This document shows, piece by piece, positions 1 through 64,000 of a stretch of DNA of 64,000 nt. The position numbers and the translations under genes were made by a program. The notes beneath the pieces were generated by a model that ran no database searches, had not been told where the DNA came from, and worked only from the letters and a program-made list of their open reading frames with translations. Location of the stretch: NCBI RefSeq assembly GCF_041886205.1, contig NZ_CP169029.1, one strand, 5' to 3'. Numbering within the stretch: the stretch's first letter is position 1; the number at the start of each line of letters is the position of its first letter. This DNA comes from Escherichia coli. Lineage in GTDB: Bacteria > Pseudomonadota > Gammaproteobacteria > Enterobacterales > Enterobacteriaceae.

Positions 1-132
1 CCGGCAGAGATGCCCGTTGGCGGCTACAAACACTCCGGCATTGGTCGCGAGAACGGCGTGATGACGCTCCAGAGTTACACCCAGGTGAAGTCCATCCAGG
101 TTGAGATGGCTAAATTCCAGTCCATATTCTAA
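1..132 (+). CDS. betB: Betaine aldehyde dehydrogenase, 3' end (5' end lies outside window)
   Basis: Frame 1 from position 1 translates ...[43 protein letters not shown] with stop TAA at 130-132; typical aldehyde dehydrogenase C-terminus; immediately upstream of betA as in the bet operon. Confidence 0.85.
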
Positions 133-145
133 CCAGGAGGTTTAT

Positions 146-1816
146 TTGCAATTTGACTACATCATTATTGGTGCCGGCTCAGCCGGCAACGTTCTCGCTA
201 CCCGTCTGACTGAAGATCCGAATACCTCCGTCCTGCTGCTTGAAGCGGGCGGCCCGGACTATCGCTTTGACTTCCGCACCCAGATGCCCGCAGCGCTGGC
301 GTTCCCACTACAGGGCAAACGCTACAACTGGGCCTATGAAACAGAGCCTGAACCGTTTATGAATAACCGCCGCATGGAGTGCGGACGCGGTAAAGGCCTG
401 GGTGGATCGTCGCTGATCAACGGCATGTGCTACATCCGTGGCAATGCGCTGGATCTCGATAACTGGGCGCAAGAACCCGGTCTGGAGAACTGGAGTTATC
501 TCGACTGCCTGCCCTACTACCGCAAGGCCGAGACTCGCGATGTGGGCGAGAACGACTACCACGGTGGCGATGGCCCGGTGAGCGTCACTACCTCCAAACC
601 CGGCGTCAATCCGCTGTTTGAAGCGATGATTGAAGCGGGCGTGCAGGCGGGCTACCCGCGCACGGACGATCTCAACGGTTATCAGCAGGAAGGTTTTGGT
701 CCGATGGATCGCACCGTCACGCCGCAGGGCCGTCGCGCCAGTACCGCGCGCGGTTATCTCGATCAGGCCAAATCGCGCCCTAACCTGACCATTCGTACTC
801 ACGCTATGACCGATCACATCATTTTTGACGGCAAACGCGCGGTGGGCGTCGAATGGCTGGAAGGCGACAGCACCATCCCAACCCGCGCAACGGCCAACAA
901 AGAAGTGCTGTTATGTGCAGGCGCGATTGCCTCACCGCAGATCCTGCAACGCTCCGGCGTCGGCAACGCTGAACTGCTGGCGGAGTTTGATATTCCGCTG
1001 GTGCATGAATTACCCGGCGTCGGCGAAAATCTTCAGGATCACCTGGAGATGTACCTGCAATATGAGTGCAAAGAACCGGTTTCCCTCTACCCTGCCCTGC
1101 AGTGGTGGAATCAGCCGAAAATCGGTGCGGAGTGGCTGTTTGGCGGCACCGGCGTTGGTGCCAGCAACCACTTTGAAGCAGGCGGATTTATTCGCAGCCG
1201 AGAGGAATTTGCGTGGCCGAATATTCAGTACCATTTCCTGCCAGTAGCGATTAACTATAACGGCTCGAATGCAGTGAAAGAGCACGGTTTCCAGTGCCAC
1301 GTCGGCTCAATGCGCTCGCCAAGCCGTGGGCATGTGCGGATTAAATCCCGCGACCCGCACCAGCATCCGGCGATTCTGTTTAACTACATGTCGCATGAGC
1401 AGGACTGGCAGGAGTTCCGCGACGCAATTCGCATCACCCGCGAGATCATGCATCAACCCGCGCTGGATCAGTATCGTGGCCGCGAAATCAGCCCCGGCAC
1501 GGAATGTCAGACGGATGAACAGCTCGATGAGTTCGTGCGTAATCACGCCGAAACCGCCTTCCATCCGTGCGGTACCTGCAAAATGGGTTACGACGAGATG
1601 TCCGTGGTTGACGGCGAAGGCCGCGTACACGGGTTAGAAGGCCTGCGTGTGGTGGATGCGTCGATTATGCCGCAGATTATCACCGGGAATTTGAACGCCA
1701 CGACAATTATGATTGGCGAGAAAATAGCGGATATGATTCGTGGACAGGAAGCGCTGCCGAGGAGCACGGCGGGATATTTTGTGGCAAATGGGATGCCGGT
1801 GAGAGCGAAAAAATGA
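146..1816 (+). CDS. betA: Choline dehydrogenase (GMC oxidoreductase, FAD-binding)
   Basis: TTG start at 146 preceded by AGGAGG at 135-140; product begins [15 protein letters not shown] (Rossmann GxGxxG) and is 556 aa; the track ORF 101..1816 includes upstream read-through. Confidence 0.93.
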
Positions 1817-2544
1817 GTCGTGATTTGAACTGACGCAAGTCCCTGCAAAGTTAAGCGTTACCGTCTTGAGATAGGTATACAAAGTCTCATACTTCTCTCT
1901 CAACAATCCGAAATAATCGGGTACCCGCGTTTACCGGATCAGGAAGGCATATACTATCCGGTCTGCGCTTTCTACTGCAATATTTCTAAAAGTTGCGCAA
2001 CACGCGGCAGGATAGTGCTTTTACGCAAAGAAGCACTTTCTGCCGCCCGGGAAATGCGCGCGTGCTATACGCCGTTTTACCTGAGATATGACAGAGTAAA
2101 GCCCTGTTAAAATACTCTTGTCGTCTCAGGTATAATAAGTGATTAATATCAATCATATATTTTTACAGCAAGACAACCACGTACAAACTCAGGATTAATA
2201 TGTTTTACCGATTCCCCAACATAACCCAAATCAAGCGAACTAATTTGTGCCATTTCTTTCTCTGTCAATGAGAAATCGATTTTTGATGGGCATCTGCAAT
2301 ACTCTGAAGCAGACTATAAGGAAAATTCTACTGCCCCCCTCCATTCCGCATGAACAATGAGTCTACGTTAAAACGTAACCTCAAATTAGTATGTGGATTT
2401 TGATATCACTTATGCAAAAAATTCATTAATAATGTAGGACTGAAACCTCTCTATTTTCGGGGACAACGAAGCAGACGCTACCAGTGCTTTTGCCTTCGGC
2501 CTTGCTGTTTTTGATACACTTAGGGCCCAGGGCATAACGAAAAT

Positions 2545-3189
2545 GTGCGATATGACGAAGAATTAATGGAGAATGTGATGATCAGGCAGAAGATTCTACA
2601 GCAGCTCCTGGAGTGGATTGAGTGCAATCTTGAGCACCCTATTTCAATCGAAGATATCGCACAGAAATCTGGCTACAGCAGACGCAACATCCAGCTTCTG
2701 TTCCGAAATTTCATGCATGTGCCTTTGGGAGAATACATTCGCAAACGAAGGCTTTGTCGTGCCGCCATTCTTGTCCGGCTCACCGCAAAATCTATGCTTG
2801 ATATTGCACTCTTTTTGCATTTTGATTCACAGCAGTCATTCAGCCGCGAATTTAAAAAGTTATTCGGCTGCTCTCCCCGTGAATACCGCCACCGTGATTA
2901 TTGGGATCTCGCAAATATCTTCCCTTCTTTTTTAATACGTCAACAGCAAAAGACGGAGTGTAGATTAGTCAACTTTCCTGAGACACCTATTTTTGGCAAT
3001 TCATTTAAATATGATATTGAAGTGTCGAATAAATCACCGGATGAAGAAGTCAAACTGCGACGTCATCATTTAGCCAGATGTATGAATAATTTTAAGACGG
3101 ATATCTATTTCGTCTCCACGTTTGAACCGTCAACAAAATCGGTCGATTTGCTCACGGTTGAAACTTTTGCCGGTACGGTATGCAGGTGA
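2545..3189 (+). CDS. AraC/XylS-family transcriptional regulator, 3'-truncated by IS1 (stop codon supplied by the IS1 left end)
   Basis: N-terminal HTH region (IEDIAQKSGYSRRNIQLLFRNF...SQQSFSREFKKLFGCSPREYR); the ORF ends at TGA 3187-3189, which lies inside the IS1 terminal sequence GGTGATGCTGCC starting at 3185. Possibly the ykgA-type regulator; not confirmed. Confidence 0.7.
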   Translation: MRYDEELMENVMIRQKILQQLLEWIECNLEHPISIEDIAQKSGYSRRNIQLLFRNFMHVPLGEYIRKRRLCRAAILVRLTAKSMLDIALFLHFDSQQSFSREFKKLFGCSPREYRHRDYWDLANIFPSFLIRQQQKTECRLVNFPETPIFGNSFKYDIEVSNKSPDEEVKLRRHHLARCMNNFKTDIYFVSTFEPSTKSVDLLTVETFAGTVCR

Positions 3190-3239
3190 TGCTGCCAACT
3201 TACTGATTTAGTGTATGATGGTGTTTTTGAGGTGCTCCA

Positions 3240-3515
3240 GTGGCTTCTGTTTCTATCAGCTGTCCCTCCTGTTCAGCTACTGACGGGGTGGTGCGTAACG
3301 GCAAAAGCACCGCCGGACATCAGCGCTATCTCTGCTCTCACTGCCGTAAAACATGGCAACTGCAGTTCACTTACACCGCTTCTCAACCCGGTACGCACCA
3401 GAAAATCATTGATATGGCCATGAATGGCGTTGGATGCCGGGCAACCGCCCGCATTATGGGCGTTGGCCTCAACACGATTTTCCGCCATTTAAAAAACTCA
3501 GGCCGCAGTCGGTAA
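3240..3515 (+). CDS. insA: IS1 InsA (transposition regulator/DNA-binding)
   Basis: 91 aa [43 protein letters not shown]... matches IS1 InsA. Confidence 0.92.
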
Positions 3516-3937
3516 CCTCGCGCATACAGCCGGGCAGTGACGTCATCGTCTGCGCGGAAATGGACGAACAGTGGGGCTATGTCGGGGCTAAATCGCGCCA
3601 GCGCTGGCTGTTTTACGCGTATGACAGGCTCCGGAAGACGGTTGTTGCGCACGTATTCGGTGAACGCACTATGGCGACGCTGGGGCGTCTTATGAGCCTG
3701 CTGTCACCCTTTGACGTGGTGATATGGATGACGGATGGCTGGCCGCTGTATGAATCCCGCCTGAAGGGAAAGCTGCACGTAATCAGCAAGCGATATACGC
3801 AGCGAATTGAGCGGCATAACCTGAATCTGAGACAGCACCTGGCACGGCTGGGACGGAAGTCGCTGTCGTTCTCAAAATCGGTGGAGCTGCATGACAAAGT
3901 CATCGGGCATTATCTGAACATAAAACACTATCAATAA
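3434..3937 (+). CDS. insB: IS1 InsB (transposase catalytic part, normally expressed as InsAB' by frameshifting)
   Basis: 167 aa ORF overlapping the insA 3' end in another frame; sequence ...[21 protein letters not shown]...MTDGWPLYE... typical of InsB. Confidence 0.88.
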
Positions 3938-4004
3938 GTTGGAGTCATTACCAACGATCAAATTCAAACCAGCATGAAACTTTATTAAGCGTATAACCCC
4001 ATCT

Positions 4005-4256
4005 TTATTGGCTATCTGGAGAGATTTTATGAACATATTCCAATTTCCCCTTTGGATTTAATTCAACTATTCCTGCTAGGTATAACCAGTCAAGAGATAA
4101 AACAAAAATTGATATAGACATTTCAATTTTTTTCTTTGTTTCGTAAAAAAGATCTATCAATTCAATTTCATCGAAACGTTTCAGCGTATCTATAATAAAC
4201 CCACCGTTATAATATAAGCTATCTTTAGGATGAATGTCCTTTGGTAACAACATCAT
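4005..4256 (-). CDS. Hypothetical small protein, 83 aa, overlapping the 3' end of the 326-aa gene (likely same operon)
   Basis: ORF start overlaps the upstream gene's stop by ~32 bp; same strand; same AT-rich composition; ends 53 bp from the IS1 right end. Confidence 0.45.
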   Translation of the reverse strand: MMLLPKDIHPKDSLYYNGGFIIDTLKRFDEIELIDLFYETKKKIEMSISIFVLSLDWLYLAGIVELNPKGKLEYVHKISPDSQ

Positions 4257-5205
4257 TCACTCCGTTAGGGTCCCTAAAAATTTTACAGCGTATGAACGCG
4301 TCCACTGCAAGTATACTAACACAAAGCTCCAGTTCCTCTAATGGTATTTGTGTAAAATTTGCACTTTTTCTGACCATTTCAACAGAGCTGTCAATTATTT
4401 TAAAAAATAACTCATCTCCAGTGTATTGTGTACTCAATTTTACGAAGATAGTTCTAAAGGAAGACAAAACTGAAAGGCTTGAGTTTTTACCCATCTGGTT
4501 GAACTCTGAATAAATGCGGGATACTTTTCCATGATGGATTTTGTAATCTTCAATAATATATTCAGCTGCATTCAAATTATTAAATGTAATCTTGTCAGTT
4601 ACATCGAATGGTTGCGGGAAGTCAGTAGTTTCAACATTAGAAAAATCCTCCTTAGCTAATATATTTATAACAGCAGCAATATTTGTTTCGATTAAAACAT
4701 TATCAGATTCCTCTTGTAACTCATTTTTTAGAAAACCGTGTATTTCTTTCTGTTTTGTTATGTCAAGATGTGAAATAACATTAAGTATCGATTTTACATC
4801 ATGAATATCTTGCTGCGGTATAAAAACCAAAGCATGAGGATTAGTGTAAGTTTTATTTCTTAAATCACTAGCATCTTTTGCAATTGATATAAATTTAAAC
4901 TGATGGCCTTTATATAATCTTAAGTCTTTGTTCAAGGCTGAATCAATTTTTGTTTTAGTTGCAGTTGATGAAACCTGTAATACTATCTTCCCATTCTCAT
5001 CGATAAGATCGATACCCTCAAAATTATGCTTCTCTTGATTAGTATTCTTTAGGGAATACCCAAATAATAAATTAAAGAAGTGAACATAAAAATCTTCACA
5101 ATGAAGATTATAGTTAAGAATATTTAACTTCCCTCTTAATTCAACGCTATAGCATAGCAACGTAAGCCTTTTCTCACATAAATCAAAATAAATAGATCTG
5201 TTCAC
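4225..5205 (-). CDS. Hypothetical protein, 326 aa, AT-rich accessory gene (possible phage-defence/abortive-infection-type effector; unverified)
   Basis: Long uninterrupted ORF in a visibly AT-rich block between IS1 and tRNA-Thr; no family recognised with confidence from sequence alone. Confidence 0.6.
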   Translation of the reverse strand: MNRSIYFDLCEKRLTLLCYSVELRGKLNILNYNLHCEDFYVHFFNLLFGYSLKNTNQEKHNFEGIDLIDENGKIVLQVSSTATKTKIDSALNKDLRLYKGHQFKFISIAKDASDLRNKTYTNPHALVFIPQQDIHDVKSILNVISHLDITKQKEIHGFLKNELQEESDNVLIETNIAAVINILAKEDFSNVETTDFPQPFDVTDKITFNNLNAAEYIIEDYKIHHGKVSRIYSEFNQMGKNSSLSVLSSFRTIFVKLSTQYTGDELFFKIIDSSVEMVRKSANFTQIPLEELELCVSILAVDAFIRCKIFRDPNGVNDVVTKGHSS

Positions 5206-5458
5206 ACATATTATCCTTAAACTATAAACTAATCCGATATTATGAACTTAGGTAAAGTAGAAAAACTCTTCACAGATCTTACAGCATCTACGAGCTGGTT
5301 CAAGGTATGTTGAGATGGATTGAGATGTGTAGCGTATCTTCTCATTCCAAAAAGAAACCTGCCACAATTTTGCCACACTCACAACGCGCAAAAATGCACA
5401 TTTGTGTTAAGAAAAGCAAAACAACGCAACAGTAACCAGATGATTTTATTAGAAAAAA

Positions 5459-5534
5459 TGGTGCCGATAATAGGAGTCGAACCTACGACCTTCGCATTAC
5501 GAATGCGCTGCTCTACCAACTGAGCTATATCGGC
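5459..5534 (-). tRNA. thrW: tRNA-Thr
   Basis: Reverse complement reads GCCGATATAGCTCAGTTGGTAGAGCAGCGCATTCGTAATGCGAAGGTCGTAGGTTCGACTCCTATTATCGGCACCA (cloverleaf, CGU anticodon context, 3' CCA); located next to proA as expected for thrW. Confidence 0.9.
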
Positions 5535-5648
5535 CCTGAAAGGACATGTTCACGAACGTGAATCACGGTGGACAAGGTTAAAACTAACCGGGCGATGCGT
5601 CAATGGCCTTGTGAATCAAATGGCTACTTTTGCATCACCCGGTTTTAT

Positions 5649-6902
5649 TTACGCACGAATGGTGTAATCACCAATGCCGATCCACTTGTAAGTGGTCAGT
5701 GCTTCCAGCCCCATTGGGCCACGCGCGTGGAGTTTTTGTGTGCTTACCGCCACTTCCGCACCCAGTCCAAACTGGCCGCCGTCGGTAAAACGCGTAGAGG
5801 CGTTAACATAAACAGCGGACGAATCCACTTCGTTAACAAAACGCTGGGCGTTGCGCATATCGCGGGTCAGGATCGCATCGGAGTGTTGTGTGCCGTGTTC
5901 ACGAATATGGGCGATGGCATCGTCAAGATCGCTGACGATTTTGACGTTCAAATCTAATGACAGAAACTCATCGTCATACTCTTCGGCTTTAACAGCAACC
6001 ACCTTCGCAGGGCCTGCCTGCAACTGCGCCAGTGCAGCTGCATCAGCGTGTAACGTCACGCCACTTTCCGCCATTTGTTTGCTTAATGCGGGCAGGAAGC
6101 TATCGGCGATATTTTTATTCACCAGCAACGTTTCTACCGTATTACACGTGCTCGGACGCTGAGTTTTCGCGTTGACGATTACTTTCAGGGCTTCAGCGAT
6201 CTCTGCACTTTCATCAACATAAATATGGCATACGCCTATACCACCAGTGATCACCGGGATTGTCGACTGCTCGCGGCACAGTTTATGCAAACCAGCTCCA
6301 CCACGCGGGATCAGCATGTCGATGTATTTATCCATACGCAGCATTTCACTGACCAGCGCACGGTCAGGATTATCAATCGCCTGCACGGCACCCGCCGGTA
6401 AGCCACAGGATTTCAGGGCGTCCTGAATCACCGCCACCGTTGCCGCGTTAGTGCGACAGGTTTCTTTGCCACCACGCAGGATCACCACGTTACCGGTTTT
6501 CAGGCACAGGGAAGCGACATCAACCGTCACATTCGGACGCGCTTCATAAATCACGCCAATCACCCCCAGCGGCACGCGACGGCGCTCCAGACGCAGGCCA
6601 CTGTCCAGTACGCCGCCATCGATTACCTGCCCCACCGGATCGGCGAGGTTGCACACCTGACGTACATCGTCGGCAATGCCTTTCAGCCGTGCGGGCGTCA
6701 GTGCCAGACGGTCAAGCATCGCTTCGCTAAGGCCATTGGCTCGCGCGTCAGCAACATCCTGGGCGTTAGCGTTGAGGATGATTTCGCTTTGTGCTTCCAG
6801 TTCATCGGCGATTTTTTCCAGCACGCGATTTTTTTCGCGGCTGGAGAGTTGCGCTAATTTATACGAGGCTTGCTTCGCGGCAATGCCCATTTGTTCCAGC
6901 AT
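5649..6902 (-). CDS. proA: Gamma-glutamyl phosphate reductase
   Basis: 417 aa [37 protein letters not shown]...; full-length aldehyde-dehydrogenase fold; directly downstream of proB. Confidence 0.95.
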
Positions 6903-6913
6903 CAGCCTGCTCC

Positions 6914-8017
6914 TTAACGGGTAATCATGTCATCACGGTGAACGGCAACCGGGCCGTATTCATATCCCAGTATTGCATCAATTTCTTGCGAGTGGTGTCC
7001 GGCAATACGGCGTAATGCATCGCTGTTGTAACGACTGACGCCGTGGGCGATATCGCGGCCTTCGAGGTTGCAAATGCGGATGACTTCACCACGCGAGAAA
7101 TTGCCAGTCACGCTTTTAATGCCTTTCGGCAACAGGGAGCTGCCGCGTTCAAGAATGGCGGCGGTTGCCCCTTCATCTACCGTGATTTCACCCGCAGGCG
7201 GCGCACCGAAAATCCAGCGTTTACGGTTTTCAAGCGGAGTCGCCTGGGCATGGAACAGCGTACCGACGGAAATGCCTTCCATCACATCACCAATGACGCC
7301 CGGCTTGCTGCCCGCGGCAATAATGGTGTCGATACCCGCACGGCAAGCCACGTCCGCGGCCTGCAATTTGGTACTCATGCCGCCAGTTCCGAGGCCTGAA
7401 ACGCTGTCACCGGCAATCGCGCGCAGTGCGTCATCAATGCCGTAAACATCTTTAATCAGTTCTGCCTGCGGATTGCTGCGCGGATCAGCGGTGTACAAAC
7501 CTTTTTGATCGGTCAGCAGCAACAGTTTATCGGCACCCGCCAGAATCGCCGCCAGCGCAGAAAGGTTATCGTTATCACCGACCTTAATCTCTGCCGTAGC
7601 GACAGCATCGTTCTCATTGATTACCGGAACGATATTGTTATCGAGCAACGCACGCAGGGTGTCGCGGGCGTTCAGGAAGCGTTCACGGTCTTCCATATCA
7701 GCACGAGTCAGCAGCATTTGCCCGACGTGAATGCCATAAATCGAAAACAGCTGTTCCCACAGTTGAATCAGTCGACTCTGCCCTACCGCCGCCAGCAGTT
7801 GTTTCGAGGCGATAGTCGCTGGCAGTTCCGGGTAACCCAGGTGCTCACGTCCGGCGGCGATCGCGCCCGACGTCACAATAACAATCCGATGCCCGGCGGC
7901 ATGTAACTGCGCGCACTGGCGAACAAGTTCAACGATATGGGCACGGTTCAGACGGCGCGATCCGCCTGTTAGCACACTGGTGCCGAGTTTTACCACCAGC
8001 GTCTGGCTGTCACTCAT
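6914..8017 (-). CDS. proB: Glutamate 5-kinase
   Basis: Product begins [19 protein letters not shown] (internal Met of track ORF 6914..8104); amino-acid kinase domain plus C-terminal PUA-like region; 367 aa. Confidence 0.95.
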
Positions 8018-8205
8018 GATTCTCTGCCATTCAATTTTAGGAAAAATGATATCAAACGAACGTTTTAGCAGGACTGTCGTCGGTTGCCAACCATCTGCGA
8101 GCAAAGCATGGCGTTTTGTTGCGCGGGATCAGCAAGCGTAGCGGCAGTTGTTTACGCTTTCATTACAGATTTAATAAATTACCACATTTTAAGAATATTA
8201 TTAAT

Positions 8206-8232
8206 CTGTAATATATCTTTAACAATCTCAGG
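8206..8232 (+). promoter_or_regulatory. Putative PhoB-binding site (Pho box) in the phoE promoter
   Basis: CTGTAATATATCTTTAACAATCTCAGG about 75-100 bp upstream of the phoE start; CTGTAAT/CTTTAAC-type repeats resemble Pho boxes. Call by resemblance only. Confidence 0.4.
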
Positions 8233-8304
8233 TTAAAAACTTTCCTGTTTTCAACGGGACTCCCCCGCTGAATATTCGCGCGTTAATTAAAATCAGGAAT
8301 GAAG

Positions 8305-9360
8305 ATGAAAAAGAGCACTCTGGCATTAGTGGTGATGGGCATTGTGGCATCTGCATCCGTACAGGCCGCAGAAATATATAACAAAGACGGTAATAAACTG
8401 GATGTCTATGGCAAAGTTAAAGCCATGCATTATATGAGTGATAACGACAGTAAAGATGGCGACCAGAGTTATATCCGTTTTGGTTTTAAAGGCGAAACAC
8501 AAATTAACGATCAACTGACTGGTTATGGTCGTTGGGAAGCAGAGTTTGCCGGTAATAAAGCAGAGAGTGATACTGCACAGCAAAAAACGCGTCTCGCTTT
8601 TGCCGGGTTGAAATATAAAGATTTGGGTTCTTTCGACTATGGCCGTAACCTGGGCGCGTTGTATGACGTGGAAGCCTGGACCGATATGTTCCCGGAATTT
8701 GGTGGCGACTCCTCGGCGCAGACCGACAACTTTATGACCAAACGCGCCAGCGGTCTGGCGACGTATCGGAACACCGACTTCTTCGGCGTTATCGATGGCC
8801 TGAACTTAACCCTGCAATATCAAGGGAAAAACGAAAACCGCGACGTTAAAAAGCAAAACGGCGATGGCTTCGGCACGTCATTGACATATGACTTTGGCGG
8901 CAGCGATTTCGCCATTAGTGGGGCCTATACCAACTCAGATCGCACCAACGAGCAGAACCTGCAAAGCCGTGGCACAGGCAAGCGTGCAGAAGCATGGGCT
9001 ACAGGTCTGAAATACGATGCCAATAATATTTATCTGGCAACTTTTTATTCTGAAACACGCAAAATGACGCCAATAACTGGCGGCTTTGCCAATAAGACAC
9101 AGAACTTTGAAGCGGTCGCTCAATACCAGTTTGACTTTGGTCTGCGTCCATCGCTGGGTTATGTCTTATCGAAAGGGAAAGATATTGAAGGTATCGGTGA
9201 TGAAGATCTGGTCAATTATATCGATGTCGGGGCTACATATTATTTCAACAAAAATATGTCAGCGTTTGTTGATTATAAAATCAACCAACTGGATAGCGAT
9301 AACAAATTGAATATTAATAATGATGATATTGTCGCGGTTGGCATGACCTATCAGTTTTAA
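8305..9360 (+). CDS. phoE: Phosphate-starvation-inducible outer membrane porin PhoE
   Basis: [21 protein letters not shown] signal peptide followed by [16 protein letters not shown]... and C-terminal ...GMTYQF (terminal Phe typical of OMP beta-barrels); 351 aa. Confidence 0.95.
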
Positions 9361-9368
9361 TGATTATT

Positions 9369-9390
9369 GCCGGATGTGATGCATCCGGCA
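9369..9390. terminator. Putative bidirectional rho-independent terminator between convergent phoE and crl
   Basis: Inverted repeat GCCGGATG-tgat-gCATCCGGC immediately after the phoE stop. Confidence 0.5.
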
Positions 9391-9398
9391 CATTTCAC

Positions 9399-9857
<459 letters not shown>

Positions 9858-11102
9858 TTAACACAAACGTTTTTCGATCCATTCTGTGATTTCCTGAAGA
9901 CCTTTGTCAAAATTCCGATACACCGGGTTAAATGGGATCTCTAATAATTTACCGTCAGCAGATGATGAGGTGATTAAGCGTGAGTCCTCTTCCGGGCTGA
10001 ACGGATCGTTCTTCCAGTAGCCTGATAACATTGGCGTTGGGCAGCGACGTCCCAGCAATCCTTGCACTTTTAATGAATAGCGATTCAGCTCCACGCGCAA
10101 CGCTTCGTCGGAAGCATCATGCATCCCCAAACGACTGGCCAGAACGTCAAGATACATTTCCGGCACCTGTTGCTGGCACTTAAAATCACTCAACAGGGTA
10201 TGAACTACCGGACCAAGACAGGCAACCGCTTTCAGACGCGGCGATTCAAGATATGCCAGACGCACGGCAACGTTAGCGCCGAAACGGAAACCAAAGGCCG
10301 CGACGCGAGTGTGATCCACCCACGGTACGTTAGGCAGAGCCTTTAAGACGTGCTGATGCAACAGGCTGGAGTCCTGGGTGAGCTTCCATTTTGAAGAAAA
10401 GCCCACCGACGGCATATCAATAGTCAGCATCGCAATGCCACGCGGCGCAAAATAACGTTCATACAGGCTGTAATAGTCCGTCTGCATCGCATCCAGACCA
10501 CCACACATTAATACCGTCGGGAACGGGCCATCGCCTTTCGGCATATGCAAAAAGCCGGTGATGGGCGCACCGCCGGGTACGGTAAACTCCATCTGCCGCA
10601 TCGTGCCCGGTAGACGCTGAGCGGCCTCTTCATAGGCGCGGTTTGACAAAGCCTGCGCTTGCTCGGCCAGGTCATCTCCTTTCAGATGAGGATAGGCGGC
10701 AATGTTGTACAACGTAGCCGCATGCAGCCAGTGACGCCCACTGAGTTGCGGATCTTCTTCCGCACAGGCTTTTTGTTGCCACACCATCGCCTGGGTGGCC
10801 CACTCATAAATCCAGTTGCCGCCACGGTAGCCAATCACCGTATCGTATAAATCATCGTCGGTACGTTCGGCATCGCTCATCACAATACGTGCCTGGACGT
10901 CGAGGATTTCACGTGGGTCAATGCCGCGCCAGATCCACATCAGACGGTTAATCATGCGATACCAGTGAGGGATGGTTTTACCATCAAGGGCCGACTGCAC
11001 AGGCGGTTGTGCGCCGTGATTAAAGCGGCGGACTAGCGTCGAGGTTTCAGGATGTTTAAAGCGGGGTTTGAACAGGGTTTCGCTCAGGTTTGCCTGTGTC
11101 AT
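9858..11102 (-). CDS. frsA: Esterase FrsA (alpha/beta hydrolase; fermentation/respiration switch protein)
   Basis: 414 aa [27 protein letters not shown]...; alpha/beta-hydrolase core; position between crl and gpt. Confidence 0.9.
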
Positions 11103-11193
11103 GGATGCAGCCTCCAGAATACTTACTGGAAACTATTGTAACCCGCCTGAAGTTAAAAAGAACAACGCCCGGCAGTGCCAGGCGTTGAAAAGA

Positions 11194-11652
11194 TTAGCGA
11201 CCGGAGATTGGCGGGACGAATACGACACCCATATCCCACGGCTGTTCAATCCAGGTATCTTGCGGGATATCAACAACATAGTCATCAACCAGCGGACGAC
11301 CAGCCGGTTTTGCAAAGATGGTGACAAAGTGCGCTTTTGGATACATTTCACGAATCGCAACCGCAGTACCACCGGTATCCACCAGGTCATCAATAACGAT
11401 GAAGCCTTCGCCATCGCCTTCTGCGCGTTTCAGCACTTTAAGCTCGCGCTGGTTGTCGTGATCGTAGCTGGAAATACAAACGGTATCGACATGACGAATA
11501 CCCAGTTCACGCGCCAGTAACGCACCCGGTACCAGACCGCCACGGCTTACGGCAATAATGCCTTTCCATTGTTCAGAAGGCATCAGTCGGCTTGCGAGTT
11601 TACGTGCATGGATCTGCAACATGTCCCAGGTGACGATGTATTTTTCGCTCAT
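11194..11652 (-). CDS. gpt: Xanthine-guanine phosphoribosyltransferase
   Basis: 152 aa [39 protein letters not shown]...[20 protein letters not shown] (PRPP-binding motif). Confidence 0.95.
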
Positions 11653-11912
11653 GTGAAGTGTCCCAGCCTGTTTATCTACGGCTTAAAAAGTGTTCGAGGG
11701 GAAAATAGGTTGCGCGAGATTATAGAGATCTGGCGCACTAAAAACCAGTATTTCACATGAGTCCGCGTCTTTTTACGCACTGCCTCTCCCTGACGCGGGA
11801 TAAAGTGGTATTCTCAAACATATCTCGCAAGCATGTCTTGTGTTGACAACATTTTCTGCTAACCCTGTGACCTGCAATACTGTTTTGCGGGTGATCGACA
11901 AGGAGACTTAAC

Positions 11913-13370
11913 GTGTCTGAACTGTCTCAATTATCTCCACAGCCGCTGTGGGATATTTTTGCCAAAATCTGTTCTATTCCTCACCCGTCCTATCATGAAG
12001 AGCAACTCGCTGAATACATTGTTGGTTGGGCAAAAGAGAAAGGTTTCCATGTCGAACGCGATCAGGTAGGTAATATCCTGATTCGTAAACCTGCTACCGC
12101 AGGTATGGAAAATCGTAAACCGGTCGTCTTACAGGCCCACCTCGATATGGTGCCGCAGAAAAATAACGACACCGTGCATGACTTCACGAAAGATCCTATC
12201 CAGCCTTATATTGATGGCGAATGGGTTAAAGCGCGCGGCACCACGCTGGGTGCGGATAACGGCATTGGTATGGCCTCTGCGCTGGCGGTTCTGGCTGACG
12301 AAAACGTGGTTCACGGCCCGCTGGAAGTGCTGCTGACCATGACCGAAGAAGCCGGTATGGACGGTGCGTTCGGCTTACAGAGCAACTGGTTGCAGGCTGA
12401 TATTCTGATTAACACCGACTCCGAAGAAGAAGGTGAAATCTACATGGGTTGCGCGGGGGGTATCGACTTCACCTCCAACCTGCATTTAGATCGTGAAGAG
12501 GTTCCAGCTGGTTTTGAAACCTTCAAGTTAACCTTAAAAGGTCTGAAAGGCGGTCACTCCGGCGGTGAAATCCACGTTGGCCTGGGTAATGCCAACAAAC
12601 TGCTGGTGCGCTTCCTGGCGGGTCATGCAGAAGAACTGGACCTGCGTCTTATTGATTTCAACGGCGGCACACTGCGTAACGCCATCCCGCGTGAAGCCTT
12701 TGCGACCATTGCTGTTGCAGCTGATAAAGTCGACGCCCTGAAATCTCTGGTGAATACCTATCAGGACATCCTGAAAAACGAGCTGGCAGAGAAAGAGAAG
12801 AATCTGGCCTTGTTGCTGGACTCTGTAGCGAACGATAAAGCTGCTCTGATTGCGAAATCTCGCGATACCTTTATTCGTCTGCTGAACGCCACCCCGAACG
12901 GTGTGATCCGCAACTCCGACGTGGCAAAAGGTGTGGTCGAAACCTCCCTGAACGTCGGTGTGGTGACCATGACTGACAATAACGTAGAAATTCACTGCCT
13001 GATCCGTTCTCTGATCGACAGCGGTAAAGACTACGTGGTGAGCATGCTGGATTCGCTGGGTAAACTGGCTGGCGCGAAAACCGAAGCGAAAGGCGCATAT
13101 CCTGGCTGGCAGCCGGACGCTAATTCTCCGGTGATGCATCTGGTACGTGAAACCTATCAGCGTCTGTTCAACAAGACGCCGAACATCCAGATTATCCACG
13201 CGGGCCTGGAATGTGGTCTGTTCAAAAAACCGTATCCGGAAATGGACATGGTTTCTATCGGGCCAACAATCACCGGTCCACACTCTCCGGATGAGCAAGT
13301 TCACATCGAAAGCGTAGGTCATTACTGGACACTGCTGACTGAACTGCTGAAAGAAATTCCGGCGAAGTAA
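11913..13370 (+). CDS. pepD: Cytosol non-specific dipeptidase (aminoacyl-histidine dipeptidase), M20 family
   Basis: GTG start; 485 aa MSELSQLSPQPLWDIFAKICSIPHPSYHEEQLAEYIVGWAKEKGFHVERD... Confidence 0.95.
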   Translation: MSELSQLSPQPLWDIFAKICSIPHPSYHEEQLAEYIVGWAKEKGFHVERDQVGNILIRKPATAGMENRKPVVLQAHLDMVPQKNNDTVHDFTKDPIQPYIDGEWVKARGTTLGADNGIGMASALAVLADENVVHGPLEVLLTMTEEAGMDGAFGLQSNWLQADILINTDSEEEGEIYMGCAGGIDFTSNLHLDREEVPAGFETFKLTLKGLKGGHSGGEIHVGLGNANKLLVRFLAGHAEELDLRLIDFNGGTLRNAIPREAFATIAVAADKVDALKSLVNTYQDILKNELAEKEKNLALLLDSVANDKAALIAKSRDTFIRLLNATPNGVIRNSDVAKGVVETSLNVGVVTMTDNNVEIHCLIRSLIDSGKDYVVSMLDSLGKLAGAKTEAKGAYPGWQPDANSPVMHLVRETYQRLFNKTPNIQIIHAGLECGLFKKPYPEMDMVSIGPTITGPHSPDEQVHIESVGHYWTLLTELLKEIPAK

Positions 13371-13382
13371 TTATTTGATTTG

Positions 13383-13414
13383 CTGCCGGATGGCGTTTAA
13401 TCGCCTTCCGGCAG
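13383..13414. terminator. Putative bidirectional terminator between convergent pepD and prfH
   Basis: Imperfect inverted repeat CTGCCGGATGGCG...CGCCTTCCGGCAG in the 56-bp gap. Confidence 0.4.
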
Positions 13415-13426
13415 TTTCATCCTTCA

Positions 13427-14041
13427 TTATCCTTCGATAAAAGCCATCCCTGTAAATGTCCGTCTCGGGTTGCCACGTTCAATCTGGTGATGGAACATTC
13501 GCCGCTGCGATTTCAGCACCGCGCTATTTTCCTGTTGCTGCTGCTCCAGCTTCCAGGCAATCAGCAATCGTGCCAGCCGCTTGTTAGCATGCTGACTACG
13601 CTCTGACTGAACCTTCACGCTAATACCGGATGCCAAATGCGTGGCGCGTACCGCCGAGTCGGTTTTATTGACATGTTGACCGCCCGGCCCCGACGAACGC
13701 AACGTCTCATAACGGATTGCATCCGATTGTTCCTGCTCATCAGCGGTAAAACGCCCAATGCCCAGAAACCAGTTTTTGCGCCCATGATGAGGCCGATACG
13801 GACTCGGACAAATCCACTGAATAGTGCCGCACCAACTTTCGCTTAATGCCCATGCGTTATCGCCATCCAGAGAAACCAGCGCTGAACGCAGCGTGTCAGA
13901 GTAGCGGCCCGTTTCGGTTTCCAGCACCGTTACCGCGACGTCTTGTCGGGCAGCTTCTTTAATTAGCCTGTCCAGCGCCTTTTTCACTGCGAGACAACAT
14001 TCTTCCGGCCCCTGCGCTGAGGAGAGTTGAAGCAAGATCAT
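13427..14041 (-). CDS. prfH: Peptide chain release factor homologue PrfH (RF-H), apparently full length
   Basis: Product from [16 protein letters not shown]... with the GGQ motif ([16 protein letters not shown]) of class-I release factors, about 204 aa; start ATG overlaps the upstream rtcB stop (ATGA at 14038-14041). Confidence 0.85.
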
Positions 14042-15204
14042 CCTTTTTTCCCTCCACTGTTTTTGAGCGTTAGCACCGGACGCAGCCGCGCGACAGGAAT
14101 AATTAAACCGGCCTGCACCAGACATTGCACCACGCTTTCAGCCGATTTATAGGCTTGTGGCGCTTCTTCAAAGATGAGTTGTTTATCGCGACAAATTACC
14201 CGACTGCCAAGTTCAGTACGCGAGAGTTGCGTCGCTGTGTATTTCGCTGCCAGACGCCCTTTACACTCGGTGCGCCCCCATTTACGCCCAGCCCCATGCG
14301 CCAGCGAGTGGAGCGTTTTTTCATTCGCAACAGGCTGTACAAGCCAGGAGTAATCACCGCGTGAACCGGGAATAATCACCAGACCGTTGTCATCCGGCGT
14401 GGCACCTTTACGATGCAACCAGCCCTGTTGATCGCCGATTTGACAGGCGCTAACAAAGTTATGCGCCACATCCAGAACCGGACTTCCGATAGCCTTAACT
14501 TGTTGCATTATGCGTAAAGCGATCAGCTGGCGATTAATACGCGCAAACGCCAGCGCATCGTCATGTTCCGCAATATACCGTAGCGTGTCGTCACTGCCTT
14601 CAGGCAAACCATGATGCGAAAACGAGGCAATATGCCGCTGTAAAATAGACTGCCCCAACCCCCGCGAGCCGCTATGAACCAACAGTTGCAGATGTTGTGC
14701 ATCCAGACCTGCCAGTGCAAACTGTTCAGCGTTGATGATTTGATCAACTTGTTGCAGTTCAGCGAAATGATTGCCGCCACCGATAGAGCCAAGCGAGCTG
14801 CGCCACGGATGCTGTGCAAATGCTGACGGCAGGTTTTCCTCCAGCCAGCTTTCTTCAGCAACGTCATCCAGATCTGATAATCGCTTTTCAAACTTATCGG
14901 CGTTGTATTTGCGAGCGAGAATATCTGTTTGCCATAGCGCCATGCCGCAGCCGATATCATTGCCGACCAGTGCCGGATAAAAACGGCCTGCGGAGAAGAA
15001 CGCTGCGCCAATCGGATAGCCGCGTCCGGGATGTAAATCTGGCATCCCCACTACGCGCTGCATGTTGGGTAAATTTGCCGTGGTGTGTAATTGTAGGATC
15101 GCTAAACTCTCGATCCACAGGTCATCAGATGCGATGGTAAATACCGCATCGGATAAGGGACGAATATAATTGCCCATATACCATTCCGTAAATAGACTCG
15201 TCAT
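14038..15204 (-). CDS. rtcB: RtcB-family RNA ligase paralogue (RtcB2-type; ykfJ position), apparently intact
   Basis: 388 aa with RtcB hallmarks (...[10 protein letters not shown]..., ...[13 protein letters not shown]..., ...[12 protein letters not shown]...); translationally coupled to prfH. Confidence 0.85.
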
Positions 15205-15422
15205 ACTTCAAGTTGCATGTGCTGCGACTTGAATTATTGAGAGTAACAATTAAAAAATCAGGAAATGGCAGACGAATCCAGGGCAAGAAAAAAAGAATTA
15301 ATCCTGGAAAGGTCTGCAAAGAGTCATTGATAAAGGATTTGTCATGATTTACCTCCTTGCAGTTTGTGGAATAAGAAAACGCGCACATATTAGGCGGGCG
15401 TTATTTTCATTGCAAGCTGGAT

Positions 15423-15875
15423 TTAATGTTGCGGTTTATAACGCATATAAAAATTAATAAACCACGCTCCCCGGCATTCAACGCGCTGCTGCTTAACTGT
15501 CTGAAAACCATAACGTTCAAAAAAGGGTTTTGCGGTTATGCTGGCGTCCACCGTAAGTTCGGATTCAGACTTAATCAAAGGTTTTAACAAAGCGCTGGCA
15601 ACCCCACGGCGGGTGTATTCAGGGTCAACAAATAACATATCGATATAATGTTCAATGCGGGAAATAAAACCAACCGGTTGTGCATTAATGACCGCAACCC
15701 ACACTTGTGATTTCGCGAGTTTCTCCTTCCAGCAAGATTCGTCAATCTGCGCCCAGGCGGCAATTTGTTGTGGAGAATAGTGCTGACTGGCGGTCATCGT
15801 AACCGCTCTAATAAAAATAGCGCATAGTTGCTGAAAATCGCCAGGCTGATAGTTTCTTATTTGTATGTTATTCAT
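15423..15875 (-). CDS. yafP: GNAT-family N-acetyltransferase YafP
   Basis: 150 aa [25 protein letters not shown]...; start overlaps the dinB stop by 4 bp. Confidence 0.85.
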
Positions 15876-16927
15876 AATCCCAGCACCAGTTGTCTTTCCA
15901 TTTGAGGGTCAAGCAACGTCACATGCAGCCCCACCAGTCGCACACCGCGCCCACCGCGGCGTTCATCCCAGGTTTTACGCGCGGTGGCGATTAAGTCAGC
16001 TTTATTCAGCCGCGGCCAGACATGCTCCTGGGTGGTTTGCTGAAAATCGTCGAACTTTAATTTCACCCCCTGGCGAGCAATCAGTAAATCAGGTTTTACC
16101 TTTGCCAGACGGCGTTCAAGTTCCGGATACAGCCGCTCGATAATCGCTTCACATTCAGACCAGTGATGAATATCTTCCGCCATCGTGCGTTCCACGCCGA
16201 CGGATTTTCGCAACCGTTCGCTGTTAACGTCGCGCTCGTCAATCCCCTGACTACGCTCCCACAAAATGCGGCCAAATTTGCCAAAGCGTTTAAGCAGCAT
16301 CACCAGATCACACTTTTGTACATCACCGCAGGTCCGCAGCCCCATCGCTTCCAGCTTCGCCGCTGAGACTTTGCCAACACCGGGAATTTTTGCCAGCGGT
16401 AAGGTTTGCAGAAATGCCGGAACTTCCGCCGGAGTAATCACAAACTGGCCGTTGGGTTTATTCATGTCGGAGGCGATTTTGGCGAGAAACTTTACTGGTG
16501 CCACGCCCGCAGACGCCGTCAGTTGTAGCTCGTTGAAAATCGTCTGGCGGATTTCCTGGGCGATGAGGGTCGCAGAACCGTGGCAATGGACGCTGTCGGT
16601 GACATCGAGATAGGCTTCATCCAGTGACAACGGTTCAATGCGCGAGGTGTAGCGCGAGAAGATTTCACGGATATGATTTGAGGCTTCTTTGTAGGCGTCA
16701 AAGCGCCCCGGAAGCAAGGTGAGATATGGGCATAATTTGAGCGCCATCCCTGTCGGCATAGCGCTACGTACGCCAAATTTACGCGCGGGGTAATTGGCGG
16801 TGCTGATCACCCCCCGACGTTCACGGCTGCCGCCAATAGCAATAGGGATATCGCGCAGGGCGGGATTGTCGCGCATCTCCACTGCGGCGAAAAAGCAGTC
16901 CATATCCACATGAATGATTTTACGCAT
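15872..16927 (-). CDS. dinB: DNA polymerase IV (Y-family translesion polymerase)
   Basis: 351 aa [58 protein letters not shown]... Confidence 0.95.
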
Positions 16928-16941
16928 TGCTCACCTCTCAA

Positions 16942-16961
16942 CACTGGTAAAGTATACAGTG
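16942..16961 (-). promoter_or_regulatory. LexA (SOS) box of the dinB promoter
   Basis: Reverse strand reads CACTGTATACTTTACCAGTG (CTGT-N8-ACAG consensus) about 15-35 bp upstream of the dinB start codon. Confidence 0.75.
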
Positions 16962-16997
16962 ATTTCAGGGTTTGAGAAATGCGTAAAGATTCAGCAT

Positions 16998-17690
16998 TTA
17001 ACGCGTTCGCTGCGAAAGCACCTGCTGCTTATCCAGCTTTTGCACCAGCGGCTGCACCACCTTATCCCCATGCTGACCAAAGTATTGATACAGCGTATCG
17101 GACGCACTTTTGGTCAGCACCATAATCTCAATGCGTCGGTTGCCCGCGCTTTGCGGATTTTTGGAATCCAGCAGCATCTGGTCCGCCATCGCGCTCACCT
17201 GCATCACTTTATCTTCCGGCATTCCTGCCTCTTCCAGCACCCGACGAGCCGAAAGCGCGCGGTCACCCGAAAGGTTCCAGTTGTTGTAGATATTATTTTT
17301 GTAGGCCATCGCATCGGTATGCCCGGTAATAATAATTTTGTTATCGAGCGAGTCGAAAACTGGCGCGAGCTCCACCAGCAGCGTTTTAAAGAACGGCATA
17401 ATCTGCGCGCTACCGCGTTCGAACATATTGCGATTCTGGTCGTCTTTAATCAGCACGCGTAATCCCTGCGGGACAATCTCCATCTCCAGATTCGCTTCCA
17501 TATGCGCATCACGGGCAATGGTGTTGATACTGGTTGCCAGCTCGCCAAGCTCGGTGGCGGATTTCATCTTCAGCAGCGCCGTTTTCTCGTTGACGTCGCG
17601 CGCTTTTTTCTCCGTCTCTTCCGGCACCGCCACGGTGGCAGGTTTTGGCGGATGAGACGGGCTGATTTTATTTAACGGCGACAACCCGCC
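16998..17690 (-). pseudogene. lafU: lafU remnant: MotB-like lateral-flagellar motor protein lacking its N-terminal membrane segment (Flag-2 remnant)
   Basis: Translation carries the MotB/OmpA-like C-terminal domain (...NWNLSGDRALSARRVLEEAGMP...); the 5' part of the track ORF is antisense to lfhA and not credible coding sequence. Confidence 0.7.
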
Positions 17691-17759
17691 GCCATTGAAA
17701 ATCGACTGCCCGTGCAGCGCGGCGATAATGCTTTCACGCTCGGATTTACTGACGCTGTT

Positions 17760-19467
17760 GACAATCAACTTTATCGTCGTCACCAAAGGGGCCGAGCGTA
17801 TTTCCGAGGTTTCTGCCCGCTTTACCCTGGACGCGATGCCCGGTAAGCAGATGGCGATTGATGCCGATCTTAACGCCGGATTGATCAACCAGGCGCAGGC
17901 GCAATCCCGGCGTAAAGATGTTGCCAGCGAGGCCGATTTCTACGGCGCGATGGACGGGGCATCGAAGTTTGTGCGCGGAGACGCCATCGCCGGGATGATG
18001 ATTCTGGCGATCAACCTGATCGGCGGCGTCTGTATCGGCATCTTCAAATACAACCTGAGCGCCGACGCCGCCTTCCAGCAATACGTGCTGATGACCATCG
18101 GCGACGGCCTGGTGGCGCAGATCCCTTCCCTGCTGCTCTCCACCGCGGCGGCGATTATTGTCACCCGCGTCAGCGACAACGGCGATATTGCCCATGACGT
18201 GCGCCACCAGCTGCTGGCAAGCCCGTCGGTGCTCTACACCGCTACCGGGATTATGTTTGTGCTGGCGGTGGTGCCGGGGATGCCGCACCTGCCGTTTTTG
18301 CTGTTCAGCGCCCTGCTTGGCTTTACCGGCTGGCGGATGAGCAAGCGCCCACAGGCGGCGGAGGCGGAAGAGAAAAGCCTCGAAACGCTGACCCGCACCA
18401 TCACTGAAACCAGTGAGCAACAGGTCAGTTGGGAGACGATACCGCTGATCGAGCCCATCAGCTTAAGCCTGGGCTACAAGCTGGTAGCGCTGGTGGATAA
18501 AGCCCAGGGCAACCCGCTCACCCAGCGAATTCGCGGCGTGCGGCAGGTGATTTCTGACGGTAACGGCGTGCTGCTGCCTGAGATCCGCATTCGGGAAAAC
18601 TTCCGCCTCAAGCCCAGCCAGTACGCTATTTTCATCAACGGCATTAAGGCTGATGAAGCGGATATTCCGGCGGATAAACTGATGGCCCTGCCCTCCAGCG
18701 AAACCTACGGCGAGATTGACGGCGTGCTGGGGAACGACCCGGCGTACGGAATGCCGGTCACCTGGATCCAGCCCGCACAGAAAGCGAAGGCGCTGAATAT
18801 GGGGTATCAGGTGATCGACAGCGCCAGCGTGATTGCCACGCATGTGAATAAGATTGTGCGTAGCTATATTCCTGATTTATTTAACTATGACGATATTACG
18901 CAGTTGCATAACCGTTTGTCGTCGATGGCACCGCGCCTGGCGGAAGATTTAAGCGCGGCGCTGAATTACAGCCAGTTGCTGAAAGTGTACCGCGCGCTGC
19001 TGACCGAAGGCGTTTCCCTGCGCGATATCGTCACCATTGCCACCGTGCTGGTCGCCAGTAGCGCGGTGACCAAAGATCATATTCTGCTGGCAGCTGATGT
19101 GCGCCTGGCGCTGCGGCGAAGCATTACCCATCCGTTCGTTCGCAAGCAGGAGCTGACGGTGTATACGCTGAATAATGAGCTGGAAAATCTGCTGACCAAC
19201 GTGGTGAATCAGGCGCAACAGGGCGGGAAAGTGATGCTCGACAGCGTGCCGGTCGATCCGAATATGCTCAACCAGTTCCAGAGTACGATGCCGCAGGTAA
19301 AAGAGCAGATGAAAGCGGCGGGGAAAGATCCGGTGCTGCTGGTGCCGCCTCAGCTGCGCCCTTTGCTGGCGCGTTATGCAAGGTTGTTTGCGCCGGGGCT
19401 GCATGTGCTGTCGTATAACGAAGTGCCGGACGAGCTGGAGTTGAAGATAATGGGGGCGTTGATGTAA
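17760..19467 (+). pseudogene. lfhA: lfhA remnant: FlhA-family flagellar export protein lacking its N-terminal ~130 aa and promoter (Flag-2 remnant)
   Basis: Credible FlhA homology begins ...GAERISEVSARFTLDAMPGKQMAIDADLNAGLI... and runs to the stop at 19467; no FlhA N-terminus and no start context. Confidence 0.7.
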
Positions 19468-19479
19468 GTATCCGGCATT

Positions 19480-19784
<305 letters not shown>

Positions 19785-19790
<6 letters not shown>

Positions 19791-20282
19791 AATGATACGC
19801 TCGCCAGCATTTATATCCGTTACGTCCCCCGCCCAATCGATGGGATATAACCCTCGCGCGACATCGCGATGGAACGTTGAGAATGGCCAATCACTCACTT
19901 GCTTTACCCAACCATGCTTTACTGGATTTATATAAATATAATCAACATGATGCCTATAATCTTTGGTATTGCGGATGGCGTGCTCCCAAAAACGTGGTTG
20001 CCAGATATTTTTCAATCCACAAGCATGGGTAAATTGCTTTTTAATTTCCCGCCAGCGCGAGGAAAAATCATCATCGCCTTCAGGTAATGTCCAGATACAG
20101 TGCATATGCTCTGGCAAAACGACCCAGGCGTTGATTTCAAAAGGCCTGTCTCGCTTAACTTTAATAATGGCGTGACGGAGCATCTGGTACTGGGTGGTCA
20201 AGAGTTGGCTTCGACGATTGCGTAAATTCACCGTGAAAAACCAGGTTCCCCCCTTGATGTAATAACGACGATATTCAGACAT
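19785..20282 (-). CDS. rayT: REP-associated tyrosine transposase (RayT/TnpA-REP)
   Basis: 165 aa MSEYRRYYIKGGTWFFTVNLRNRR...; IS200/IS605-like HUH fold (...HMHCIW...); flanked on both sides by REP elements. Confidence 0.85.
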
Positions 20283-20372
20283 GGCGACTCCTTTTTCTCA
20301 ACGGTAAGAAGAAAAGGAAAGGTCGGTAATGAGGTGATGGAATAACAGGAAAGCGGCTCGCAAAAACGCACA

Positions 20373-21216
<844 letters not shown>

Positions 21217-21507
21217 AAACCGGCTGAATGAAGGTGAGAATTTTAAAAGACCGGAGGAGTAAACGGGATTATTAATTGCTTATTTGCATATTACTATTGA
21301 GGTTTCATAATCTTAGGAAATAAATGATACATGCGCTTTTCGGACTATTGAAAACTGCCCCTGTGCTAAATTTGTAAACCCAGCGCCGACAGGCTTGCGT
21401 AAAACTCTTTTGGTGATAATGTGAGCCTTCCAAATCCAGACTATTCCGATTTGGGATCCATTTTGCCGTCCTGGCGTGTGTAACCGTTTTATCAAGGAAT
21501 AAGCAGT

Positions 21508-22248
21508 ATGCGTAAAATCGCATTAATTCTTGCGATGTTGTTGATCCCGTGCGTTTCGTTTGCCGGTTTGCTGGGCAGCAGTAGCTCGACCACGCCAGTG
21601 AGCAAAGAGTATAAGCAGCAGTTGATGGGATCCCCTGTCTACATCCAGATCTTCAAGGAAGAACGTACGCTCGATCTCTACGTCAAAATGGGCGAGCAAT
21701 ATCAACTGCTCGACAGCTATAAAATCTGTAAATATTCCGGCGGCTTAGGGCCAAAACAGCGTCAGGGCGATTTCAAAAGCCCGGAAGGGTTTTATAGCGT
21801 CCAGCGTAATCAGTTAAAACCAGACAGCCGTTACTACAAAGCGATTAATATTGGTTTCCCCAATGCCTATGACCGTGCGCATGGTTATGAAGGGAAATAC
21901 CTGATGATCCACGGCGATTGTGTTTCCATCGGCTGCTACGCAATGACCAATCAGGGTATTGATGAGATCTTCCAGTTCGTTACTGGTGCGCTGGTGTTTG
22001 GTCAGCCGAGCGTGCAAGTGAGTATTTACCCGTTCCGCATGACCGACGCCAATATGAAGCGCCATAAATATTCCAACTTTAAGGACTTCTGGGAGCAACT
22101 GAAGCCGGGTTACGACTACTTTGAGCAAACCCGTAAGCCACCGACCGTTTCTGTGGTCAATGGTCGTTACGTGGTCAGCAAGCCGTTAAGCCACGAAGTT
22201 GTGCAGCCACAACTGGCATCAAACTACACGCTCCCCGAGGCAAAATAA
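21508..22248 (+). CDS. yafK: L,D-transpeptidase-fold periplasmic protein YafK
   Basis: 246 aa with signal peptide [19 protein letters not shown] and YkuD-like core (...[15 protein letters not shown]...). Confidence 0.85.
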
Positions 22249-22986
22249 GCGCCATTCGCCTGGCATAATCTTTTGCCAGGTTTCATTGCCCGTCAGCGGC
22301 TGTGTTGCAATCACCGTGACCACATCATTCGGTGTGGTCTGCGAGCTGAAGTCGATTTCCACATCCTGATCCAGCAACGTTGCCACGCCAAACGGCGCGC
22401 GGCGGGTGATCCAGTGTAAATTAGTCGAGCAATACGCCATTACATAGCGCCCGTCAGAAAGCAGCATATTGAAAACGCCCTTCTGCCGCAGTTCATCCGC
22501 CAGTGAGGCGATATATTTAAACACTGCCGCCATGTTGCCCGGTGTACGCGGGTAACGCTGCGTTAATTTATGCAGCAGCCAGCAGAAGGCTTTTTCGCTG
22601 TCGGTTTCGCCTACCGGGCGGAAGTTGCCGGTTTCCAGTAATTTGTAGCCCGTCAGTTGTCCGTTATGGGCATAAGTCCAGTTACGCCCCCATAACTCGC
22701 GGGTAAATGGGTGAGTATTTTCCAGCGCCACCTCGCCCCGATTAGCCTGGCGAATATGAGCCACCACCGAACAGGATTTTATCGGGTAGTCCTGGACAAG
22801 TTTGGCGATGGGGGAATTAAAGCTGGGTTGTGGATCTTTAAATGTGCGACAGCCTTTACCTTCGTAAAAGGTAATGCCCCAGCCATCTTTATGTGGCCCG
22901 GTTCCACCACCACGCTGTACAAGTCCGGTGAAACTAAAGCAGATATCGGTAGGGACGTTGGCGCTCATCCCGAGCAATTCGCACAT
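22219..22986 (-). CDS. yafJ: Class-II glutamine amidotransferase-like protein YafJ
   Basis: Product from [19 protein letters not shown]... (N-terminal nucleophile Cys after Met); 3' end overlaps the 3' end of convergent yafK. Confidence 0.8.
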
Positions 22987-23049
22987 GGGTAACCTCCACA
23001 ACAGCGGGAGCGCATGGCCCCCGGCGAAGATTGATTTAAGAATTTTCAG

Positions 23050-23191
<142 letters not shown>

Positions 23192-23195
<4 letters not shown>

Positions 23196-23770
23196 TTAAC
23201 CATCTCTTTTTCAATTAACTGGATCAGGATATGGATCACTTTAATGTGAATCTCCTGAATGCGGTCGGCATAACCAAAGTGCGGTACGCGAATTTCGATA
23301 TCCGCCGTGCCAGCCATTTTGCCGCCGTCTTTACCGGTCAGGGTGATCACTTTCATCCCCTTCTCACGCGCCGCTGCGATCGCTTTGATCACGTTTGCAG
23401 AGTTACCGGAGGTGGAGATCCCCAGCAGTACATCGCCTTCGCGACCTACCGCTTCAACGTAGCGGGAGAAAATATCATTGAAACCGAAATCATTACCGAC
23501 GCAGGAAATATGACTAACGTCAGAAATAGCAATCGCCGGGTAGCCCGGACGGTTTTCACGGTAGCGACCGGTCAACTCTTCGGCAAAGTGCATAGCGTCG
23601 CAATGGGAACCGCCGTTGCCGCAGGAAAGCACTTTGCCACCGGCTTTAAAGCTGTCTGCTAACAGGACCGCCGCGCGCTGAATGGCGTGAATATTGGCGT
23701 CATCTTTTAAAAAGTTAGCCAGCGTTTCCGCCGCTTCGTTCAGTTCGTTACGAATAAGATCCTGGTACAT
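23192..23770 (-). CDS. gmhA: Phosphoheptose isomerase (sedoheptulose-7-phosphate isomerase)
   Basis: 192 aa [66 protein letters not shown]... (SIS domain). Confidence 0.95.
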
Positions 23771-24009
23771 GAGGATATCCTTCAGCATAAATGTAATAGA
23801 CAAAATGCAGTGTACCGGATACCGCCAAAAGCGAGAAGTACGGGCAGGTGCTATGACCAGGACTTTTTGACCTGAAGTGCGGATAAAAACAGCAACAATG
23901 TGAGCTTTGTTGTAATTATATTGTAAACACATTGCTAAATGTTTTTACATCCACTACAACCATATCATCACAAGTGGTCAGACCTCCTACAAGTAAGGGG
24001 CTTTTCGTT

Positions 24010-26454
24010 ATGATGATTTTGAGTATTCTCGCTACGGTTGTCCTGCTCGGCGCGTTGTTCTATCACCGCGTGAGCTTATTTATCAGCAGTCTGATTTTGC
24101 TCGCCTGGACAGCCGCCCTCGGCGTTGCTGGTCTGTGGTCGGCGTGGGTACTGGTGCCTCTGGCCATTATCCTCGTGCCATTTAACTTTGCGCCTATGCG
24201 TAAGTCGATGATTTCCGCGCCGGTATTTCGCGGTTTCCGTAAGGTGATGCCGCCGATGTCGCGCACTGAGAAAGAAGCGATTAATGCGGGCACCACCTGG
24301 TGGGAGGGCGACTTGTTCCAGGGCAAGCCGGACTGGAAAAAGCTGCATAACTATCCGCAGCCGCGCCTGACCGCCGAAGAGCAAGCGTTTCTCGACGGCC
24401 CGGTAGAAGAAGCCTGCCGGATGGCGAATGATTTCCAGATTACTCATGAGCTGGCGGATCTGCCGCCGGAGTTGTGGGCGTACCTTAAAGAGCATCGCTT
24501 CTTCGCGATGATTATCAAAAAAGAGTACGGCGGACTGGAGTTCTCAGCTTATGCCCAGTCTCGCGTGCTGCAAAAACTCTCCGGCGTGAGCGGGATCCTG
24601 GCGATTACCGTCGGCGTGCCGAACTCATTAGGCCCGGGCGAACTGTTGCAACATTACGGCACTGACGAGCAGAAAGATCACTATCTGCCGCGTCTGGCGC
24701 GTGGTCAGGAGATCCCCTGCTTTGCACTGACCAGCCCGGAAGCGGGTTCCGATGCGGGCGCGATTCCGGACACCGGGATTGTCTGCATGGGCGAATGGCA
24801 GGGCCAGCAGGTGCTGGGGATGCGTCTGACCTGGAACAAACGCTACATTACGCTGGCACCGATTGCGACCGTGCTTGGGCTGGCGTTTAAACTCTCCGAC
24901 CCGGAAAAATTACTCGGCGGTGCAGAAGATTTAGGCATTACCTGTGCGCTGATCCCAACCACCACGCCGGGCGTGGAAATTGGTCGTCGCCACTTCCCGC
25001 TGAACGTACCGTTCCAGAACGGACCGACGCGCGGTAAAGATGTCTTCGTGCCGATCGATTACATCATCGGCGGGCCGAAAATGGCCGGGCAAGGCTGGCG
25101 GATGCTGGTGGAGTGCCTCTCGGTAGGCCGCGGCATCACCCTGCCTTCCAACTCAACCGGCGGCGTGAAATCGGTAGCGCTGGCAACCGGCGCGTATGCT
25201 CACATTCGCCGTCAGTTCAAAATCTCTATTGGTAAGATGGAAGGGATTGAAGAGCCGCTGGCGCGTATTGCCGGTAATGCCTACGTGATGGATGCTGCGG
25301 CATCGCTGATTACCTACGGCATTATGCTCGGCGAAAAACCTGCCGTGCTGTCGGCTATCGTTAAGTATCACTGTACCCACCGCGGGCAGCAGTCGATTAT
25401 TGATGCGATGGATATTACCGGCGGTAAAGGCATTATGCTCGGGCAAAGCAACTTCCTGGCGCGTGCTTACCAGGGCGCACCGATTGCCATCACCGTTGAA
25501 GGGGCTAACATTCTGACCCGCAGCATGATGATCTTCGGACAAGGAGCGATTCGTTGCCATCCGTACGTGCTGGAAGAGATGGAAGCGGCGAAGAACAATG
25601 ACGTCAACGCGTTCGATAAACTGTTGTTCAAACATATCGGTCACGTCGGTAGCAACAAAGTTCGCAGCTTCTGGCTGGGCCTGACGCGCGGTTTAACCAG
25701 CAGCACGCCAACCGGCGATGCCACTAAACGCTACTATCAGCACCTGAACCGCCTGAGCGCCAACCTCGCCCTGCTTTCTGATGTCTCGATGGCTGTGCTG
25801 GGCGGCAGCCTGAAACGTCGCGAGCGCATCTCGGCCCGTCTGGGGGATATTTTAAGCCAGCTCTACCTCGCCTCTGCCGTGCTGAAGCGTTATGACGACG
25901 AAGGCCGTAATGAAGCCGACCTGCCGCTGGTGCACTGGGGCGTACAAGATGCGCTGTATCAGGCTGAACAGGCGATGGATGATTTACTGCAAAACTTCCC
26001 GAACCGCGTGGTTGCCGGGCTGCTGAATGTGGTGATCTTCCCGACCGGACGTCATTATCTGGCACCTTCTGACAAGCTGGATCATAAAGTGGCGAAGATT
26101 TTACAAGTGCCGAACGCCACCCGTTCCCGCATTGGTCGCGGTCAGTACCTGACGCCGAGCGAGCATAATCCGGTTGGCTTGCTGGAAGAGGCGCTGGTGG
26201 ATGTGATTGCCGCCGACCCAATTCATCAGCGGATCTGTAAAGAGCTGGGTAAAAACCTGCCGTTTACCCGTCTGGATGAACTGGCGCACAACGCGCTGGT
26301 GAAGGGGCTGATTGATAAAGATGAAGCCGCTATTCTGGTGAAAGCTGAAGAAAGCCGTCTGCGCAGTATTAACGTTGATGACTTTGATCCGGAAGAGCTG
26401 GCGACGAAGCCGGTAAAGTTGCCGGAGAAAGTGCGGAAAGTTGAAGCCGCGTAA
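24010..26454 (+). CDS. fadE: Acyl-CoA dehydrogenase FadE
   Basis: 814 aa from [22 protein letters not shown]...; continuous reading frame with acyl-CoA dehydrogenase core. Confidence 0.95.
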
Positions 26455-26463
26455 ATGAATAAC

Positions 26464-26489
26464 GGAGCCGAAAGGCTCCGTTTCTTTAT
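26464..26489. terminator. Bidirectional rho-independent terminator between convergent fadE and ivy
   Basis: GGAGCCGAAAGGCTCC hairpin followed by a T-rich run (TTTCTTTAT). Confidence 0.6.
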
Positions 26490-26496
26490 CCGCTAA

Positions 26497-26970
26497 TTAT
26501 TTAAAATTAAAGCCATCCGGATGGTTTTCCAGGCTGCCGGTCAACGCCGCGAACAACACCGTTTTACCATCAATCGAAAGCGCATCGTTCACATTCAGCC
26601 AGGTGAGTTTCTCTTGCGACGTTTTCTCATCAATAGTCGAGAACAGCCCCGTCATCTGATTAGATTTCTCGGACCACATCACAGCGATACGTTGCGAGCC
26701 ACAGTCATGCGGTTTGCACGCGCTCATCACCTGATACGTCTCATCTCCCAACGTTACGGTTTGTGCGGGAGTATAAGTACCGCCTTTCATCACCCAGGCA
26801 GGCAGCTTATGCCCTTGTACCATCTGATTAAATGCAGCTTTGGTGGTTTCGCCCTTTGCAAGGCTGCTAATGGTTAAATCATCCTGCGCCATTGCACTGG
26901 TGGCGATGACCAGAGCGGCGACTGTCGTTATTGCCTTAAACATCATTCCTCCCGAGCTTATCCTGCCCAT
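26497..26970 (-). CDS. ivy: Inhibitor of vertebrate lysozyme (periplasmic)
   Basis: 157 aa with signal peptide (...MMFKAITTVAALVIATSAMAQDD...) and the conserved CKPHDCG motif. Confidence 0.85.
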   Translation of the reverse strand: MGRISSGGMMFKAITTVAALVIATSAMAQDDLTISSLAKGETTKAAFNQMVQGHKLPAWVMKGGTYTPAQTVTLGDETYQVMSACKPHDCGSQRIAVMWSEKSNQMTGLFSTIDEKTSQEKLTWLNVNDALSIDGKTVLFAALTGSLENHPDGFNFK

Positions 26971-27123
26971 GTTATTAACCTCCTAAAGCCTGGCGATAAC
27001 ACGATAATTTGCAAATCAGATATTTCCAATATCAGCATTTGTTATCAATTTATTCTGCGCTAAGGCAACTGCCTGATAAGGTGTTAAAGTTATAAAACCC
27101 TTCGCATAAAGGAGTTGTACACC

Positions 27124-27891
27124 GTGCCTGGTTTGAAGATTACGCTTTTGCAGCAACCACTGGTGTGGATGGATGGTCCTGCCAACCTGCGTCATTTTGA
27201 TCGTCAACTGGAAGGTATTACCGGGCGCGATGTGATCGTTCTACCGGAGATGTTTACCAGCGGCTTTGCCATGGAAGCGGCAGCTTCGTCGCTAGCACAA
27301 GATGACGTAGTGAACTGGATGACAGCTAAGGCGCAGCAGTGCAATGCGCTGATTGCAGGCAGTGTTGCATTACAAACGGAGTCTGGTTCGGTTAACCGCT
27401 TTTTGCTGGTTGAGCCGGGCGGCACGGTACATTTTTATGATAAGCGTCATCTGTTCCGCATGGCAGATGAGCATCTACATTATAAAGCGGGCAATGCGCG
27501 AGTGATTGTGGAATGGCGCGGCTGGCGTATTTTGCCGCTGGTGTGCTACGACTTACGTTTTCCTGTGTGGTCGCGCAATCTCAACGATTATGACCTCGCC
27601 CTGTACGTCGCCAACTGGCCTGCTCCGCGCTCTCTGCACTGGCAGGCATTGCTGACGGCCCGCGCGATTGAGAATCAGGCGTATGTGGCGGGATGCAATC
27701 GCGTCGGCAGCGATGGCAACGGCTGCCATTATCGCGGTGACAGCCGGGTGATTAATCCACAAGGCGAGATTATCGCTACTGCCGACGCGCATCAGGCAAC
27801 GCGCATTGATGCCGAGCTGTCGATGGCGGTGTTAAGGGAATATCGCGATAAGTTTCCGGCATGGCGGGATGCGGATGAGTTTAGGTTGTAG
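27124..27891 (+). CDS. yafV: Nitrilase-superfamily omega-amidase YafV
   Basis: Carbon-nitrogen hydrolase catalytic-triad context (...EMFTSGF..., ...KRHLF..., ...LVCYDLRFP...); probable GTG start at 27124. Confidence 0.85.
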   Translation: MPGLKITLLQQPLVWMDGPANLRHFDRQLEGITGRDVIVLPEMFTSGFAMEAAASSLAQDDVVNWMTAKAQQCNALIAGSVALQTESGSVNRFLLVEPGGTVHFYDKRHLFRMADEHLHYKAGNARVIVEWRGWRILPLVCYDLRFPVWSRNLNDYDLALYVANWPAPRSLHWQALLTARAIENQAYVAGCNRVGSDGNGCHYRGDSRVINPQGEIIATADAHQATRIDAELSMAVLREYRDKFPAWRDADEFRL

Positions 27892-28113
27892 TGAGTGGGG
27901 GCTGTATTTAGGGCGGGGAATTCAGAAAGGGATGTTTAGTGTGCTGAGCGAGAGTTAAATAATAAAAAACTGGAAGATTTAATAATCCCCCCGCAGGGCA
28001 AGAGCATGAATTAAATTTGTGTTAAATTTTTCATTTTATCAGTTCGAAACCCAAGCTCTGAGCAGGATGCAAGCACTTCTTCTATATAACATGTGTTTAA
28101 CGCCAGGGCAAGA

Positions 28114-28951
28114 TTACGAAAGCCCGCTCCCCGCAAGGACTGACGCCAGATAGTTTCTGTCCATGGCTGCTTTTCGCATCTTACGTCTTAACCCTGCCTT
28201 GAATACCTTATCATTCGTCAAAATATTAATAGCAATGTGCCGTATCCCTGAAAATAATTCTGCTGCATTTCCTCTTCTTATTTTGCAGTCGTCTTCATTC
28301 ATTACCACGTCCAGACGCCAGTGCAGCTTATTCTCCACGTGCCAGTGATTTCGGATTGCTGTGGCGAACTTTTCAGCGGTTAAATCAGCAGAACTGATAT
28401 AATATCTGACCGTCATTTCTGGCTCTTTCTTTTGTTCTGCTATTATGGACCGAAAGGAGACTGCCACGCATAATTTCTTCAGCCCTTTCCATTCAAACGT
28501 GAAATCAATAAGTTCATCAGGGACATCGCAAACAATATGAAGACGGATTTCTTCTCTGCCGTGACTCTTTTCACTAATTGCGTAACTGTCATGCTCTGGA
28601 TTATTTAATTCTTTCAGCGGAAATCTCTCCTCAAAGGCTTTATTTAGCCGCCCCTGGTTTCCTTTTACCGCGAATAAATAATCACCTCCCTGTTTTTGTA
28701 TCTTCTCTGCAATATCTTTCTGGCAACCCATCGCATCAGTTGTGATGATTTTTCCTTTAATATCCAGCATGTTTAAGAAGTTCTGGGATAGCTGTAATCT
28801 CATTAGATTTCTCATCCGTCCTGATCTGTCCGATGACCAGACTGTGCATTGTTGAGAACGCACTAATGACATGAATCGCTCCCCTGCGGCGACTCTTGTC
28901 ATAAATGTGCCGGAAGTGTTTTCCCATCAATTGCGATGACGTCTTTATCAT
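28114..28951 (-). pseudogene. ISAs1-family (Rhs H-repeat-associated) transposase, 5'-truncated and frameshifted
   Basis: C-terminal ~260 aa of an H-rpt transposase (...[40 protein letters not shown]...[19 protein letters not shown]...); the preceding segment is in another frame; no N-terminus. Confidence 0.75.
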
Positions 28952-29538
28952 CTGAAGAATGGCAGCTCACGCATCCAGTTAATAAAGCACTCAGTGAAAT
29001 TTTCCAGGACTGATACAGGATACAACTCTGGCAATAGTATCGTGAACAGGAATACCATTTTCAAAATCACCATATTGCTTCAAGAAATCGAGACGTGTTT
29101 CCCCGAAATCCTCCATATCTTCCCAACTTTCTGCACCAGAAATAACGGCACAACACAGTCAACAGTAGGATGTCCGGACGATTTATGCTCCACTTTCCAG
29201 GCTCGTACTCTAATGGGGACAGACAGCAAATATGTTCCATCAATTGTTCAAGTTCCAGTTGGTTCTACCTTAATTATGTAAGGAGTATGTTGATCATGTA
29301 TAAGCTATAAAACAGCTTCAGGTAATGAGGAAGTATCTCAATTCTGAATACCTAGAATGCGAAGTATTTAGTACAAAAAAGTGAGCGTCTGACGTGATGC
29401 CTGTGTCCTAGGCGCAGCCCTTCTTTCTTTTCCTCTTCACCCTTGATGTCTTGGCAATCCCTTGGTAAATTCAGTGCCATCTTCTTTATTCCAAGTGTTA
29501 TTTAGGCTGCGTTTCCTCTTCTTATCCGGCTGGCATCT

Positions 29539-30678
29539 TCATTGATTTTCTACATATCTAACACCCAATGAAGACTGTGCTGATTCAACCAGTGCGCTCT
29601 GAGAGCACGTGCAAGTTCTCCACGCATCCATATCCTTTGATGAAATATAATATCTGATGCCCACACCTTCTGCTGATTTATCTTCTTTCTTCTGCCTGAA
29701 TGACAATGCTACACAAGAGCTTTTCAATCTCTTCCATTCTAATTCAAAGTCACAAAAGTTCAGGTCATGATACTGACAATATGCAAACGTGCACCACTTC
29801 TTCCATGCCTTGTCTCCTGGGAATTACGGGCTGCCTTTGTAATCAGAAAACACGTTCACAGGCAATTTTTCCTCGAACGCACGAGGCGATTTCCCTGATT
29901 CGCCTTATTTACTGCCAGAGATGATCTGCTATTTAATCATGTCTATAGCTATCGAAGCGACAGCTTCTAGACAGCCCATAGCAGTCAGTGGTCATCGAAT
30001 TGTTGAACTTAAAATACGAGTTAGGTTAGTAGCAACTCTGGAAGTGGCTGTAATCATCATTACTTTCGGCCTCCGAATGCCACCTGCCCCAGTACAACAC
30101 CTATTTCCGTTCGAGATATGCACTTTCACCATATGCGATTGCTCCTTTTCGTTTTCCCTCAGGAAGTAGTCTTTAACTGCTCTTCCATCTATTGCTGTAA
30201 TTTCACCATCAGTGATTTCATGGCACTCCTGTATCCATTCAATAAACATCTTTTCAAAGGCCAAGACTGTCAATGTTGCTCGCGACGCGTGCAATGCTGT
30301 CATTCGACCGTAATGCCATTGATCAAAATCACCATATTTCTTTAGCCATTCAAGTCTTTCATGTCCAAGATCTGCATTTTCTTTACCCGCATTGGCACCT
30401 GCCAACAACTGCACATACGGTGAGAACAAATAGCAGATACTTTATGTTGATAGACCGTACCTTGTCGTCGTATATCAGGGACTTACTGAAAACCGATCAA
30501 AGCAAACTTTGAGTAACACTCGCCTGCGTCCATTTTTTCTAGCTGTATTCATCAACTCCTGCAACGATATCACCTGTATGGCGTTGAAGCCCAAGATGAA
30601 GGCGTCGTGATCCACGATCGCGAATTTCAAGTATTTCGCCCCGTCCCTTGCGCTCGTGACTTTCTGTATGTATTTCAT
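29539..30678 (-). pseudogene. Second, more divergent H-repeat/ISAs1-like transposase remnant split over three frames
   Basis: Fragments ...LEWLKKYGDFDQWHY...ITAIDGRAVK... and ...VALSFRQKKEDKSAEGVGIRYYISSKDM... resemble the N-terminal and middle parts of H-rpt transposases. Confidence 0.5.
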
Positions 30679-31422
30679 GTTTTACCCAGTTCTGGTGTTG
30701 TCCAATAATGACCATCCACCGATCCAGTCAAAAACTTCATTTTTCAAATTGATACCATAACAATCAACATCGTAATGGTCTCCATAATTAATTATTTAAC
30801 AACTAGCCAACACGTTTTGATCATCAAAATAGCACCCGTTAGCGAAAGTAGCGCAGAACAATCCATAATCTCCAGTTTGCTAATGTTTCGCAATCGCACG
30901 CTATAAAGAATATCACCGAAAAAACTAACGATTTATATCAACCACTCCAGCAGAGCGACCTGAAACTCTTAACCATTATACTTATAAAATGACCATTCCC
31001 TCGACTAGTTCTCTGGTCATTAATTATTGCATAAATAATATTCACCCAGAAACATCTATCTCAACTGCTCGTTGCTGGCCCATGTCCGGTAAATATGATG
31101 TCTGGGAATTTGAATAGGGTATCAAGCCCAAAGGTAAAACAAATAAACCAGGTGGTAATTGAGAAGATGGCCAAGTTTGCCTCTGGTAATTCAAGTGTCT
31201 GAACTCCCTTGCTTTGCTTTCATTGGATTATCTGCATCCCTGGCCACCCCAACCCGTGGAGTCGCCCAGTGGCGTATTTTTCAATACGTGCATCGCTACA
31301 TTTGGCAGAAAAATCGCCACAAGCAATACCTGACAGTGTTATTTTCAGATTGATGATTCTGTCTGTAGCTGGGCGTAACCCTGTCTATCCCTGCAGCTGA
31401 TGATTTTGACCTATCATGTTAG

Positions 31423-34400
31423 CTATTGTCGCATCCAACTGGCCTGGTCAATCGACGCATCAAGTGGCAATGTCTCAATTGCATCGGCGGCCCCATTATG
31501 AGCTCCGCCAACAATAGCATCCATGGCATAACCGGGCTGGTAGGCGCTGTTAGTAATGCGGTCTGCAGCAATCAATCCAGGTACACCAGATACGGCATAA
31601 ATTAGTCCACCTGATGTCCATATTTCGATCGCATCTAGCCCCATTGGGTCTATCAAACTGCACCGGATTTCAGCGGATACTGATACAAATTCCATCCCCC
31701 CTTCAGCCCAATCGGATCCTGAGTGATATACCTCCCCTGCAGCGGGTCATAATAGCGGTGGCGGTTGTAATACAGGCCGGACTCCTCATCATACTGCTGC
31801 CCCGGCAGGCGGATAAGCTGCTGCAGGCTGATGCGGGTTCTCTTCATTCAGCAGGTTGCCCCATTCATCGTATTCTGCGCACCACGCTGTTGCCCCTTCC
31901 GTGCTGATAAGCGCCAGCGGCAGGCCGCGATGGTCGCAGTGGTACAGGTGGATTTTTCGCGCCGGCGTGTACACCGGGTCCATCTGGTTTTGCATCTGCT
32001 CCACCGTCAGGCCGCACGATGCCAGCCAGCGGCGGCTTTCCTCACTCACCCGGTCAGCCAGGATTTCACTTTCCAGCCGGTCGAGCATCTGCACCAGCAC
32101 CGGCGGGAACACCACACTGCCACCGTCTTCGCCGCCGGACTGCTGAAGGGTATCCGCCAGGCTGCGGCGCTGCGTTTTCGCCTGCTCACCGGTGGCGGTT
32201 TCAACCCTGATGAGTGGCGTGAAGCTCCCCGGCTGATAAATCGTCTGGATGCGGGTCCTGTCGTTCTGTATCGTGGTCAGCCGGTCGCCGTCCCAGCCGT
32301 ACCAGGTCACTTGCGGTTTCCGTGACAGCGACATCCAGCCCGTCAGGTCCCGTTCACGCCGCCACACCCGTTTTGCCACCCTGCGGCCCAGCGGGTCGTA
32401 AAGATAGCGACTTTCGACCAGCGGCTCTGCATATTGTGTCCGCGTGTAGTGCACCAGCCGGTGCTGACTGTCGTAATGGTACCGGTGGGTGCGCTCATCA
32501 TCCGTGCGGATAACCCCTTCCGGGATGAGGTCGGTTTTCTCCGTCAGCCTGCCGTGACGGTCATACCGGTAAAGATAGTGCGCGTCACGGGCGATACGGT
32601 TATCCGGCCACATGCTGAGGGTGCTGTCCGGGTGCAGCTCCGGGTCGGGCAGGCGGTTACCTGCCGGGTCTGTGGCATACGGGATGCGGATATCCAGATT
32701 CGCTGCGGTGGTGTGAACGCTGGTCAGCCTGCCGGTGGTGCTGTAGCTGTAACTCCGGGTCTGGCGCGGGCTGCTGATGCGGATGAGTTCGCCGTTGTCG
32801 TTCCAGGTGTAATCGCGGTCATACAGCAGGCTGTTCAGGTGCTGGCTCTGTAACTGCCCGGCAGGGGTGTAAGCGGTGGTGAGTTCATTAACGGCCGAAG
32901 CTGCGCAGCGTTTCCCGGTGCAGGCGGTCGCGGGTGTACTCCACCAGCGGTGTGTCGCCGAGTTTCATGCCTGCCAGGTAACCGCTGCCGTAGGTCAGCC
33001 ATTCCACGGCGGGCAGGCTGTCCGGTATACAGCGGTTCGCCAGCCCCTGCGCGTTGTACGCATGTCTGGTCTCATGCTGCCAGAGCAGTGCTTCCGTCTG
33101 CGGGTGATGCACCGTCTGACGTTCACCGGTCAGGCGGCCTTTATCATCATACCCGTAGTGCACCGTCACCCGGTGCCCTTCGCTGATATGGCTGATGTCT
33201 GTCAGCCAGCCGCGTGTCGTCATACTGCCACCGCTCTGCCGGTTTCACCCTTCACGGTGCGGTGCGTGAGGCGGTCTGCTTCGTCATAGTGCCAGTGGGT
33301 GACCAGCCCCTCATCCTCACTGCTGGATGAGTTTGCCGGTCAGGTCGTGGTGATAACGCTGTGTGCGGCCGTCAAAGCCGGTTTCCTGTATCGAGCCGGT
33401 CAAGCACATCGTAACGGAAGGTGGTGTGGCTGCCGTTTTCACTGGTCAGGCGGATGACCCGTCCGGCAGCATCGTATTCCATACTGCGCGTCAAGCCCGC
33501 CCTGCGTGGTACAGACGGCCTTTCCCGCGCGCATCGTACTGTGTCCCGTTTCTGCTGCCGTCCGGGGCAATAACGGCGGTCAGGTCACCGGCGGCGTTGT
33601 ATTCATACCGCGTTTCATGGCCCTGCGTGTCTTTCACCGAGCAGTTAACTGTCCACGGCTGTCGTATGCGCGGTACTGGCTCATGCCCTTCCTCGCGGTG
33701 CACCGCCGTCATCTGACCGAAACGGTCATGGTCATAGCGGGTCGTGGTAACCGGAACAGTCAGTGAAGGTCAGCAACTGACCGTAACGGCTCCACGTCAT
33801 GGTTTTCCGGTACTGCCCGTCGCATCCGTCCGTTGTCGCAGGGAAGCTCACTGTGCGCGGATTATCATAACGGTAGCGGGTGATATCGCCGTCAGGGGCG
33901 AGTCTCCTGAATCAGACGTCCGTATTCATCATATTCCCGGCGCATTTCCAGCCCGTCCTGGCCCGGTAGCTGACGTTAACTGGTTGTGGTCGTTATAGTG
34001 AAACGCCGATGCCCTGCCATCCGGCGTGGTGATGCGCGTGATGAGCGCCGCGACACCACATCCGGGCTGTACTCTGTCTGTCCGGCCTGCGGCATCCGTC
34101 TGTGCCTTAAGCCTGCCCACCGCATCAAACTCGACTCTGCGTGACGCTGCCGTCCGCGTGTTCCTTTTTCACCACCCGCTTCAGCCCGGCTTCGCCCTGC
34201 GTGTGCAGCACTTCACGGCGGTTCAGGCTGTCGGTGATGGTGATGCGGTCCTTCTCATACTGATAGCGTGTAGCTCCAGAGCCTGCCGGGTTGAGCTGCT
34301 TCGTCACCCGCCCGGTCACTCGTCGTACCGGTAGCGGATTTCCGGCCGGCCCGCGTAACGGTGCGCCACCATCCGGCCCCGGTGTTGCATCATCGTAAGT

Positions 34401-35441
34401 GAAAGCTGCGCACCTGCGTTCCGCTGCGGTCATACACCGCCGCGCAGTTCGCCGCGCTGGCCGTCCAGCGTGTAGCGCGCCAGCGGCGCGGCAGGCTGAA
34501 TTCTCCGGGTATGCCGGGTCGTGCGTCAGCCACACCGCCGACAAGACGGATGCCGTTGTCCGGGCCGTATTCGGTGTACCCGGGCAGTGTGTCGAGGAAA
34601 AGCGGACGGTTCCGAGACCGGCGGGAAGATAAAGAGTGCGCGCTGCTCGGGCTTGTCCTGCCCGCTGCGCCTGCGTGGTCAGCACCAGCCGGAAGTGACG
34701 CCCGGCACCGTCCGTCACGCCGGTGATTTCGCCGCCGAATGTCACCCGCCGGCCTCGCGGTGGAACGTCAGCGTCCGCCCGAAGCGGTCCGCCAGCCCGG
34801 TCAGCACCCGGTACGGCGGCAGCGCGCGCAGGCAGCACCTCGTCCGCTTCCGGCACCCGCTCACGACCAGCCGAGCAGCCACCACGGCCCCTGCAGCGCT
34901 GTTCGTCGCCAGATAACGATGCGGACTTAAGCGGATATCTTCCGGCAGCGCCTGCCAGAGTGCGCCTAGCCGTGTGACCGTTCATCCAGCTCCGCCACGC
35001 CGCCGCGCACCAGCCACAGTGACTCGCTGCGGCTGTAGCCGTCCTCGCCGGGAAACAGCGTGCTCAAAGTGACAGGCTCCTGCCGCCGTTGTCAGCTGAG
35101 TATCAGTGCGTCATCGCGCAGCTGTAAGCGGATATCCGCAGGCGCTTTCAGCCGGGGCCGAGGCTCCCCACCGGCGCGGGCGTTCTGGTCCGGTAGCTGC
35201 TGTAGGTGCGGGAGAGGATGAACGGCAGCGGGCGCGGGCAGGGCGATGTCGGTCTCGCCGGGCAGGCACCTTCGCACCGAGCAGCGGATTGACCGGATGG
35301 CCGGACGTCACCCCGCCGGACACGCCGAACAGGCCACGCCGGTGGGCGCGCCGATGCGCACCCGGCTGCCGAACCCTCGGACAATGCCGCGGCCGCCTTG
35401 CGGGTCATGTCGCCCTGACGCGCCGCCGGTTTTCCGCTCAT
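31423..35441 (-). pseudogene. rhs: rhs (Rhs YD-repeat toxin) element, extensively frameshifted; includes the C-terminal tip after the DPxGL motif
   Basis: Canonical N-terminus MSGKPAARQGDMT at 35441; YD-repeat core fragments in at least 8 different ORFs; core end ...[31 protein letters not shown] at ~31653; the tip ORF (31423..31695) contains IDPMGL. Confidence 0.78.
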
Positions 35442-35569
35442 GAATCAATTCCTCTTTCTGCTTATTAATAATGGCTTGTCTGTTACTGCACCAGTACCGT
35501 TTTAACAGGTGCACCCGACCCTAGTACTGCTCGCATATCCGGCGTATCCGGGGGGTGAATCTTTCGGCA

Positions 35570-37693
35570 TCAGGCGTCATCCGGTGCGGGATCGTCGAGG
35601 CTGCCACAGTTCCAGTTAATCAACTGGCGCAGTCACCGTTCACCTGCTCGACTCACCCTGCCAGAGTGAATGTGCGTGCCGTTGAGAAAGATTGCTGCCG
35701 TCCTTCGTCAGCACCAGCCTTGCCTCACCACAGCAGAGCTCCAGATGCCACAGGCGAGATAAACTCGCGGTCTGCCCGTGTGTCAGTCCTTCATTCGTCT
35801 TCTACCACCGGTGAAAGGCGGCGTGATTCCCCACATTGACGTCTGTAGCCCAGCCCGACCCTGAACCAGTGATCCGAAGCAGCCCTGCCTGTGAGGACTG
35901 CAACAGACGCCACCGAGGTGTGGTCGTAATGCCGCCTACCGTCGTCTGGTACGCCCACCGTCAGCGCACGAACGAGTCGCCACCGTTTCCACTCTGAACA
36001 GAACCCACGTTGATGATCTGGTTACCGCCCACCGTCTCCACACTGGTTCATCCCCCACTCGTCTGTATCTGATTAACGCCAATGTTCTGGATCTGGTTAT
36101 TGGTACCGGCGATCGCCTGGTTGTTGCCAATGGTCTCGGCATGGTTGTTTATCACATCCGTGGTGCGGTTATTCAGCACCTCAGGTGTTCATCTGTCTTC
36201 TGCGCGTGGATGTAGACCTGTTCTTTCCCTGTCGCATCGTCAAACTTCAGTTCATTAAACCCGCTGCCCGTATACGTTTTCGAGCGGATGGTCATCTGCG
36301 TCTTCGTTCCGGCAGGCTGCCGGGTGTGCGGTTTTCCTGGTGGTAGGTACGCCCCATAATGATCGGCTGGTCCGGATCGCCGTTGAGGAAGTCCACAATC
36401 ACCTCCTGACCCACACGCGGTATCGCCAGGTGGCCAAAACCGGTGCCTGCCCACGCCTGTGCCACACGGATCCAGCACGAACTGTCTTGGTCTGCCGGGT
36501 TATAACGGTCCCAGTTGAACTTCACCCGCACGCGACCATGTTCGTCGCAGAAGATTTCCTCGCCTGCCGGTCCTGTCACGACAGCGCTCTGCGGGCCGTC
36601 AACCAGCGGTTTCAGCAACGGCTGTGGTCGCCATGTTCTGTCTGCCGGGATCACCGCAAAATGGTTATCCAGCGCCGTCCCCGCTCCCTGCCGTCCTGGC
36701 ACCGCCTGTGGCTGTTCGCCGTGCAGTTCACTTGCCACCACCTGCCATTCCCGGTTCAGGTTCGCCTGCGGATGCCCCGTCAGCACAATTCGCCGTCCCG
36801 GCCATATCTCCGGCGAGCGGCTTGTTCCCCGCGCGGTTTCTGCGTTGTTGCGCCAGCCGTCCATCTGCCAGCGGGCAAAGTTCTGCCCGTGGGCACTCTC
36901 GAAACGTCCGGGGTAGTCATACACTTCATACTGCGTGCGCTGGTAGTCCTGGTGCTGGCCTTCCTGTTCAAAACGTCCGGCCCAGCCGGGTCGCTTAAAG
37001 GTGTAGTCTTTGTGTTCACCACGGAAGAAGGGCGGATTTGTGCGCTGTAGCGGAACTGGCTGATGCAGAGGGTGCTCACCTCGGTACGGGTGTTCGGATT
37101 CCAGGGATTTCAAAAGATTCGGGCAGATAACGCGACTGTGTCGCACAGCACCAGGCTCTGGTCGGTACTTTTGTAAGCATGCTCCTCATAAAAGAAGATG
37201 CCTTCCTCCGCCGCCATCCGGCACAGGAAATCGTAATCAGTCTCACCGTACTGGACACAAAACTCACGGGAAGGATGCGGCTCGCTGAACAGCGGACTCC
37301 ATTCGGTCACCCCGTTTTCCTGCAACATCGTGCCGAGGATGCTTTCGATGTCCTCGTTCTGGAAGATACGGAAGTTCTGGCGCAGACCGGCACGCCACAG
37401 CGGCGGGTGCACCTTCATGCTGTACAGCATCTGGTTTTTGTCGTTCTCCCCCAGTTCAAACCAGGTCACCACACCTTCACCCGGCGCTGTACGTCATCGC
37501 CCTGCCATACCGTCAGGTAGGCCATTTTGTCCAGCACCTGCGCAAATTCAAGGGAGAGAAACTGCTGGCTGACCAGAGAGAGATCGAGGGAAAAAAGCGA
37601 AGAGAGTGACTGGTTCAGATGAAAGGAAACCACCGCAAACGCATCCGGTGGCAGGCCGTCCACTTCCAGTGTGAAACGTAATCCGGTTGACAT
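35570..37693 (-). pseudogene. vgrG: vgrG (T6SS spike protein), split across at least 5 frames; 3' boundary approximate
   Basis: N-terminus MSTGLRFTLEVDGLPPDAFAVVSFHLNQSLSSLFSLDLSLVS at 37693; gp27/gp5-like fragments continue in ORFs 37110..37472, 36292..37146, 36173..36478, 35936..36142. Confidence 0.75.
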
Positions 37694-37857
37694 AGCAACC
37701 TCTGGGGTTAGGAAAAACAGACAGTTCGCTGTTAAAGCGGCTGTGACAGTACAGTGTTACGCTTGCGTTCAGGCACGCTACCGCCGAGTTTTCCGGCAGT
37801 CGCCATCTCCCTTGCTAGTACCCTAACTGACAACCTTTTTTTTATGGTGTAATACAA

Positions 37858-37890
37858 AAACAGCATCCGGCCTGATAGCCGGATGCTGTT
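37858..37890 (-). terminator. Rho-independent terminator downstream of hcp
   Basis: On the minus strand, hairpin CAGCATCCGGC-tatcag-GCCGGATGCTG followed by TTTTTGT, 9 bp after the hcp stop. Confidence 0.55.
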
Positions 37891-37898
37891 GGCTTAAC

Positions 37899-38425
37899 TT
37901 ATGCTTCCAGCGGTGCGCGCCAGTCGTCGGCACCGGAGGTGCCAGATTTGACGTGTTCCCATTCAATTTTCGCGGTAGGCCAGTGAAACTTCGAGCAACT
38001 GGGTGAACTCGCGTTTCGCCGGGTCCTGGCAATGCGGCATATGCAGTTCTCATATCGCCAATCGTCGAATCAGTCAGGCGGGGAGCGAGATAGTGCTCCT
38101 GTTTGCCTTCCACAGAGGTACGCCACCAGTGAAGTTCAGCGGTTGGGCAGCATTTCGCCGGAGGCCAGTGCGTTGTACATCAGCGGAACCGCTTTGTTCA
38201 GCGCCACGGTAAAAATGAAAGGCTTGTGAGCGCACGCTGACCCGCAGGCTGACCGGACTGAGGATCGGTCCGCACAGATAACGTTATGCAGGAATTCCTG
38301 CACCAGCATCTCCGTCTTCGTGCCCCTGCACATAGATGTTGCCGACAGAATCAGCGGTAAATGCACCTGCAGTAATATTTCCCTGGGTCTGACCAGTGAT
38401 GGAAGATATAACACGGTGTTGGCAT
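37899..38425 (-). pseudogene. hcp: hcp (T6SS inner-tube protein), frameshifted
   Basis: Start codon at 38425 encodes MPTPCYI...; internal ...HKPFIFTVALNKAVPLMYNALASGE...; C-terminus ...SGADDWRAPLEA* ending at 37899; the length (527 bp) is not a multiple of 3 and the frame changes at least twice. Confidence 0.8.
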
Positions 38426-39135
38426 TTGTAAACTCCTTGTTAACGTGGTTAATTACTACTTACAATGACCTGCCGTTAATCCCAGACAGGCAGATGCAGC
38501 TCACTTCACGGAACCGCATCATTTTTCAGTATTTTTTACATACAAACCGAGCTAGAATTTACGGTTGTCGTAAAAACTATTTTTAAAATCATTACATAAC
38601 TCTCATTCAGCAAATAACTTAATAATATATATCTGGATAGCCATACCCAACTGTTCAAAGTCCGTATTGCCTCCATAAAATGGCCAACAGCGCGAACCAA
38701 CTGAAAATAAATATTGTATTTATCCTTTCTGAATTATCATTTTGATAATTTTTGAAGATATTCCTTAAAAATACCCACTTAATCAATCACAGTAAACACA
38801 TGTATAAATAAGCAATCATTAGATTAGCTCATGTTTAATGAAATTATTATATACTTCAATAAGTTACATAAAAAATCTATATTTAAATTATTGCCATAAT
38901 ACACCTGACGCGAATTGCACAGGTTCACACAATCTATTTAACGCTTGCAGAATACCCCTCTTTACCATCGATAAAAAGTCCTTTTCTTATTTATTTTGAA
39001 GCGTAAAATGCGGGGTGATGAAGGAGCTGGTGATTTTATTTTCACCGCCATTAGGGCGGCATTGCCGATATTTTTTTGCGGTACAAATATGCCGTGTTCA
39101 TGGCCTGTACGAGATAACATGACGGATTACTTTTA

Positions 39136-39647
39136 TGAGCAAAAAATTTGAAGGCAGCGTCGCGCCTCGCGAGCGTATTAACATATCGTATGTCCCAAAA
39201 ACAGATGGCCAGACGGCTGAAGCGGAACTTCCGCTTAACATGCTCGTTGTCGGCGATACCGGAAATACGCAGGAAAACATCCCCACTGGATGAACGTCAG
39301 GCAGTTTCCGTTAACAAGCACAATTTCGGTGCAGTGATGGCTGAAGCAGCCATTGGCCTCAATTTTACTGTCCCCGCCACGCCTGAAGGGAAGCACAACA
39401 GACGATGAACTGAATGTGGCGCTGAATATCAAATCACTGGAAGCTGACTCTTTCACCAGATAGCGTGGCCCGGCAGGTTCCGGGAAGCGAGTAGTAATCG
39501 CTGGAACTGCGTGAAGCACTGACTGCACTGAAGGGGCTCGGCTGGGTAAACCTTCCGGCATTCCGTACCCAGCTCCAGGCATTGCTGGAAAATGAAGAGT
39601 CCCGCGAGCAGTTGCTCAAAGAAATCGGTCTGGTGAGCAATAAATAA
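39136..39647 (+). pseudogene. tssB: tssB (T6SS sheath small subunit, VipA-like), frameshifted with in-frame stops
   Basis: MSKKFEGSVAPRERINISYVPKTDGQTAEAELPLNMLVVGDTGNTQENIP then frame loss; continuation LDERQAVSVNKHNFGAVMAEAAIGLNFTVPATPEG in another frame; TAG-TAA inside the expected coding sequence. Confidence 0.8.
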
Positions 39648-39682
39648 CCACCACGATTCCATTAAACAGGGTTATCCAGGAC

Positions 39683-41461
39683 ATGACGGCACACAAAAAT
39701 ATCTCCGGGACATACCACCTCTCTGTTGCAGACATTCTGCAGGTGCTTTACCAGGTATGTTTCAGCCCGTCCGTTGAAATCAACCAGGACTGGTGTGGCT
39801 GCGCTGATTACAACACTGGATCGCCGTATCAGTGATCTATTGGATGAGATTATCCATTTTTGTGAGTTTCAGCAGAGCGCGTCGCACTGGCAGCGCGTAC
39901 TTCACTGATGGCGAAAGGCCGGTTCCAGAAACACAGCTAAAACAGAAGGATTTTCAGTATGTCTTTACAGGAAGAGGAACTCTGTTCCCAGTCATGCCGG
40001 GCAGCCTGGAGCAGGCATCGTCGCTGCTTGATCAAATCATGGCACAGACCCGTATTCAGGCCCGGTTCGGAAGGTTATGACGTTGCCCGCCAGGGTGTGA
40101 CAGCCTTTATTGCCAGCATCCTGCAATCCACTGCATCTGCCGAACCGGTCAATAAACTGGCCGTGGACAGCATGATTGCAGATATTGATGAACGCATCAG
40201 CCGCCAGATGGATGTCATCATCCAGGGCGCGCCTGCCTTTCAGCAGGTCGAATCGTTCTGGCGCTCACTGAAAACCATGGTGGATCGCGTTGATTTCCGT
40301 GAAAACATCAAGGTCAACGTGCTTCATGTCACCAAAGCAGGGAACTTCTGGAAGACTTTGAGTTTGCGCCAGAAATTATTCAGTCCGGATTTGATCAAGC
40401 ACGTTTATTCGTCCGGATTCGGACAGTTTGGCGGTGAACCCATCGCTGCCGTGCTGGGCGCTTATGAGTTCAAAAATACCGCGCCTGACATGAGACTGTC
40501 GGCAAGACGCCAGTGCCGTGGGCGCAACGGCGCACGCACCGTTCCTGTCCTCCGTTTCCCCGGCGGAGTTTATGGGGCTGAACTCGTGGACCGAACTGCC
40601 TAATATCAAAGATCTTTATGCCATCTTTGAAGGTCCGGCCTACACCAAATGGCGCGCCCTGGCGTGACTCGGAAGATTCGCGCTGGATTCAGGGCTTACG
40701 GCACCCCGTTCTTCCTGCTTCGCCAGCCCTGGTCACCAGCAGATAACCCTGTTAAGAAGCTTTAACTATCACGAAGATGTCAGCCAGAACCACGAAGATT
40801 ATCTGTGGGGTAATACGGCCTGGATGCTGGCATGCAATATCGCAGACAGTTTTGCCGAATACCGCTGGTGTCCAAACATTATCGGCCCGCAAAGCGGCGG
40901 CGCGGTGAAAGATCTGCCGGTGCATCTGTTCGAAACGATGGGGCAGATTCAGGCCAAAATCCCAACCGAGGTGCTGGTCACCGATCGCCGCGAATTTGAA
41001 CTGGCTGAAGAGGGTTTTATCACCCTGACCATGCGTAAAGACTCTGATAATGCAGCCTTTTTCTCTGCAAACTCGGTACAAAAACCTGAAGCACTTTCCG
41101 GGAAAAGATGCAGAAACCAACTATAAGCTGGGTCTGCAGTCTCCCTGATCTCTTCATCATCAACCGGTTAGCGCACTACATCAAGGTGTTGCAGCGTGAA
41201 CATACTGGGGTCATGGAAAGAAAGGAGCGACTTAGAGAGGGCAGCTCAGACACCCTGGATCCGTCAGTATGTTGCCGACCAGGAAAACCCGCCGGACGGA
41301 CGTGCGCAGCCCGCAAACCTCTGCGCGCAGCCAGAGTTGAGGTTATGGATGTGGAAGGCGAACCCGGCTGGTACCAGGTTGCGCTAAGCGTGAGGCCTCA
41401 TTTTAAATTTATGGGGGCAAATTTTGAGCTTTCCCTGGTCGGCCGGTTAGACAGGGAGTAA
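39683..41461 (+). pseudogene. tssC: tssC (T6SS sheath large subunit, VipB-like), split over several frames
   Basis: Fragments in ORFs 39959..40603, 40824..41126 and 41108..41461; C-terminus ...YVADQENPPDG...VEVMDVEGEPGWYQVALSVRPHFKFMGANFELSLVGRLD is VipB-like but distributed over two frames. Confidence 0.75.
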
Positions 41462-41467
41462 CACACC

Positions 41468-41828
41468 ATGAGAGTACCGGATCGGGAAAAGAACCACAGG
41501 TTCTCTTTTTTGAGCGTATGGAAGCCTCTTCGGCCAGAAACCGGGCAGGGAGGCAGTATTCATTCGCTCAGGCAATCCATTCGCCAGAACCTGACGAAAC
41601 ATTCTGAGTACCCGGTCCGGTAGTTGCCGGGGTGCGCCTGAGCTGGGCATTGATGAACCGGAAGGGGCTGAAAACTTCCGCGAATCCATGAGTCGGGCCA
41701 TCGAGCAATGTATAGAACGCTATGAACCCCGGATCTCACACGCTGAAGTGCAGGCAGTGGTTTCATCCGCCTCCAGCCCGCTGGATACGGCTGCTTCATA
41801 TTACAGCCTGGGTGACATTTCAGTCTGA
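41468..41828 (+). pseudogene. tssE: tssE (gp25-like baseplate component), frameshifted
   Basis: MRVPDREKN...SIHSLRQSIRQNL... then stop; continuation ...ESMSRAIEQCIERYEPRISHAEVQ... in another frame. Confidence 0.55.
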
Positions 41829-41894
41829 AACGCATGAGGTGCTTGAATTTGATATGGCACCGAATGCAGCCAGCATTACCGGGTGGACTGACAA

Positions 41895-43701
41895 ATGGAA
41901 TTTGAAGAACGCTATTTCCGGGAAGAACTCGATTACCTGCGCCAGCTGAGCAAGCTGCTCGGCAATGGATCTATCTGGCCCGCTTCCTGGCCGAAAAAGA
42001 TGCGGATCCGGATATCCAGAACGCCTGCTGGAAGGGGTGGGGCGTCTTTCTTAACCGGCAATCTCCGCCAGAAAATTGAGGATGAATTCCCAGAACTGAC
42101 GCACGGGCTCAATCAAAGATGCTATGGCCTGATCACCTGCGTCCGGTTCCTGGCAATGACCCTTGATCTATATACGCCGGATATGGATAAGTCTTCTGTA
42201 CCGGTGTTAATCCCCTCGTAGACTCAGCAGTTGAACATACCAACGCCGGGGAAATCAGAGTTGATGAAGTGCTGCCCTCTGATGCTAAAAAGGAGGAGCC
42301 GCCTCCCCTGTACCTTCAGCCCTCTGCCGGGATATCAGGCTGCTGGCCCGTTCGCCTGGAGCAGATTGACTGCAGTACGACCCGTAATGGTGTTATCATA
42401 CATCACCCTTTCGGTTCGCACCGGAAACGGACTTCCGCACGCTGGATCTGAACAAACTTCGCTTCTGCCGCTCGGCAATGACGACAACTATACCCGTGAC
42501 CAGCTTTATTTATGGTTCTGCGAATACTTGCAGGGTGCCGACCTGACTGTGGGTGAACAGCATATTCGCCTGCCTGAGTTTATGCTAAAAGCTGTCGGTT
42601 TTGAGCCGCAGGACGCCATGCTGGCCCTGGCCTGAAAAACGTCCACAGCGGCTACCGGATCCTTCAGGAGTATTTCCGTTACCCCGATGCGTTTCTCTTT
42701 TTTGATCTTTGTGGTTGTCCGGCTTTGCCTGACGGATTGCAGGCGGAATTCTTTACCCTGCAACTGCGTTTTTCGCGCCCTTTGCCCGTGGACATCCGGC
42801 TGCGCCGCGATTCCCTGCGCCTGTATCGCGCACCTGCCATTAATTTATTTATCCACCATGCAGAAGCCATCACGCTGGACAAACCGGCGGGCAAGACTAT
42901 CCGCTGGTTCCCAGCCGCCATTACCCACAACATTACGATGTATTTTCCGTTAACAGTGTGGTGAGCCAGGTCCAGGATATGTTCAGGAAAAAAGATCTGG
43001 GGCGTCCTGTTTCGACGCAGGCCGCGCGCCAGTGGCCAGCCTTTGAAAGTTTCAGCCATCAGATGGAATACAGCCGGAAGCGGGAAGTGGTGTACTGGCA
43101 ATCACCGGACCAAAACATCCCTGTTCCATCGCGGCTTTGATCATACCCTTGCCTTTATACATGCTGATGGCAGTTATCCGTCAGACGAATCTTCTCGCTC
43201 GAGTAAATGAAGTGGTTTCGGTATCGCTGACCTGTACCAACCGTGAGCTTCCGTCACAAATACGTTCCGGGCGATATCACCGGCACAACCGGTAAAAATG
43301 CGGCTGTTGCTTCATTTCGCAACATTACCCGCCCGACGCAACCACTCTGGCCGGTCATTGACTGGCAGCCTGCACTGGTCCCTGCTCTCCGCCATGAACC
43401 TGAATTATCTGTCATTACTGGATACGGACGCGCTGAAGCAGCTCATCGCCAGTCTTTGATCGCCACGCAATCCATCATCCGCAGACGGCACGGCTGTCAC
43501 AACAAAAGCTGGATGCCATTGAGCGTCTGGAGACCCGCCCCGTTGATCGCCTGTTTACGGGTATTCCCGTCCGGGGACTTGGCCTCCACGCTGTATCTGC
43601 ACCCGGAGCCGTTTGTCTGTGAAGGGAAATGTATCTGCTCGGTACGGTGCTTTCGCATTTTCTGTCGCTGTACGCCAGCGTTAACTCATTCCACATGCTG
43701 A
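41895..43701 (+). pseudogene. tssF: tssF (baseplate component), split across at least 4 frames
   Basis: N-terminal MEFEERYFREELDYLRQLSKLLG; further pieces in ORFs 42231..42635, 42687..42964, 43243..43701. Confidence 0.65.
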
Positions 43702-43729
43702 CCGTTGTGAACACAGAAAGCCAGGAGAC

Positions 43730-44637
43730 ATGGAAATGGACGGAAAGAATCGGGCAGCATCCTCTTATCTGAGTCCGGGAAATCCCCCGGCAGATAAAGA
43801 GCAGAATGATCCGCTGGCACAGGTTTTCCATAATGCCTGCTCTTACAATTTTTTTGCGATGGCGGGCTCGTTGCACCGCCTGGCAAAGGGTGAAAGGGGA
43901 CGCCAGAATTATCCCTGCGTGACGATCCGGCACAGGAAACCCTGCGTTTCAGCGCCGATGCCAGCCTTGCCTTCCCGTGCAGTGATATCAGTGCACTGAA
44001 ACGGGATACGTCAGGGGCATTCAGGATGACCACCACCTTTATGGGGTTACAGGGGAGCCAGTCGCCTCTCCCCGGTTATTACCTCGATCACCTGGCCTGG
44101 AAAGCGGTACATGAACAAAGTCCGGTAGGTGATTTTCTGGATATGTTCAGCCACCGCCTGACCCAGTTTGTCTGGCATATCTGGCGTAAGTACCGCTATC
44201 ACATCAGTTTTCGTAACGGCGGTGTGGATGCGTTCTCGCAGCGCATGTACTCCCTTGTCGGGCTGGGCCACCGCCAGCTTCGCGATAAGCTGGCGATTAA
44301 TCACAGCAAAATGCTGGCGTATTCCGGGATCCTGGCAAATCCGGGATGATCCCCGGAAATAATCTGTGGCCTGGTGTCCCACTGCTTTGATTTGTCAGAA
44401 GTGACGCTGCAAAACTGGCAACGTCGCAAGGTGGATATTGAACCGGATCAGCAAAATAGTCTGGGGAGCTATTCTCTTAAAAATGGCGAAAAACTGGCGG
44501 GAAGATCGGTACTGGGCAACTTTGTTCTGGGTACACGAGTGCCCGATCTCAGCGGAAAATTCCAGCTCAGTATTACCAGCCTGACCCGAAAACAGTTCCT
44601 CTCTTTCTGCCGTCTGGCGAAAACTTCCTGCCACTGA
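43730..44637 (+). pseudogene. tssG: tssG (baseplate component), at least one frameshift
   Basis: ORFs 43730..43999, 44026..44349 and 44374..44637 are consecutive pieces in different frames; position after tssF. Confidence 0.6.
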
Positions 44638-44840
44638 CGATGTTCGTGTCCTTCATCCTGCGCGATCAGCTTGCCTGGGACTTACATCTGGGGCTGGCGC
44701 CGGAGCAGGTGGGCGCAATGCGCCTGGGCGATAACAAAAGTGCGCTGCTGGGCTGGACCAGCTTCCTCGGCACACCGGAAGAACGACCCTCAGTCACCAT
44801 CAGGGTACGGTCGTAAATTATGATAATCACGGAGCAGAAT

Positions 44841-46121
44841 ATGCCGGAAGAGAAACTACAGACGCTTTCATTGCAGGTCATTAACGGCAGTGAGCTGGAA
44901 AGCGGACGGGCGGCGCGCTGTCTGTTCACACAGCAGGGAAATGTCGGCCATGGCCCCGAATGCCACTGGTCGGTACAGGATCGTCAGCAGAGCATTCCGG
45001 CCCAGGCTTTTACCGTTATCCTGCACGATGGCACATTTTGTCTGCGCCCGCAGACGGCACAACTGTGGCTGAATCAGGCAAAAGTCACAGCAACATCAGA
45101 CCTAATACAGTTGCGCCAGGGCGATGAGATCCAGATCGGACGGCTGATGGTGAGGGTTCATCTGAACCGGGGAGATATTCCCCATTACGATGAGGAAATG
45201 GCCACTCCCGAAACCATCGTTACCAATCGCGATATGCTCACGGATACCCTGCTATCAACGGAGGGTACGCCACACTATCCGGGAATGACTCACCGGCACC
45301 AACTTGCAGACACCGTGGTAAACGGTTTTTCTGCCGATCCACTCCAGGCACTTCAGTCCGAAAGCCTGATTACCACGGGCGATCCGCTTTCAGGCATTGC
45401 GGCTGTCCGGCCATCGGCACCGCTGTCCGATCCGGCAAGTAATGGGGGGATCAATACTCCGTTTATGGATCTGCCGCCCATTTATGCCAGCCCCGGCGAT
45501 CGTAATGACGACGTCTCTGCGGCAGAAATGGCGCAACGCCACCTTGCGGTCACCCCCTTACTGCGCGGTCTTGGCGGCTCGCTTACCATGAGCAATTCCG
45601 ACGATGCGGATGATTTTCTGGAGGAGGCCGGACGAACGTTACAGGCCGCAATAAAAGGTCTGCTCGATTTGCAGCAGCAGCGTAACAGCCTCTCAGACAA
45701 ACATTTGCGCCCGCTGGAAGATAACCCGCTGCGCCTGAACATGGATTACGCCACCGCGCTCGACGTAATGTTTGCCGAAGGTAAAAGCCCGGTACATCTG
45801 GCGGCTCCCGCCGCCGTCAGTGAAAGCCTGCGCAATGTCCGCCACCACGAAGAAGCTAACCGGGCAGCGATTGTGGAGTCGCTTCGTGTCCTGCTGGATG
45901 CTTTCTCACCACAAAATCTGCTGCGCCGCTTTGTGCAGTACCGCCGCAGCCATGAACTGCGCCAGCCGCTGGATGATGCCGGAGCATGGCAAATGTACAG
46001 CCATTATTACGAAGAACTGGCCTCCGATCGCCAGCAGGGGTTTGAGATGCTGTTTAACGAGGTCTACGCCCAGGTCTATGACCGGGTGCTTCGTGAAAAA
46101 CAGCGGGAGCCGGAAGCATGA
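44841..46121 (+). CDS. tagH: T6SS FHA-domain protein TagH/Fha, reading frame intact
   Basis: Continuous ~427-aa ORF; N-terminal FHA-like segment (...LSLQVINGSELESGRAARCLF...LRPQTAQLWLNQAKVTA...GDEIQIGRLMVRV); position between tssG and tssJ; stop overlaps the tssJ start. Confidence 0.7.
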   Translation: MPEEKLQTLSLQVINGSELESGRAARCLFTQQGNVGHGPECHWSVQDRQQSIPAQAFTVILHDGTFCLRPQTAQLWLNQAKVTATSDLIQLRQGDEIQIGRLMVRVHLNRGDIPHYDEEMATPETIVTNRDMLTDTLLSTEGTPHYPGMTHRHQLADTVVNGFSADPLQALQSESLITTGDPLSGIAAVRPSAPLSDPASNGGINTPFMDLPPIYASPGDRNDDVSAAEMAQRHLAVTPLLRGLGGSLTMSNSDDADDFLEEAGRTLQAAIKGLLDLQQQRNSLSDKHLRPLEDNPLRLNMDYATALDVMFAEGKSPVHLAAPAAVSESLRNVRHHEEANRAAIVESLRVLLDAFSPQNLLRRFVQYRRSHELRQPLDDAGAWQMYSHYYEELASDRQQGFEMLFNEVYAQVYDRVLREKQREPEA

Positions 46122-46642
46122 ACAGGAAGGCGTTTCTGGCCTGCGTGCTGATGTGCGTCATATTAACCGGCTGCGAAACGGCGAAAAAAATCAGTGAGGT
46201 GATCAAAAACCCGGATATCCAGGTCGGGAGCCTGAAGGAGCAACCTTCGGAAATAACCGTCACCCTGCTGACCGAACCGGACACGCATACCAATGCGGAA
46301 GGTGAATCAGCCGCCGTGGATGTGCAACTGGTGTACCTGACTGACGACTCAAAATTGCTGGCAGCCGACTATGACCAGATAGCCAGTACGCCGCTACCGG
46401 ATGTGCTGGGTAAAAACTATATCGACCACCAGGATTTCAACCTGTTGCCGGACACCATCAAAACCCTGCCGCCGGTAAAGCTGGATGAGAAAACGCAGTT
46501 TATTGGTGTCGTGGCCGATTTCTCCGATGACCAGGCCACTGAATGGGAACAAATCGAGACGGTGGAAGGAACCGGCCACCATTACCGCCTGCTGGTGCAT
46601 GTACGTCAAAGCAGCATCGAAATGAAAAAAGAGGATGAATAA
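46118..46642 (+). CDS. tssJ: T6SS outer-membrane lipoprotein TssJ, reading frame intact
   Basis: 174 aa; lipoprotein signal MNRKAFLACVLMCVILTGC (lipobox LTGC); ATGA overlap with tagH; followed immediately by tssK. Confidence 0.8.
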   Translation: MNRKAFLACVLMCVILTGCETAKKISEVIKNPDIQVGSLKEQPSEITVTLLTEPDTHTNAEGESAAVDVQLVYLTDDSKLLAADYDQIASTPLPDVLGKNYIDHQDFNLLPDTIKTLPPVKLDEKTQFIGVVADFSDDQATEWEQIETVEGTGHHYRLLVHVRQSSIEMKKEDE

Positions 46643-46644
46643 TT

Positions 46645-47977
46645 ATGGCAACCACCCGCAACAAGGTGATGTGGCAGGAAGGGATGCTGATGCGCCCACA
46701 CCATTTCCAGCAACAGCAGCGTTACAACGACTACCTGGATAACCAGCGTTTCCGGGCCATGAATGATTTATCCTGGGGATTTACCGAACTCACCCTCAAC
46801 AATGAACTGCTGGCGCAGGGTAAGATCATGATTGACAGCGCGTCAGGCACACTGCCCGACGGCACCGTCTTTTCTATCCCCGACCAGGACGCACTGCCCG
46901 ATCCGCTGCACCCGCAAAATTTTCCGGACGAAAGAAGCCGCAATATCTACCTCGCTCTGCCGGTCGCCAGTGATGTGAGAAATGAAATCAGCGACGGACG
47001 GCGAATCGGGCGTTACCGGCTGAATTATGCCGATGTCCGGGATTTGCATTCAGAAGAAGGTGACGCGCGAACATTGACGCTGGGTCAACTGACGCCGCGC
47101 ATTATGAGCGGTGCAGAAGATATGAGCGCCTATATTACGCTCCCGCTTTGCCGTATCAGCGATCGCCATGCCGATGGCTCCCTGACGTTGGATGACGATT
47201 TTATCCCCTCCTGCCAGAATATTCAGGTCAGTAAGAAACTGCGTGTTTATCTCAAAGAGGTACAGGGGGCCATTGGCGGACGGGCAAGCGATCTGGCAAA
47301 CCGTATTGGCTCTCCGGCGCAGAGCGGCATCGCGGATGTGGCGGAATTTATGATGTTGCAGTTACTTAACCGTAACCAGACCCGGTTTACCCATCGCGCC
47401 CGCCGATCCCAGCTCCACCCGGAAGATTTCTACCTTGATCTTGCTGGGTTGCTGGGTGAACTGATGACCTTTACCGAGCCGTCGCGCCTGCCCTGCCCGC
47501 TTGATGTGTATGATCATCATGATCTGACCAAAACATTTAAAACACTGTTACCGGAAGTCAAACGGGCGCTACATACCGTACTGTCGCCAAGAGCGGTCAA
47601 TCTGCCGCTGCATCTGCGTGACGGTATCTGGCAGGCCGATATCCATGACACAGAACTGCTGCAATCTGCCACCTTTGTGCTGGCCGTGGCGGCAAACGTG
47701 CCGGTCGATCAGATCCAGCGTCAGTTTATCCAGCAGTCGAAAATTTCCTCGCCGGAAAAAATCCGCAATATGGTCAGTGTGCAGATCCCCGGTATTCCAT
47801 TGCGTGCCACTTATGGCGGCTCCCCGCCAGCTTCCTTATCATTCCGGGTTCAGCTATTTCGAACTCGACAAGAGCGGACAGGCCTGGACAGAAATGGCTG
47901 CCGCCGGGGCCGTTGCACTGCATGTATCCGGCAGTTTCCCGGATCTGAACATGCAACTGTGGGCGATAAGAGGGTAA
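46645..47977 (+). pseudogene. tssK: tssK (baseplate component), single frameshift near 47820
   Basis: Track ORF 46645..48075 is TssK-like until ...VQIPGIPLRATYGG, then becomes low-complexity; the plausible C-terminus ...LPYHSGFSYFELDKSGQAWTEMAAAGAVALHVSGSFPDLNMQLWAIRG* is in the frame of ORF 47618..47977. Confidence 0.75.
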
Positions 47978-47981
47978 GACG

Positions 47982-48742
47982 ATGGATGAGGGGTCACTGT
48001 CTCTGCCACCATTTACCGGATACGACGAAAAAAGCCAGCGCAACTACCATCTCGCGCTTCGTGGCAACAGCCTGAATCCGATGATCGACGCGGCCACGCC
48101 GCTACTCGGTATGGTAATGCGCCTTTCAACCATGAACAGCCAGACGATGCCGGAGCATCTTTTTGCTCAGGTGGTGACGGATGTTCAGGCCGTGGAGCAA
48201 CTGCTTCAGGAGCAGGGCTACGAACCGGGCGTGATTATCTCGTTTCGCTACATCCCCTGCACGTTTATTGATGAAGCTGGCGCTCGGTAACGGCTGGTCA
48301 AACAAGAACGAGTGGATCAAGCAGTCATTGCTGGTCCATTTCCACAACGAAGCCTGGGGTGGAGAGAAAGTTTTCATCCTGCTGGAGCGCCTGATCCGTG
48401 AACCCAAACGTTACCAGGATCTGCTGGAATTTCTCTGGATCTGTTTTTCTCTGGGATTTCGCGGGCGCTACAAAGTGGCAGCACAGGATCAGGGGGAATT
48501 TGAGCAGATCTACCGCCGTCTGTACCACGTTCTGCATAAACTGCGCGGCGATGCCCCTTTCCCGCTGTTACACCAGGACAAAAACCCAGGGCGGGCGTTA
48601 TCAGCTCATCAGTCGCCTGACTGTTAAACATATTTTTTGTGGTGGCGTTGTCGTGCTGGCGTTGTTTTACCTGTTCTATCTGTTGCGGCTGGACAGCCAG
48701 ACGCAGGACATCCTGCACCAGCTAAACAAATTACTTCGATAA
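47982..48742 (+). pseudogene. tssL: tssL (DotU-like membrane-complex component), about two frameshifts
   Basis: Three consecutive ORF pieces (47982..48290, 48268..48627, 48398..48742) with ...SLLVHFHNEAWGGEKVFILLERL... and a C-terminal transmembrane helix VVVLALFYLFYLL. Confidence 0.62.
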
Positions 48743-48750
48743 GGACGTTT

Positions 48751-51521
48751 ATGATCCAGATTGATCTTCCCACGCTGGTAAAACGGCTGAACCTGTTCTC
48801 CCGCCAGGCGCTGGAGATGGCCGCCTCTGAATGTATGAGTCAGCAGGCAGCGGAAATTACCGTCAGCCATGTGCTCATTCAGATGCTCACCATGCCACGC
48901 AGTGACCTGCGGGTTATTACCCCGCCAGGGCGATATTGGCATGGAAGAAGTTGCGCCAGGCGCTGACGGTAGAGAACTACACGACCGCCCGTTCTGCGGA
49001 CAGCTACCCGGCGTTTTCCCCGATGCTGGTTGAGTGGCTGAAAGAGGGCTGGCTGCTGGCGTCGGCTGAGATGCAGCACAGCGAACTGCGCGGCGGCGTG
49101 TTGCTGCTGGCCCTGCTGCATTCGCCGCTGCGTTATATACCGCCTGCTGCCGCCCGGCTGACCGGCATGAACCGTGACCGTCTGCAAAGGACTTTGTGCA
49201 ATGGACACAGGAGTCGGCGGAATCAGTCGTGCCGGATGCAGACGGTAAAGGCGCAGGCACACATGACGGACGCCTCTGACACCCTGCTTGCCCGCTATGC
49301 CAAAAACATGACCGCAGACGCCCGTAACGGCAGGCTTGACCCGGTACTGTGCCGCGACCACGAAATCGACCTGATGATCGACATTCTCTGCCGCCGCCGT
49401 AAAAACAACCCGGTGGTGGTGGGCGAAGCGGGCGTGGGCAAAAGCGCACTGATTGAAGGGCTGGCGCTGCGCATCGTGGCAGGCCAGGTGCCGGACAAGC
49501 TGAAAAACACCGATATCATGACCCTGACCTGGGCGCATTGCAGGCCGGGGCGTCGGTGAAGGGTGAATTCGAAAAACGTTTCAAAGGGCTGATGGCGGAG
49601 GTCATTTCCTCCCCGGTGCCGGTCATTCTGTTTATCGACGAAGCACATACCCTGATTGGCGCGGGCAACCAGCAGGGCGGGCTGGATATCTCCAACCTGC
49701 TCAAACCGGCGCTGGCGCGCGGCGAGCTGAAAACCATCGCCGCCACCACCTGGAGCGGTACAAAAAATACTTCGAAAAAGATGCCGCCCTGTCGCGCCGC
49801 TTCCAGTTGGTGAAGGTCAGCGAACCCAACGCTGCCGAAGCCACCATTATTCTGCGCGGTCTGTCGGCGGTCTATGAACAGTCTCACGGCGTGCTGATTG
49901 ATGATGACGCCTTGCAGGCCGCTGCGACATTAAGCGAGCGTTATCTCTCCGGGCGTCAGTTACCGGACAAAGCGATTGATGTGCTGGATACCGCCTGCGC
50001 CCGTGTGGCCATCAACCTGTCGTCGCCGCCGAAGCAAATCTCGGCGCTGACCACTCTGAGCCACCAGCAGGAGGCGGGAAATTCGCCAGCTTGAGCGCGA
50101 GCTTCGCATCGGACTGCGTACCGACACATCACGGATGACCGAGGTGCTGGTGCAGTATGATGAAACGCTGACGGCGCTGGATGAACTGGAAGCGGCCTGG
50201 CACCAGCAGCAGACGCTGGTCCGGGAGATTATTGCGCTGCGCCAGCAGTTACTGGGCGTGGCAGAGGACGATGCGGCGCCGTTGCCGGACCGCAGATACC
50301 GTGGAGGATACGCAGCCAGAGTCAGAGTCAGAACAGGATAATACCGAGTGCCGTACCGGCTGGATGAGGCCGACAGAGAACAGCCGGAAGAGACCGCTGA
50401 AACAGTTTCCCCGGTACAACGTCTGGCGCCATCTCACTGCCGAACTGGACGCCCTGCATAACGACCGGTTGCTGGTTTCCCCGCACGTCGATAAAAAACA
50501 GATTGCGGCGGTGATTGCCGAATGGACCGGCGTGCCGCTTAACCGCCTGTCGCAGAATGAAATGTCGGTCATCACCGACCTGCCAAAATGGCTCGGCGAC
50601 ACCATCAAGGGCCAGGACCTGGCGATTGCCAGCCTGCACAAACACCTGCTGACCGCACGCGCCGACCTGCGCCGTCCGGGACGCCCGCTGGGCGCGTTCC
50701 TGCTGGCTGGCCCCAGCGGCGTGGGTAAAACTGAAACCGTCCTGCAACTGGCAGAGCTGCTCTACGGCGGTCGCCAGTACCTGACCACCATCAATATGTC
50801 CGAGTTCCAGGAGAAACATACCGTCTCGCGACTGATTGGTTCGCCTCCGGGCTACGTTGGCTACGGTGAAGGCGGCGTACTGACCGAAGCGATTCGCCAG
50901 AAACCCTACTCGGTAGTACTGCTCGATGAAGTGGAAAAAGCGCACCCGGATGTGCTCAACCTGTTCTACCAGGCGTTCGATAAGGGCGAAATGGCAGACG
51001 GTGAAGGCCGCCTGATTGACTGCAAAAATATCGTCTTCTTCCTGACGTCCAACCTCGGCTACCAGGTAATAGTCGAGCATGCCGATGACCCGGAAACCAT
51101 GCAGGAAGTACTGTATCCAGTTGTGCTGGCCGACTTCTTCAAACCTGCCCTGCTGGCGCGTATGGAAGTGGTGCCGTACCTGCCGCTGTCGAAAGAGACG
51201 CTCGCCACCATCATTGCCGGGAAACTGGCCCGCCTGGATAACGTGCTGCGCAGCCGCTTTGGCGCGGAGGTGATTATAGAACCGGAAGTGACGGACGAAA
51301 TCATGAGCCGCGTCACCCGCGCGGAAAACGGCGCGAGGATGCTGGAATCGGTCATCGACGGCAAGATGCCGCCGCTGCTCTCCCTGCTGCTGTTGCAGAA
51401 AATGGCGGCGAATACGGCGGTTGCCCGGATTCGGTTGTCGGCAGTGGACGGCGCATTTACGGCAGACGTGGAAGATGCTCAGAACGACGAGTCCGTCACA
51501 AAGGATGAAACGGTTTTATGA
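48751..51521 (+). pseudogene. clpV: clpV/tssH (T6SS AAA+ ATPase), about five frameshifts
   Basis: N-terminus MIQIDLPTLVKRLNLFSRQALEMAASECMSQQ...; Walker A of the first ATPase domain ([18 protein letters not shown]) and second (FLLAGPSGVGKTETV) lie in different frames; pieces in 6 ORFs. Confidence 0.8.
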
Positions 51522-52261
51522 GCAGGTTGCGCGTTTTCCGGCAGACAGGATGGTTTATCGCGGGCCTGATGACGGGCTTACCCGCCACTGCCGCGCCCGC
51601 AGAAGCATCGTCAATGGCCGGTGTGGCGGTTGCCGTCGCCACCACGACCCCGCCGGATGCGACAGCCACGTTACAGGCCATGCAGTCCTGTCGGCGGGAG
51701 TCCGCGGCGCTGGAGCGGCTTGACTGCTATGACCGCCTGCTGGCACCGCTGTCCCCGTCAGGGTTTGACGGGGCGCTGGTCAAAGCCGGTTTTGTGGGCG
51801 AAGCCTGGACCCGCGCCACAGAACAGGAAAAACACCGCCAGGGCAACACCACAGAGCTGCTGGTGACGCAGGTGCCGGGGGAGCGCCCGACGGTGGTGAT
51901 AACCACCCCGGCTATCGGTCATGTTCCGCCACGCCCGGTGCTGATGTTCAGTTGCGTGGACAATATCACCCGGATGCAGGTGGCGCTGATGCACCCTCTG
52001 GATGTCCATGATATCGCCGTCACTCTGAATGCCGACAACCGGGCATTGCGCAGCCACTGGTTTGTGCGCGAGAACGGCACCCTGCTGGAGTCCAGCCGGG
52101 GGTTATCCGGGATTGATGAAATTAAGCAACTGTTCGGCGCAAAAACGCTGACGGTGGATACCGGCGCAGACAATGCCGCCGGAAAGCTGACCTTTAACAT
52201 TGACGGGCTGGCAAGGGCGATTGCTCCCCTGCGCGATGCCTGCCACTGGGCGGGAGAGTAA
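51518..52261 (+). CDS. T6SS-associated periplasmic protein, VasI-like by position; reading frame intact
   Basis: 247 aa with N-terminal signal-like segment (...GWFIAGLMTGLPATAAPA...); sits between clpV and tssA as VasI does in V. cholerae-type clusters; ATGA overlap with clpV. Confidence 0.5.
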   Translation: MSRLRVFRQTGWFIAGLMTGLPATAAPAEASSMAGVAVAVATTTPPDATATLQAMQSCRRESAALERLDCYDRLLAPLSPSGFDGALVKAGFVGEAWTRATEQEKHRQGNTTELLVTQVPGERPTVVITTPAIGHVPPRPVLMFSCVDNITRMQVALMHPLDVHDIAVTLNADNRALRSHWFVRENGTLLESSRGLSGIDEIKQLFGAKTLTVDTGADNAAGKLTFNIDGLARAIAPLRDACHWAGE

Positions 52262-52265
52262 AAAT

Positions 52266-53679
52266 ATGGCAATGGACTTACGCGATCCGAATGTCTGGAT
52301 ATCGCACCTGCTGGAAAACCTGCCGGAAGAGAAACTGGCATCGGCGCTGAAAGATGACAACCCGAACTGGGAGTATATCGACGGCGAAATCGTCAAGCTG
52401 GGATCGCTGGCCCACAGTCAACTGGATATCCCGGAACTCCAGCGCCGGGGGCTGGTCATTCTGGCTTCGGAGAGTAAGGATTTTCGTCTGCTGGCGCATC
52501 TGCTGAGAACCCTGCAACACGCCGGTGATCCTCACTCCCGCATTGCGCCTGCTGGCGCTGTATGTGGAGCATTACTGGGCGGTGGCTGCGCCGCAGAATA
52601 TGGCGCATAAAAAACGCTTTGCCAGCCAGGTCATTAAACGCTTTGAAACAGGTATTGAAGTTTTTTCACAGAACGCCGCCACAGCGCAGCGCGATGCGCT
52701 GTCAGGGGAACTGGCAAAACTGGCGCAATGCTGGCAGTCACATAACGCCCCGGAACTGGCACAGGCTACTGATGATCTTTTTGCCCCGTACCAGCGTGCG
52801 TTTAATCGTGCGGCACCGGTTCCTGTCCCCACTCCGGCGGCCTCCGGTAGTTCACCACAGACCACCGCCACGTCTGAAAGCGGCGTGACGCAACCCAGTG
52901 CTCCGGCTCCCCAAATCGTCATCGACAGTCACGACGACAAAGCCTGGCGCGACACGCTGTTAAAAGTGGCGGCCATTTTATGTGAACGCCAGCCGGATTC
53001 ACCGCAGGGCTACCGTCTGCGCCGCCATGCGCTTTGGCAGAACATCACCAGTACGCCCCAGGCGGAAAGCGATGGCCGTACTCCACTGGCTGCGGTCTCC
53101 GCCGATATGGTGGCAGATTACCATGCTCAGCTCGGTAGTGCCGATATGGCGCTGTGGCAGCAGGTGGAGAAAAGCGTACTGCTGGCTCCTTACTGGCTGG
53201 ATGGTCACTGCCTTTCTGCACAGACGGCGCTGCGTCTGGGTTACAAACAGGTGGCAGACGCCATCCGCGATGAGGTCATCCGCTTCCTTGAGCGTCTGCC
53301 CCAGCTTACCGGGCTGCTGTTTAATGACCACACACCGTTTATCAGTGAGCAGACGAAACAATGGCTGGCAGCTTCGCCCGACGCCAAAGTTGCACCGGTT
53401 GCGCAAATCGGTGAGGAATCGAAGGCAGCCAGAGCCTGTTTTGCTGAGCAGGGTCTGGAGGCGGCGCTGCGATATCTGGACATGCTACCCGAAGGCGATC
53501 CCCGCGATCAGTTTCACCGCCAGTACCTTGCCGCACAGTTGACGGAAGAGGCGGGGCTGGTACAGCTTGCGCAGCAGCAGTACCGGATGTTGTTCAGGAT
53601 GGGATTGCAGATGATGGTGGCAGACTGGGAGCCGTCCCTGCTTGAGCAGCTAGAACAAAAATTCACGGCAGAACAATAA
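52266..53679 (+). pseudogene. tssA: tssA (ImpA-N-domain protein), one frameshift near 52540
   Basis: MAMDLRDPNVWISHLLENLPEEKLASALKDDNPNWEYIDGEIVKLGSLAHSQLDIPELQRRG... continues in a second frame (ORF 52525..53679). Confidence 0.65.
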
Positions 53680-53697
53680 AAGAGAACAGGAGTTTTT

Positions 53698-56600
53698 GTG
53701 TTCAGATTACCAACACCCCGACTACTCAGCGGACTCAAATCAGCCCTGCGACCGGCGATGCCCCGGTTTAAAGTCTCTGCTTTCTGGCTGCTGATACTGG
53801 CGTGGATTTTTCTGCTGGTGTGGATCTGGTGGAAAGGCCCGACGTGGACGCTGTATGAAGAACAGTGGCTCTAAACCACTGGCGAACCGCTGGCTGGCAA
53901 CGGCGGCGTGGGGGATTATTGCCCTGATGTGGCTTACCGTCCGGGTGATGAAGCGCCTGCAACAGCTTGAAAAACAGCAAAAACAACAGCGCGAGGAAGC
54001 CGTTCGATCCGCTCAGTGTGGAACTGAACGCCCAGCAGCGTTACCTCGACCGCTGGCTGCTGCGCCTGCAACGCCATCTCGACAACCGCCGTTTCCTGTG
54101 GCAATTGCCGTGGTATATGGTCATCGGCCCGGCGGGCAGTGGCAAAACGACACTGCTGCGCGAGGGGTTTCCGTCAGACATTATTTATGCCCCGGAGGGC
54201 TCGCGCGGCGCAGAACAACGCCTGTACCTTACGCCCCATGTCGGTAAACAGGCGGTGATCTTTGATATCGACGGCACACTCTGCGCTCCCGCTGATGCGG
54301 ATATCCTGCATCGCCGTCTGTGGGAACATACCCTCGGCTGGCTGAAGGAAAAGCGCGCGCGCCAGCCCGCTGAACGGGATTATTCTGACACTCGATTTAC
54401 CCGATCTGCTGACCGCAGACAAGCGCCGCCGTGAGTATCTGCTACAGACGCTGCGCAGCCGCTTGCAGGATATACGCCAGCATCTTCACTGCCAGCTACC
54501 GGTTTACGTGGTACTGACCCGGCTTGATTTATTGCAGGGTTTTGCCGCCCTGTTCCAGTCCCTGAACAGACAGGATCGTGATGCGATTCTGGGTGTCACG
54601 TTCACCCGCCGTGCCCATGAAAATGATGACTGGCGAACAGAGTTGAATGCTTTCTGGCAGACATGGGTGGATCGAATGAATCTGGCGTTGCCGGATCTGA
54701 TGGTCGCTCAGACTCACACCCGCGCGTCTTTATTCAGTTTTTCCCGCCAGATGCAGGGAAGCCGTGAACCCCTGGTGTCACTGCTTGAAGGTCTGCTTGA
54801 CGGCGAAAATATGAACGTGATGCTGCGTGGTGTCTATCTCACCTCGTCACTGCAACGCGGCCAGATGGATGACATCTTTACCCAGTCCGCCGCCCGCCAG
54901 TACCGGCTGGGCAATAACCCACTGGCGTCCTGGCCCCTGGTGGACACCGCGCCTTATTTCACCCGCAGCCTGTTCCCGCAGGCATTACTCGCAGAGCCTA
55001 ATCTGGCAACGGAGAGCCGTGACTGGCTGATGCGTTCCCGTCGCCGCCTGACGGTTTTCTCTGCCACAGGCGGCGTGGCGGCACTGCTGCTCATCACCGG
55101 CTGGCATCACTATCACAACGGTAACTATCAGTCCGGCATCACCGTGCTTAAGCAGGCCAAAGCCTTTATGGACGTGCCGCCTCCGCAGGGGAAAGACGAC
55201 TACGGCAACCTGCAACTGCCGCTGCTGAACCCGGTACGCGATGCCACACTGGCCTATGGCGACTGGGGCGACCGCAGCCGTCTGGCCGATATGGGACTGT
55301 ACCAGGGACGACGTATCGGGCCTTATGTGGAACAGACCTATCTGCAACTACTAGAGCAGCGTTACCTGCCCTCGCTGTTTAACGGGCTGGTCAAAGCGAT
55401 GAACGCCGCGCCGCCGGAGAGTGAGGAAAAACTCGCCGTGCTGCGCGTGATGCGAATGCTGGAGGACAAAAGCGGACGCAATAATGAGGTGGTGAAGCAG
55501 TATATGGCAAAACGCTGGAGCGAAAAAGTTCCACGGCCAGCGTGATATCCAGGCACAACTGATGTCCCATCTTGACTACGCGCTGGCTCATACTGACTGG
55601 CATGCAGAGCGTCAGGCGGGCGACGGTGACGCCATCAGCCGCTGGATGCCATATGACAAGCCCGTGGTATCAGCACAGAAAGAACTGAGCAAACTGCCTG
55701 TCTACCAGCGGGTTTACCAGAGCCTGAAAACGCGGGCGCTGGGCGTTCTTACCTGCTGACCTCAATCTGCGTGACCAGGTAGGGCCAACCTTTGACCAGG
55801 TCTTTACATCTGCCGATGACAACAAACTGGTTGTTCCACAGTTTCTTACCCGTTACGGCCTGCAAAGCTATTTTGTAAAACAGCGCGATGAACTGGTTGA
55901 ACTGACGGCAATGGATTCCTGGGTACTCAACCTCACCCGCAGTGTGAAATACAGTGACGCCGACCGCGCGGAAATCCAGCGCCAGTTGACCGAGCAGTAT
56001 ATCAGCGACTACACCGCTACCTGGCGAGCCGGGATGTGACAATCTGAATATCCGCAATTTTGAGTCCATTGGACAACTGACCGGGGCGCTGGAGCAGGTT
56101 ATCAGCGGCGACCAGCCTTTGCAGCGGGCGCTGACTGTGTTGCGTGACAACACACAGCCAGGCGTCTTTTCTGAAAAACTTTCTGCCAAAGAACGGGATG
56201 AGGCTCTGGCAGAACCGGACTACCAGTTGCTCACCCGCCTCGGGCATGAATTTGCCCCGGAAAACAGTACTCTGGCAGTACAGAAAGACAAAGAAAGCAC
56301 GATGCAGGCCGTGTATCAGCAACTCACCGAGTTGCACCGCTATCTGCTGGCAATTCAGAACGCGCCTGTACCAGGGAAATCGGCGCTGAAAGCCGTGCAG
56401 TTGCGGCTTGATCAGAACAGCAGCGATCCGATATTCGCCACCCGCCAGATGGCAAAGACACTGCCTGCTCCGCTCAACCGCTGGGTTGGCAGACTGGCTG
56501 ACCAGGCCTGGCATGTGGTGATGGTGGAGGCCGTTCACTATATGGAAGTGGACTGGCGCGACAGCGTGGTGAAACCGTTTAACGAGCAACTGGCAAATAA

Positions 56601-57228
56601 CTATCCGTTTAATCCGCGTTCTGCACAGGATGCCTCACTGGATGCCTTCGAACGCTTCTTTAAACCGGATGGCATACTGGATACCTTCTACCAGCAGAAC
56701 CTGAAGCTGTTTATCGACAATGACCTGAGTCTGGAGGATGGCGATAACAGCGTCATTATTCGCGAAGATATTATTGCGCAACTGAAAACCGCGCAGAAAA
56801 TCCGTGACATCTTCTTCAGTAAACAGAACGGTCTGGGAACATCCTTTGCCGTGGAAACGGTATCGCTCTCCGGCAACAAACGCCGCAGTGTACTGAACCT
56901 TGACGGCCAGTTAGTCGATTACAGCCAGGGGCGCAACTATACCGCCCATCTGGTCTGGCCTAACAATATGCGCGAAGGCAACGAAAGCAAACTGACGCTC
57001 ATCGGCACCAGCGGCAACGCGCCGCGCAGTATCAGCTTCAGCGGGCCGTGGGCGCAGTTCCGCCTTTTCGGGGCCGGACAACTGACCGGAGTTCAGGATG
57101 GCAACGTTACCGTGCGCTTTAGCGTGGACGCTGGCGCGATGACCTACCGTGTGCATACCGACACTGAGGATAACCCATTCAGCGGTGGGTTATTCAGCCA
57201 GTTTGGTCTGTCAGACACACTGTACTGA
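53698..57228 (+). pseudogene. tssM: tssM (IcmF-like membrane-complex component), about five frameshifts
   Basis: GTG start with N-terminal transmembrane helices (...FWLLILAWIFLLVWIWW...); Walker A ...MVIGPAGSGKTTLL...; pieces in ORFs 53967..54434, 54463..55545, 55562..55759, 56119..57228. Confidence 0.75.
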
Positions 57229-57239
57229 GGAGGCAGGGA

Positions 57240-58593
57240 TGGATAGTAACGGACTGACACAAACTATCGTTACCGGCAGTGACCCGCGCGGGGCTGCCGG
57301 AATTCAGTGCCATCCGCGAGGAAATAAACAAAGCCAGCCACCCGTCACAGCCTGAGCTGAACTGGAAACTGGTGGAGTCGCTGGCACTGGCGATTTTTAA
57401 AGCCAACGGTGTGGATTTACACACCGCCACCTACTAGACGCTTGCCCGGACACGGACACAGGGACTGGCGGGATTCTGCGAAGGTGCGGAACTGCTGGCG
57501 GCAATGGTAAGCCACGACTGGGATAAGTTCTGGCCGCAGGGCGGCCCGGCGCGTACTGAAACGCCGGACTGGTTTAACTCCCGAACCGGCAATATTCTGC
57601 GTCAGCAAATCTCCTTTGCGGAATCCGACCTACCACTGATCTACCGCACAGAGCGGGCATTGCAGCTTATCTGCGATAAGCTCCAGCAGGTGGAACTGAA
57701 GCGCGTTCCGCGCGTGGAGAATCTGCTCTATATTTATGCAGAACACGCGTAAACGGCTTGAACCCCAGACTGAAGAGTAACACTGAGAACGCCGCACAGA
57801 CCACGGTCAGAACGCTGATTTATGCCCCGGAAACACAGGCATCTTCCACACCAGAAGCGGTAGTGCCTCCCCTGCCCGGCCTGCCTGAGATGAAAGTGGA
57901 AGTGCGCAGTCTGACAGAGAATCCCCCACAGGCCAGTGTGATAAAGCAAGGCAGTACGGTAAGAGGGTTTATCGCAGGGATCGCCTGTTCAGTGGCTGTC
58001 GCCTCAGCATTGTGGTGGTGGCAGGTCTATCCGGTGCAGCAGCAACTGTTACAGGTTAACGACACCGCTCAGGGCGCAGCAACGGTGTGGATGGCCTCAC
58101 CTGAACTCGAAAACTATGAGCGCAGGCTGCAACAACTTCTTGATACCTCCCGGTACAGCCGCTGGAAACCGGGATGCAGATGATGCGTGTTGCCGACAGT
58201 CGCTGGCCGGAAAGCCTGCAACAGCAACAGGCCTCGACACAATGGAATGAGGCACTCAAAACCCGCGCACAGAGTAGCCCGCAGTTGCGTGGCTGGTTGC
58301 AGACCCGCCAGGACTTACATGCTTTTGCAGATCTAGTGATGCAGCGCGAGAAAGAGGGACTAACCCTTTCCTATATCAAAAATGTCATCTGGCAGGCGGA
58401 GCGGGGACTGGGGCAGGAAACACCCGTTGAGTCTCTGTTGACGCAGTACCAGGATGCCCGTGCGCAGAAGCAGAATACAGATGCGCTGGAAAAACAAATT
58501 AATGAGCGACTCGAAGGCGTGTTAAGCCGCTGGCTGCTGCTGAAGAATAACGTCATGCCAGAGGCGGCAACCGGTACCACGGCCGAAAAATAA
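57240..58593 (+). pseudogene. Unassigned T6SS accessory gene(s) (TagF/VasL-position), fragmented; family not determined
   Basis: ORF pieces 57240..57355, 57504..57752, 57758..58183, 58174..58593 in different frames; lies between tssM and the second hcp. Confidence 0.3.
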
Positions 58594-58616
58594 TTATTTA
58601 ATTAAAGGAGATTATC

Positions 58617-59099
58617 ATGGCAAATATAAGTTATTTATCTTTGAGTGGAGAGACACAAGGGCTGATTTCAGCAGGTTGCTCAACGCTTGATTCTGTCGGA
58701 AACAAAGCGCAGCCAGAACATAAAGATCGAGATCATGGTTTATGCGTTAATGCATTCCATCTCAAGAAGTCAAAATGTCAATCATCATGAATTAATTATC
58801 ACCAAACCGGTTGATAAATCCTCACCATTGCTGGCAAAAGCACTTAGTGACAATGAAAAAATGGCAATATGTGAATTTATACTCTACCGAACCAGTAAAG
58901 CGGGTATTTACCAGCCTTATTATAAAATAAATCTGTCAAAAGCCCGAATATCAAGTATTGATTTTGTCACACCGCATGCTGTCCTGGAAAAGAACTGGAA
59001 CCACAGGAGAGAATTGCCTTTATTTATGAAGATATTTCCTGGGAGCATACGTTAGCCGGTACGAATGCAATGAGTAAATGGCAGGATCGTGTACAGTAA
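58617..59099 (+). pseudogene. hcp: Second Hcp-family gene, two frameshifts
   Basis: MANISYLSLSGETQGLISAGCSTLDSVGN (Hcp N-terminus) then frame loss; middle part ...DKSSPLLAKALSDNEKMAICEFILYRTSKAGIYQPYYKI...; C-terminus ...ISWEHTLAGTNAMSKWQDRVQ* in a third frame. Confidence 0.65.
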
Positions 59100-59142
59100 C
59101 TTACTGTAATAACATAATAAATTACTATTGCGGAGAGATAAA

Positions 59143-60039
59143 ATGGCTGGTTTAAGGAATAACAACAACACACAGAATGCACAGTGGGCTGATTATGTGG
59201 GTGACATTCTTCGGGGGGCTCAGCCGATAAACCAGCTAGTACCTCAGCACCCTTATCTTAACGACGTCCCACTCATTGATGAGTTAAGGCATCAGAACAC
59301 TCATCATGTTATTCTCTTGACACTTGATGTTGCAAAAAAAATACTCAGCCCAATAACATCATTTGATTACATTCATTTTATCACTACACATCCTTCAGGT
59401 ATAAAAGATACACTCGCCTGGTTAGTTAACGCGGGTAAATTAATGACTGAGTTTGATGACAATGGGAAAATTATATTTAACCTTAATGCCTTAAAGTATA
59501 CAAAAGCAAGTTACTTTGAAATACTTGGAGAGAAATATATAAAAATCACAACATCCAGCCCCTGGCTTTTAGAAAAGCTCGGTAAATATATTTTCTCTTC
59601 ACGAGCGCCTCAAGTTCTGGAACTCGCTATTGGCTGGCGAGGAGCTTTATCTGAATCAATAAAAGGAGTTAAGTTCTGTATCTGGTTTTCAGTAGCCTGG
59701 AGAACCATAGAATTTATTATGAGTTCAGAGCGAGATCTGGTTAATTTTCTTGGCGATTTTTCAATGGATGTGGCCAAAGCAGTTATAGCCGGTGGTGTTG
59801 CAACCGCTATTGGAAGCCTGGCTTCTTTTGCCTGTGTTAGCTTTGGCTTTCCAGTAATTCTTGTCGGAGGAGCAATTTTACTGACAGGGATAGTGTGTAC
59901 AGTTGTTTTAAATGAAATCGATGCTCAATGCCATTTATCAGAAAAATTAAAATATGCAATTAGAGATGGACTAAAACGGCAACAGGAACTTGATAAATGG
60001 AAAAGGGAAAACATGACTCCATTTATGTATGTTCTTTAA
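59143..60039 (+). CDS. Hypothetical protein (~298 aa) with C-terminal Gly/Ala-rich hydrophobic segment; candidate Hcp-linked membrane-targeting effector
   Basis: Intact AT-rich ORF directly after the second hcp; C-terminal AKAVIAGGVATAIGSLASFACVSFGFPVILVGGAILLTGIVCTVVL resembles glycine-zipper membrane-inserting segments. Start chosen at MAGLRNN; the alternative start is 59128. Confidence 0.5.
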   Translation: MAGLRNNNNTQNAQWADYVGDILRGAQPINQLVPQHPYLNDVPLIDELRHQNTHHVILLTLDVAKKILSPITSFDYIHFITTHPSGIKDTLAWLVNAGKLMTEFDDNGKIIFNLNALKYTKASYFEILGEKYIKITTSSPWLLEKLGKYIFSSRAPQVLELAIGWRGALSESIKGVKFCIWFSVAWRTIEFIMSSERDLVNFLGDFSMDVAKAVIAGGVATAIGSLASFACVSFGFPVILVGGAILLTGIVCTVVLNEIDAQCHLSEKLKYAIRDGLKRQQELDKWKRENMTPFMYVL

Positions 60040-60067
60040 CACTCCACCCGTGATATGAGGATTAACC

Positions 60068-60433
60068 ATGCGTTTACATGTTAAATTAAAAGAGTTTCTT
60101 TCGATGTTTTTTATGGCCATATTATTTTTCCCTGCATTCAATGCTTCTTTGTTTTTTACCGGAGTTAAACCTCTATATTCAATAATAAAATGCTCCACGG
60201 AAATATTTTATGATTGGAGAATGTTGATTCTGTGCTTTGGTTTCATGTCGTTTTCCTTTTTAAATATTCATGTAATTTTACTTACGATAATAAAATCATT
60301 CTTAATCAAAAAAACGAAGGTAGTCAATTTCGCCACAGACATAAACAATACAGCTAACTCTTATATTTTTACTAATAGCTATCGTAATAGCACCTTTAAT
60401 AGCTCCTTTTGTCACAGGATATGTCAATGCTAA
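60068..60433 (+). CDS. Hypothetical small polytopic membrane protein (121 aa); candidate cognate immunity protein
   Basis: Intact AT-rich ORF 29 bp after the preceding gene; strongly hydrophobic (…FFMAILFFPAF…, …MLILCFGFMSFSFL…). Confidence 0.4.
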   Translation: MRLHVKLKEFLSMFFMAILFFPAFNASLFFTGVKPLYSIIKCSTEIFYDWRMLILCFGFMSFSFLNIHVILLTIIKSFLIKKTKVVNFATDINNTANSYIFTNSYRNSTFNSSFCHRICQC

Positions 60434-60703
60434 TTATCACCCCTGCGGTAATAATGCGGGGATTTTCCCAGCGAGCAATCTGATATTAAAAATGGCATGA
60501 AATGTAGTAACTGAATATATTTCTCGCAAGGAAGATTCAGCAGTTAAATAACTAAATATTCTAAAACAAACAGTTTTTAACTCCGGTATTCCATGTCCTT
60601 TCTTGCACTGTCTTTGTCAAGAAAGATTTCTTATGCAAAGAATTTTGTATTATTGCCGCCCAGAGATTCCTGGCGGCAGATAGAATCTATTATTGATAGC
60701 GAG

Positions 60704-61486
60704 TTAACCAAATCTTTTCACCATCGCTTTATAGGTCTTTTGCTTAAGTTGCATGATTTGCTGCTCTGTCATATCAGTCGTACTGGCTTCATTCTTGTCG
60801 GGCAATGGTGGAAGCACTTTATATTCATACTTCACCGGCGACCAGGTACGTAGCCCACTCACCTGTTGCCACATCCACCAGCGTGAAACGTACCAGGTAG
60901 CGCAGGGAGATAGCGTCGGTGAGTTTTTCATTTTTATAGTCGGACCATACTGTTGATTTCAGCGCAGAGTCATATTTTCCTGTCTGCAACGTATCCTGGA
61001 AAACAATAATCGCTTTCTGATGCCCTTTTGCAGCCCACAAAACGCAGTGCCTGCATCCAGTTCATATTCTCAGCACTGGCAACATCCTCGTTCTCATTTT
61101 TATCTTTGTTTTTGTTACAAGTCAGAGGCTTTTGCCTGTCCGGGATACTCAGAAAAGAACGTGGAAACAGTATAATATTTTCGCATCTCCTCCTGCATAA
61201 TGGTTTCCGGTGCGCGGTTGCCGGATTGAACAAGTATTACAGGAGAATTAAGGGGAACGCGGAACTCATCTCCATCAAGCGCAGCTTGAATATCCTCTTC
61301 GGATACGGCCAGAGTGGTTTCATTACCGAATAAATCTTTGTCTGTCAGTTGCTGGGGAGTGTTTTTATTAATATTACTTTGTGTGACTTGAGCTTTTTTC
61401 TTCTTTTCATCAATAGAAGATTCAGAGGCACATCCTGCAAGCAGCGAGAATAACACACATATGCAACAAAGCTTTTTTGAATTCAT
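60704..61486 (-). pseudogene. yafT: YafT-like lipoprotein gene, about three frameshifts
   Basis: Lipoprotein signal [19 protein letters not shown] at 61486; coding-like continuation in three further frames (ORFs 60970..61233, 60825..61040, 60704..60931); adjacent to tRNA-Asp. Confidence 0.6.
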
Positions 61487-61816
61487 AATTGGACACTCCC
61501 TCGCCTGTCATAATCATGGTAATGTTTAGCTAACGATTTTTAATTATATACTCCACTTGAATCAGAACAAACAAAAATAACAGTATATATAAATTCATTA
61601 AATCAATAGAAAAATGAAAATCATAACATTCAAATATATTTAAATTGAATGATTCGATAGTATGATTAAATATTAATGATATGGTCTACCATATGTGATT
61701 AACACATTTACAGCATAACAAAACCATAGACCGAAGAAATAGCGGGATTTAAATGCAAAAAAAACCGCAAAATTAAAAATCTTGCGGTTCTCTGAACTCA
61801 TTTTCATGAGTGAATC

Positions 61817-61893
61817 TGGCGGAACGGACGGGACTCGAACCCGCGACCCCCTGCGTGACAGGCAGGTATTCTAACCGACTGAACTACCGCTCC
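61817..61893 (-). tRNA. aspV: tRNA-Asp
   Basis: Reverse complement reads GGAGCGGTAGTTCAGTCGGTTAGAATACCTGCCTGTCACGCAGGGGGTCGCGGGTTCGAGTCCCGTCCGTTCCGCCA (GUC anticodon); located next to dnaQ. Confidence 0.92.
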
Positions 61894-62025
61894 GCGTTGT
61901 GTTCCGTTGGGAACGAGGCGAATATTACGGATTGCCTCGTCCTTCGTCAATGGTTTTTCTCATCTTTTGAATCATTTGCTGCAAAAATCGCCCAAGTCGC
62001 TATTTTTATCGCCTTTTACATGTAT

Positions 62026-62757
62026 TTATGCCCGCCAGAGGCAGCTTCCGCCTTTCTTCTGCACCAGATCGAGACGGGCTTCATGTGCTGCAAGCTCGTC
62101 ATCTGTCGCAAAAACAACGCGTAACTTACTTGCCTGACGTACAATGCGCTGAATTGTTGCTTCACCTTGTTGCTGCTGTGTCTCTCCTTCCATCGCAAAA
62201 GCCATCGACGTTTGACCACCGGTCATCGCCAGATAAACTTCCGCAAGGATCTGGGCATCGAGTAATGCCCCGTGCAGCGTTCGTTTACTGTTATCTATTT
62301 CGTAGCGGGCACATAACGCATCGAGGCTGTTGCGTTTACCGGGAAACATTTTCCTCGCCACCGCAAGGCTATCGGTGACCTTACAGAAGGTATTAGTCTT
62401 CGGAATATCGCGCTTAAGCAACGAGAACTCGTAGTCCATAAAGCCGATATCGAACGCTGCGTTATGGATCACCAACTCCGCGCCGCGGATATAGTCCATG
62501 AACTCATCGGCTACTTCGGCAAACGTGGGCTTATCGAGCAAAAATTCATCGGCAATACCATGTACGCCAAAGGCTTCCGGATCCACCAGCCGATCGGGTT
62601 TGAGATAAACATGGAAGTTATTGCCCGTCAGGCGACGGTTCACCACTTCAACGGCCCCAATCTCAATGATCTTGTGGCCTTCATAGTGCGCACCAATCTG
62701 GTTCATACCGGTGGTTTCGGTATCGAGAACGATCTGGCGTGTAATTGCAGTGCTCAT
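62026..62757 (-). CDS. dnaQ: DNA polymerase III epsilon subunit (3'-5' proofreading exonuclease)
   Basis: Product from [20 protein letters not shown]... (Exo I motif DTETTG), 243 aa. Confidence 0.95.
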
Positions 62758-62821
62758 AGCGGTCATTTATGTCAGACTTGTCATTTTACAGTTCGATTCA
62801 ATTACAGGAAGTCTACCAGAG

Positions 62822-63289
62822 ATGCTTAAACAGGTAGAAATTTTCACCGATGGTTCGTGTCTGGGTAATCCTGGACCTGGGGGTTACGGCGCTATTTTAC
62901 GCTATCGCGGACGCGAGAAAACCTTTAGCGCAGGCTACACCCGCACCACCAACAACCGTATGGAGTTGATGGCCGCTATTGTCGCGCTGGAGGCGTTAAA
63001 AGAACATTGCGAAGTCATTTTGAGTACCGACAGCCAGTATGTCCGCCAGGGTATCACCCAGTGGATCCATAACTGGAAAAAACGTGGCTGGAAAACAGCA
63101 GACAAAAAACCAGTAAAAAATGTCGATCTCTGGCAACGTCTTGATGCTGCATTGGGGCAGCATCAAATCAAATGGGAATGGGTTAAAGGCCATGCCGGAC
63201 ACCCGGAAAACGAACGCTGTGATGAACTGGCTCGTGCCGCGGCGATGAATCCCACACTGGAAGATACGGGCTACCAAGTCGAAGTTTAA
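62822..63289 (+). CDS. rnhA: Ribonuclease HI
   Basis: 155 aa [35 protein letters not shown]...; divergent from dnaQ. Confidence 0.95.
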
Positions 63290-64000
63290 GCCTGTGGTTT
63301 ACGACATTGCCGGGTGGCTCCAACCGCCTGGCGAATTCGTGGCTTGTTTTTACTCTGTTTCATCGGATTTAGCGTTAAAGGAATAGTCCGTTTCCGGGCA
63401 ACAATAAGTTGTAAGCAACCAAGCGCAGGAATATGCGCATTCAATAGTTTTCCTCCGTGTTTGTTCCACGGGAGAACGTGGAAACGGCTGGCGTGTAGCA
63501 CTTCAAAATTCAACAAAGAGAGCCAGTCCAGTTGCCGCATCAGAGTAAACATCCGGCTGTTATAGGGCGAGGTTTTTCGCAATACCGGCACAAGTTTGCG
63601 TAATCCCATTAAACTGATGGGATTGAAGCCACTAATCACCAGCCAGCCATCATCAATCAGTACCCGATCGGCTTCACGTAATAAACGATGCGGATCGGTG
63701 CACCACGGCAATGTATGTGCCAGTAGACAAACATCAACGGATTTATCGGCAAAAGGAAGATGAAGTGGATCCGCCTGCACCTGGACGGGCATTCCTTGCG
63801 CAGAAACATTCACTTGATGAGAAACCGCGCACGCTTCGCAATTGATTTCTGCGCTTAAATTGCCAATCTTAAGCAGATGAAAACCATACATTTTAGTGAA
63901 CCACGGGTTGAGCTGGCGCTCCAGCGCCTTGCGATAAAGCTCTCCCCAGGGCAAATCGCCCCAGCGATCAGGAGCCACGACAGTTTGAGGGACTCTTGCC
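63286..64000 (-). CDS. yafS: SAM-dependent methyltransferase YafS (5' end just beyond window)
   Basis: ...[43 protein letters not shown]...; coding continues to the window edge. Confidence 0.85.

What the first reader, a model, noticed from the sequence alone, without database searches (positions are those of the whole stretch)
27892..61816. ~34 kb aspV-linked island carrying a complete but massively pseudogenised T6SS
Between yafV and tRNA-Asp the window contains, in order: H-repeat transposase remnants, rhs, vgrG and hcp on the minus strand; then on the plus strand tssB, tssC, tssE, tssF, tssG, tagH, tssJ, tssK, tssL, clpV, a VasI-like gene, tssA, tssM, accessory fragments and a second hcp. 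Almost every gene is interrupted, with reading frames changing every few hundred bp and in-frame stops (for example TAG-TAA inside tssB). The neighbouring core genes are uninterrupted over long stretches (fadE 814 aa, pepD 485 aa, betA 556 aa), so this looks like real decay rather than general sequence error. As I recall, K-12 has only yafT-ykfM-yafU-yafF between aspV and yafV, which would be the fully deleted end state of the same locus.
Basis: partly seen in the sequence, partly recalled or inferred. Interest (0 to 1): 0.7.

Follow-up and report, generated by a model that had tools for sequence, protein, structure and literature searches.

The report
Known aspV T6SS island, frameshifts likely artefactual
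The region really is the well-known type VI secretion island next to tRNA-Asp, and as written it is riddled with frameshifts. Those frameshifts have the statistics of random inserted bases, not natural gene decay, so this is most likely a local sequence-quality problem rather than biology.

Summary
Window 27892-61816 is collinear with the intact aspV-linked T6SS-1 island of E. coli SJ7, Sakai and others. Only tagH, tssJ and vasI are unbroken.

The "real decay" reading is not supported:
- On the window's own branch there are 132 indels to 112 substitutions. Natural branches of the same island give 15:500 (Sakai) and 5:80 (K-12).
- Insertions outnumber deletions about 7-8:1. The largest indel is 7 bp, and there is no IS insertion or large deletion.
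- 58.4% of 1-bp insertions match neither neighbouring base, exactly as simulated random insertions do (58.0 +/- 5.3%). Only 2 of 113 extend a run of 4 or more.
- Insertion density is piecewise, from 0 to 27 per kb, with clean margins of about 610 bp at both ends of the island.
- The flanks are identical, with no indels, to strains wlxctx60 and 6EVA. Their lineage carries a different T6SS at this site and loses it through IS elements and deletions.
- None of 5,426 complete genomes shares the indels, and no searched public collection holds the two frameshifted ORFs or the one indel-bearing 30-mer that I tested.

The best explanation is region-specific consensus error, for example a thinly covered or unpolished patch, possibly from a mixed-strain assembly, laid over an essentially intact, already known island. 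Interest is low. An unexplained A/T->G/C, strand-skewed substitution excess is recorded.

The parts
27124..27891 (+). yafV, the left core flank. It is identical to wlxctx60 up to 27889. The switch to the SJ7-like haplotype falls between 27177 and 27890.
28114..30523 (-). Two ISAs1/H-repeat transposase pseudogenes (28114-29259 and 29364-30523). They are already pseudogenes in the intact reference islands; here they carry many additional small insertions.
30706..31198 (-). ydcD-like small gene downstream of rhs, broken into two frames.
31183..35441 (-). rhs. The core at 31615-35441 is RhsA-D/RhsC type: 98% identical to natural cores over 31615-33000, and 93.9% overall with 55 insertions and 2 deletions.
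35520..37693 (-). vgrG (tssI). The N-terminal part is 88-97% identical at amino-acid level to natural VgrG. The C-terminal part is heavily frame-shifted.
37899..38425 (-). hcp1 (tssD), 7 insertions.
39135..39647 (+). tssB, 8 frameshifting events; frame-1 translation shows eight stops, including an adjacent pair.
39959..41461 (+). tssC, 19 frameshifting events.
41468..41891 (+). tssE, 9 frameshifting events.
41895..43772 (+). tssF, 36 frameshifting events.
43736..44816 (+). tssG, 4 frameshifting events. The dense noise stops at about 43950.
44841..46121 (+). tagH, intact and 100% identical at amino-acid level to SJ7.
46118..46642 (+). tssJ, intact.
46645..47977 (+). tssK, one +1 insertion at 47809.
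47982..48742 (+). tssL (icmH/dotU), 2 frameshifting events.
48751..51521 (+). tssH/clpV, 13 frameshifting events.
51518..52261 (+). vasI, intact.
52266..53679 (+). tssA, one +1 insertion at 52535.
53788..57228 (+). tssM, six successive +1 insertions (frames 1,2,3,1,2,3,1).
57239..58593 (+). vasL-domain gene, 4 frameshifting events.
58617..59099 (+). hcp2, one insertion and one deletion.
59143..60551 (+). 915-nt ORF (one insertion near its end) and ykfM (4 insertions).
60690..61486 (-). yafT-like lipoprotein gene, 5 frameshifting insertions. All are private to the window when compared with SJ7 and K-12.
61817..61893 (-). tRNA-Asp (aspV), the right boundary. The window is identical to wlxctx60 from 61817 onward.

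Best explanation
Underneath the noise is the ordinary, gene-complete aspV-linked T6SS-1 island. It encodes the sheath (TssBC), baseplate (TssEFGK), membrane complex (TssJLM), TssA, ClpV, two Hcp proteins, VgrG, an Rhs effector, and the accessory proteins TagH, VasI and VasL. At substitution level it is nearly identical to the intact islands of B1 Shiga-toxin strains.

The roughly 300 small lesions are mostly not mutations that happened in a cell. They are region-specific errors in the deposited consensus: single bases, effectively random in identity and position, added to a stretch that was covered far less well than the flanks, or not polished. The step-wise changes in error density look like tiling by a few long reads or amplicons of different depth or quality.

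The flanking haplotype belongs to a lineage that carries a different T6SS at this site. A mixed-sample or chimeric assembly path (majority-strain flanks, minority-strain island) is therefore a plausible way for such a thinly covered patch to arise.

Shown: the identity of the island, the lesion statistics, their confinement to the island, and their absence elsewhere. Inferred: the technical cause. The platform cannot be named.
For: (1) Indel:substitution ratio. On the window's private branch it is 132:112 over 37.7-58.5 kb, against 15:500 on the Sakai branch and 0:16 on the SJ7 branch. At the right end it is 12:11 for the window and 5:80 for K-12.

(2) Insertion bias and size. There are 184 insertion events to 22 deletions in the well-referenced parts. 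Mean sizes are 1.2 and 1.4 nt and the maximum is 7 nt. Natural bacterial pseudogenes show an insertion:deletion ratio of 0.76-0.94 and deletions averaging about 19 nt (PMC6054270).

(3) Context. 66 of 113 one-base insertions (58.4%) match neither neighbour, against 58.0 +/- 5.3% for simulated random insertions run through the same pipeline. Only 2 of 113 extend a run of 4 or more. Only 6 of 25 multi-base insertions are tandem duplications. In E. coli, indel rates rise exponentially with homopolymer length (PMC8510543).

(4) Density is piecewise. It is 0 per kb in the first 608 bp, the last 616 bp and 43950-47800, but 15-27 per kb over most of 28.5-43.95 kb and 1.3-3.5 per kb over 47.8-59.9 kb (G = 165, 5 df). 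It does not track natural diversity.

(5) Confinement. There are no differences from wlxctx60 in 8000-27889 or 61817-64000. Window 1-3184 is also 100% identical, and the IS1 at 3185-3952 has intact insA and insB ORFs.

(6) No independent support. The best match among 5,426 genomes to 37500-44500 is 96.6%. Two frameshifted ORFs are not on record in the indexed public assemblies. An indel-bearing 30-mer is absent from the GTDB representative genomes and from the JGI metagenome contigs.

(7) Lineage. The closest relatives by flank (wlxctx60, 6EVA, LHM10-1) all carry the TagJ/TagK-type T6SS at this locus. They lose it naturally through IS256/IS1 insertions, large deletions and one or two point lesions.
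Against: No reads, quality values or assembly metadata are available, so the technical cause is inferred and not observed.

No single platform fits. PacBio CLR is insertion-rich (about 8% against 3.2% deletions), but only about 2.5:1 and with elevated transversions. ONT is transition-rich but not insertion-biased (PMC7671305).

The substitution excess is strongly directional: A/T->G/C 100 against G/C->A/T 22. It is also strand-skewed, with 54 hits at T sites against 25 at A sites on the operon's coding strand. That looks more like an enzymatic spectrum than a generic base-calling error, and I cannot explain it.

A finished-quality assembly with a single 33-kb noisy patch is unusual.
Confidence: 0.7

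Rival explanations
1. Genuine natural pseudogenisation: the island lost function and accumulated neutral mutations in this lineage or in a donor lineage.
For: The lesions are confined to an accessory island whose loss is tolerated; K-12 has deleted it and Sakai has a natural tssA pseudogene. Window-private substitutions are spread evenly over codon positions (27/22/22), as expected without selection, and show a transition excess. The few deletions are enriched in homopolymer runs.
Against: The indel:substitution ratio is about 40-fold above natural branches of the same DNA. The 7-8:1 insertion bias runs against the known deletional bias. The insertions have random context. There is no IS insertion or large deletion in 34 kb, although sister strains decay in exactly that way. 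Density changes in steps, including 3.85 kb with no indels. The flanks are identical to strains carrying a different island, so there was no time for in-situ decay. No relative shares any lesion. The A/T->G/C direction is opposite to the GC->AT bias generally reported for bacteria (my own knowledge, not checked here).
Confidence: 0.08
2. Non-sequencing corruption of the record: the stretch was altered or produced in silico. Examples are a simulated, model-generated or otherwise edited sequence spliced between genuine flanks, or a faulty consensus or merging step that takes the union of a few discordant reads.
For: Insertions are statistically identical to random bases at random sites, and their composition (57% G+C) mirrors the local composition. 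Insertions roughly equal substitutions and far exceed deletions, which fits no sequencing platform cleanly. The transitions to perfectly clean flanks are sharp. No natural genome carries this vgrG-rhs junction at better than 83.6% identity.
Against: The rate changes in steps and the ends have clean margins of about 610 bp, which a uniform simulation would not produce. The directional, strand-skewed substitution spectrum is not what simple random corruption gives. There is nothing in the sequence itself that can distinguish this from low-depth consensus error.
Confidence: 0.15
3. A real, localised hypermutation process acted on a freshly acquired island. It would be insertion-prone with an A.T->G.C bias, for example an error-prone polymerase or deaminase activity directed at foreign DNA.
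For: Directional A/T->G/C substitutions (100 against 22) with about a 2:1 strand skew on the operon. Lesions are confined to horizontally acquired DNA that is foreign to the host lineage. Indels cluster with substitutions: 37 of 88 mismatches lie within 5 bp of an indel.
Against: I know of no bacterial process that inserts random single bases at 1-3% of sites over tens of kb. There is no sequence motif at the lesions. The 3' neighbour context does not match the mismatch-repair-deficient NAC hotspot as I recall it. The clean 3.85-kb block and clean island margins are unexplained by targeting of the whole island. There is no second example anywhere.
Confidence: 0.04

Closest known systems
aspV-linked T6SS-1 island of E. 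coli (for example O157:H7 EDL933/Sakai ECs0212-0237, and O103/O111/O26 strains such as SJ7)
   Same: Same insertion site between yafV and tRNA-Asp, the same about 34-kb length, and the same gene order from the ISAs1 remnants through rhs-vgrG-hcp and tssB...tssM-vasL-hcp to ykfM-yafT. The underlying substitution identity to SJ7 is about 99.8% over 44-59 kb. A 37-kb aspV-associated T6SS island in EDL933 has been described and reported to be functional (PMC5363993).
   Different: As written, all but three genes are frame-shifted by small insertions. The rhs core is RhsC/A-D type and not the SJ7 aspV type. The host flanks belong to a lineage that otherwise carries the other T6SS type at this site.
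K-12 aspV-yafV remnant (yafT, ykfM, yafU', yafF')
   Same: K-12 retains the right-end genes yafT and ykfM and a fragment of the left-end H-repeat element. It is therefore the internally deleted form of the same island.
   Different: K-12 lost the island by one large deletion and its surviving genes are intact. The window keeps the full length but has 9 frameshifts in yafT and ykfM alone.
Naturally decaying aspV T6SS (TagJ/TagK type) in sister strains LHM10-1, 6EVA and wlxctx60
   Same: Same chromosomal site and the same flanking haplotype, 99.2-100% identical.
   Different: It is a different T6SS family. Decay proceeds by IS256/IS1 insertion, truncations and large deletions (about 35 kb, then about 19 kb, then about 6.5 kb) with only one or two point lesions. 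This is the ordinary natural pattern and is unlike the window.
Residual consensus errors of low-depth long-read assemblies
   Same: Small, mostly 1-bp indels with an insertion excess, position-independent context, and depth-like step changes, all confined to one patch. PacBio CLR raw reads are insertion-dominated (PMC7671305).
   Different: The insertion:deletion ratio (at least 7:1) and the A/T->G/C transition bias are more extreme than, or different from, the published raw-read profiles. No read evidence is available.

Membership tests
Type VI secretion system gene cluster (E. coli T6SS-1, aspV type) | Homologues of all core components are present: TssA, B, C, Hcp, TssE, F, G, ClpV, VgrG, TssJ, K, L and M. 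| tested here: met
   Collinear alignment to the PGAP-annotated SJ7 cluster, and tblastn hits for every protein.
Type VI secretion system gene cluster (E. coli T6SS-1, aspV type) | Characteristic gene order and location between yafV and tRNA-Asp. | tested here: met
   One HSP covers the whole island plus its flanks. The same order is found in SJ7 and Sakai.
Type VI secretion system gene cluster (E. coli T6SS-1, aspV type) | Open reading frames are intact, so a functional apparatus could be made. | tested here: not met
   In the sequence as given only tagH, tssJ and vasI are intact. The other genes carry between 1 and 36 or more frameshifts each. If the lesions are errors, the real locus may meet this criterion.
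Type VI secretion system gene cluster (E. coli T6SS-1, aspV type) | Secretion activity (Hcp export, contact-dependent killing). | not testable with these tools
   This needs the isolate.
Naturally decayed bacterial pseudogene cluster | Substitutions outnumber small indels by roughly tenfold or more on the decaying branch. | tested here: not met
   The window branch has 112 substitutions to 132 indels. The natural branches have 500:15 and 80:5.
Naturally decayed bacterial pseudogene cluster | Deletional bias in number and especially in size, with IS insertions and larger deletions present. | tested here: not met
   184 insertions to 22 deletions, a maximum indel of 7 nt, a net length gain, and no IS. 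Published insertion:deletion ratios are 0.76-0.94.
Naturally decayed bacterial pseudogene cluster | Small insertions arise by slippage or duplication, so they sit in homopolymers or form tandem repeats. | tested here: not met
   58.4% match neither neighbour, equal to the random simulation. 2 of 113 lie in runs of 4 or more. 6 of 25 multi-base insertions are tandem duplications.
Naturally decayed bacterial pseudogene cluster | Lesions are inherited, so they are shared with related isolates. | tested here: not met
   No sharing in 5,426 complete genomes. For the two ORFs and one 30-mer tested, there is no match in the public gene index, the GTDB representatives or the JGI metagenomes.
Region-specific assembly/consensus error | Errors are confined to a patch, with depth-like steps, inside an otherwise clean assembly. 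| tested here: met
   No differences in about 25 kb of flanks. Piecewise densities of 0-27 per kb, and clean end margins of about 610 bp.
Region-specific assembly/consensus error | The error spectrum matches a known sequencing platform. | tested here: inconclusive
   The insertion excess resembles PacBio CLR, and the transition bias resembles ONT. Neither fits fully, and the A/T->G/C direction is unexplained.
Region-specific assembly/consensus error | Low or discordant read support at the lesions. | not testable with these tools
   Reads and assembly metadata are not available.

The most novel reading that the evidence does not exclude
The lesions are real and record a localised, insertion-prone mutagenic process with an A.T->G.C bias and a strand skew. 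This process would have acted on a newly acquired 34-kb T6SS island and nowhere else, in effect a targeted scrambling of foreign DNA by a mechanism not yet described in bacteria.
Probability: 0.03. Interest if true: 0.9.

Novelty: already known. Interest (0 to 1): 0.12.

Why it matters
If the lesions are errors, as I think, the practical message is a caution. A gene-complete and probably functional T6SS-1/Rhs island would be mis-scored as about 25 pseudogenes, and "clean flanks" is not sufficient evidence that clustered frameshifts are biological. The tests used here are reusable screens for this kind of artefact: branch-polarised indel:substitution ratio, insertion:deletion ratio, neighbour-match fraction against a simulation, density steps, and sharing with relatives.

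If the lesions were real, they would imply an unknown localised mutational process, which would be remarkable, but the evidence points the other way. The island itself adds nothing new to what is known about T6SS clusters at aspV.

Tried and rejected
1. SJ7 and the rhsE-locus rhs as references for 29-37 kb. They gave 15-20% mismatch and 164 'frameshifts' in rhs. I rejected these figures after a finer search showed the core is RhsA-D/RhsC type, 98% identical over 31.6-33.0 kb. Counts for 28.5-31.6 kb and 35.4-37.7 kb still rest on imperfect references (best 83.6-85%) and should be treated as upper bounds.

2. Tracing the source or an independent copy. Exact look-up of two frameshifted ORFs and exact 30-mer scans of the GTDB representatives and JGI metagenomes all returned nothing.

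3. A homopolymer or phase-variable tract explanation. Rejected, because only 2 of 113 insertions lie in runs of 4 or more.

4. A motif-linked systematic error at GATC or CCWGG sites. No such contexts recurred when I inspected the lesions by eye.

5. A mismatch-repair-deficient spectrum. The A:T->G:C dominance and the direction of the strand skew fit what I recall of that spectrum, but the 3'-C context does not, and the flanks are untouched.

6. 'Unpolished repeats'. Rejected as a general cause, because the IS1 in the window is clean and the single-copy genes tssB-tssF are among the noisiest.

7. Noise tracking natural variability, as a generative model might produce. Not supported, because the noisiest core block has the lowest natural divergence from Sakai.

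8. Junction analysis. The left junction lies within sequence shared by all strains and is uninformative. The switch intervals are at most 713 bp and at most 123 bp, which is suggestive but not diagnostic.

9. Lee et al. 2012 (PNAS) could not be retrieved. I used PMC8510543 and PMC6054270 instead.

Full report
WHAT IS THERE

ARAGORN finds tRNA-Asp at 61817-61893 on the minus strand. The ORF map between about 28 and 61.8 kb is visibly fragmented, while the flanks hold long ORFs. Megablast against 5,426 complete E. coli genomes shows the region is the aspV-linked T6SS island found in thousands of strains.

One blastn HSP joins window 23925-64000 to E. coli SJ7 (NZ_CP044315.1) across fadE-ivy-yafV, the whole annotated island, and tRNA-Asp-dnaQ-rnhA-yafS. 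The SJ7 island consists of two ISAs1 pseudogenes, ydcD, rhs, vgrG, hcp, tssB, tssC, tssE, tssF, tssG, tagH, tssJ, tssK, tssL, tssH, vasI, tssA, tssM, vasL, hcp, a 915-nt ORF, ykfM and a yafT-like gene.

aspV-associated T6SS islands are already described in the literature: a 37-kb island in EDL933 (PMC5363993) and PAI-I in LF82 (PMC2941450).

THE FRAMESHIFTS ARE IN THE SEQUENCE

Against SJ7, the flanks (24-27.9 kb and 62-64 kb) have no indels and ordinary third-codon-position, transition-rich substitutions. The island has hundreds of small indels. Only tagH, tssJ and vasI are intact.

Frameshifting events per gene, from the DNA alignment:
- tssB 8, tssC 19, tssE 9, tssF 36, tssG 4
- tssK 1, tssL 2, clpV 13, tssA 1, tssM 6, vasL 4
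- hcp1 7, hcp2 2, ykfM 4, yafT-like 5

tblastn confirms the frame switching; tssM, for example, runs through frames 1,2,3,1,2,3,1. Translating tssB in frame 1 gives eight stops, including an adjacent pair.

I corrected one early overcount. The rhs core at 31615-35441 is RhsA-D/RhsC type, 98% identical to natural cores over 31.6-33.0 kb. Against a proper reference it has 55 insertions and 2 deletions, not 164 events.

ARE THEY NATURAL MUTATIONS?

I polarised the differences using two natural alleles, so that only changes private to the window's branch are counted.

Over the T6SS core, window 37.7-58.5 kb:
- Sakai branch: 500 substitutions, 15 indels
- SJ7 branch: 16 substitutions, 0 indels
- Window branch: 112 substitutions, 132 indels (115 insertions, 17 deletions)

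At the right end, 59.7-61.9 kb:
- K-12 branch: 80 substitutions, 5 indels
- Window branch: 11 substitutions, 12 insertions, no deletions

The same DNA evolving naturally therefore gives roughly one indel per 16-33 substitutions, whereas the window gives more than one per substitution.

Size and direction. In the well-referenced parts there are 184 insertion events (223 nt) against 22 deletions (30 nt). The largest indel is 7 nt. There is no IS element or large deletion, and the island is slightly longer than the reference. Published bacterial pseudogene sets show insertion:deletion ratios of 0.76-0.94, with deletions averaging about 19 nt (PMC6054270).

Context. Of 113 one-base insertions in 37.7-61.8 kb, 66 (58.4%) match neither neighbouring base. 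Random bases inserted at random sites and run through the same alignment give 58.0 +/- 5.3%. Only 2 of 113 extend a run of 4 or more, and only 6 of 25 multi-base insertions are tandem duplications. In E. coli, small-indel rates rise exponentially with homopolymer length (PMC8510543). The inserted bases (C 44, G 43, A 33, T 32) mirror local composition, and no motif recurs at the sites.

Density. Insertions per kb, by segment:
- 0 in the first 608 bp and the last 616 bp of the island
- 27, 3.6, 20, 19 and 15 in successive segments from 28.5 to 43.95 kb
- 0 in 43950-47800
- 3.5 and 1.3 from 47.8 to 59.9 kb
- 10 in 59.9-61.2 kb

The heterogeneity is highly significant (G = 165, 5 df). These steps do not follow natural diversity: the noisiest core block is the least diverged from Sakai. 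Indels are also locally clustered, and 37 of 88 mismatches in 38-44 kb lie within 5 bp of an indel. A neutral clock acting on a dead island should be roughly uniform. Stepwise quality is what tiling by a few reads or amplicons would give.

CONTEXT IN THE GENOME AND IN THE POPULATION

The window is identical, with no indels, to E. coli wlxctx60 over 8000-27889 and 61817-64000, and nearly so to 6EVA. Every difference lies inside 27890-61816. Window 1-3184 is also 100% identical to wlxctx60, and the IS1 at 3185-3952 has intact insA and insB ORFs. The assembly is therefore otherwise clean, including a multi-copy element.

Yet wlxctx60, 6EVA and the next relative LHM10-1 all carry the other T6SS (TagJ/TagK/ImpA type) at yafV-aspV. 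That cluster shows a textbook natural decay series:
- LHM10-1: about 35 kb, with two internal stops and an IS256 remnant
- 6EVA: about 19 kb, with IS1, IS256, truncations and one frameshift
- wlxctx60: about 6.5 kb of fragments

So the T6SS-1 island is foreign to the flanking haplotype. The haplotype switch occurs within at most 713 bp on the left and at most 123 bp on the right. With flanks this similar, there has been no time for hundreds of in-situ mutations.

Nothing independent carries the lesions. The best match to 37500-44500 among 5,426 genomes is 96.6%. Two frameshift-specific ORFs are absent from the indexed public assemblies. An indel-bearing 30-mer is absent from the GTDB representatives and the JGI metagenome contigs.

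INTERPRETATION

The most economical reading is that an essentially intact, SJ7-like T6SS-1 island is overlaid by region-specific consensus error. About 16 natural differences from the shared ancestor would be expected, by analogy with the SJ7 branch. A thinly covered or unpolished patch would explain several things at once: the confinement to the island, the steps in density, the random insertions and the lack of any relative sharing them. Such a patch could have entered through a minority strain or sub-population in the sequenced material.

I cannot name the platform. PacBio CLR raw reads are insertion-rich (about 8% insertions, 3.2% deletions, 1.7% substitutions) but transversion-prone. ONT reads are transition-rich but not insertion-biased (PMC7671305).

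One feature remains unexplained. Window-private substitutions are strongly directional: A>G 74, A>C 26, A>T 12, C>T 19, C>A 3 and C>G 8. That is A/T->G/C 100 against G/C->A/T 22, while the flanks are symmetric. The substitutions are also strand-skewed on the operon, with 54 hits at T sites against 25 at A sites, and the same excess appears in rhs. This spectrum does not match the mismatch-repair-deficient context (no 3'-C enrichment). It keeps a small door open for a non-standard technical or biological process.

VERDICT

The identification as an aspV T6SS island is correct and already known. The 'real decay' interpretation is not supported, and region-specific sequence error is the best explanation (about 0.7). 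The alternatives are in-silico corruption (about 0.15), natural decay (about 0.08) and an unknown localised hypermutation process (about 0.03-0.04). Read-level data or resequencing would settle it.

Noticed in passing
window 37700-61816 and 31615-35441: Window-private substitutions are strongly directional: A/T->G/C 100 against G/C->A/T 22, with A>G/T>C dominant. On the plus-strand operon, T sites are hit 54 times against 25 for A sites. The flanks are symmetric. This is opposite to the GC->AT bias generally reported for bacteria, and no sequencing-platform profile I found explains it.
   Followed up: partly
window 27892-28500, 43950-47800 and 61200-61816: The first 608 bp and the last 616 bp of the island, and a 3.85-kb internal block (end of tssG through most of tssK), carry no insertions at all, although neighbouring segments have 10-27 per kb. 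The two clean end margins are nearly the same length.
   Followed up: partly
L009 (LHM10-1), L003 (6EVA) and L002 (wlxctx60), yafV-aspV interval: Strains sharing the window's flanking haplotype carry the other T6SS type (TagJ/TagK/ImpA) at this locus. It appears in three successive states of natural decay (about 35 kb, about 19 kb, about 6.5 kb), driven by IS256/IS1 and deletions. This is a neat natural decay series at the same site.
   Followed up: partly
window 3185-5456: An intact IS1 (3185-3952) sits next to thrW. About 12 kb that wlxctx60 has between thrW and the betA side (manganese catalase, ferritin-like genes, a LysR regulator, fdeC and others) is missing here. In its place is about 1.5 kb with an intact 326-aa ORF (4225-5205, minus strand), which matches a region annotated as an 'ABC-three component system' in strain FLI21.
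   Followed up: partly
window 31183-37693: The aspV-linked rhs has an RhsC/RhsA-D-type core, unlike the SJ7 aspV rhs. No complete genome matches the vgrG C-terminus to rhs N-terminus stretch (33000-36900) at better than 83.6%. Either this vgrG-rhs combination is rare, or this stretch is simply the noisiest.
   Followed up: partly
L008 (Sakai NC_002695.2) 15971-17382: In O157:H7 Sakai the tssA homologue (ECs_0219) is annotated as a pseudogene within an otherwise intact aspV T6SS. This is an example of the single-lesion natural state.
   Followed up: no
window 19634-19719 and 20376-20469: Two stretches of about 90 bp in the window's core region match the same intergenic stretch of wlxctx60 (L002, about 10874-10967) at 88-90%. 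They are probably REP/BIME-type repeats.
   Followed up: no

Follow-up and report, generated by a model that had tools for sequence, protein, structure and literature searches.

The AT-rich hcp–tssB interval of an Escherichia coli T6SS-2 island: a probable divergent promoter region in a copy with many private changes

The hcp–tssB interval and its orthologues

The subject of this report is a non-coding interval of 709 bp at 38426-39134 of the window, by which we mean the whole stretch of 64,000 nucleotides of Escherichia coli DNA that was analysed. On its left lies hcp (37899-38425, reverse strand, start codon at 38423-38425), which encodes the Hcp tube protein and is the first gene of a leftward unit, and on its right lies tssB (39135-39647, forward strand, ATG from 39135), which encodes the small sheath subunit and is the first gene of a rightward structural operon. 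Both identities were obtained by alignment to the annotated loci of O157:H7 (L001) and O111:H2 12A (L002). The hcp gene has been named hcp3 (PMC13141884), Hcp2 (PMC12981562) and, in S. sonnei, hcp2. In the window the reading frame of hcp is broken by seven small insertions and that of tssB by eight.

A first-pass annotation of the same DNA had described two type VI secretion system (T6SS) units diverging from an AT-rich non-coding interval with poly-A/T tracts, and our coordinates and composition agree with this description. The GC content of the interval is 33.9%, as against 52.1% for the window mean and about 55% for the flanks; the 200-bp minimum is 20.5% (38701-38900), and runs of five or more A or T bases occur nine times. 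When the 64-kb window was examined in 300-bp segments, seven stretches fell below 36% GC and the interval was one of them, so that its composition is clearly low but not unique. As an extended stretch far more AT-rich than its host, it has the xenogeneic composition associated with H-NS.

A 1-kb query centred on the interval gave matches in 2,269 of 5,426 complete E. coli genomes, annotated as 'tssB' on one side and as 'Hcp family type VI secretion system effector' on the other, and the interval alone could be aligned end to end (100% coverage, 94.5-96.8% identity) in 2,228 of the 5,426. The window interval differs from the O111:H2 allele by 12 mismatches and 10 gap events, and from the O157:H7 and O55:H7 CB9615 alleles, with 94.8% identity to each, by 22 mismatches and 11 gap events. 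In the annotated loci of O157:H7, O111:H2 12A and O55:H7 CB9615 (L013), the surrounding genes constitute the T6SS-2 cluster, with hcp, vgrG and rhs leftward and, rightward in this order, tssB, a small hypothetical gene, tssC, tssE, tssF, tssG, tagH, tssJ, tssK, dotU, tssH, vasI, tssA, tssM and a gene for a VasL-domain protein. From fadE to past dnaQ the window and O111:H2 12A are collinear, and the island sits between yafV and dnaQ, adjoining tRNA-Asp (aspV) at 61817-61893. Gene context, full-length homology and location at tRNA-Asp all identify the interval (38426-39134, without assigned strand) as the hcp–tssB region of E. coli T6SS-2, the orthologue of the enterohaemorrhagic E. coli (EHEC) element 't6sP'.

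In nature the region is stable in length. Eight genome copies of natural E. coli alleles measured 694-697 bp, and the three pairwise comparisons among O157:H7, O111:H2 12A and O55:H7 CB9615 gave only zero to one gap event. Metagenome contigs supplied 61 complete copies representing 42 distinct alleles, with one to five gap events relative to O111:H2; 57 of the 61 were 694-696 bp and the rest ranged from 660 to 703 bp. The polymorphic columns of natural alleles are concentrated in the tssB-proximal half, with 38 in 38801-39134 versus 8 in 38426-38800. Length and AT-richness are kept also in divergent lineages, since the interval is 645 bp with 31% GC in E. albertii (L011) and 682 bp with 34% GC in the divergent E. 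coli 21AR0303 (L010), giving overall ranges of 645-697 bp and 31-34% GC. A cross-species pattern scan of the genome collection detected only E. albertii and one metagenome-assembled 'Citrobacter' contig with approximately the E. coli allele; orthologues outside E. coli are so few that phylogenetic footprinting rests on three lineages. The 'Citrobacter sp.' contig (DXKH01000078.1, L012) has an hcp–tssB region of 696 bp essentially identical to the E. coli allele; an E. coli contig was probably binned wrongly here, the alternative being very recent transfer.

Published regulation, candidate promoters and leaders

The orthologous interval of EHEC EDL933 has been named the 'bidirectional promoter' t6sP; its tssB side is a single polycistronic operon, and its hcp3 side comprises at least two operons (PMC13141884). 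T6SS expression of EDL933 is undetectable in culture, deletion of hns raises hcp3 and tssB mRNA, and a gfp–t6sP–mCherry reporter gives almost no signal in the wild type and a weak one in Δhns (PMC13141884). Two sources report H-NS binding between hcp3 and tssB in EHEC (PMC13141884, citing Kim 2022; PMC5363993), and Wan et al. (2017) found T6SS genes derepressed up to about 60-fold in Δhns (PMC5363993). [quoted passage not shown] For S. sonnei, Leung et al. (2024) cloned the hcp2–tssB interval in both orientations, observed low activity in all conditions tested, and in the same study exchanged the interval for inducible promoters (PMC10924462). The T6SS of O55:H7 CB9615 is reported to function at a higher level than that of O157:H7 (PMC12981562).

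These experiments uphold two claims of the first-pass annotation, namely that the interval is a T6SS control region, because the EHEC orthologue drives both directions and the S. sonnei orthologue was used in reporter fusions and promoter swaps (PMC13141884, PMC10924462), and that such a region would be bound by a silencing regulator, because the EHEC orthologue is a documented target of repression by H-NS (PMC13141884, PMC5363993). On the basis of full-length alignment in 2,228 genomes with tssB and hcp on either side, and of an island adjoining tRNA-Asp, we regard the interval as very probably the region that holds the divergent promoters and the leaders of the aspV T6SS-2 island of E. coli, the same element as EHEC t6sP and the S. 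sonnei region. The window copy shares with t6sP the locus, the flanking genes, the orientation, the length class and the AT content, and departs from the O157 sequence in the gap events and mismatches given above and in one scrambled conserved block. The element and its role are already known, and the copy studied here adds nothing new to them.

The T6SS of Salmonella SPI-6 likewise lies at tRNA-Asp and has an AT-rich promoter region, and Brunet et al. in 2015 reportedly described it as silenced by H-NS. By description, the two are alike in that a T6SS island acquired horizontally at tRNA-Asp has an AT-rich promoter region, silent in culture and derepressed without H-NS; the difference is that SPI-6 belongs to another T6SS lineage with another gene order. 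Repression of the T6SS by H-NS in S. Typhimurium is also mentioned, as cited work, in PMC5363993.

Across E. coli, E. albertii and 21AR0303, 41% of the columns are identical, and five conserved blocks can be recognised (38426-38446, 38483-38496, 38698-38720, 38735-38749 and 39096-39109). The block next to hcp contains the ribosome-binding site AAGGAG of that gene (38433-38438, reverse strand). The block 38735-38749 lies within a perfect 8-3-8 palindrome of 19 bp, AATTATCA-TTT-TGATAATT, at 38732-38750, which does not vary among the eight natural E. coli alleles or in the window and each arm of which offers a -35-like hexamer for one direction. The palindrome also fits the T-N11-A pattern typical of LysR-type sites.

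The best conserved candidate promoter is that of hcp (38713-38740, reverse strand), composed of a -35 ATGATA (38740-38735), a 16-nt spacer and a -10 TACAAT (38718-38713), both hexamers being within deeply conserved blocks; the aligned site is GTGACA-16-TATAAT in 21AR0303, with a score of 11.1, and is weak in E. albertii (1.8). A scan with position weight matrices (PWM), mapped through the alignment, gave this candidate and, for tssB, two others on the forward strand. The distal candidate, TTGATA-N17-TAAAAA at 38742-38771, corresponds to TTGATA-16-TCAAAT in E. albertii and TTGATA-16-TATTTT in 21AR0303, and its spacer is extended to 18 in the window by a private inserted A near 38755. The proximal candidate, TTTTCT-N16-TAAAAT at 38982-39009 (-10 at 39004-39009), corresponds to TTCTCT-16-TAAAAT in E. 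albertii and TTTTCA-16-TAGAAT in 21AR0303. Kim et al. (2022) are said to have mapped more than one transcription start in the divergent region. The PWM scan produced dozens of hits in this AT-rich DNA, so that the assignment of a specific promoter is uncertain.

We propose the following model. H-NS would polymerise across the core of 20-30% GC (about 38560-38960) and occlude weak sigma-70 promoters in both directions, and activation would need an anti-silencer. The most likely promoter core would be the palindrome 38732-38750, whose arms could act as back-to-back -35 elements for the hcp and tssB promoters, with the TACAAT described above as the hcp -10; a second tssB promoter may use the -10 at 39004-39009. 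Transcripts would then begin near 38705 for hcp and near 38778, 39016 or both for tssB. Both leaders would be long, about 280 nt for hcp and, depending on the candidate promoter, about 120-360 nt for tssB, each with small conserved hairpins. Several points count against this model: sigma-70-like sites in the interval are no commoner than in shuffled sequences (5 versus 3.9 ± 2.1 in a generic promoter and terminator scan), the best match to the H-NS nucleation motif TCGATAAATT is 8/10 (TCGATAAAAA at 38968) and is equalled in 89% of shuffles, the published reporters show very low activity with no inducing condition (PMC13141884, PMC10924462), and in the window copy one conserved block (38688-38706) is scrambled and one candidate spacer is longer by 1 bp. 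The window nevertheless keeps almost every sequence feature of the region, among them the palindrome and the hexamers of all three candidate promoters, and intact clusters such as that of O55:H7 CB9615 are collinear with the interval, so that both promoter elements and conservation, which the first-pass annotation had proposed to look for, were found. The conserved palindrome can serve as a lead for locating the native promoter, of which it is a candidate.

In the putative leaders we have found two kinds of small hairpin. A candidate hcp leader hairpin (38470-38493, reverse strand) pairs CUGCC with GGCAG around a loop that includes GGA; it is present in each of the three lineages, its stem being kept in E. 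albertii via G-U pairs and also in 21AR0303, and z-scores of the hcp leader fold against shuffles were not significant. A second GGA is present in the hcp Shine-Dalgarno sequence (38433-38438), and the pair of GGA elements could, as far as their sequence suggests, be reminiscent of CsrA/RsmA targets; the hairpin is a further lead, as a candidate site of post-transcriptional T6SS-2 control. In the putative tssB leader, folding predicts two adjacent small hairpins (39029-39059, forward strand), GGTGA…TCACC and CCGCC…GGCGG, followed by a run of seven T; the z-scores of the leader fold were -1.7 (window) and -2.0 (O111:H2), and stem changes among strains were only partly compensated.

Motif searches were evaluated by the share of dinucleotide shuffles matching at least as well as the interval. 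For sigma-70, Fur and H-NS, the scans suggested in the first-pass annotation, the matches are at chance, and motif scanning at this base composition is uninformative. CRP (best 14/22, with 33% of shuffles as good) and the IHF and Fis consensus sequences were also at chance level in the interval. We therefore advise that motif scans in DNA of 20-35% GC cannot by themselves place promoters, Fur sites or H-NS sites.

Iron-responsive control, which the first-pass annotation had expected, would make the interval a Fur-controlled T6SS promoter. The model for such a promoter is sci-1 (T6SS-1) of enteroaggregative E. coli (EAEC), which Brunet et al. in 2011 are said to have placed under Fur and Dam methylation, and which resembles our case in being an E. 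coli T6SS promoter upstream of tssB. GATAAT-like hexamers in the palindrome 38732-38750 could be read in its favour, but the arms are everted (ATTATCA-N3-TGATAAT) relative to the Fur 7-1-7 dyad, and the best match of the interval to the 19-bp consensus is 13/19, a value reached by 35% of shuffles and repeated in the natural alleles. The single GATC of natural alleles (ACGATCGAT), which the window has lost by a private G-to-C change at 38966, is not beside a Fur-like site, and Fur is absent from the published site predictions for the region (PMC13141884, PMC10924462). These data do not place the interval in the Fur-regulated class of the EAEC sci-1 type, and we consider iron-responsive control very unlikely. 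We judge it equally improbable that the interval hides a small RNA, a small protein gene, a remnant of a mobile element or a promoter of the sigma-54 type with an enhancer-binding protein. Its unusual and conserved length of about 700 bp, together with a tssB-proximal 135 nt whose predicted fold is somewhat more stable than that of shuffled sequences (z = -1.7 to -2.0), might suggest a hidden element. Against this, no Rfam family was found in the interval at the gathering threshold in the whole-window scan or at E <= 1 in the region, the open reading frames there are short and of low complexity with no plausible coding sequence among them, its repeats are short, weak pairs at chance level, and the columns conserved in the three lineages do not show an ORF-like pattern. 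The best match to the sigma-54 -24/-12 element (TGGCAC-N5-TTGCW) is 12/16, which every shuffle equals, and no vasH-like gene is annotated in the cluster; the interval thus shows no promoter element of the V. cholerae VasH type.

Private changes in the window copy and the island

We next describe the changes that are peculiar to the window. Compared with O157:H7 and O111:H2 12A, it shows indels at a density of about 15-19 events per kb between roughly 28.8 kb and 43.9 kb; two much cleaner stretches (about 32.0-33.0 kb, and 36.1-37.9 kb) interrupt this dense zone, and smaller patches reach about 61.2 kb, so that the affected part of the island spans about 28,770-61,160. Near 43,900, inside the tssF/tssG overlap, the density falls abruptly to about zero, and the next 3.4 kb (44.0-47.4 kb) are 99.8% identical to many strains, including O111 and O103. 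Against E. coli wlxctx60 the core flanks show 99.95-100% identity and a single gap over 22 kb; with the clean part of the island so close to O111 and O103 strains, an origin of the window in Shigella or Sodalis is rejected. Island-wide we counted about 277 insertions (217 of 1 bp, 39 of 2 bp and 15 of 3 bp) versus 69 deletions, and the events private to the window in 37.7-43.8 kb are 70 insertions, 8 deletions and 125 substitutions. Roughly 25 indel events lie in 37.9-39.7 kb.

Within the interval, 30 columns are private to the window (13 inserted bases and 17 substitutions), compared with a median of 1 among 49 natural alleles, and 25 of the 30 fall within 38501-38800, a part nearly invariant in nature. 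A burst at 38688-38706, resolved by hand alignment into four small insertions (6 bp) and two substitutions, scrambles a deeply conserved block that lies immediately downstream of the hcp -10 candidate; the burst is absent from the 2,228 genomes, in none of which does the stretch 38585-38810 (226 bp) find a match better than 91.6%. The primers published for the two ends of the orthologous S. sonnei interval (PMC10924462) agree with the window sequence, the only departures being a private additional T in hcp and a C-to-T substitution at 39128.

The first explanation to be considered is that the interval is the relic promoter of a naturally pseudogenised cluster, whose private load would measure the time since loss. 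Such degeneration is documented for T6SS-2 of O157:H7 and S. sonnei (PMC12981562, PMC10924462), the frames of hcp, tssB, tssC, tssE, tssF, vgrG and rhs are broken many times in the window, and the lesions are confined to the island. The three codon positions have received private substitutions in similar numbers (26:23:17), which fits neutrality and differs from natural strain differences (4.7% at third positions versus 0.6% at first and second positions), and the transition to transversion ratio of the private substitutions, 1.5, exceeds the 0.5 expected from random base choice; the natural differences give about 2.6. The S. sonnei cluster, which has real inactivating mutations, shows only a handful of indels and one IS in its core genes, whereas the window has approximately one indel per 60 bp over 15 kb. 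The insertion bias given above, both island-wide and among private events, the near equality of private indel events and substitutions (78 versus 125), and the Poisson-like spacing of events (coefficient of variation 1.0) all speak against decay. So do the 142 of 217 single-base insertions that lack an identical neighbouring base and hence any homopolymer link, the equal density inside and outside genes (15.5 per kb for the interval versus 13-19 per kb for the flanking genes), the abrupt boundary near 43,900 with nearly unaltered sequence beyond it, and the almost identical core flanks. Natural bacterial indels are deletion-biased and tied to slippage in repeats.

The distribution of the changes outside this genome points in the same direction. 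None of the 2,228 genomes shares them, a private 35-mer had no hit in metagenome contigs versus 77 for the natural version, and nine frameshifted ORF products were absent from a collection of 15 billion proteins in which intact TagH and VasI are found on at least 1000 contigs each. Natural decay is consequently, in our judgement, unlikely. If the lesions were nonetheless biological, they would reveal a localised mutational process that adds random bases to an acquired island, one whose EHEC orthologue is H-NS-repressed, and spares the core genome; we hold this to be very improbable.

Because the lesions are biased towards insertions, which consist of random bases with unbiased composition, and are Poisson-spaced, sharply bounded and unshared, we think it likely that the private lesions are uncorrected read error in a part of the assembly, for example an island that escaped polishing. 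As the lesions carry the signature of sequence error, the non-functionality of the cluster is itself doubtful, and the 'pseudogenised T6SS' of the window may be an artefact. The first-pass annotation had also proposed that the state of the promoter elements would indicate how long the cluster has been non-functional; this idea is unsound, because the lesion density is equal in the interval and the genes and the lesions are probably not mutations. The apparent mass pseudogenisation should not be read as evolution before the reads are checked, and this anomaly of the island is more useful to pass on than the promoter element.

Neighbouring loci and other strains

In the closest relative by core genome, wlxctx60, the space from yafV to tRNA-Asp (L003 27,922-34,575, cf. 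window 27,920-61,810) is occupied by another T6SS remnant, which is truncated, contains TagJ, TssE, TssF and TssG fragments and TssA, and is apparently of the T6SS-1 type. Since this remnant differs in spite of 99.95% identity of the flanks, the aspV locus swaps whole T6SS islands between very close strains. At the thrW integration site of the window (3,185-5,534), a copy of IS1 and a stretch of low GC content (about 29-36%, 3,851-5,480) adjoin tRNA-Thr(CGT) (5,459-5,534), and the content there differs from that of the closest relative.

Natural tssC annotations also vary, being 'frameshifted' in O111:H2 12A (L002 16,024-17,498), with an 'internal stop' in O55:H7 CB9615 (L013 16,095-17,570), and as a shorter ORF in O157:H7 (L001 19,631-21,022); a site of recurrent natural disruption or recoding may exist near the 3' end of tssC. 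Between hcp and vgrG the window (37,694-37,898) has the orthologue of EHEC 'h3R', of 205 bp versus 209 bp in O157, with 13 substitutions and 3 gap events. In EHEC, h3R comprises a terminator hairpin stabilising hcp mRNA, an internal promoter and the vgrG 5' UTR (PMC13141884). Four matches to the REP-type naRNA4 (RF02564), at 19,544-20,458 and 23,104-23,181, flank rayT, a REP-associated transposase gene (ORF 19,785-20,282).

Follow-up and report, generated by a model that had tools for sequence, protein, structure and literature searches.

Open tagH and tssJ frames in an Escherichia coli aspV T6SS island probably lie in a patch missed by a noise-like overlay of small changes

Introduction

Why do two adjacent genes of a T6SS cluster have uninterrupted frames when most genes of the cluster are broken? 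The question is raised by tagH and tssJ in a 64,000-nucleotide stretch of an Escherichia coli chromosome (assembly GCF_041886205.1, contig NZ_CP169029.1), which was analyzed at its full length and is called the window here, all positions being counted from its first letter. An initial, sequence-only reading took the cluster to be decayed and proposed that the two genes, as well as a VasI-like ORF, had either been retained by chance or been co-opted for a T6SS-independent role. In a working T6SS, TssJ serves as the anchor of the TssJ–TssL–TssM membrane complex; TagH, an accessory FHA protein, would act in phosphothreonine-dependent or -independent control of assembly.

Materials and Methods

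Changes were called from pairwise BLAST alignments of the window to one main reference, the island of E. coli FDAARGOS_1059 (locus L001), and to ten other reference islands. Chance expectations were simulated for the right half of the island, where indels are sparser (47 in 17.5 kb), under a homogeneous null and under nulls in which the observed indel clusters were kept, the indels being merged within 50, 150, or 300 bp. Conservation of TssJ was assessed in 116 homologues with at least 76% identity.

Results and Discussion

Island identity and gene content

The window carries an E. coli-type chromosome with the order betB–betA, IS1, tRNA-Thr, proA ... fadE, ivy, yafV, island, tRNA-Asp, dnaQ, rnhA. 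The island occupies about 34 kb between yafV and tRNA-Asp and contains, in order, an ISAs1-family copy, ydcD, Rhs, vgrG, hcp, tssB, tssC, tssE, tssF, tssG, tagH, tssJ, tssK, tssL, tssH, vasI, tssA, tssM, vasL, hcp, ykfM, and yafT. Nested within it is a zone dense in small changes (Table 1), which covers the ISAs1/ISEc1 copy, ydcD, Rhs, vgrG, hcp, tssB–tssM, vasL, hcp, ykfM, and yafT. The same gene order from hcp to hcp, adjoining tRNA-Asp, is found in FDAARGOS_1059 and in the 37-kb island (z0243–z0275) of EHEC O157:H7 EDL933, and the identity between 44 and 49 kb is 99.7% to FDAARGOS_1059 and 98.1% to the O157:H7 genomes. Judged by gene order and similarity, the cluster is recognizable as the common E. 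coli aspV T6SS island.

The EDL933 island is intact, functional, and repressed by H-NS (PMC5363993). The window island resembles this system in that its TagH and VasI are identical to common alleles and the tagH/tssJ overlap is the same, and differs from it in that all genes but tagH, tssJ, and vasI have frameshifts or stops, and TssJ has three replacements at conserved residues. A functional T6SS requires the core tssA–tssM, hcp, and vgrG to be all intact, and in the window indels or stops are found in hcp, tssB, C, E, F, G, K, L, H, A, M, vasL, and vgrG.

The identity of the three intact genes is clear. The tagH gene lies between tssG and tssJ; its open reading frame is longer, from 44820, and the start given in Table 1 was mapped from the annotated start of the orthologue. 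TagH matches the Pfam domains FHA (PF00498, 22.3 bits, cut-off 20.7) and T6SS_FHA_C (PF20232, 142 bits, profile positions 1–179 of 180). There are zero nucleotide differences from tagH of FDAARGOS_1059, and the protein is identical to WP_001113725.1 over 426/426 aa. No other TagH allele is as common: this exact protein appears in 35,197 blocks of public assemblies, inside T6SS clusters in all places shown. TssJ matches T6SS-SciN (PF12790, 73 bits) and has the lipobox L-T-G-C, with Cys19 conserved in 116/116 homologues. VasI, encoded between tssH and tssA, matches PF11319 at full length (181 bits) and is likewise a very common allele (33,766 blocks). As predicted from their sequences, tagH encodes the FHA scaffold and tssJ the outer-membrane lipoprotein of the common aspV T6SS island; they are ordinary genes of this island and are coupled in translation.

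Table 1. Features of the aspV island discussed in the text (window coordinates).
Feature	Position	Strand	Basis
Zone dense in small indels and substitutions	28772..61153	.	First and last indels vs references; nested within the aspV island
tssG remnant, broken	43736..44816	+	Indels and nonsense vs reference
Indel-free stretch, 3204 bases	44605..47808	.	Pairwise alignment to the main reference; flanking indels 44604, 47809
tagH, T6SS-associated FHA-domain protein, 426 aa, full length	44841..46121	+	ORF, Pfam, reference match
ATGA overlap, tagH stop / tssJ start	46118..46121	+	Read directly; annotated likewise in FDAARGOS_1059
tssJ, T6SS outer-membrane lipoprotein, 174 aa, frame intact, private N57H, Y134D, K144E	46118..46642	+	ORF, Pfam
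tssK, +1 frameshift at 47809	46645..47977	+	Alignment and Pfam
vasI, 247 aa, intact	51518..52261	+	Pfam VasI, common allele
tRNA-Asp (aspV), right island border	61817..61893	-	ARAGORN and synteny with reference

The gene structure proposed by the sequence-only reading is confirmed by the ORFs and by direct reading: tssJ and tagH are uninterrupted and overlap by ATGA, the VasI-like ORF is open, and both neighbors of the tagH–tssJ pair, tssG and tssK, are broken. In tssG, a deletion at 43866 is compensated by an insertion at 43869, and the disrupting lesions are 1-bp deletions at 43893 and 44604 and a CGA>TGA nonsense change at 44347. In tssK, an additional A at 47809 (codon 389) leads to a 476-aa ORF with an out-of-frame tail running to 48075, and the Pfam profile T6SS_VasE is matched at positions 1–387 of 429.

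Distribution of indels and the clean patch

Between 36 and 61.6 kb, 163 indels were identified relative to the main reference, and their density is very uneven, 15.1 per kb up to ~43.9 kb vs 2.5 per kb beyond this point. Strong support exists for one change-point only, at ~43.9 kb (ΔBIC 113), and introducing a separate clean segment at 43.9–47.8 kb gains just 3.5 in ΔBIC. The largest gap between indels, from 44604 to 47809, is 3205 bp long; other gaps are 1.0–1.4 kb, and one of them (1414 bp, from 51121 to 52535) holds vasI.

The probability of a largest gap of at least 3205 bp is 0.004 under the homogeneous null and 0.03, 0.13, and 0.38 with clusters merged within 50, 150, and 300 bp, respectively. 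At least three intact genes out of 14 are expected with the probability 0.16 under the homogeneous null and up to 0.89 with clusters kept, and an intact gene of at least 1281 bp, with the probability 0.09 and up to 0.63, respectively. Hence, the three intact genes are unremarkable, and the 3.2-kb gap is out of the ordinary only to a moderate degree, which varies with the null; the initial description of an intact 1.3-kb frame as mildly unexpected was a fair one.

The borders of the indel-free stretch do not coincide with those of the tagH–tssJ pair. The stretch starts 236 bp upstream of tagH, within broken tssG. Besides tagH and tssJ, it takes in 212 bp at the 3′ end of tssG and codons 1–388 of tssK, also broken (1164 bp, or 87% of the gene). 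It holds only five substitutions, four of them in tssJ, and the 1164-bp part of tssK is entirely unchanged. The patch has the shape of a region, not of a gene.

Spectrum of the changes

Compared with the main reference, the 36–61.6-kb region has 139 insertions, 24 deletions, and 253 substitutions, some of the substitutions being due to the natural divergence of vgrG. The insertion:deletion ratio is 5.8:1, the mean indel size is ~1.2 nt, and no indel exceeds 4 bp: there are 123 insertions of 1 bp, ten of 2 bp, five of 3 bp, and one of 4 bp. The 123 single-base insertions are uniform in composition (C 37, T 29, G 29, A 28) and copy the adjacent base in 40% of cases, while random bases placed at random sites would do so in 43%; since duplication of the neighbor is at the random level, they are not products of slippage. 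Deletions behave differently, 10 out of 20 being located in homopolymers of at least four bases vs 6.4% expected. Changes private to the window against all 11 reference islands comprise 73 insertions, 14 deletions, and 66 substitutions, and thus indels are about as frequent as substitutions. Among private island substitutions, AT→GC changes outnumber GC→AT ones (38 vs 11, p = 4e-6), and the Ts:Tv ratio of substitutions is ~1.8.

For the Rhs/vgrG segment, the best reference match is only 83.8%, and the differences are rich in third codon positions, which points to a largely naturally divergent allele. Noise and natural divergence are inseparable there, and therefore the segment is unusable for noise measurement.

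In real bacterial pseudogenes, the insertion:deletion ratio is ~0.76, and deletions average ~19 nt (Danneels et al., 2018, PMC6054270), while bacterial mutation is AT-biased (PMC2936535). Bacterial pseudogene decay resembles the pattern in the window in having many frame-disrupting lesions and a random-level fraction of non-synonymous changes, and differs from it in the insertion excess, the 4-nt maximum, the random inserted bases, and the AT→GC bias seen here. A natural array of pseudogenes would have deletion-biased indels of broad size, templated insertions, a GC→AT bias, and lesions common to related strains, and none of these features was found. The premise of a decayed T6SS cluster therefore holds to the extent that the genes, as read, are frameshifted or stopped; natural decay as the cause is doubtful, the spectrum being unlike that of bacterial pseudogenes.

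The pattern also resembles residual consensus errors of assemblies from single-molecule long reads, or unpolished regions, with which it has in common arbitrary one-base insertions, deletions in homopolymers, clustering, sharp borders unrelated to genes, and changes private to one record. It differs from them in that substitutions are as frequent as insertions and rich in transitions. Moreover, long-read errors limited to one island need a special cause, e.g., the lack of short-read coverage there, and the long-read origin of the record is itself a supposition.

Confinement to the island and absence from other genomes

Outside the island, the window is clean. Positions 14010–27919 of the backbone are 99.94% identical to GCA_020145595.1, and positions 61811–64000, 99.8% identical; strain wlxctx60 matches positions 1–3184 at 100% identity; and the alignment of a second accessory segment, 3952–5457, is free of gaps. 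In the 22 kb of backbone at 5457–27878, the comparison with strain A34 reveals 383 substitutions and only one indel pair, a compensated one. Genome-wide sequencing error was rejected on these grounds, both the backbone and the second accessory segment being clean. Nor was it favored that all changes came from a uniform random simulation, given the excess of deletions in homopolymers and of transitions among the substitutions.

The private changes are absent from ~2,000–2,800 complete E. coli genomes bearing the island, the best of which differs from the window at every private site tested. No exact protein was found in a 153-billion-gene index for the ORF produced by the TssK frameshift, the TssJ allele, or the TssH-fragment ORF; an indel-bearing 36-mer had no exact match in species-representative genomes, and a 29-mer across the tssK +1 insertion had no match in metagenomes in a search run without the wild-type 29-mer as a positive control. 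The comparison with other strains suggested by the initial reading thus finds the decayed state in no other genome.

The same island is naturally eroded in other E. coli, where, similarly, some parts persist beside aspV or yafV while others are lost. There, erosion proceeds via insertions of IS1, ISAs1, and IS3 and kilobase-size deletions, and the surviving genes are clean, as in the remnants at loci L014, L018, L020, L026 (with a truncated TagH of 218 aa), and L035; in contrast, the window island has no large deletions, just ~160 tiny indels. Deletions of various kinds produced these remnants, and a stand-alone tagH–tssJ module does not recur among them.

Origin of the changes

We consider it probable that tagH and tssJ are ordinary genes of the aspV island located in a patch that was missed by a noise-like, non-natural overlay, with neither selection nor co-option involved. 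Under this explanation, the common aspV T6SS island would have been overlaid, from ~28.8 to 61.2 kb, with patchy small changes, mainly random 1-bp insertions plus substitutions. The source may be read or assembly errors that were left uncorrected in the island only, or artificial alteration, and the frames of tagH, tssJ, and most of tssK would be open since the 3.2-kb patch escaped the overlay. The origin of the overlay is most likely non-biological.

Several observations count against noise. The changes stop inside the island borders, a pattern also compatible with a dead island under relaxed selection; homopolymers hold half of the 1-bp deletions, as natural slippage would give; the Ts:Tv ratio is not that of uniform substitution; and the 3.2-kb gap is improbable under the homogeneous model. 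As all four differences in vasI are synonymous, some of the private differences are probably real inherited polymorphism.

The alternative that best withstands the data is that the island is a real, heavily pseudogenized relic, in which tagH, tssJ, and vasI remained open by chance or due to a recent recombination tract of ~3–4 kb from a strain with an intact cluster. The damage is indeed restricted to a dispensable island, and the substitutions in the broken T6SS genes look neutral: the non-synonymous fraction is 0.73 (N:S 74:27), compared to 0.76 expected at random, and these substitutions appear to be unselected. Besides, tagH and tssK in its 5′ part do not differ from a common allele, as expected of a fresh import, and chance alone yields three or more intact genes (P = 0.16–0.89). 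However, the insertion excess, the non-templated inserted bases, and the absence of indels above 4 bp disagree with the larger, deletion-biased indels of pseudogenes (PMC6054270); indels and substitutions occur at about the same frequency; the AT→GC bias is opposite to the known one (PMC2936535); and the lesions are not common to any relative. The full length and synteny of the island are retained despite more than 160 indels, whereas natural variants lose whole blocks via IS elements and deletions. As for the recombination tract, the four private tssJ substitutions fall inside the supposedly fresh segment. A real relic is therefore unlikely, albeit far from negligible.

Selection on the open frames

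The proposal that tagH–tssJ and vasI have been kept by purifying selection and co-opted for a T6SS-independent role after the loss of the apparatus draws on the open frames of 1281, 525, and 744 bp amid broken neighbors, on the conserved ATGA coupling, and on the fact that there are no insertions at all in 43.9–47.8 kb. The substitutions in these genes were compared with this proposal.

The private tssJ substitutions are at positions 46285, 46286, 46517, and 46547, within 262 bp; one of them is synonymous and three are non-synonymous, so that dN/dS is ~1, from four changes. All three replacements affect residues that are not free to vary in the subfamily: Asn57 and Tyr134 are invariant in 116/116 homologues, and position 144 is Lys in 115 of them and Arg in one, only 43% of the alignment columns being that conserved. 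TssJ1 from P. aeruginosa (PDB 3ZHN) and Lip from Serratia (PDB 4A1R) likewise have Asn at position 57 and a basic amino acid at 144. Hence, subfamily-invariant residues have not been retained in the window TssJ. Loss of conserved residues and dN/dS near 1 had both been named initially as outcomes that would refute retention, and tssJ shows both. For tagH, with neither non-synonymous nor synonymous changes, dN/dS is undefined, and, given zero differences from the reference, the gene carries no signal of selection.

A further point in favor of co-option comes from vasI, where four synonymous and no non-synonymous differences from the main reference were found (p ~0.003 under neutrality, on four changes only). 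The pooled N:S ratio of tagH, tssJ, and vasI, 3:5, differs from that of the broken genes (Fisher p = 0.046), this result resting entirely on vasI. Two out of three private changes in vasI are GC→AT transitions, and the vasI changes resemble normal polymorphism from the time of a working cluster rather than traces of selection after decay.

Other data also speak against co-option. The clean stretch extends into broken tssG and far into broken tssK; a simple consensus scan of 43.5–47.0 kb found no sigma-70-like promoter site, while 1.9 would be expected; and the stop-filled upstream genes of the operon would be expected to lower expression. TssM, the known partner of TssJ, and other core genes are broken, and no recurrent stand-alone tagH–tssJ remnant is seen in the other strains. 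Neither dN/dS, on these few counts, nor the simple promoter scan, both proposed initially as checks, lends clear support to retention. Of the two possibilities raised at the outset, chance stands and is better described as regional heterogeneity of the indel process, whereas co-option does not, given dN/dS of ~1 in tssJ and a patch that is not gene-shaped. Retention by purifying selection with a new role is very improbable, and we are highly confident that neither selective retention nor co-option accounts for the open frames.

Least probable of all is the possibility that the lesions are real products of a localized insertion- and AT→GC-biased process that riddled the T6SS/Rhs island and spared the chromosome, with tagH, tssJ, and the 5′ part of tssK protected or recently restored and possibly still used; were it true, such an island-restricted, insertion-biased mutational process would be remarkable.

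The overlay explanation has little biological consequence, as tagH, tssJ, and vasI are textbook components of a well-known island and nothing points to a new role for them. In practice, the matter is one of data quality: claims built on a "decayed T6SS island," including that of selective retention, should be held pending verification of the sequence.

Three minor observations concern the surroundings of the cluster. The FadE and YafV alleles of the backbone are so common that they do not point to a source lineage. The locus with the backbone closest to the window (L017) carries a different island at this place. A hypothetical gene at 59143–60039 encodes a 298-aa protein, whose look-up matched only genes cut by contig ends.

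Indel and substitution overlay in the island

Relative to reference islands, mainly that of strain FDAARGOS_1059, the aspV T6SS island of the window carries tiny indels and substitutions along its whole length, and the chromosome on either side is clean. Insertions outnumber deletions by a factor of 5.8, the inserted bases are random, all indels are at most 4 bp long, and the substitutions are AT->GC biased; this spectrum is unnatural. Up to approximately 43.9 kb there are 15 indels per kb; beyond that point the density falls abruptly to 2.5 per kb.

The divergence of the ISAs1/ISEc1-family element from its other copies climbs step by step, with five substitutions in the first 670 bp and about one change per 10 bp reached by 29.2-29.4 kb. 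Given this gradual rise, the onset of the noise is itself gradual and is located within the IS element instead of at the edge of the island.

The best match of the Rhs/vgrG segment among complete E. coli genomes is 83.8%, none being higher, and 417 of the 738 differences in Rhs fall in third codon positions. Based on these two features of the sequence, the segment looks like a truly divergent Rhs/VgrG allele beneath the frameshifts.

In a 12-bp span at the tssH 3' end, three substitutions private to the window change CTG-CCG-CCG to CCG-CCG-CTG (LPP to PPL); they look like one minor shuffle within a short repeat and not like three separate events.

In several independent short-read assemblies (loci L037-L041), contigs end at one common position close to the 3' end of a gene encoding a 304-aa hypothetical protein, suggesting that a repeat begins there.

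Coordinates of the features in the window and in loci from other E. coli genomes

Feature	Sequence	Coordinates
IS1 copy	window	3185-3952
Low-GC segment	window	3952-5457
Backbone indel pair	window	9362-9364
Short repeats	window	19470-19784, 20368-20461, 23052-23184
ISAs1/ISEc1-family element	window	28104-29392
Indel/substitution overlay	window	28772-61153
Rhs/vgrG segment	window	29400-37400
tssH 3' end	window	51365-51376
Shared contig-break point	window	about 60035-60040
Shared contig-break point	L037-L041	about 10894
T6SS remnant at yafV-aspV	L017 (GCA_020145595.1)	13911-20177
Island deletion variant	L026 (GCA_017081385.1)	16761-17417
Island deletion variant	L035	15569-20768

The island site in other strains

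In the strain with the closest backbone (L017, 99.94%), the yafV-aspV site holds a different, short T6SS remnant, comprising a TssF fragment, TssG, and an ImpA_N protein; thus, the island and the backbone have differing histories. Deletion variants of the island occur naturally: in L026, TagH is reduced to a 218-aa C-terminal fragment and TssJ is intact, and L035 retains tssG-tagH-tssJ with an IS3-family element upstream of them.

Backbone and second accessory segment

An IS1 copy directly joins the betA region to a low-GC (31%) segment that adjoins tRNA-Thr and whose proteins are elsewhere annotated as "ABC-three component system"; compared with the K-12 map, the window presumably lacks tens of kb lying between betA and thrW. 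Relative to E. coli strain A34, the backbone has a single indel pair, one base lost and one gained 2 bp apart, directly past the phoE ORF. Short repeats of 85-96% identity near rayT, yafL, and lpcA are probably REP elements.

Follow-up and report, generated by a model that had tools for sequence, protein, structure and literature searches.

Class B TssA-like proteins (TagA, for which the name TsmA has been proposed) combine an ImpA_N domain with a region that spans the membrane and, at the C-terminus, a VasL domain, and include V. cholerae VCA0121 and EAEC TagA (PMC6745524, Schneider et al.). They are membrane-localised, curb excess sheath polymerisation and keep the extended sheath held; when TagA is deleted, sheaths become long and bent and detach, and contractions are fewer; its overexpression blocks assembly (PMC6745524). 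For EAEC TagA, a report cited in PMC6745524 has the protein arresting the sheath at its distal end and holding it there; TssA, TssM and TagA together control initiation and termination (PMC7545191, Stietz et al.). In E. coli the aspV T6SS island has been classed as subtype i1 and its VasL protein named impA (PMC5422975), and the island is homologous to the vas cluster of V. cholerae, its EHEC homolog being repressed by H-NS (PMC5363993).

The window analysed here, a 64,000-nt stretch of E. coli contig NZ_CP169029.1, carries an aspV T6SS island with the gene order tssA, tssM, vasL, hcp, in which positions 57239-58593 (plus strand, 1355 nt) can with great confidence be called one gene, a disrupted ortholog of vasL (tagA, 'impA', TsmA). 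Intact orthologs have 1353 nt and encode 450 aa, as in UMNK88, O103:H2 12009 and W; we used the 1353-nt ortholog of UMNK88 (L002:6140-7492) as the frame reference. The gene is known already: vasL is the class B TssA-like accessory gene of the V. cholerae-like T6SS (subtype i1) whose insertion site is the tRNA-Asp gene aspV, and its family, domains, place in the cluster and sheath-anchoring role have been described, with annotated copies in thousands of E. coli genomes. Among 5,426 complete E. coli genomes, a megablast search with 57239-58593 found matches in 2,948, at an identity of at least 99% in 1,906 of them; the best match among these complete genomes is 99.6% identical, and genes bearing the name 'VasL domain-containing protein' match the window copy at 99.5-99.6% DNA identity. 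Every match listed bears that annotation and lies between tssM and an Hcp gene.

Upstream, tssM of 99E2750 (L003:39005-42439) maps onto window positions 53788-57228, and its stop codon, a TGA, can be read at 57226-57228 of the plus strand. A GGAGG Shine-Dalgarno motif follows directly (57229-57233, plus strand), leaving 5 nt before the vasL ATG; this start, at 57239, is one base before the position, 57240, at which an earlier note on this DNA had begun the feature. The vasL stop codon, TAA, is at 58591-58593, and the downstream neighbour is the second hcp (58617-59099, plus strand), itself frameshifted by an extra G at 58729 and a missing A at 58987; the spacers measure 10 nt between tssM and vasL and 23 nt between vasL and hcp. 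The earlier note had suggested that accessory genes might lie between tssM and the second hcp, independent of both, and had named as its counter-case that the stretch is no more than the tssM 3' end or the hcp 5' end. The accessory-gene position stands, and so does the independence, given the gene's own Shine-Dalgarno, start and stop and the two spacers; the counter-case is contradicted by the tssM stop at 57226-57228 and the hcp start at 58617. We found no IcmF or Hcp family matches within 57239-58593, and no Rfam families, notable repeats or long minus-strand ORFs within 56.9-59.2 kb.

Directly after the second hcp, positions 59,143-60,058 encode a conserved 304-aa hypothetical protein (WP_000908052.1 in other strains), whose gene in the window carries an extra T at 60035, near its 3' end. 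It had no NCBIfam match and no precomputed Pfam match; an effector or immunity protein associated with Hcp is one possibility.

The earlier note could not assign the stretch to a family; Pfam does so at both ends, and the name that PGAP gives to the orthologs is 'VasL domain-containing protein'. In the intact ortholog, ImpA_N (PF06812) spans residues 12-113 with 71.3 bits (cut-off 26.9) and the VasL domain (PF12486) residues 292-434 with 82.2 bits (cut-off 27.3). On the plus strand of the window, the remains of ImpA_N (57272-57578) are cut by the first two of five lesions, and the pieces 57291-57434 and 57438-57731, split by a TAG, score 24.0 and 26.1 bits; the VasL domain (58115-58542) is cut by the fifth lesion, and the piece 58174-58590 scores 73 bits to PF12486. 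Between the two domains, a simple hydropathy scan found a single hydrophobic segment, with Kyte-Doolittle values of 1.6-1.7 in 19-residue windows over residues 239-262; its core, GFIAGIACSVAVASALWWWQV (residues 242-262, window positions 57965-58027, plus strand), is a presumed membrane anchor. The locus shows every sequence-level mark of the TagA/VasL family (ImpA_N, hydrophobic segment, VasL domain and T6SS context) save an open frame. Repairing the frame against intact homologs, the check that the earlier note had proposed together with a profile search, supports the identity of the gene: with its five lesions removed, the window vasL encodes 450 aa, differing from the O103:H2 protein only by M108T and L109P.

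Full-length collinearity with a single 450-aa gene settles the choice between one and two genes, which had been left undecided, in favour of one; of the proposed roles, accessory or regulatory, the former holds, in the structural, TagA-class sense, and the latter falls away. Nor is the gene specific to this island type, as had been suggested: V. cholerae VCA0121 has the same architecture (PMC6745524), and a full-length homolog lies by EAEC sci-1. TssA proper was considered and ruled out, with 84.3 bits to TIGR03362 (cut-off 230.1) and 40.1 bits to TIGR03363 (cut-off 160.9). The matches of VasL to these NCBIfam TssA equivalogs cover the N-terminal region only; because they stay far below the cut-offs, and because the island has its own tssA (52266-53679), we take VasL to be a TssA-like paralog rather than TssA. 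Pfam gave no match to the VasJ C-terminal domain in the intact VasL ortholog, and a sequence search of the PDB returned matches to the ImpA_N region only (6rju, 6hs5) and none for the VasL domain.

When the window vasL is aligned with those of UMNK88, 99E2750 and eight further genomes (10 in all), it falls into five frame pieces (57239-57289, 57291-57731, 57733-57768, 57770-58148 and 58149-58593), and an in-frame TAG at 57435-57437 divides the second piece further. This agrees with the earlier description of fragmented, coding-like sequence in at least four frame pieces; in the ORF list, too, the coding signal switches frames along 57239-58593. The first lesion is an extra G at 57290 that turns G3 into G4 (57290-57293), shifts the frame after codon 17 and occurs in none of the 10 other genomes aligned; the second, T>G at 57437, changes TAT (Tyr66) to TAG. 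Two inserted A residues follow, the third lesion at 57732 within TATTTT (codon 164), where it extends no homopolymer, and the fourth at 57769 in CAG-A-CTG (codon 176), likewise a non-homopolymer site. The fifth is the loss of one C from a run of four (C4 to C3, 58149-58151), a -1 frameshift at codon 303. All five are given for the plus strand. Translation from the ATG at 57239 ends after 38 residues, and there is little doubt that the copy is non-coding as written, the full protein not being makeable from it. The window vasL thus belongs to the TagA/VasL family only through its descent, either as a pseudogene or as a copy that was mis-sequenced.

The fourth lesion stands apart from the other four, which are private to the window. 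Among complete E. coli genomes it occurs only in 99E2750, where PGAP marks the gene 'frameshifted'; over 26 kb, the window agrees with 99E2750 at three of the six sites at which that genome and O103 12009 differ, and a coincidence of both position and base by chance would be expected about 1 time in 1,000. Being common to 99E2750, the extra A at 57769 is almost certainly a real, inherited frameshift, to judge from these alignments. The exact 53-mer spanning the third and fourth lesions was absent from GTDB representative genomes and JGI metagenomes. We had also considered that the loss of C at the fifth site might be common to public genomes with the same 139-aa C-terminal ORF, and rejected this when the alignment showed different lesions there. 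The ImpA_N region has two private T>C changes with a spacing of 3 nt, at 57562 and 57565 (the M108T and L109P above), which are found in 0 of the 10 comparison genomes.

The damage is not confined to vasL; it spans the aspV T6SS island, from 27,919 to 61,811 (34 kb), and stops exactly at the island borders. Compared with GCA_020145595.1 (L024), the flanks at 14,010-27,889 (13.9 kb) and 61,817-64,000 (2.2 kb) have 3 and 2 mismatches, respectively, and no indels, and LHM10-1 is 99.9% identical to the window over 61,811-64,000 (L004 comparison). In GCA_020145595.1 and LHM10-1, aspV is occupied by another T6SS, of the i2 type, or by what remains of one, and the window island is closest to O103:H2 12009 and 99E2750; since the closest relatives differ for backbone and island, the two come from different lineages. 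Neither the variant TssJ nor the exact proteins that result from the frameshifts in hcp2, tssA and tssK were found in a collection of 15 billion proteins, in which the VasI and FadE alleles of the window are common. The tssJ frame (46,118-46,642) is intact and has four private substitutions (46285, 46286, 46517 and 46547), three of them transversions and three at first codon positions. Within the island, the rhs core at 31,900-33,300 is 98.7% identical to rhsB/rhsC, which lie at other chromosomal loci, whereas its identity to the rhs usually found in aspV islands is only about 80%; rhs may be a natural mosaic here, or paralogs were mixed in assembly. We had read the 15% divergence at 29-36 kb as extreme decay and abandoned that reading, as part of it is due to this rhsB/rhsC-type core.

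Elsewhere in the window we noted an IS1 copy at 3,185-3,952 (99.2-99.6% identical to IS1 in L020, L025 and L027), a tRNA at 5,462-5,534 and, in the core flank, four Rfam matches to naRNA4 (REP-type) at 19,544-20,458 and 23,104-23,181.

The best explanation overall is probably that the window holds a broken copy of vasL/tagA whose lesions are mostly non-natural. The strongest competing explanation is that all five lesions are genuine, vasL being a naturally decaying, multi-hit pseudogene on an island that has lost its function and is free of selection; this is possible but we consider it unlikely. In its favour, the extra A at 57769 recurs in the isolate 99E2750, and vasL has been hit independently in other isolates by frameshifts, point lesions and large deletions: one genome (L008) has a different -1 frameshift, another (L013) a point change, and four (L009-L012) have large deletions in which only the last 139 vasL codons are kept, these being natural deletions that removed the T6SS core. 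Many 'mutational isoforms' of the island are on record, and in bovine E. coli the aspV T6SS island is described as the most variable region and as one that is often non-functional (PMC5422975). Nearly all other T6SS genes of the window are broken too, the frames being intact only in tagH, tssJ and vasI, and island substitutions (hcp1-tssF) hit the three codon positions evenly, which is what an absence of selection would give, while those in fadE, dnaQ and rnhA fall at third positions.

The spectrum of the damage argues the other way. Bacterial gene decay is deletion-biased, and mutational bias runs from GC to AT, whereas the window, compared with 99E2750 over 37.7-61.8 kb, shows 148 indel events of which 128 are insertions and 20 deletions, and indel events equal or exceed substitutions. 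The inserted bases are random relative to their neighbours: 42% of 112 single-base insertions repeat a neighbouring base, where random insertion expects about 44%, and slippage is therefore not the source of the single-base insertions. Window-specific substitutions in the island run about 3:1 against the known bias (115 AT>GC, 35 GC>AT), compared with 21 and 20 in the right flank; their even spread over codon positions can be counted on this side as well. Indels are also unevenly distributed, with about 16/kb at 38-43.9 kb, 1-5/kb at 47.8-60 kb and about 10/kb at 60.3-61.2 kb, but none in a 3.2-kb block at 44.6-47.8 kb that lies beside neighbours with 1-16 events/kb. Only 0.02% separates the backbone from its nearest relative, against 0.3-3% private change in the island, so neutral decay in situ would have been too fast; and lesion-specific proteins and DNA were missing from the public collections searched.

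The vasL remnants of the deletion variants differ in their surroundings: the 139 codons follow tssB and a 74-aa ORF in three of the genomes (L009, L011 and L012, at about 9,190-10,420) and a fused TssA/TssM remnant in the fourth (L010). Genomes of this kind may explain the wide presence of 'impA' with an adjacent hcp reported in PMC5422975.

Returning to the preferred explanation, we judge it on balance likely that the vasL lesions are mostly non-biological and arose in sequencing, assembly or other handling of the sequence; we base this on the island-wide mutation spectrum. It sits less well with two of the four vasL indels, G3>G4 and C4>C3, which are ordinary homopolymer slips. A low-coverage long-read or mixed-strain consensus could produce such damage, and would jointly explain the clean backbone, the island from another lineage and the wrong-paralog rhs core; in-silico perturbation is a further possible source. 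In practice, the aspV T6SS island of the window is to be treated as non-functional as written, and, most of its frameshifts being unlike natural mutation, conclusions on gene decay drawn from the window would be unsafe without the reads.

Targeted or locally acting hypermutation that inactivated a newly acquired T6SS island would make vasL one of about twenty genes silenced together, but we hold this to be very improbable. It is extremely improbable that the pieces work as split genes, for example an ImpA_N-only protein and a 139-aa VasL-domain protein from an ATG at 58174, or that recoding joins them, as by programmed frameshifting with read-through of the stop. The 139-aa C-terminal ORF does have points in its favour, with gene calls in 133 blocks of a public collection, being all that is left of vasL in the four deletion variants and scoring 73 bits to PF12486; but it lacks both the membrane segment and ImpA_N, has no strong Shine-Dalgarno before 58174, and its supposed partner ends after 17 native codons, so that no ImpA_N protein is possible. 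Recoding, for its part, would need to bypass four shifts and one stop, no shift site is conserved, and every ortholog examined reads straight through. The chance that the stretch holds novel, island-specific accessory or regulatory genes, or is a mere tssM 3' or hcp 5' end, is practically negligible, since all that speaks for it is a location flanked by tssM and hcp, together with the translations left unassigned in the earlier note, against full-length collinearity with an annotated 450-aa gene, Pfam domains at both ends and homologs both in a second T6SS type of E. coli and, as published work describes, in V. cholerae. We likewise rejected the pieces as separate genes or as extensions of tssM or hcp, given their collinearity with one 450-aa ortholog.

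For the intact E. coli i1 protein, we infer a TagA-like function from homology and architecture. As has been shown in work on the TagA proteins of V. cholerae and EAEC, VasL would be seated in the membrane and, on the opposite side of the cell, meet the growing sheath at its distal end, which TssA caps, end sheath polymerisation there and keep the sheath extended until contraction; it would raise the efficiency of the T6SS without being essential to it.

The closest described counterpart is the E. coli i1 VasL itself (WP_000377957.1 in O103:H2 12009; WP_001087741.1 in UMNK88), which occupies the same locus between the same tssM and hcp neighbours, and from which the window copy differs by four frameshifts and one nonsense codon. 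In V. cholerae, vasL presumably lies directly after vasK (tssM), matching the order in the window. V. cholerae TagA (VasL, VCA0121; PMC6745524), likened here by its description, has the same domain plan of ImpA_N, hydrophobic segment and C-terminal PF12486. Its function has been demonstrated in that organism, whereas that of the E. coli i1 protein is transferred by homology. TssA (class A, TsaC, the sheath-assembly cap) has ImpA_N in common with VasL, which differs in having no VasJ domain. In EAEC strain 042, a 455-aa ImpA_N/VasL ORF (L030:34071-35438), which we take to be the published EAEC TagA, belongs to another T6SS type (i2, sci-1) and is separated from the core cluster by about 4 kb instead of following tssM directly. 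PGAP annotates this ORF as three partial pseudogenes (ImpA_N, POTRA and VasL), although it is in fact uninterrupted. It aligns with the intact E. coli VasL over the full length at 28% identity (E = 4e-48), with the ImpA_N domain, the hydrophobic segment and the VasL domain all in register.

Follow-up and report, generated by a model that had tools for sequence, protein, structure and literature searches.

Fridman et al. (2020; PMC7046647) define the Tme family as membrane-disrupting type VI secretion system (T6SS) effectors, whose hallmark is a C-terminal region with a near-invariant DxxK motif, followed by a transmembrane (TM) helix and a flanking Asp, and propose DUF1240 and DUF1240-like proteins as the corresponding Tmi immunity family. 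From the periplasm, Tme1 and Tme2 exert a non-lytic toxicity that involves loss of the membrane potential and admission of propidium iodide and is neutralised by the cognate Tmi only (Fridman et al., 2020; PMC7046647). Supplementary Data 5 of the same work (PMC7046647) lists, for many Escherichia coli strains, the protein WP_000908052.1, with a Tme domain spanning residues 122-277 (E 3.7e-36), together with an Hcp (WP_001284199.1) 43 bp upstream and YkfM (WP_001236643.1, three TM helices) 9 bp downstream. Because the exact proteins concerned here are in that listing, the E. coli pair is a catalogued, predicted member of the Tme/Tmi family, i.e. it is already known, not new. Literature searches on yafU in connection with type VI secretion, on the RefSeq accession numbers and on Tme in E. 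coli returned no experiment on, or main-text treatment of, the E. coli pair; in a Klebsiella paper 'Tme' is used as a category label only.

The window, i.e. the whole 64,000-nucleotide stretch of E. coli DNA that was analysed, carries a damaged copy of this already catalogued T6SS toxin-immunity pair, consisting of a Tme effector gene and ykfM (Table 1). The aspV-adjacent T6SS-1 island of E. coli lies at the 3' end of the window, and hcp2-tme-tmi (ykfM) is its last cassette; the order over the last 10 kb is tssM, a VasL-domain gene, hcp, the two ORFs, yafT (minus strand), tRNA-Asp (minus strand), dnaQ, rnhA and yafS, and the gene order around aspV is the same in the window, the reference and K-12. 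The pair, which an earlier note on this DNA had termed an 'orphan' module, is thus at its normal site at the end of the T6SS-1 cluster. The same note had remarked on a G+C content much lower than that of the T6SS core, and the values bear this out (0.386 for the first ORF and 0.314 for the ykfM region versus 0.561 for the core). A megablast search with positions 58600-60600 gave matches in 3088 of 5426 complete E. coli genomes, 2548 of which cover at least 80% of the query. As intact reference we used NZ_CP027388.1 (loci L001 and L007), the window being aligned base by base to L001; its annotation comprises an Hcp (WP_001284199.1, 160 aa), a 'hypothetical protein' (WP_000908052.1, 304 aa), 'protein YkfM' (WP_001236643.1, 159 aa) and, on the opposite strand, a YafT-like lipoprotein (261 aa).

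Table 1. Features at the 3' end of the T6SS-1 island in the window, with the basis of each assignment.
Feature	Position	Strand	Basis or remark
hcp2, Tme-linked Hcp paralogue, pseudogene here	58617..59099	+	aligned to WP_001284199.1 (160 aa)
tme, Tme-family effector gene, 298 aa as read	59143..60039	+	residues 1-298 identical to WP_000908052.1
A8 homopolymer in tme, codons 64-67, natural frameshift hotspot	59334..59341	+	length 8 here
DxxK motif (D209-V-A-K212), Tme hallmark	59767..59778	+	alignments of 9 and 67 sequences
Gly/Ala-rich hydrophobic helical hairpin, residues 213-258, turn P237, then D260	59779..59922	+	
+T insertion giving a premature tme stop, last 6 residues (NTPPVI) lost	60035..60035	+	alignment to L001, translation comparison
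ykfM (tmi, immunity gene), pseudogene here	60068..60551	+	residues 1-92 identical to WP_001236643.1 (159 aa)
yafT, lipoprotein gene, island edge, broken	60690..61486	-	aligned to 261-aa YafT; longest frame 123 aa
tRNA-Asp (aspV), T6SS-1 island integration landmark	61817..61893	-	ARAGORN

The two ORFs had been described as intact. Open frames are indeed present at 59143-60039 and 60068-60433, but neither is an intact gene, the first carrying +T at 60035 and the second +A at 60343 plus three further insertions. The tme frame, which has 298 residues when read from ATG and 303 when read from an upstream TTG, has a plausible putative ribosome-binding site (GGAGAG), and an open frame of this length is far beyond chance, given that the longest open frame in 2000 shuffles of the segment averaged 64 codons and reached at most 179, versus the 298 observed. 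The 304-residue allele, the end of which would fall at 60058 in window coordinates, is carried without the +T by thousands of E. coli genomes. Since orthologues do not conserve the tail that follows 'YVL', the product of the window's tme may still be functional as a protein despite the loss of its final six residues. The A8 tract within the gene is 7 or 9 long in 7 of 53 metagenome contigs, and N-terminally shortened Tme proteins of 243 aa form clusters of 1292 and 243 member sequences.

The Gly/Ala-rich hydrophobic end that had led to the proposal of a membrane-inserting toxin is present, at residues ~213-258 with a Kyte-Doolittle peak of 2.71, and the listing of the protein in the Tme family (PMC7046647) agrees with that proposal, predicting a toxin of the membrane-targeting type. 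D209, K212, P237 and D260 are invariant in an alignment of nine sequences; K212 remains invariant in one of 67 sequences, which extends to distant homologues, and conservation there is at least 90% at D209, D260 and four glycines. An AlphaFold2 model of Tme (pLDDT 74.6) has a C-terminal bundle of long helices that includes the hydrophobic hairpin (helices 199-234 and 238-263). The Foldseek comparison suggested by the earlier note turned up no significant PDB match for this model, and neither did a profile search of PDB sequences. Towards its N terminus, the E. coli Tme subfamily has a motif of its own (Y18, G20, L23, G25, N30, P34, H36 and Y38 in the nine-sequence alignment). The idea that the N-terminal region is a polymorphic delivery domain was dropped, since a search for fusions to other toxin domains yielded nothing beyond truncated fragments and deletion fusions to Tmi.

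The second ORF, of 121 residues, is a truncated reading of ykfM. The +A insertion causes the frame to be lost after residue 92, leaving the final 29 residues out of frame, and is followed by the insertions at 60472, 60482 and 60511. The putative ribosome-binding site of ykfM (GAGGA) is plausible; the gap between tme and ykfM is 9 bp in the intact allele, and 28 bp separate the window's early tme stop from the ykfM ATG. Intact YkfM has three hydrophobic segments (scanning-window centres at ~19-24, 61-72 and 94-112), for which the topology predicted by Phobius is i12-32o52-75i96-119o (Fridman et al., 2020; PMC7046647, Supplementary Data 5). The 121-residue product keeps the first two segments only, so that the YkfM of the window has lost TM3 and, as judged by alignment with relatives, the motif that is best conserved in the family, Y-H-x-C...G-I-F-x-G...Y-V-K...C. 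As had been supposed for the second ORF, the predicted protein type is that of a polytopic membrane immunity protein, here Tmi/DUF1240-like. In direct Pfam matching YkfM gives no DUF1240 (PF06836) match even at E<=10; it shares, however, 51% full-length identity with the DUF1240 (PF06836) neighbour protein of Salmonella and is 56-67% identical to two PF06836-carrying metagenomic proteins (P0212 and P0207), and in the YkfM-family alignment (A4) one member matches PF06836 at E<=0.001 and four do so at E<=0.1. Transitive homology of this kind would place YkfM in the DUF1240 (Tmi) family. The lack of a Pfam DUF1240 match of YkfM's own, like that of an NCBIfam or PADLOC match for either protein and of a solved structural relative for the Tme model, counts against reading the locus as a toxin-immunity cassette.

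Scans of Tme, YkfM and likewise YafT against Pfam, NCBIfam and PADLOC gave no useful matches, and a word-indexed search with the first protein found only 19 clusters, from E. coli, Salmonella (62% identity) and Rahnella (39%). Exhaustive profile searching returned 700 representative Tme clusters at E<=0.001, with a conserved core at profile positions ~120-280. Six of 15 long Tme homologues have an N-terminal PAAR domain, i.e. some are PAAR-fused, which provides an independent link to the T6SS. Linkage to Hcp, a feature that the earlier note had raised, is conserved across genera: besides E. coli, the hcp-tme-tmi trio occurs in E. albertii, Salmonella, Buttiauxella, two species of Rahnella and one Citrobacter-labelled metagenome-assembled genome. 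The order in Salmonella is hcp, tme homologue and DUF1240 protein, at the same end of the island beside yafT and dnaQ; the orientation of tme-tmi with respect to hcp is reversed in Rahnella and Buttiauxella, Rahnella having an isolated pair of tme homologue and DUF1240 gene that adjoins a convergent hcp. A profile scan of contigs with the nine-sequence alignment gave five loci only, the pattern used being the subfamily-specific N-terminal motif. The low dN/dS values relative to orthologues (0.21-0.24 for tme and 0.21-0.32 for tmi) indicate that, where intact, both are real genes under purifying selection, as read from sequence comparison.

The second hcp, located 43 bp upstream of tme at the end of the T6SS-1 cluster, is broken, as had been noticed from the sequence, its lesions being +G at 58729 and -A at 58987; the intact product matches TIGR03344 (E 2e-60). 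The Tme-linked Hcps of E. coli, Salmonella, Rahnella and Buttiauxella share 57-74% identity, whereas the other Hcp of the island is only 29% identical. The Tme-linked Hcps form a clade of their own, which suggests a co-travelling carrier. Loading of Tme via Hcp2, for which the evidence is gene linkage, is uncertain, because the classical cases of effectors carried inside Hcp are small proteins and Tme, at 304 aa, is larger than these.

The identity of the genes, their motifs, the conserved trio and the lesions are observed directly; by analogy with Tme1/Tmi1 and Tme2/Tmi2, from which the mechanism is borrowed, hcp2-tme-tmi is very probably a T6SS membrane-toxin/immunity cassette that is dead or dying in the window. 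Intact Tme (304 aa) would be a cargo effector, probably carried by its dedicated Hcp2, that the T6SS fires into the periplasm of Gram-negative neighbours. Its C-terminal domain, with the DxxK motif, the Gly/Ala-rich hairpin and D260, would then insert into the inner membrane, dissipating the membrane potential and rendering the membrane leaky, and YkfM (159 aa), with three predicted TM helices and a putatively periplasmic, Cys-containing tail, would be the cognate Tmi that shields sister cells. In the sequence of the window the carrier, the machine and the antidote are all broken.

It had been proposed that the pair survived while the secretion apparatus decayed, selection for kin immunity or for a role independent of delivery having kept it intact. 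The indel map relative to the intact reference comprises one event in tme (916 bp), four in ykfM (484 bp), two in hcp2 and six in yafT (all insertions, with 11 inserted bases). That tme has a single lesion, with only its non-conserved six-residue tail gone, is in keeping with such selection, as is the finding that elsewhere ykfM outlives the effector, 3006 of the complete E. coli genomes having the 5' part of ykfM compared with 2609 for the 5' half of tme, and K-12 having an intact ykfM next to a truncated tme. However, the 3' half of the island (tssG-vasL) has ~1 indel event per 460 bp, such that ~2 would be expected in tme, and the single event observed there is in line with the local background. 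Several genes of the T6SS core carry less damage than the pair, with no indels in tagH, tssJ and vasI and one each in tssK and tssA, and ykfM is the more damaged partner, with indels above the island average and, with them, loss of the third TM segment and the conserved tail. Because the indel density of the pair matches that of the island, special preservation of tme and ykfM is not supported, and we consider selective retention of an intact pair to be very improbable.

The nature of the indels themselves bears on the state of the cassette. They are confined to the island (~28100-61160), with zero in the flanking genes dpaA, yafJ, lpcA, fadE, ivy, yafV, aspV, dnaQ, rnhA and yafS. Natural gene decay has a deletion-biased, homopolymer-linked indel spectrum. 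In the window, from position 38000 onward, 112 of 144 events (~78%) are +1 insertions with evenly composed inserted bases, and only 54 of the 123 single-base events lie next to an identical base, close to what chance would give. Compared with indels there are few substitutions, tssC for instance having 22 of them and 27 inserted bases. None of the complete E. coli genomes has the indels of the window (best match 98.3%), the frameshifted products of 121 and 123 aa are absent among 15 billion proteins, and metagenomes gave 0 matches to the frameshifted ykfM site and 71 to the intact site. These properties speak for the view that the island frameshifts, including those in hcp2, tme and ykfM, are errors of this sequence, the real genome then having an intact and functional T6SS-1 and cassette. 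Against such errors stands the strict confinement of the indels to the island, since a platform-wide error would ignore the boundary that the ten clean flanking genes mark, and the cleanness of tagH, tssJ and vasI, which lie inside it. The island indels may thus be artefacts, a serious possibility though one that we hold to be somewhat less than even. Were the frameshifts erroneous, the state of the module would change, from dead to intact, and its identity as a toxin-immunity cassette would not.

The same locus in K-12 lies between a T6SS remnant and yafT-aspV-dnaQ, the T6SS core having been wholly deleted. The statement in the earlier note that K-12 has ykfM and yafU at this position proved correct on alignment, the C terminus of the first ORF corresponding to yafU and the second ORF to ykfM. 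Next to an ISAs1 remnant lies a gene annotated as 'hypothetical protein, missing N-terminus', which corresponds to the final 118 codons of tme; read from the internal Met193, this fragment has 112 residues and includes the DxxK motif, the hairpin and D260, and, YafU being 112 aa long, we take it to be YafU. The K-12 effector is thus cut by the ISAs1 remnant, whereas that of the window is nearly full length; conversely, ykfM is an intact 159-aa gene (Tmi) in K-12 and frameshifted in the window. The immunity gene has been kept without the full effector in about 400 genomes, among which are many K-12 derivatives, and the orphan-immunity pattern is found in these genomes, not in the window.

Two sets of published observations concern ykfM in K-12. 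The ykfM::Tn5 mutant is viable, and nalidixic acid, mitomycin C and peroxide are hyperlethal to it. In a TraDIS library of K-12, ykfM has few insertions and is listed together with antitoxin genes, and also with many AT-rich horizontally acquired genes, the authors noting that essentiality can be over-called for genes with few insertions. We treat both phenotypes as leads only. The stress phenotypes of the Tn5 mutant are not predicted by a pure immunity role, and count against the cassette reading. Together with the paucity of TraDIS insertions and the K-12 label of YkfM as a 'lethality reduction' protein, they could be taken to mean that the pair has a resident inner-membrane function in stress tolerance. 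This is difficult to reconcile with the match to the Tme domain, the DxxK...D arrangement, the PAAR fusions, the Hcp linkage and the DUF1240 neighbours, all of which point to the T6SS, or with the absence of tme/ykfM from ~45-50% of complete E. coli genomes (the cassette being present in about half) and its location in AT-rich island DNA. The low-insertion list is rich in AT-rich acquired genes, with over-calling possible, and a viable Tn5 mutant exists, such that we give a resident stress-tolerance role very little credence. A speculative and rather unlikely variant, which retains the T6SS origin, is that in K-12 and the ~400 genomes the yafU fragment is still made and is mildly membrane-toxic from within, ykfM acting as an internal antidote in an addiction-like relic pair; if true, this would account for both the stress hyperlethality of ykfM::Tn5 and the under-representation of ykfM in TraDIS.

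The toxin-immunity cassette reading does not add a new type of system, but it ties yafU and ykfM to a Tme/Tmi relic, and so gives a concrete reading of two poorly characterised y-genes. It also has annotation value, in that the RefSeq names are still 'hypothetical protein' for the effector and 'protein YkfM' for the immunity gene. A 2023 survey of T6SS effectors in ETEC reported no cargo effectors, because only MIX, FIX and RIX markers were searched.

In terms of known systems, the E. coli pair most resembles Tme1/Tmi1 and Tme2/Tmi2 of Vibrio parahaemolyticus, with which it shares a C-terminal Tme domain (DxxK, TM helix and flanking D), a gene directly downstream for a multi-pass, putatively DUF1240-like immunity protein and a T6SS gene directly upstream. 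In its N-terminal region Tme1 carries a RIX domain and the E. coli subfamily the conserved motif of its own; unlike Tme1 and Tme2, the E. coli subfamily is tied to a dedicated Hcp paralogue, and the copy in the window is damaged. VasX of V. cholerae, Tse4 of P. aeruginosa and Ssp6/Ssp4 of Serratia also act from the periplasm, depolarising or permeabilising the inner membrane, and have membrane-associated immunity proteins; some of these toxins are Hcp-dependent and some have glycine-zipper-like segments. Although their action is similar to that of Tme, they have no sequence or fold relationship with it. VasX served as the comparator toxin for Tme in the work of Fridman et al. (2020; PMC7046647), according to which the motif and secondary structure of Tme are distinct from those of other membrane-targeting T6SS toxins.

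The Tme-family T6SS effector gene, tme, contains a run of eight adenines (A8) that looks like a natural frameshift hotspot, one at which the predicted effector would frequently be inactivated. Across metagenome contigs the length of the tract is 7, 8 or 9, and tme is out of frame in 7 of the 53; among Tme proteins, clusters of 1292 and 243 member sequences are made up of 243-aa forms shortened at the N-terminus. A profile search with the Tme alignment, which yielded 700 representative clusters, also returned two natural deletion fusions (P0057 and P0131), in which the N-terminus of Tme is joined directly to the C-terminal part of Tmi, the predicted cognate DUF1240-like immunity protein; since these fusions are without the toxic domain, they point to a further route to effector loss.

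Features in the window and at homologous loci in other genera
Feature	Sequence	Coordinates	Strand	Remark
Flag-2 remnant	window	16998-21143		lafU and flhA pseudogene truncated at 5' end
A8 tract	window	59334-59341		inside tme, codons 64-67
yafT, lipoprotein gene, Pfam YafT family	window	60690-61486	minus	broken by 6 insertion events
Second, degenerate hcp-tme-tmi set	Salmonella enterica contig DALPDZ010000034.1 (L006)	9480-11010		downstream of first set
tme-tmi inverted, convergent with hcp	Rahnella and Buttiauxella loci (L003, L011, L012)	L003 8001-9937; L012 282-2784		

The second set in Salmonella enterica consists of an hcp fragment, a split tme and a second DUF1240 gene, which is intact. 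Its tme is of a different subtype from that of the first set and is broken into pieces of 169 aa and 43 aa. This locus is a tandem array of predicted effectors and immunity proteins with one additional immunity gene. In Rahnella the hcp-tme-tmi trio is surrounded by metabolic genes and is distant from any T6SS core; that of Buttiauxella comes after a VasL-like gene.

YkfM, the product of tmi, when searched as its intact allele against the Pfam DUF1240 model, gave no matches, even at E≤10, and proteins with 51-67% identity to it do score as DUF1240. The model appears to be weakly sensitive for what would be the YkfM branch of Tmi.

Alignment of the window to the intact E. coli T6SS-1 island of NZ_CP027388.1 has 471 gap openings over approximately 28100-61160, i.e. 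from ISAs1/rhs/vgrG to yafT, the latter a gene kept at the island edge in Salmonella as well. The gap openings are restricted to the island; the housekeeping genes on either side of it contain no such gaps. Among the 144 events from position 38000 on, +1 insertions account for 112, and these are even in base composition and free of homopolymer bias, a spectrum that is unlike both natural decay and genome-wide sequencing error. Over the Flag-2 remnant, identity to the same reference falls to 94-96%, and the stretch of the reference strain carrying hicAB and dinJ-yafQ is matched differently.

In E. coli K-12, the genes with few TraDIS insertions include ykfM and ydcD (PMC5821084), the latter encoding a YdcD family protein and lying, in the reference annotation, directly 3' of an RHS core gene. 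The same K-12 list holds the antitoxin genes higA, hipB and relB, but also many AT-rich acquired genes (PMC5821084).
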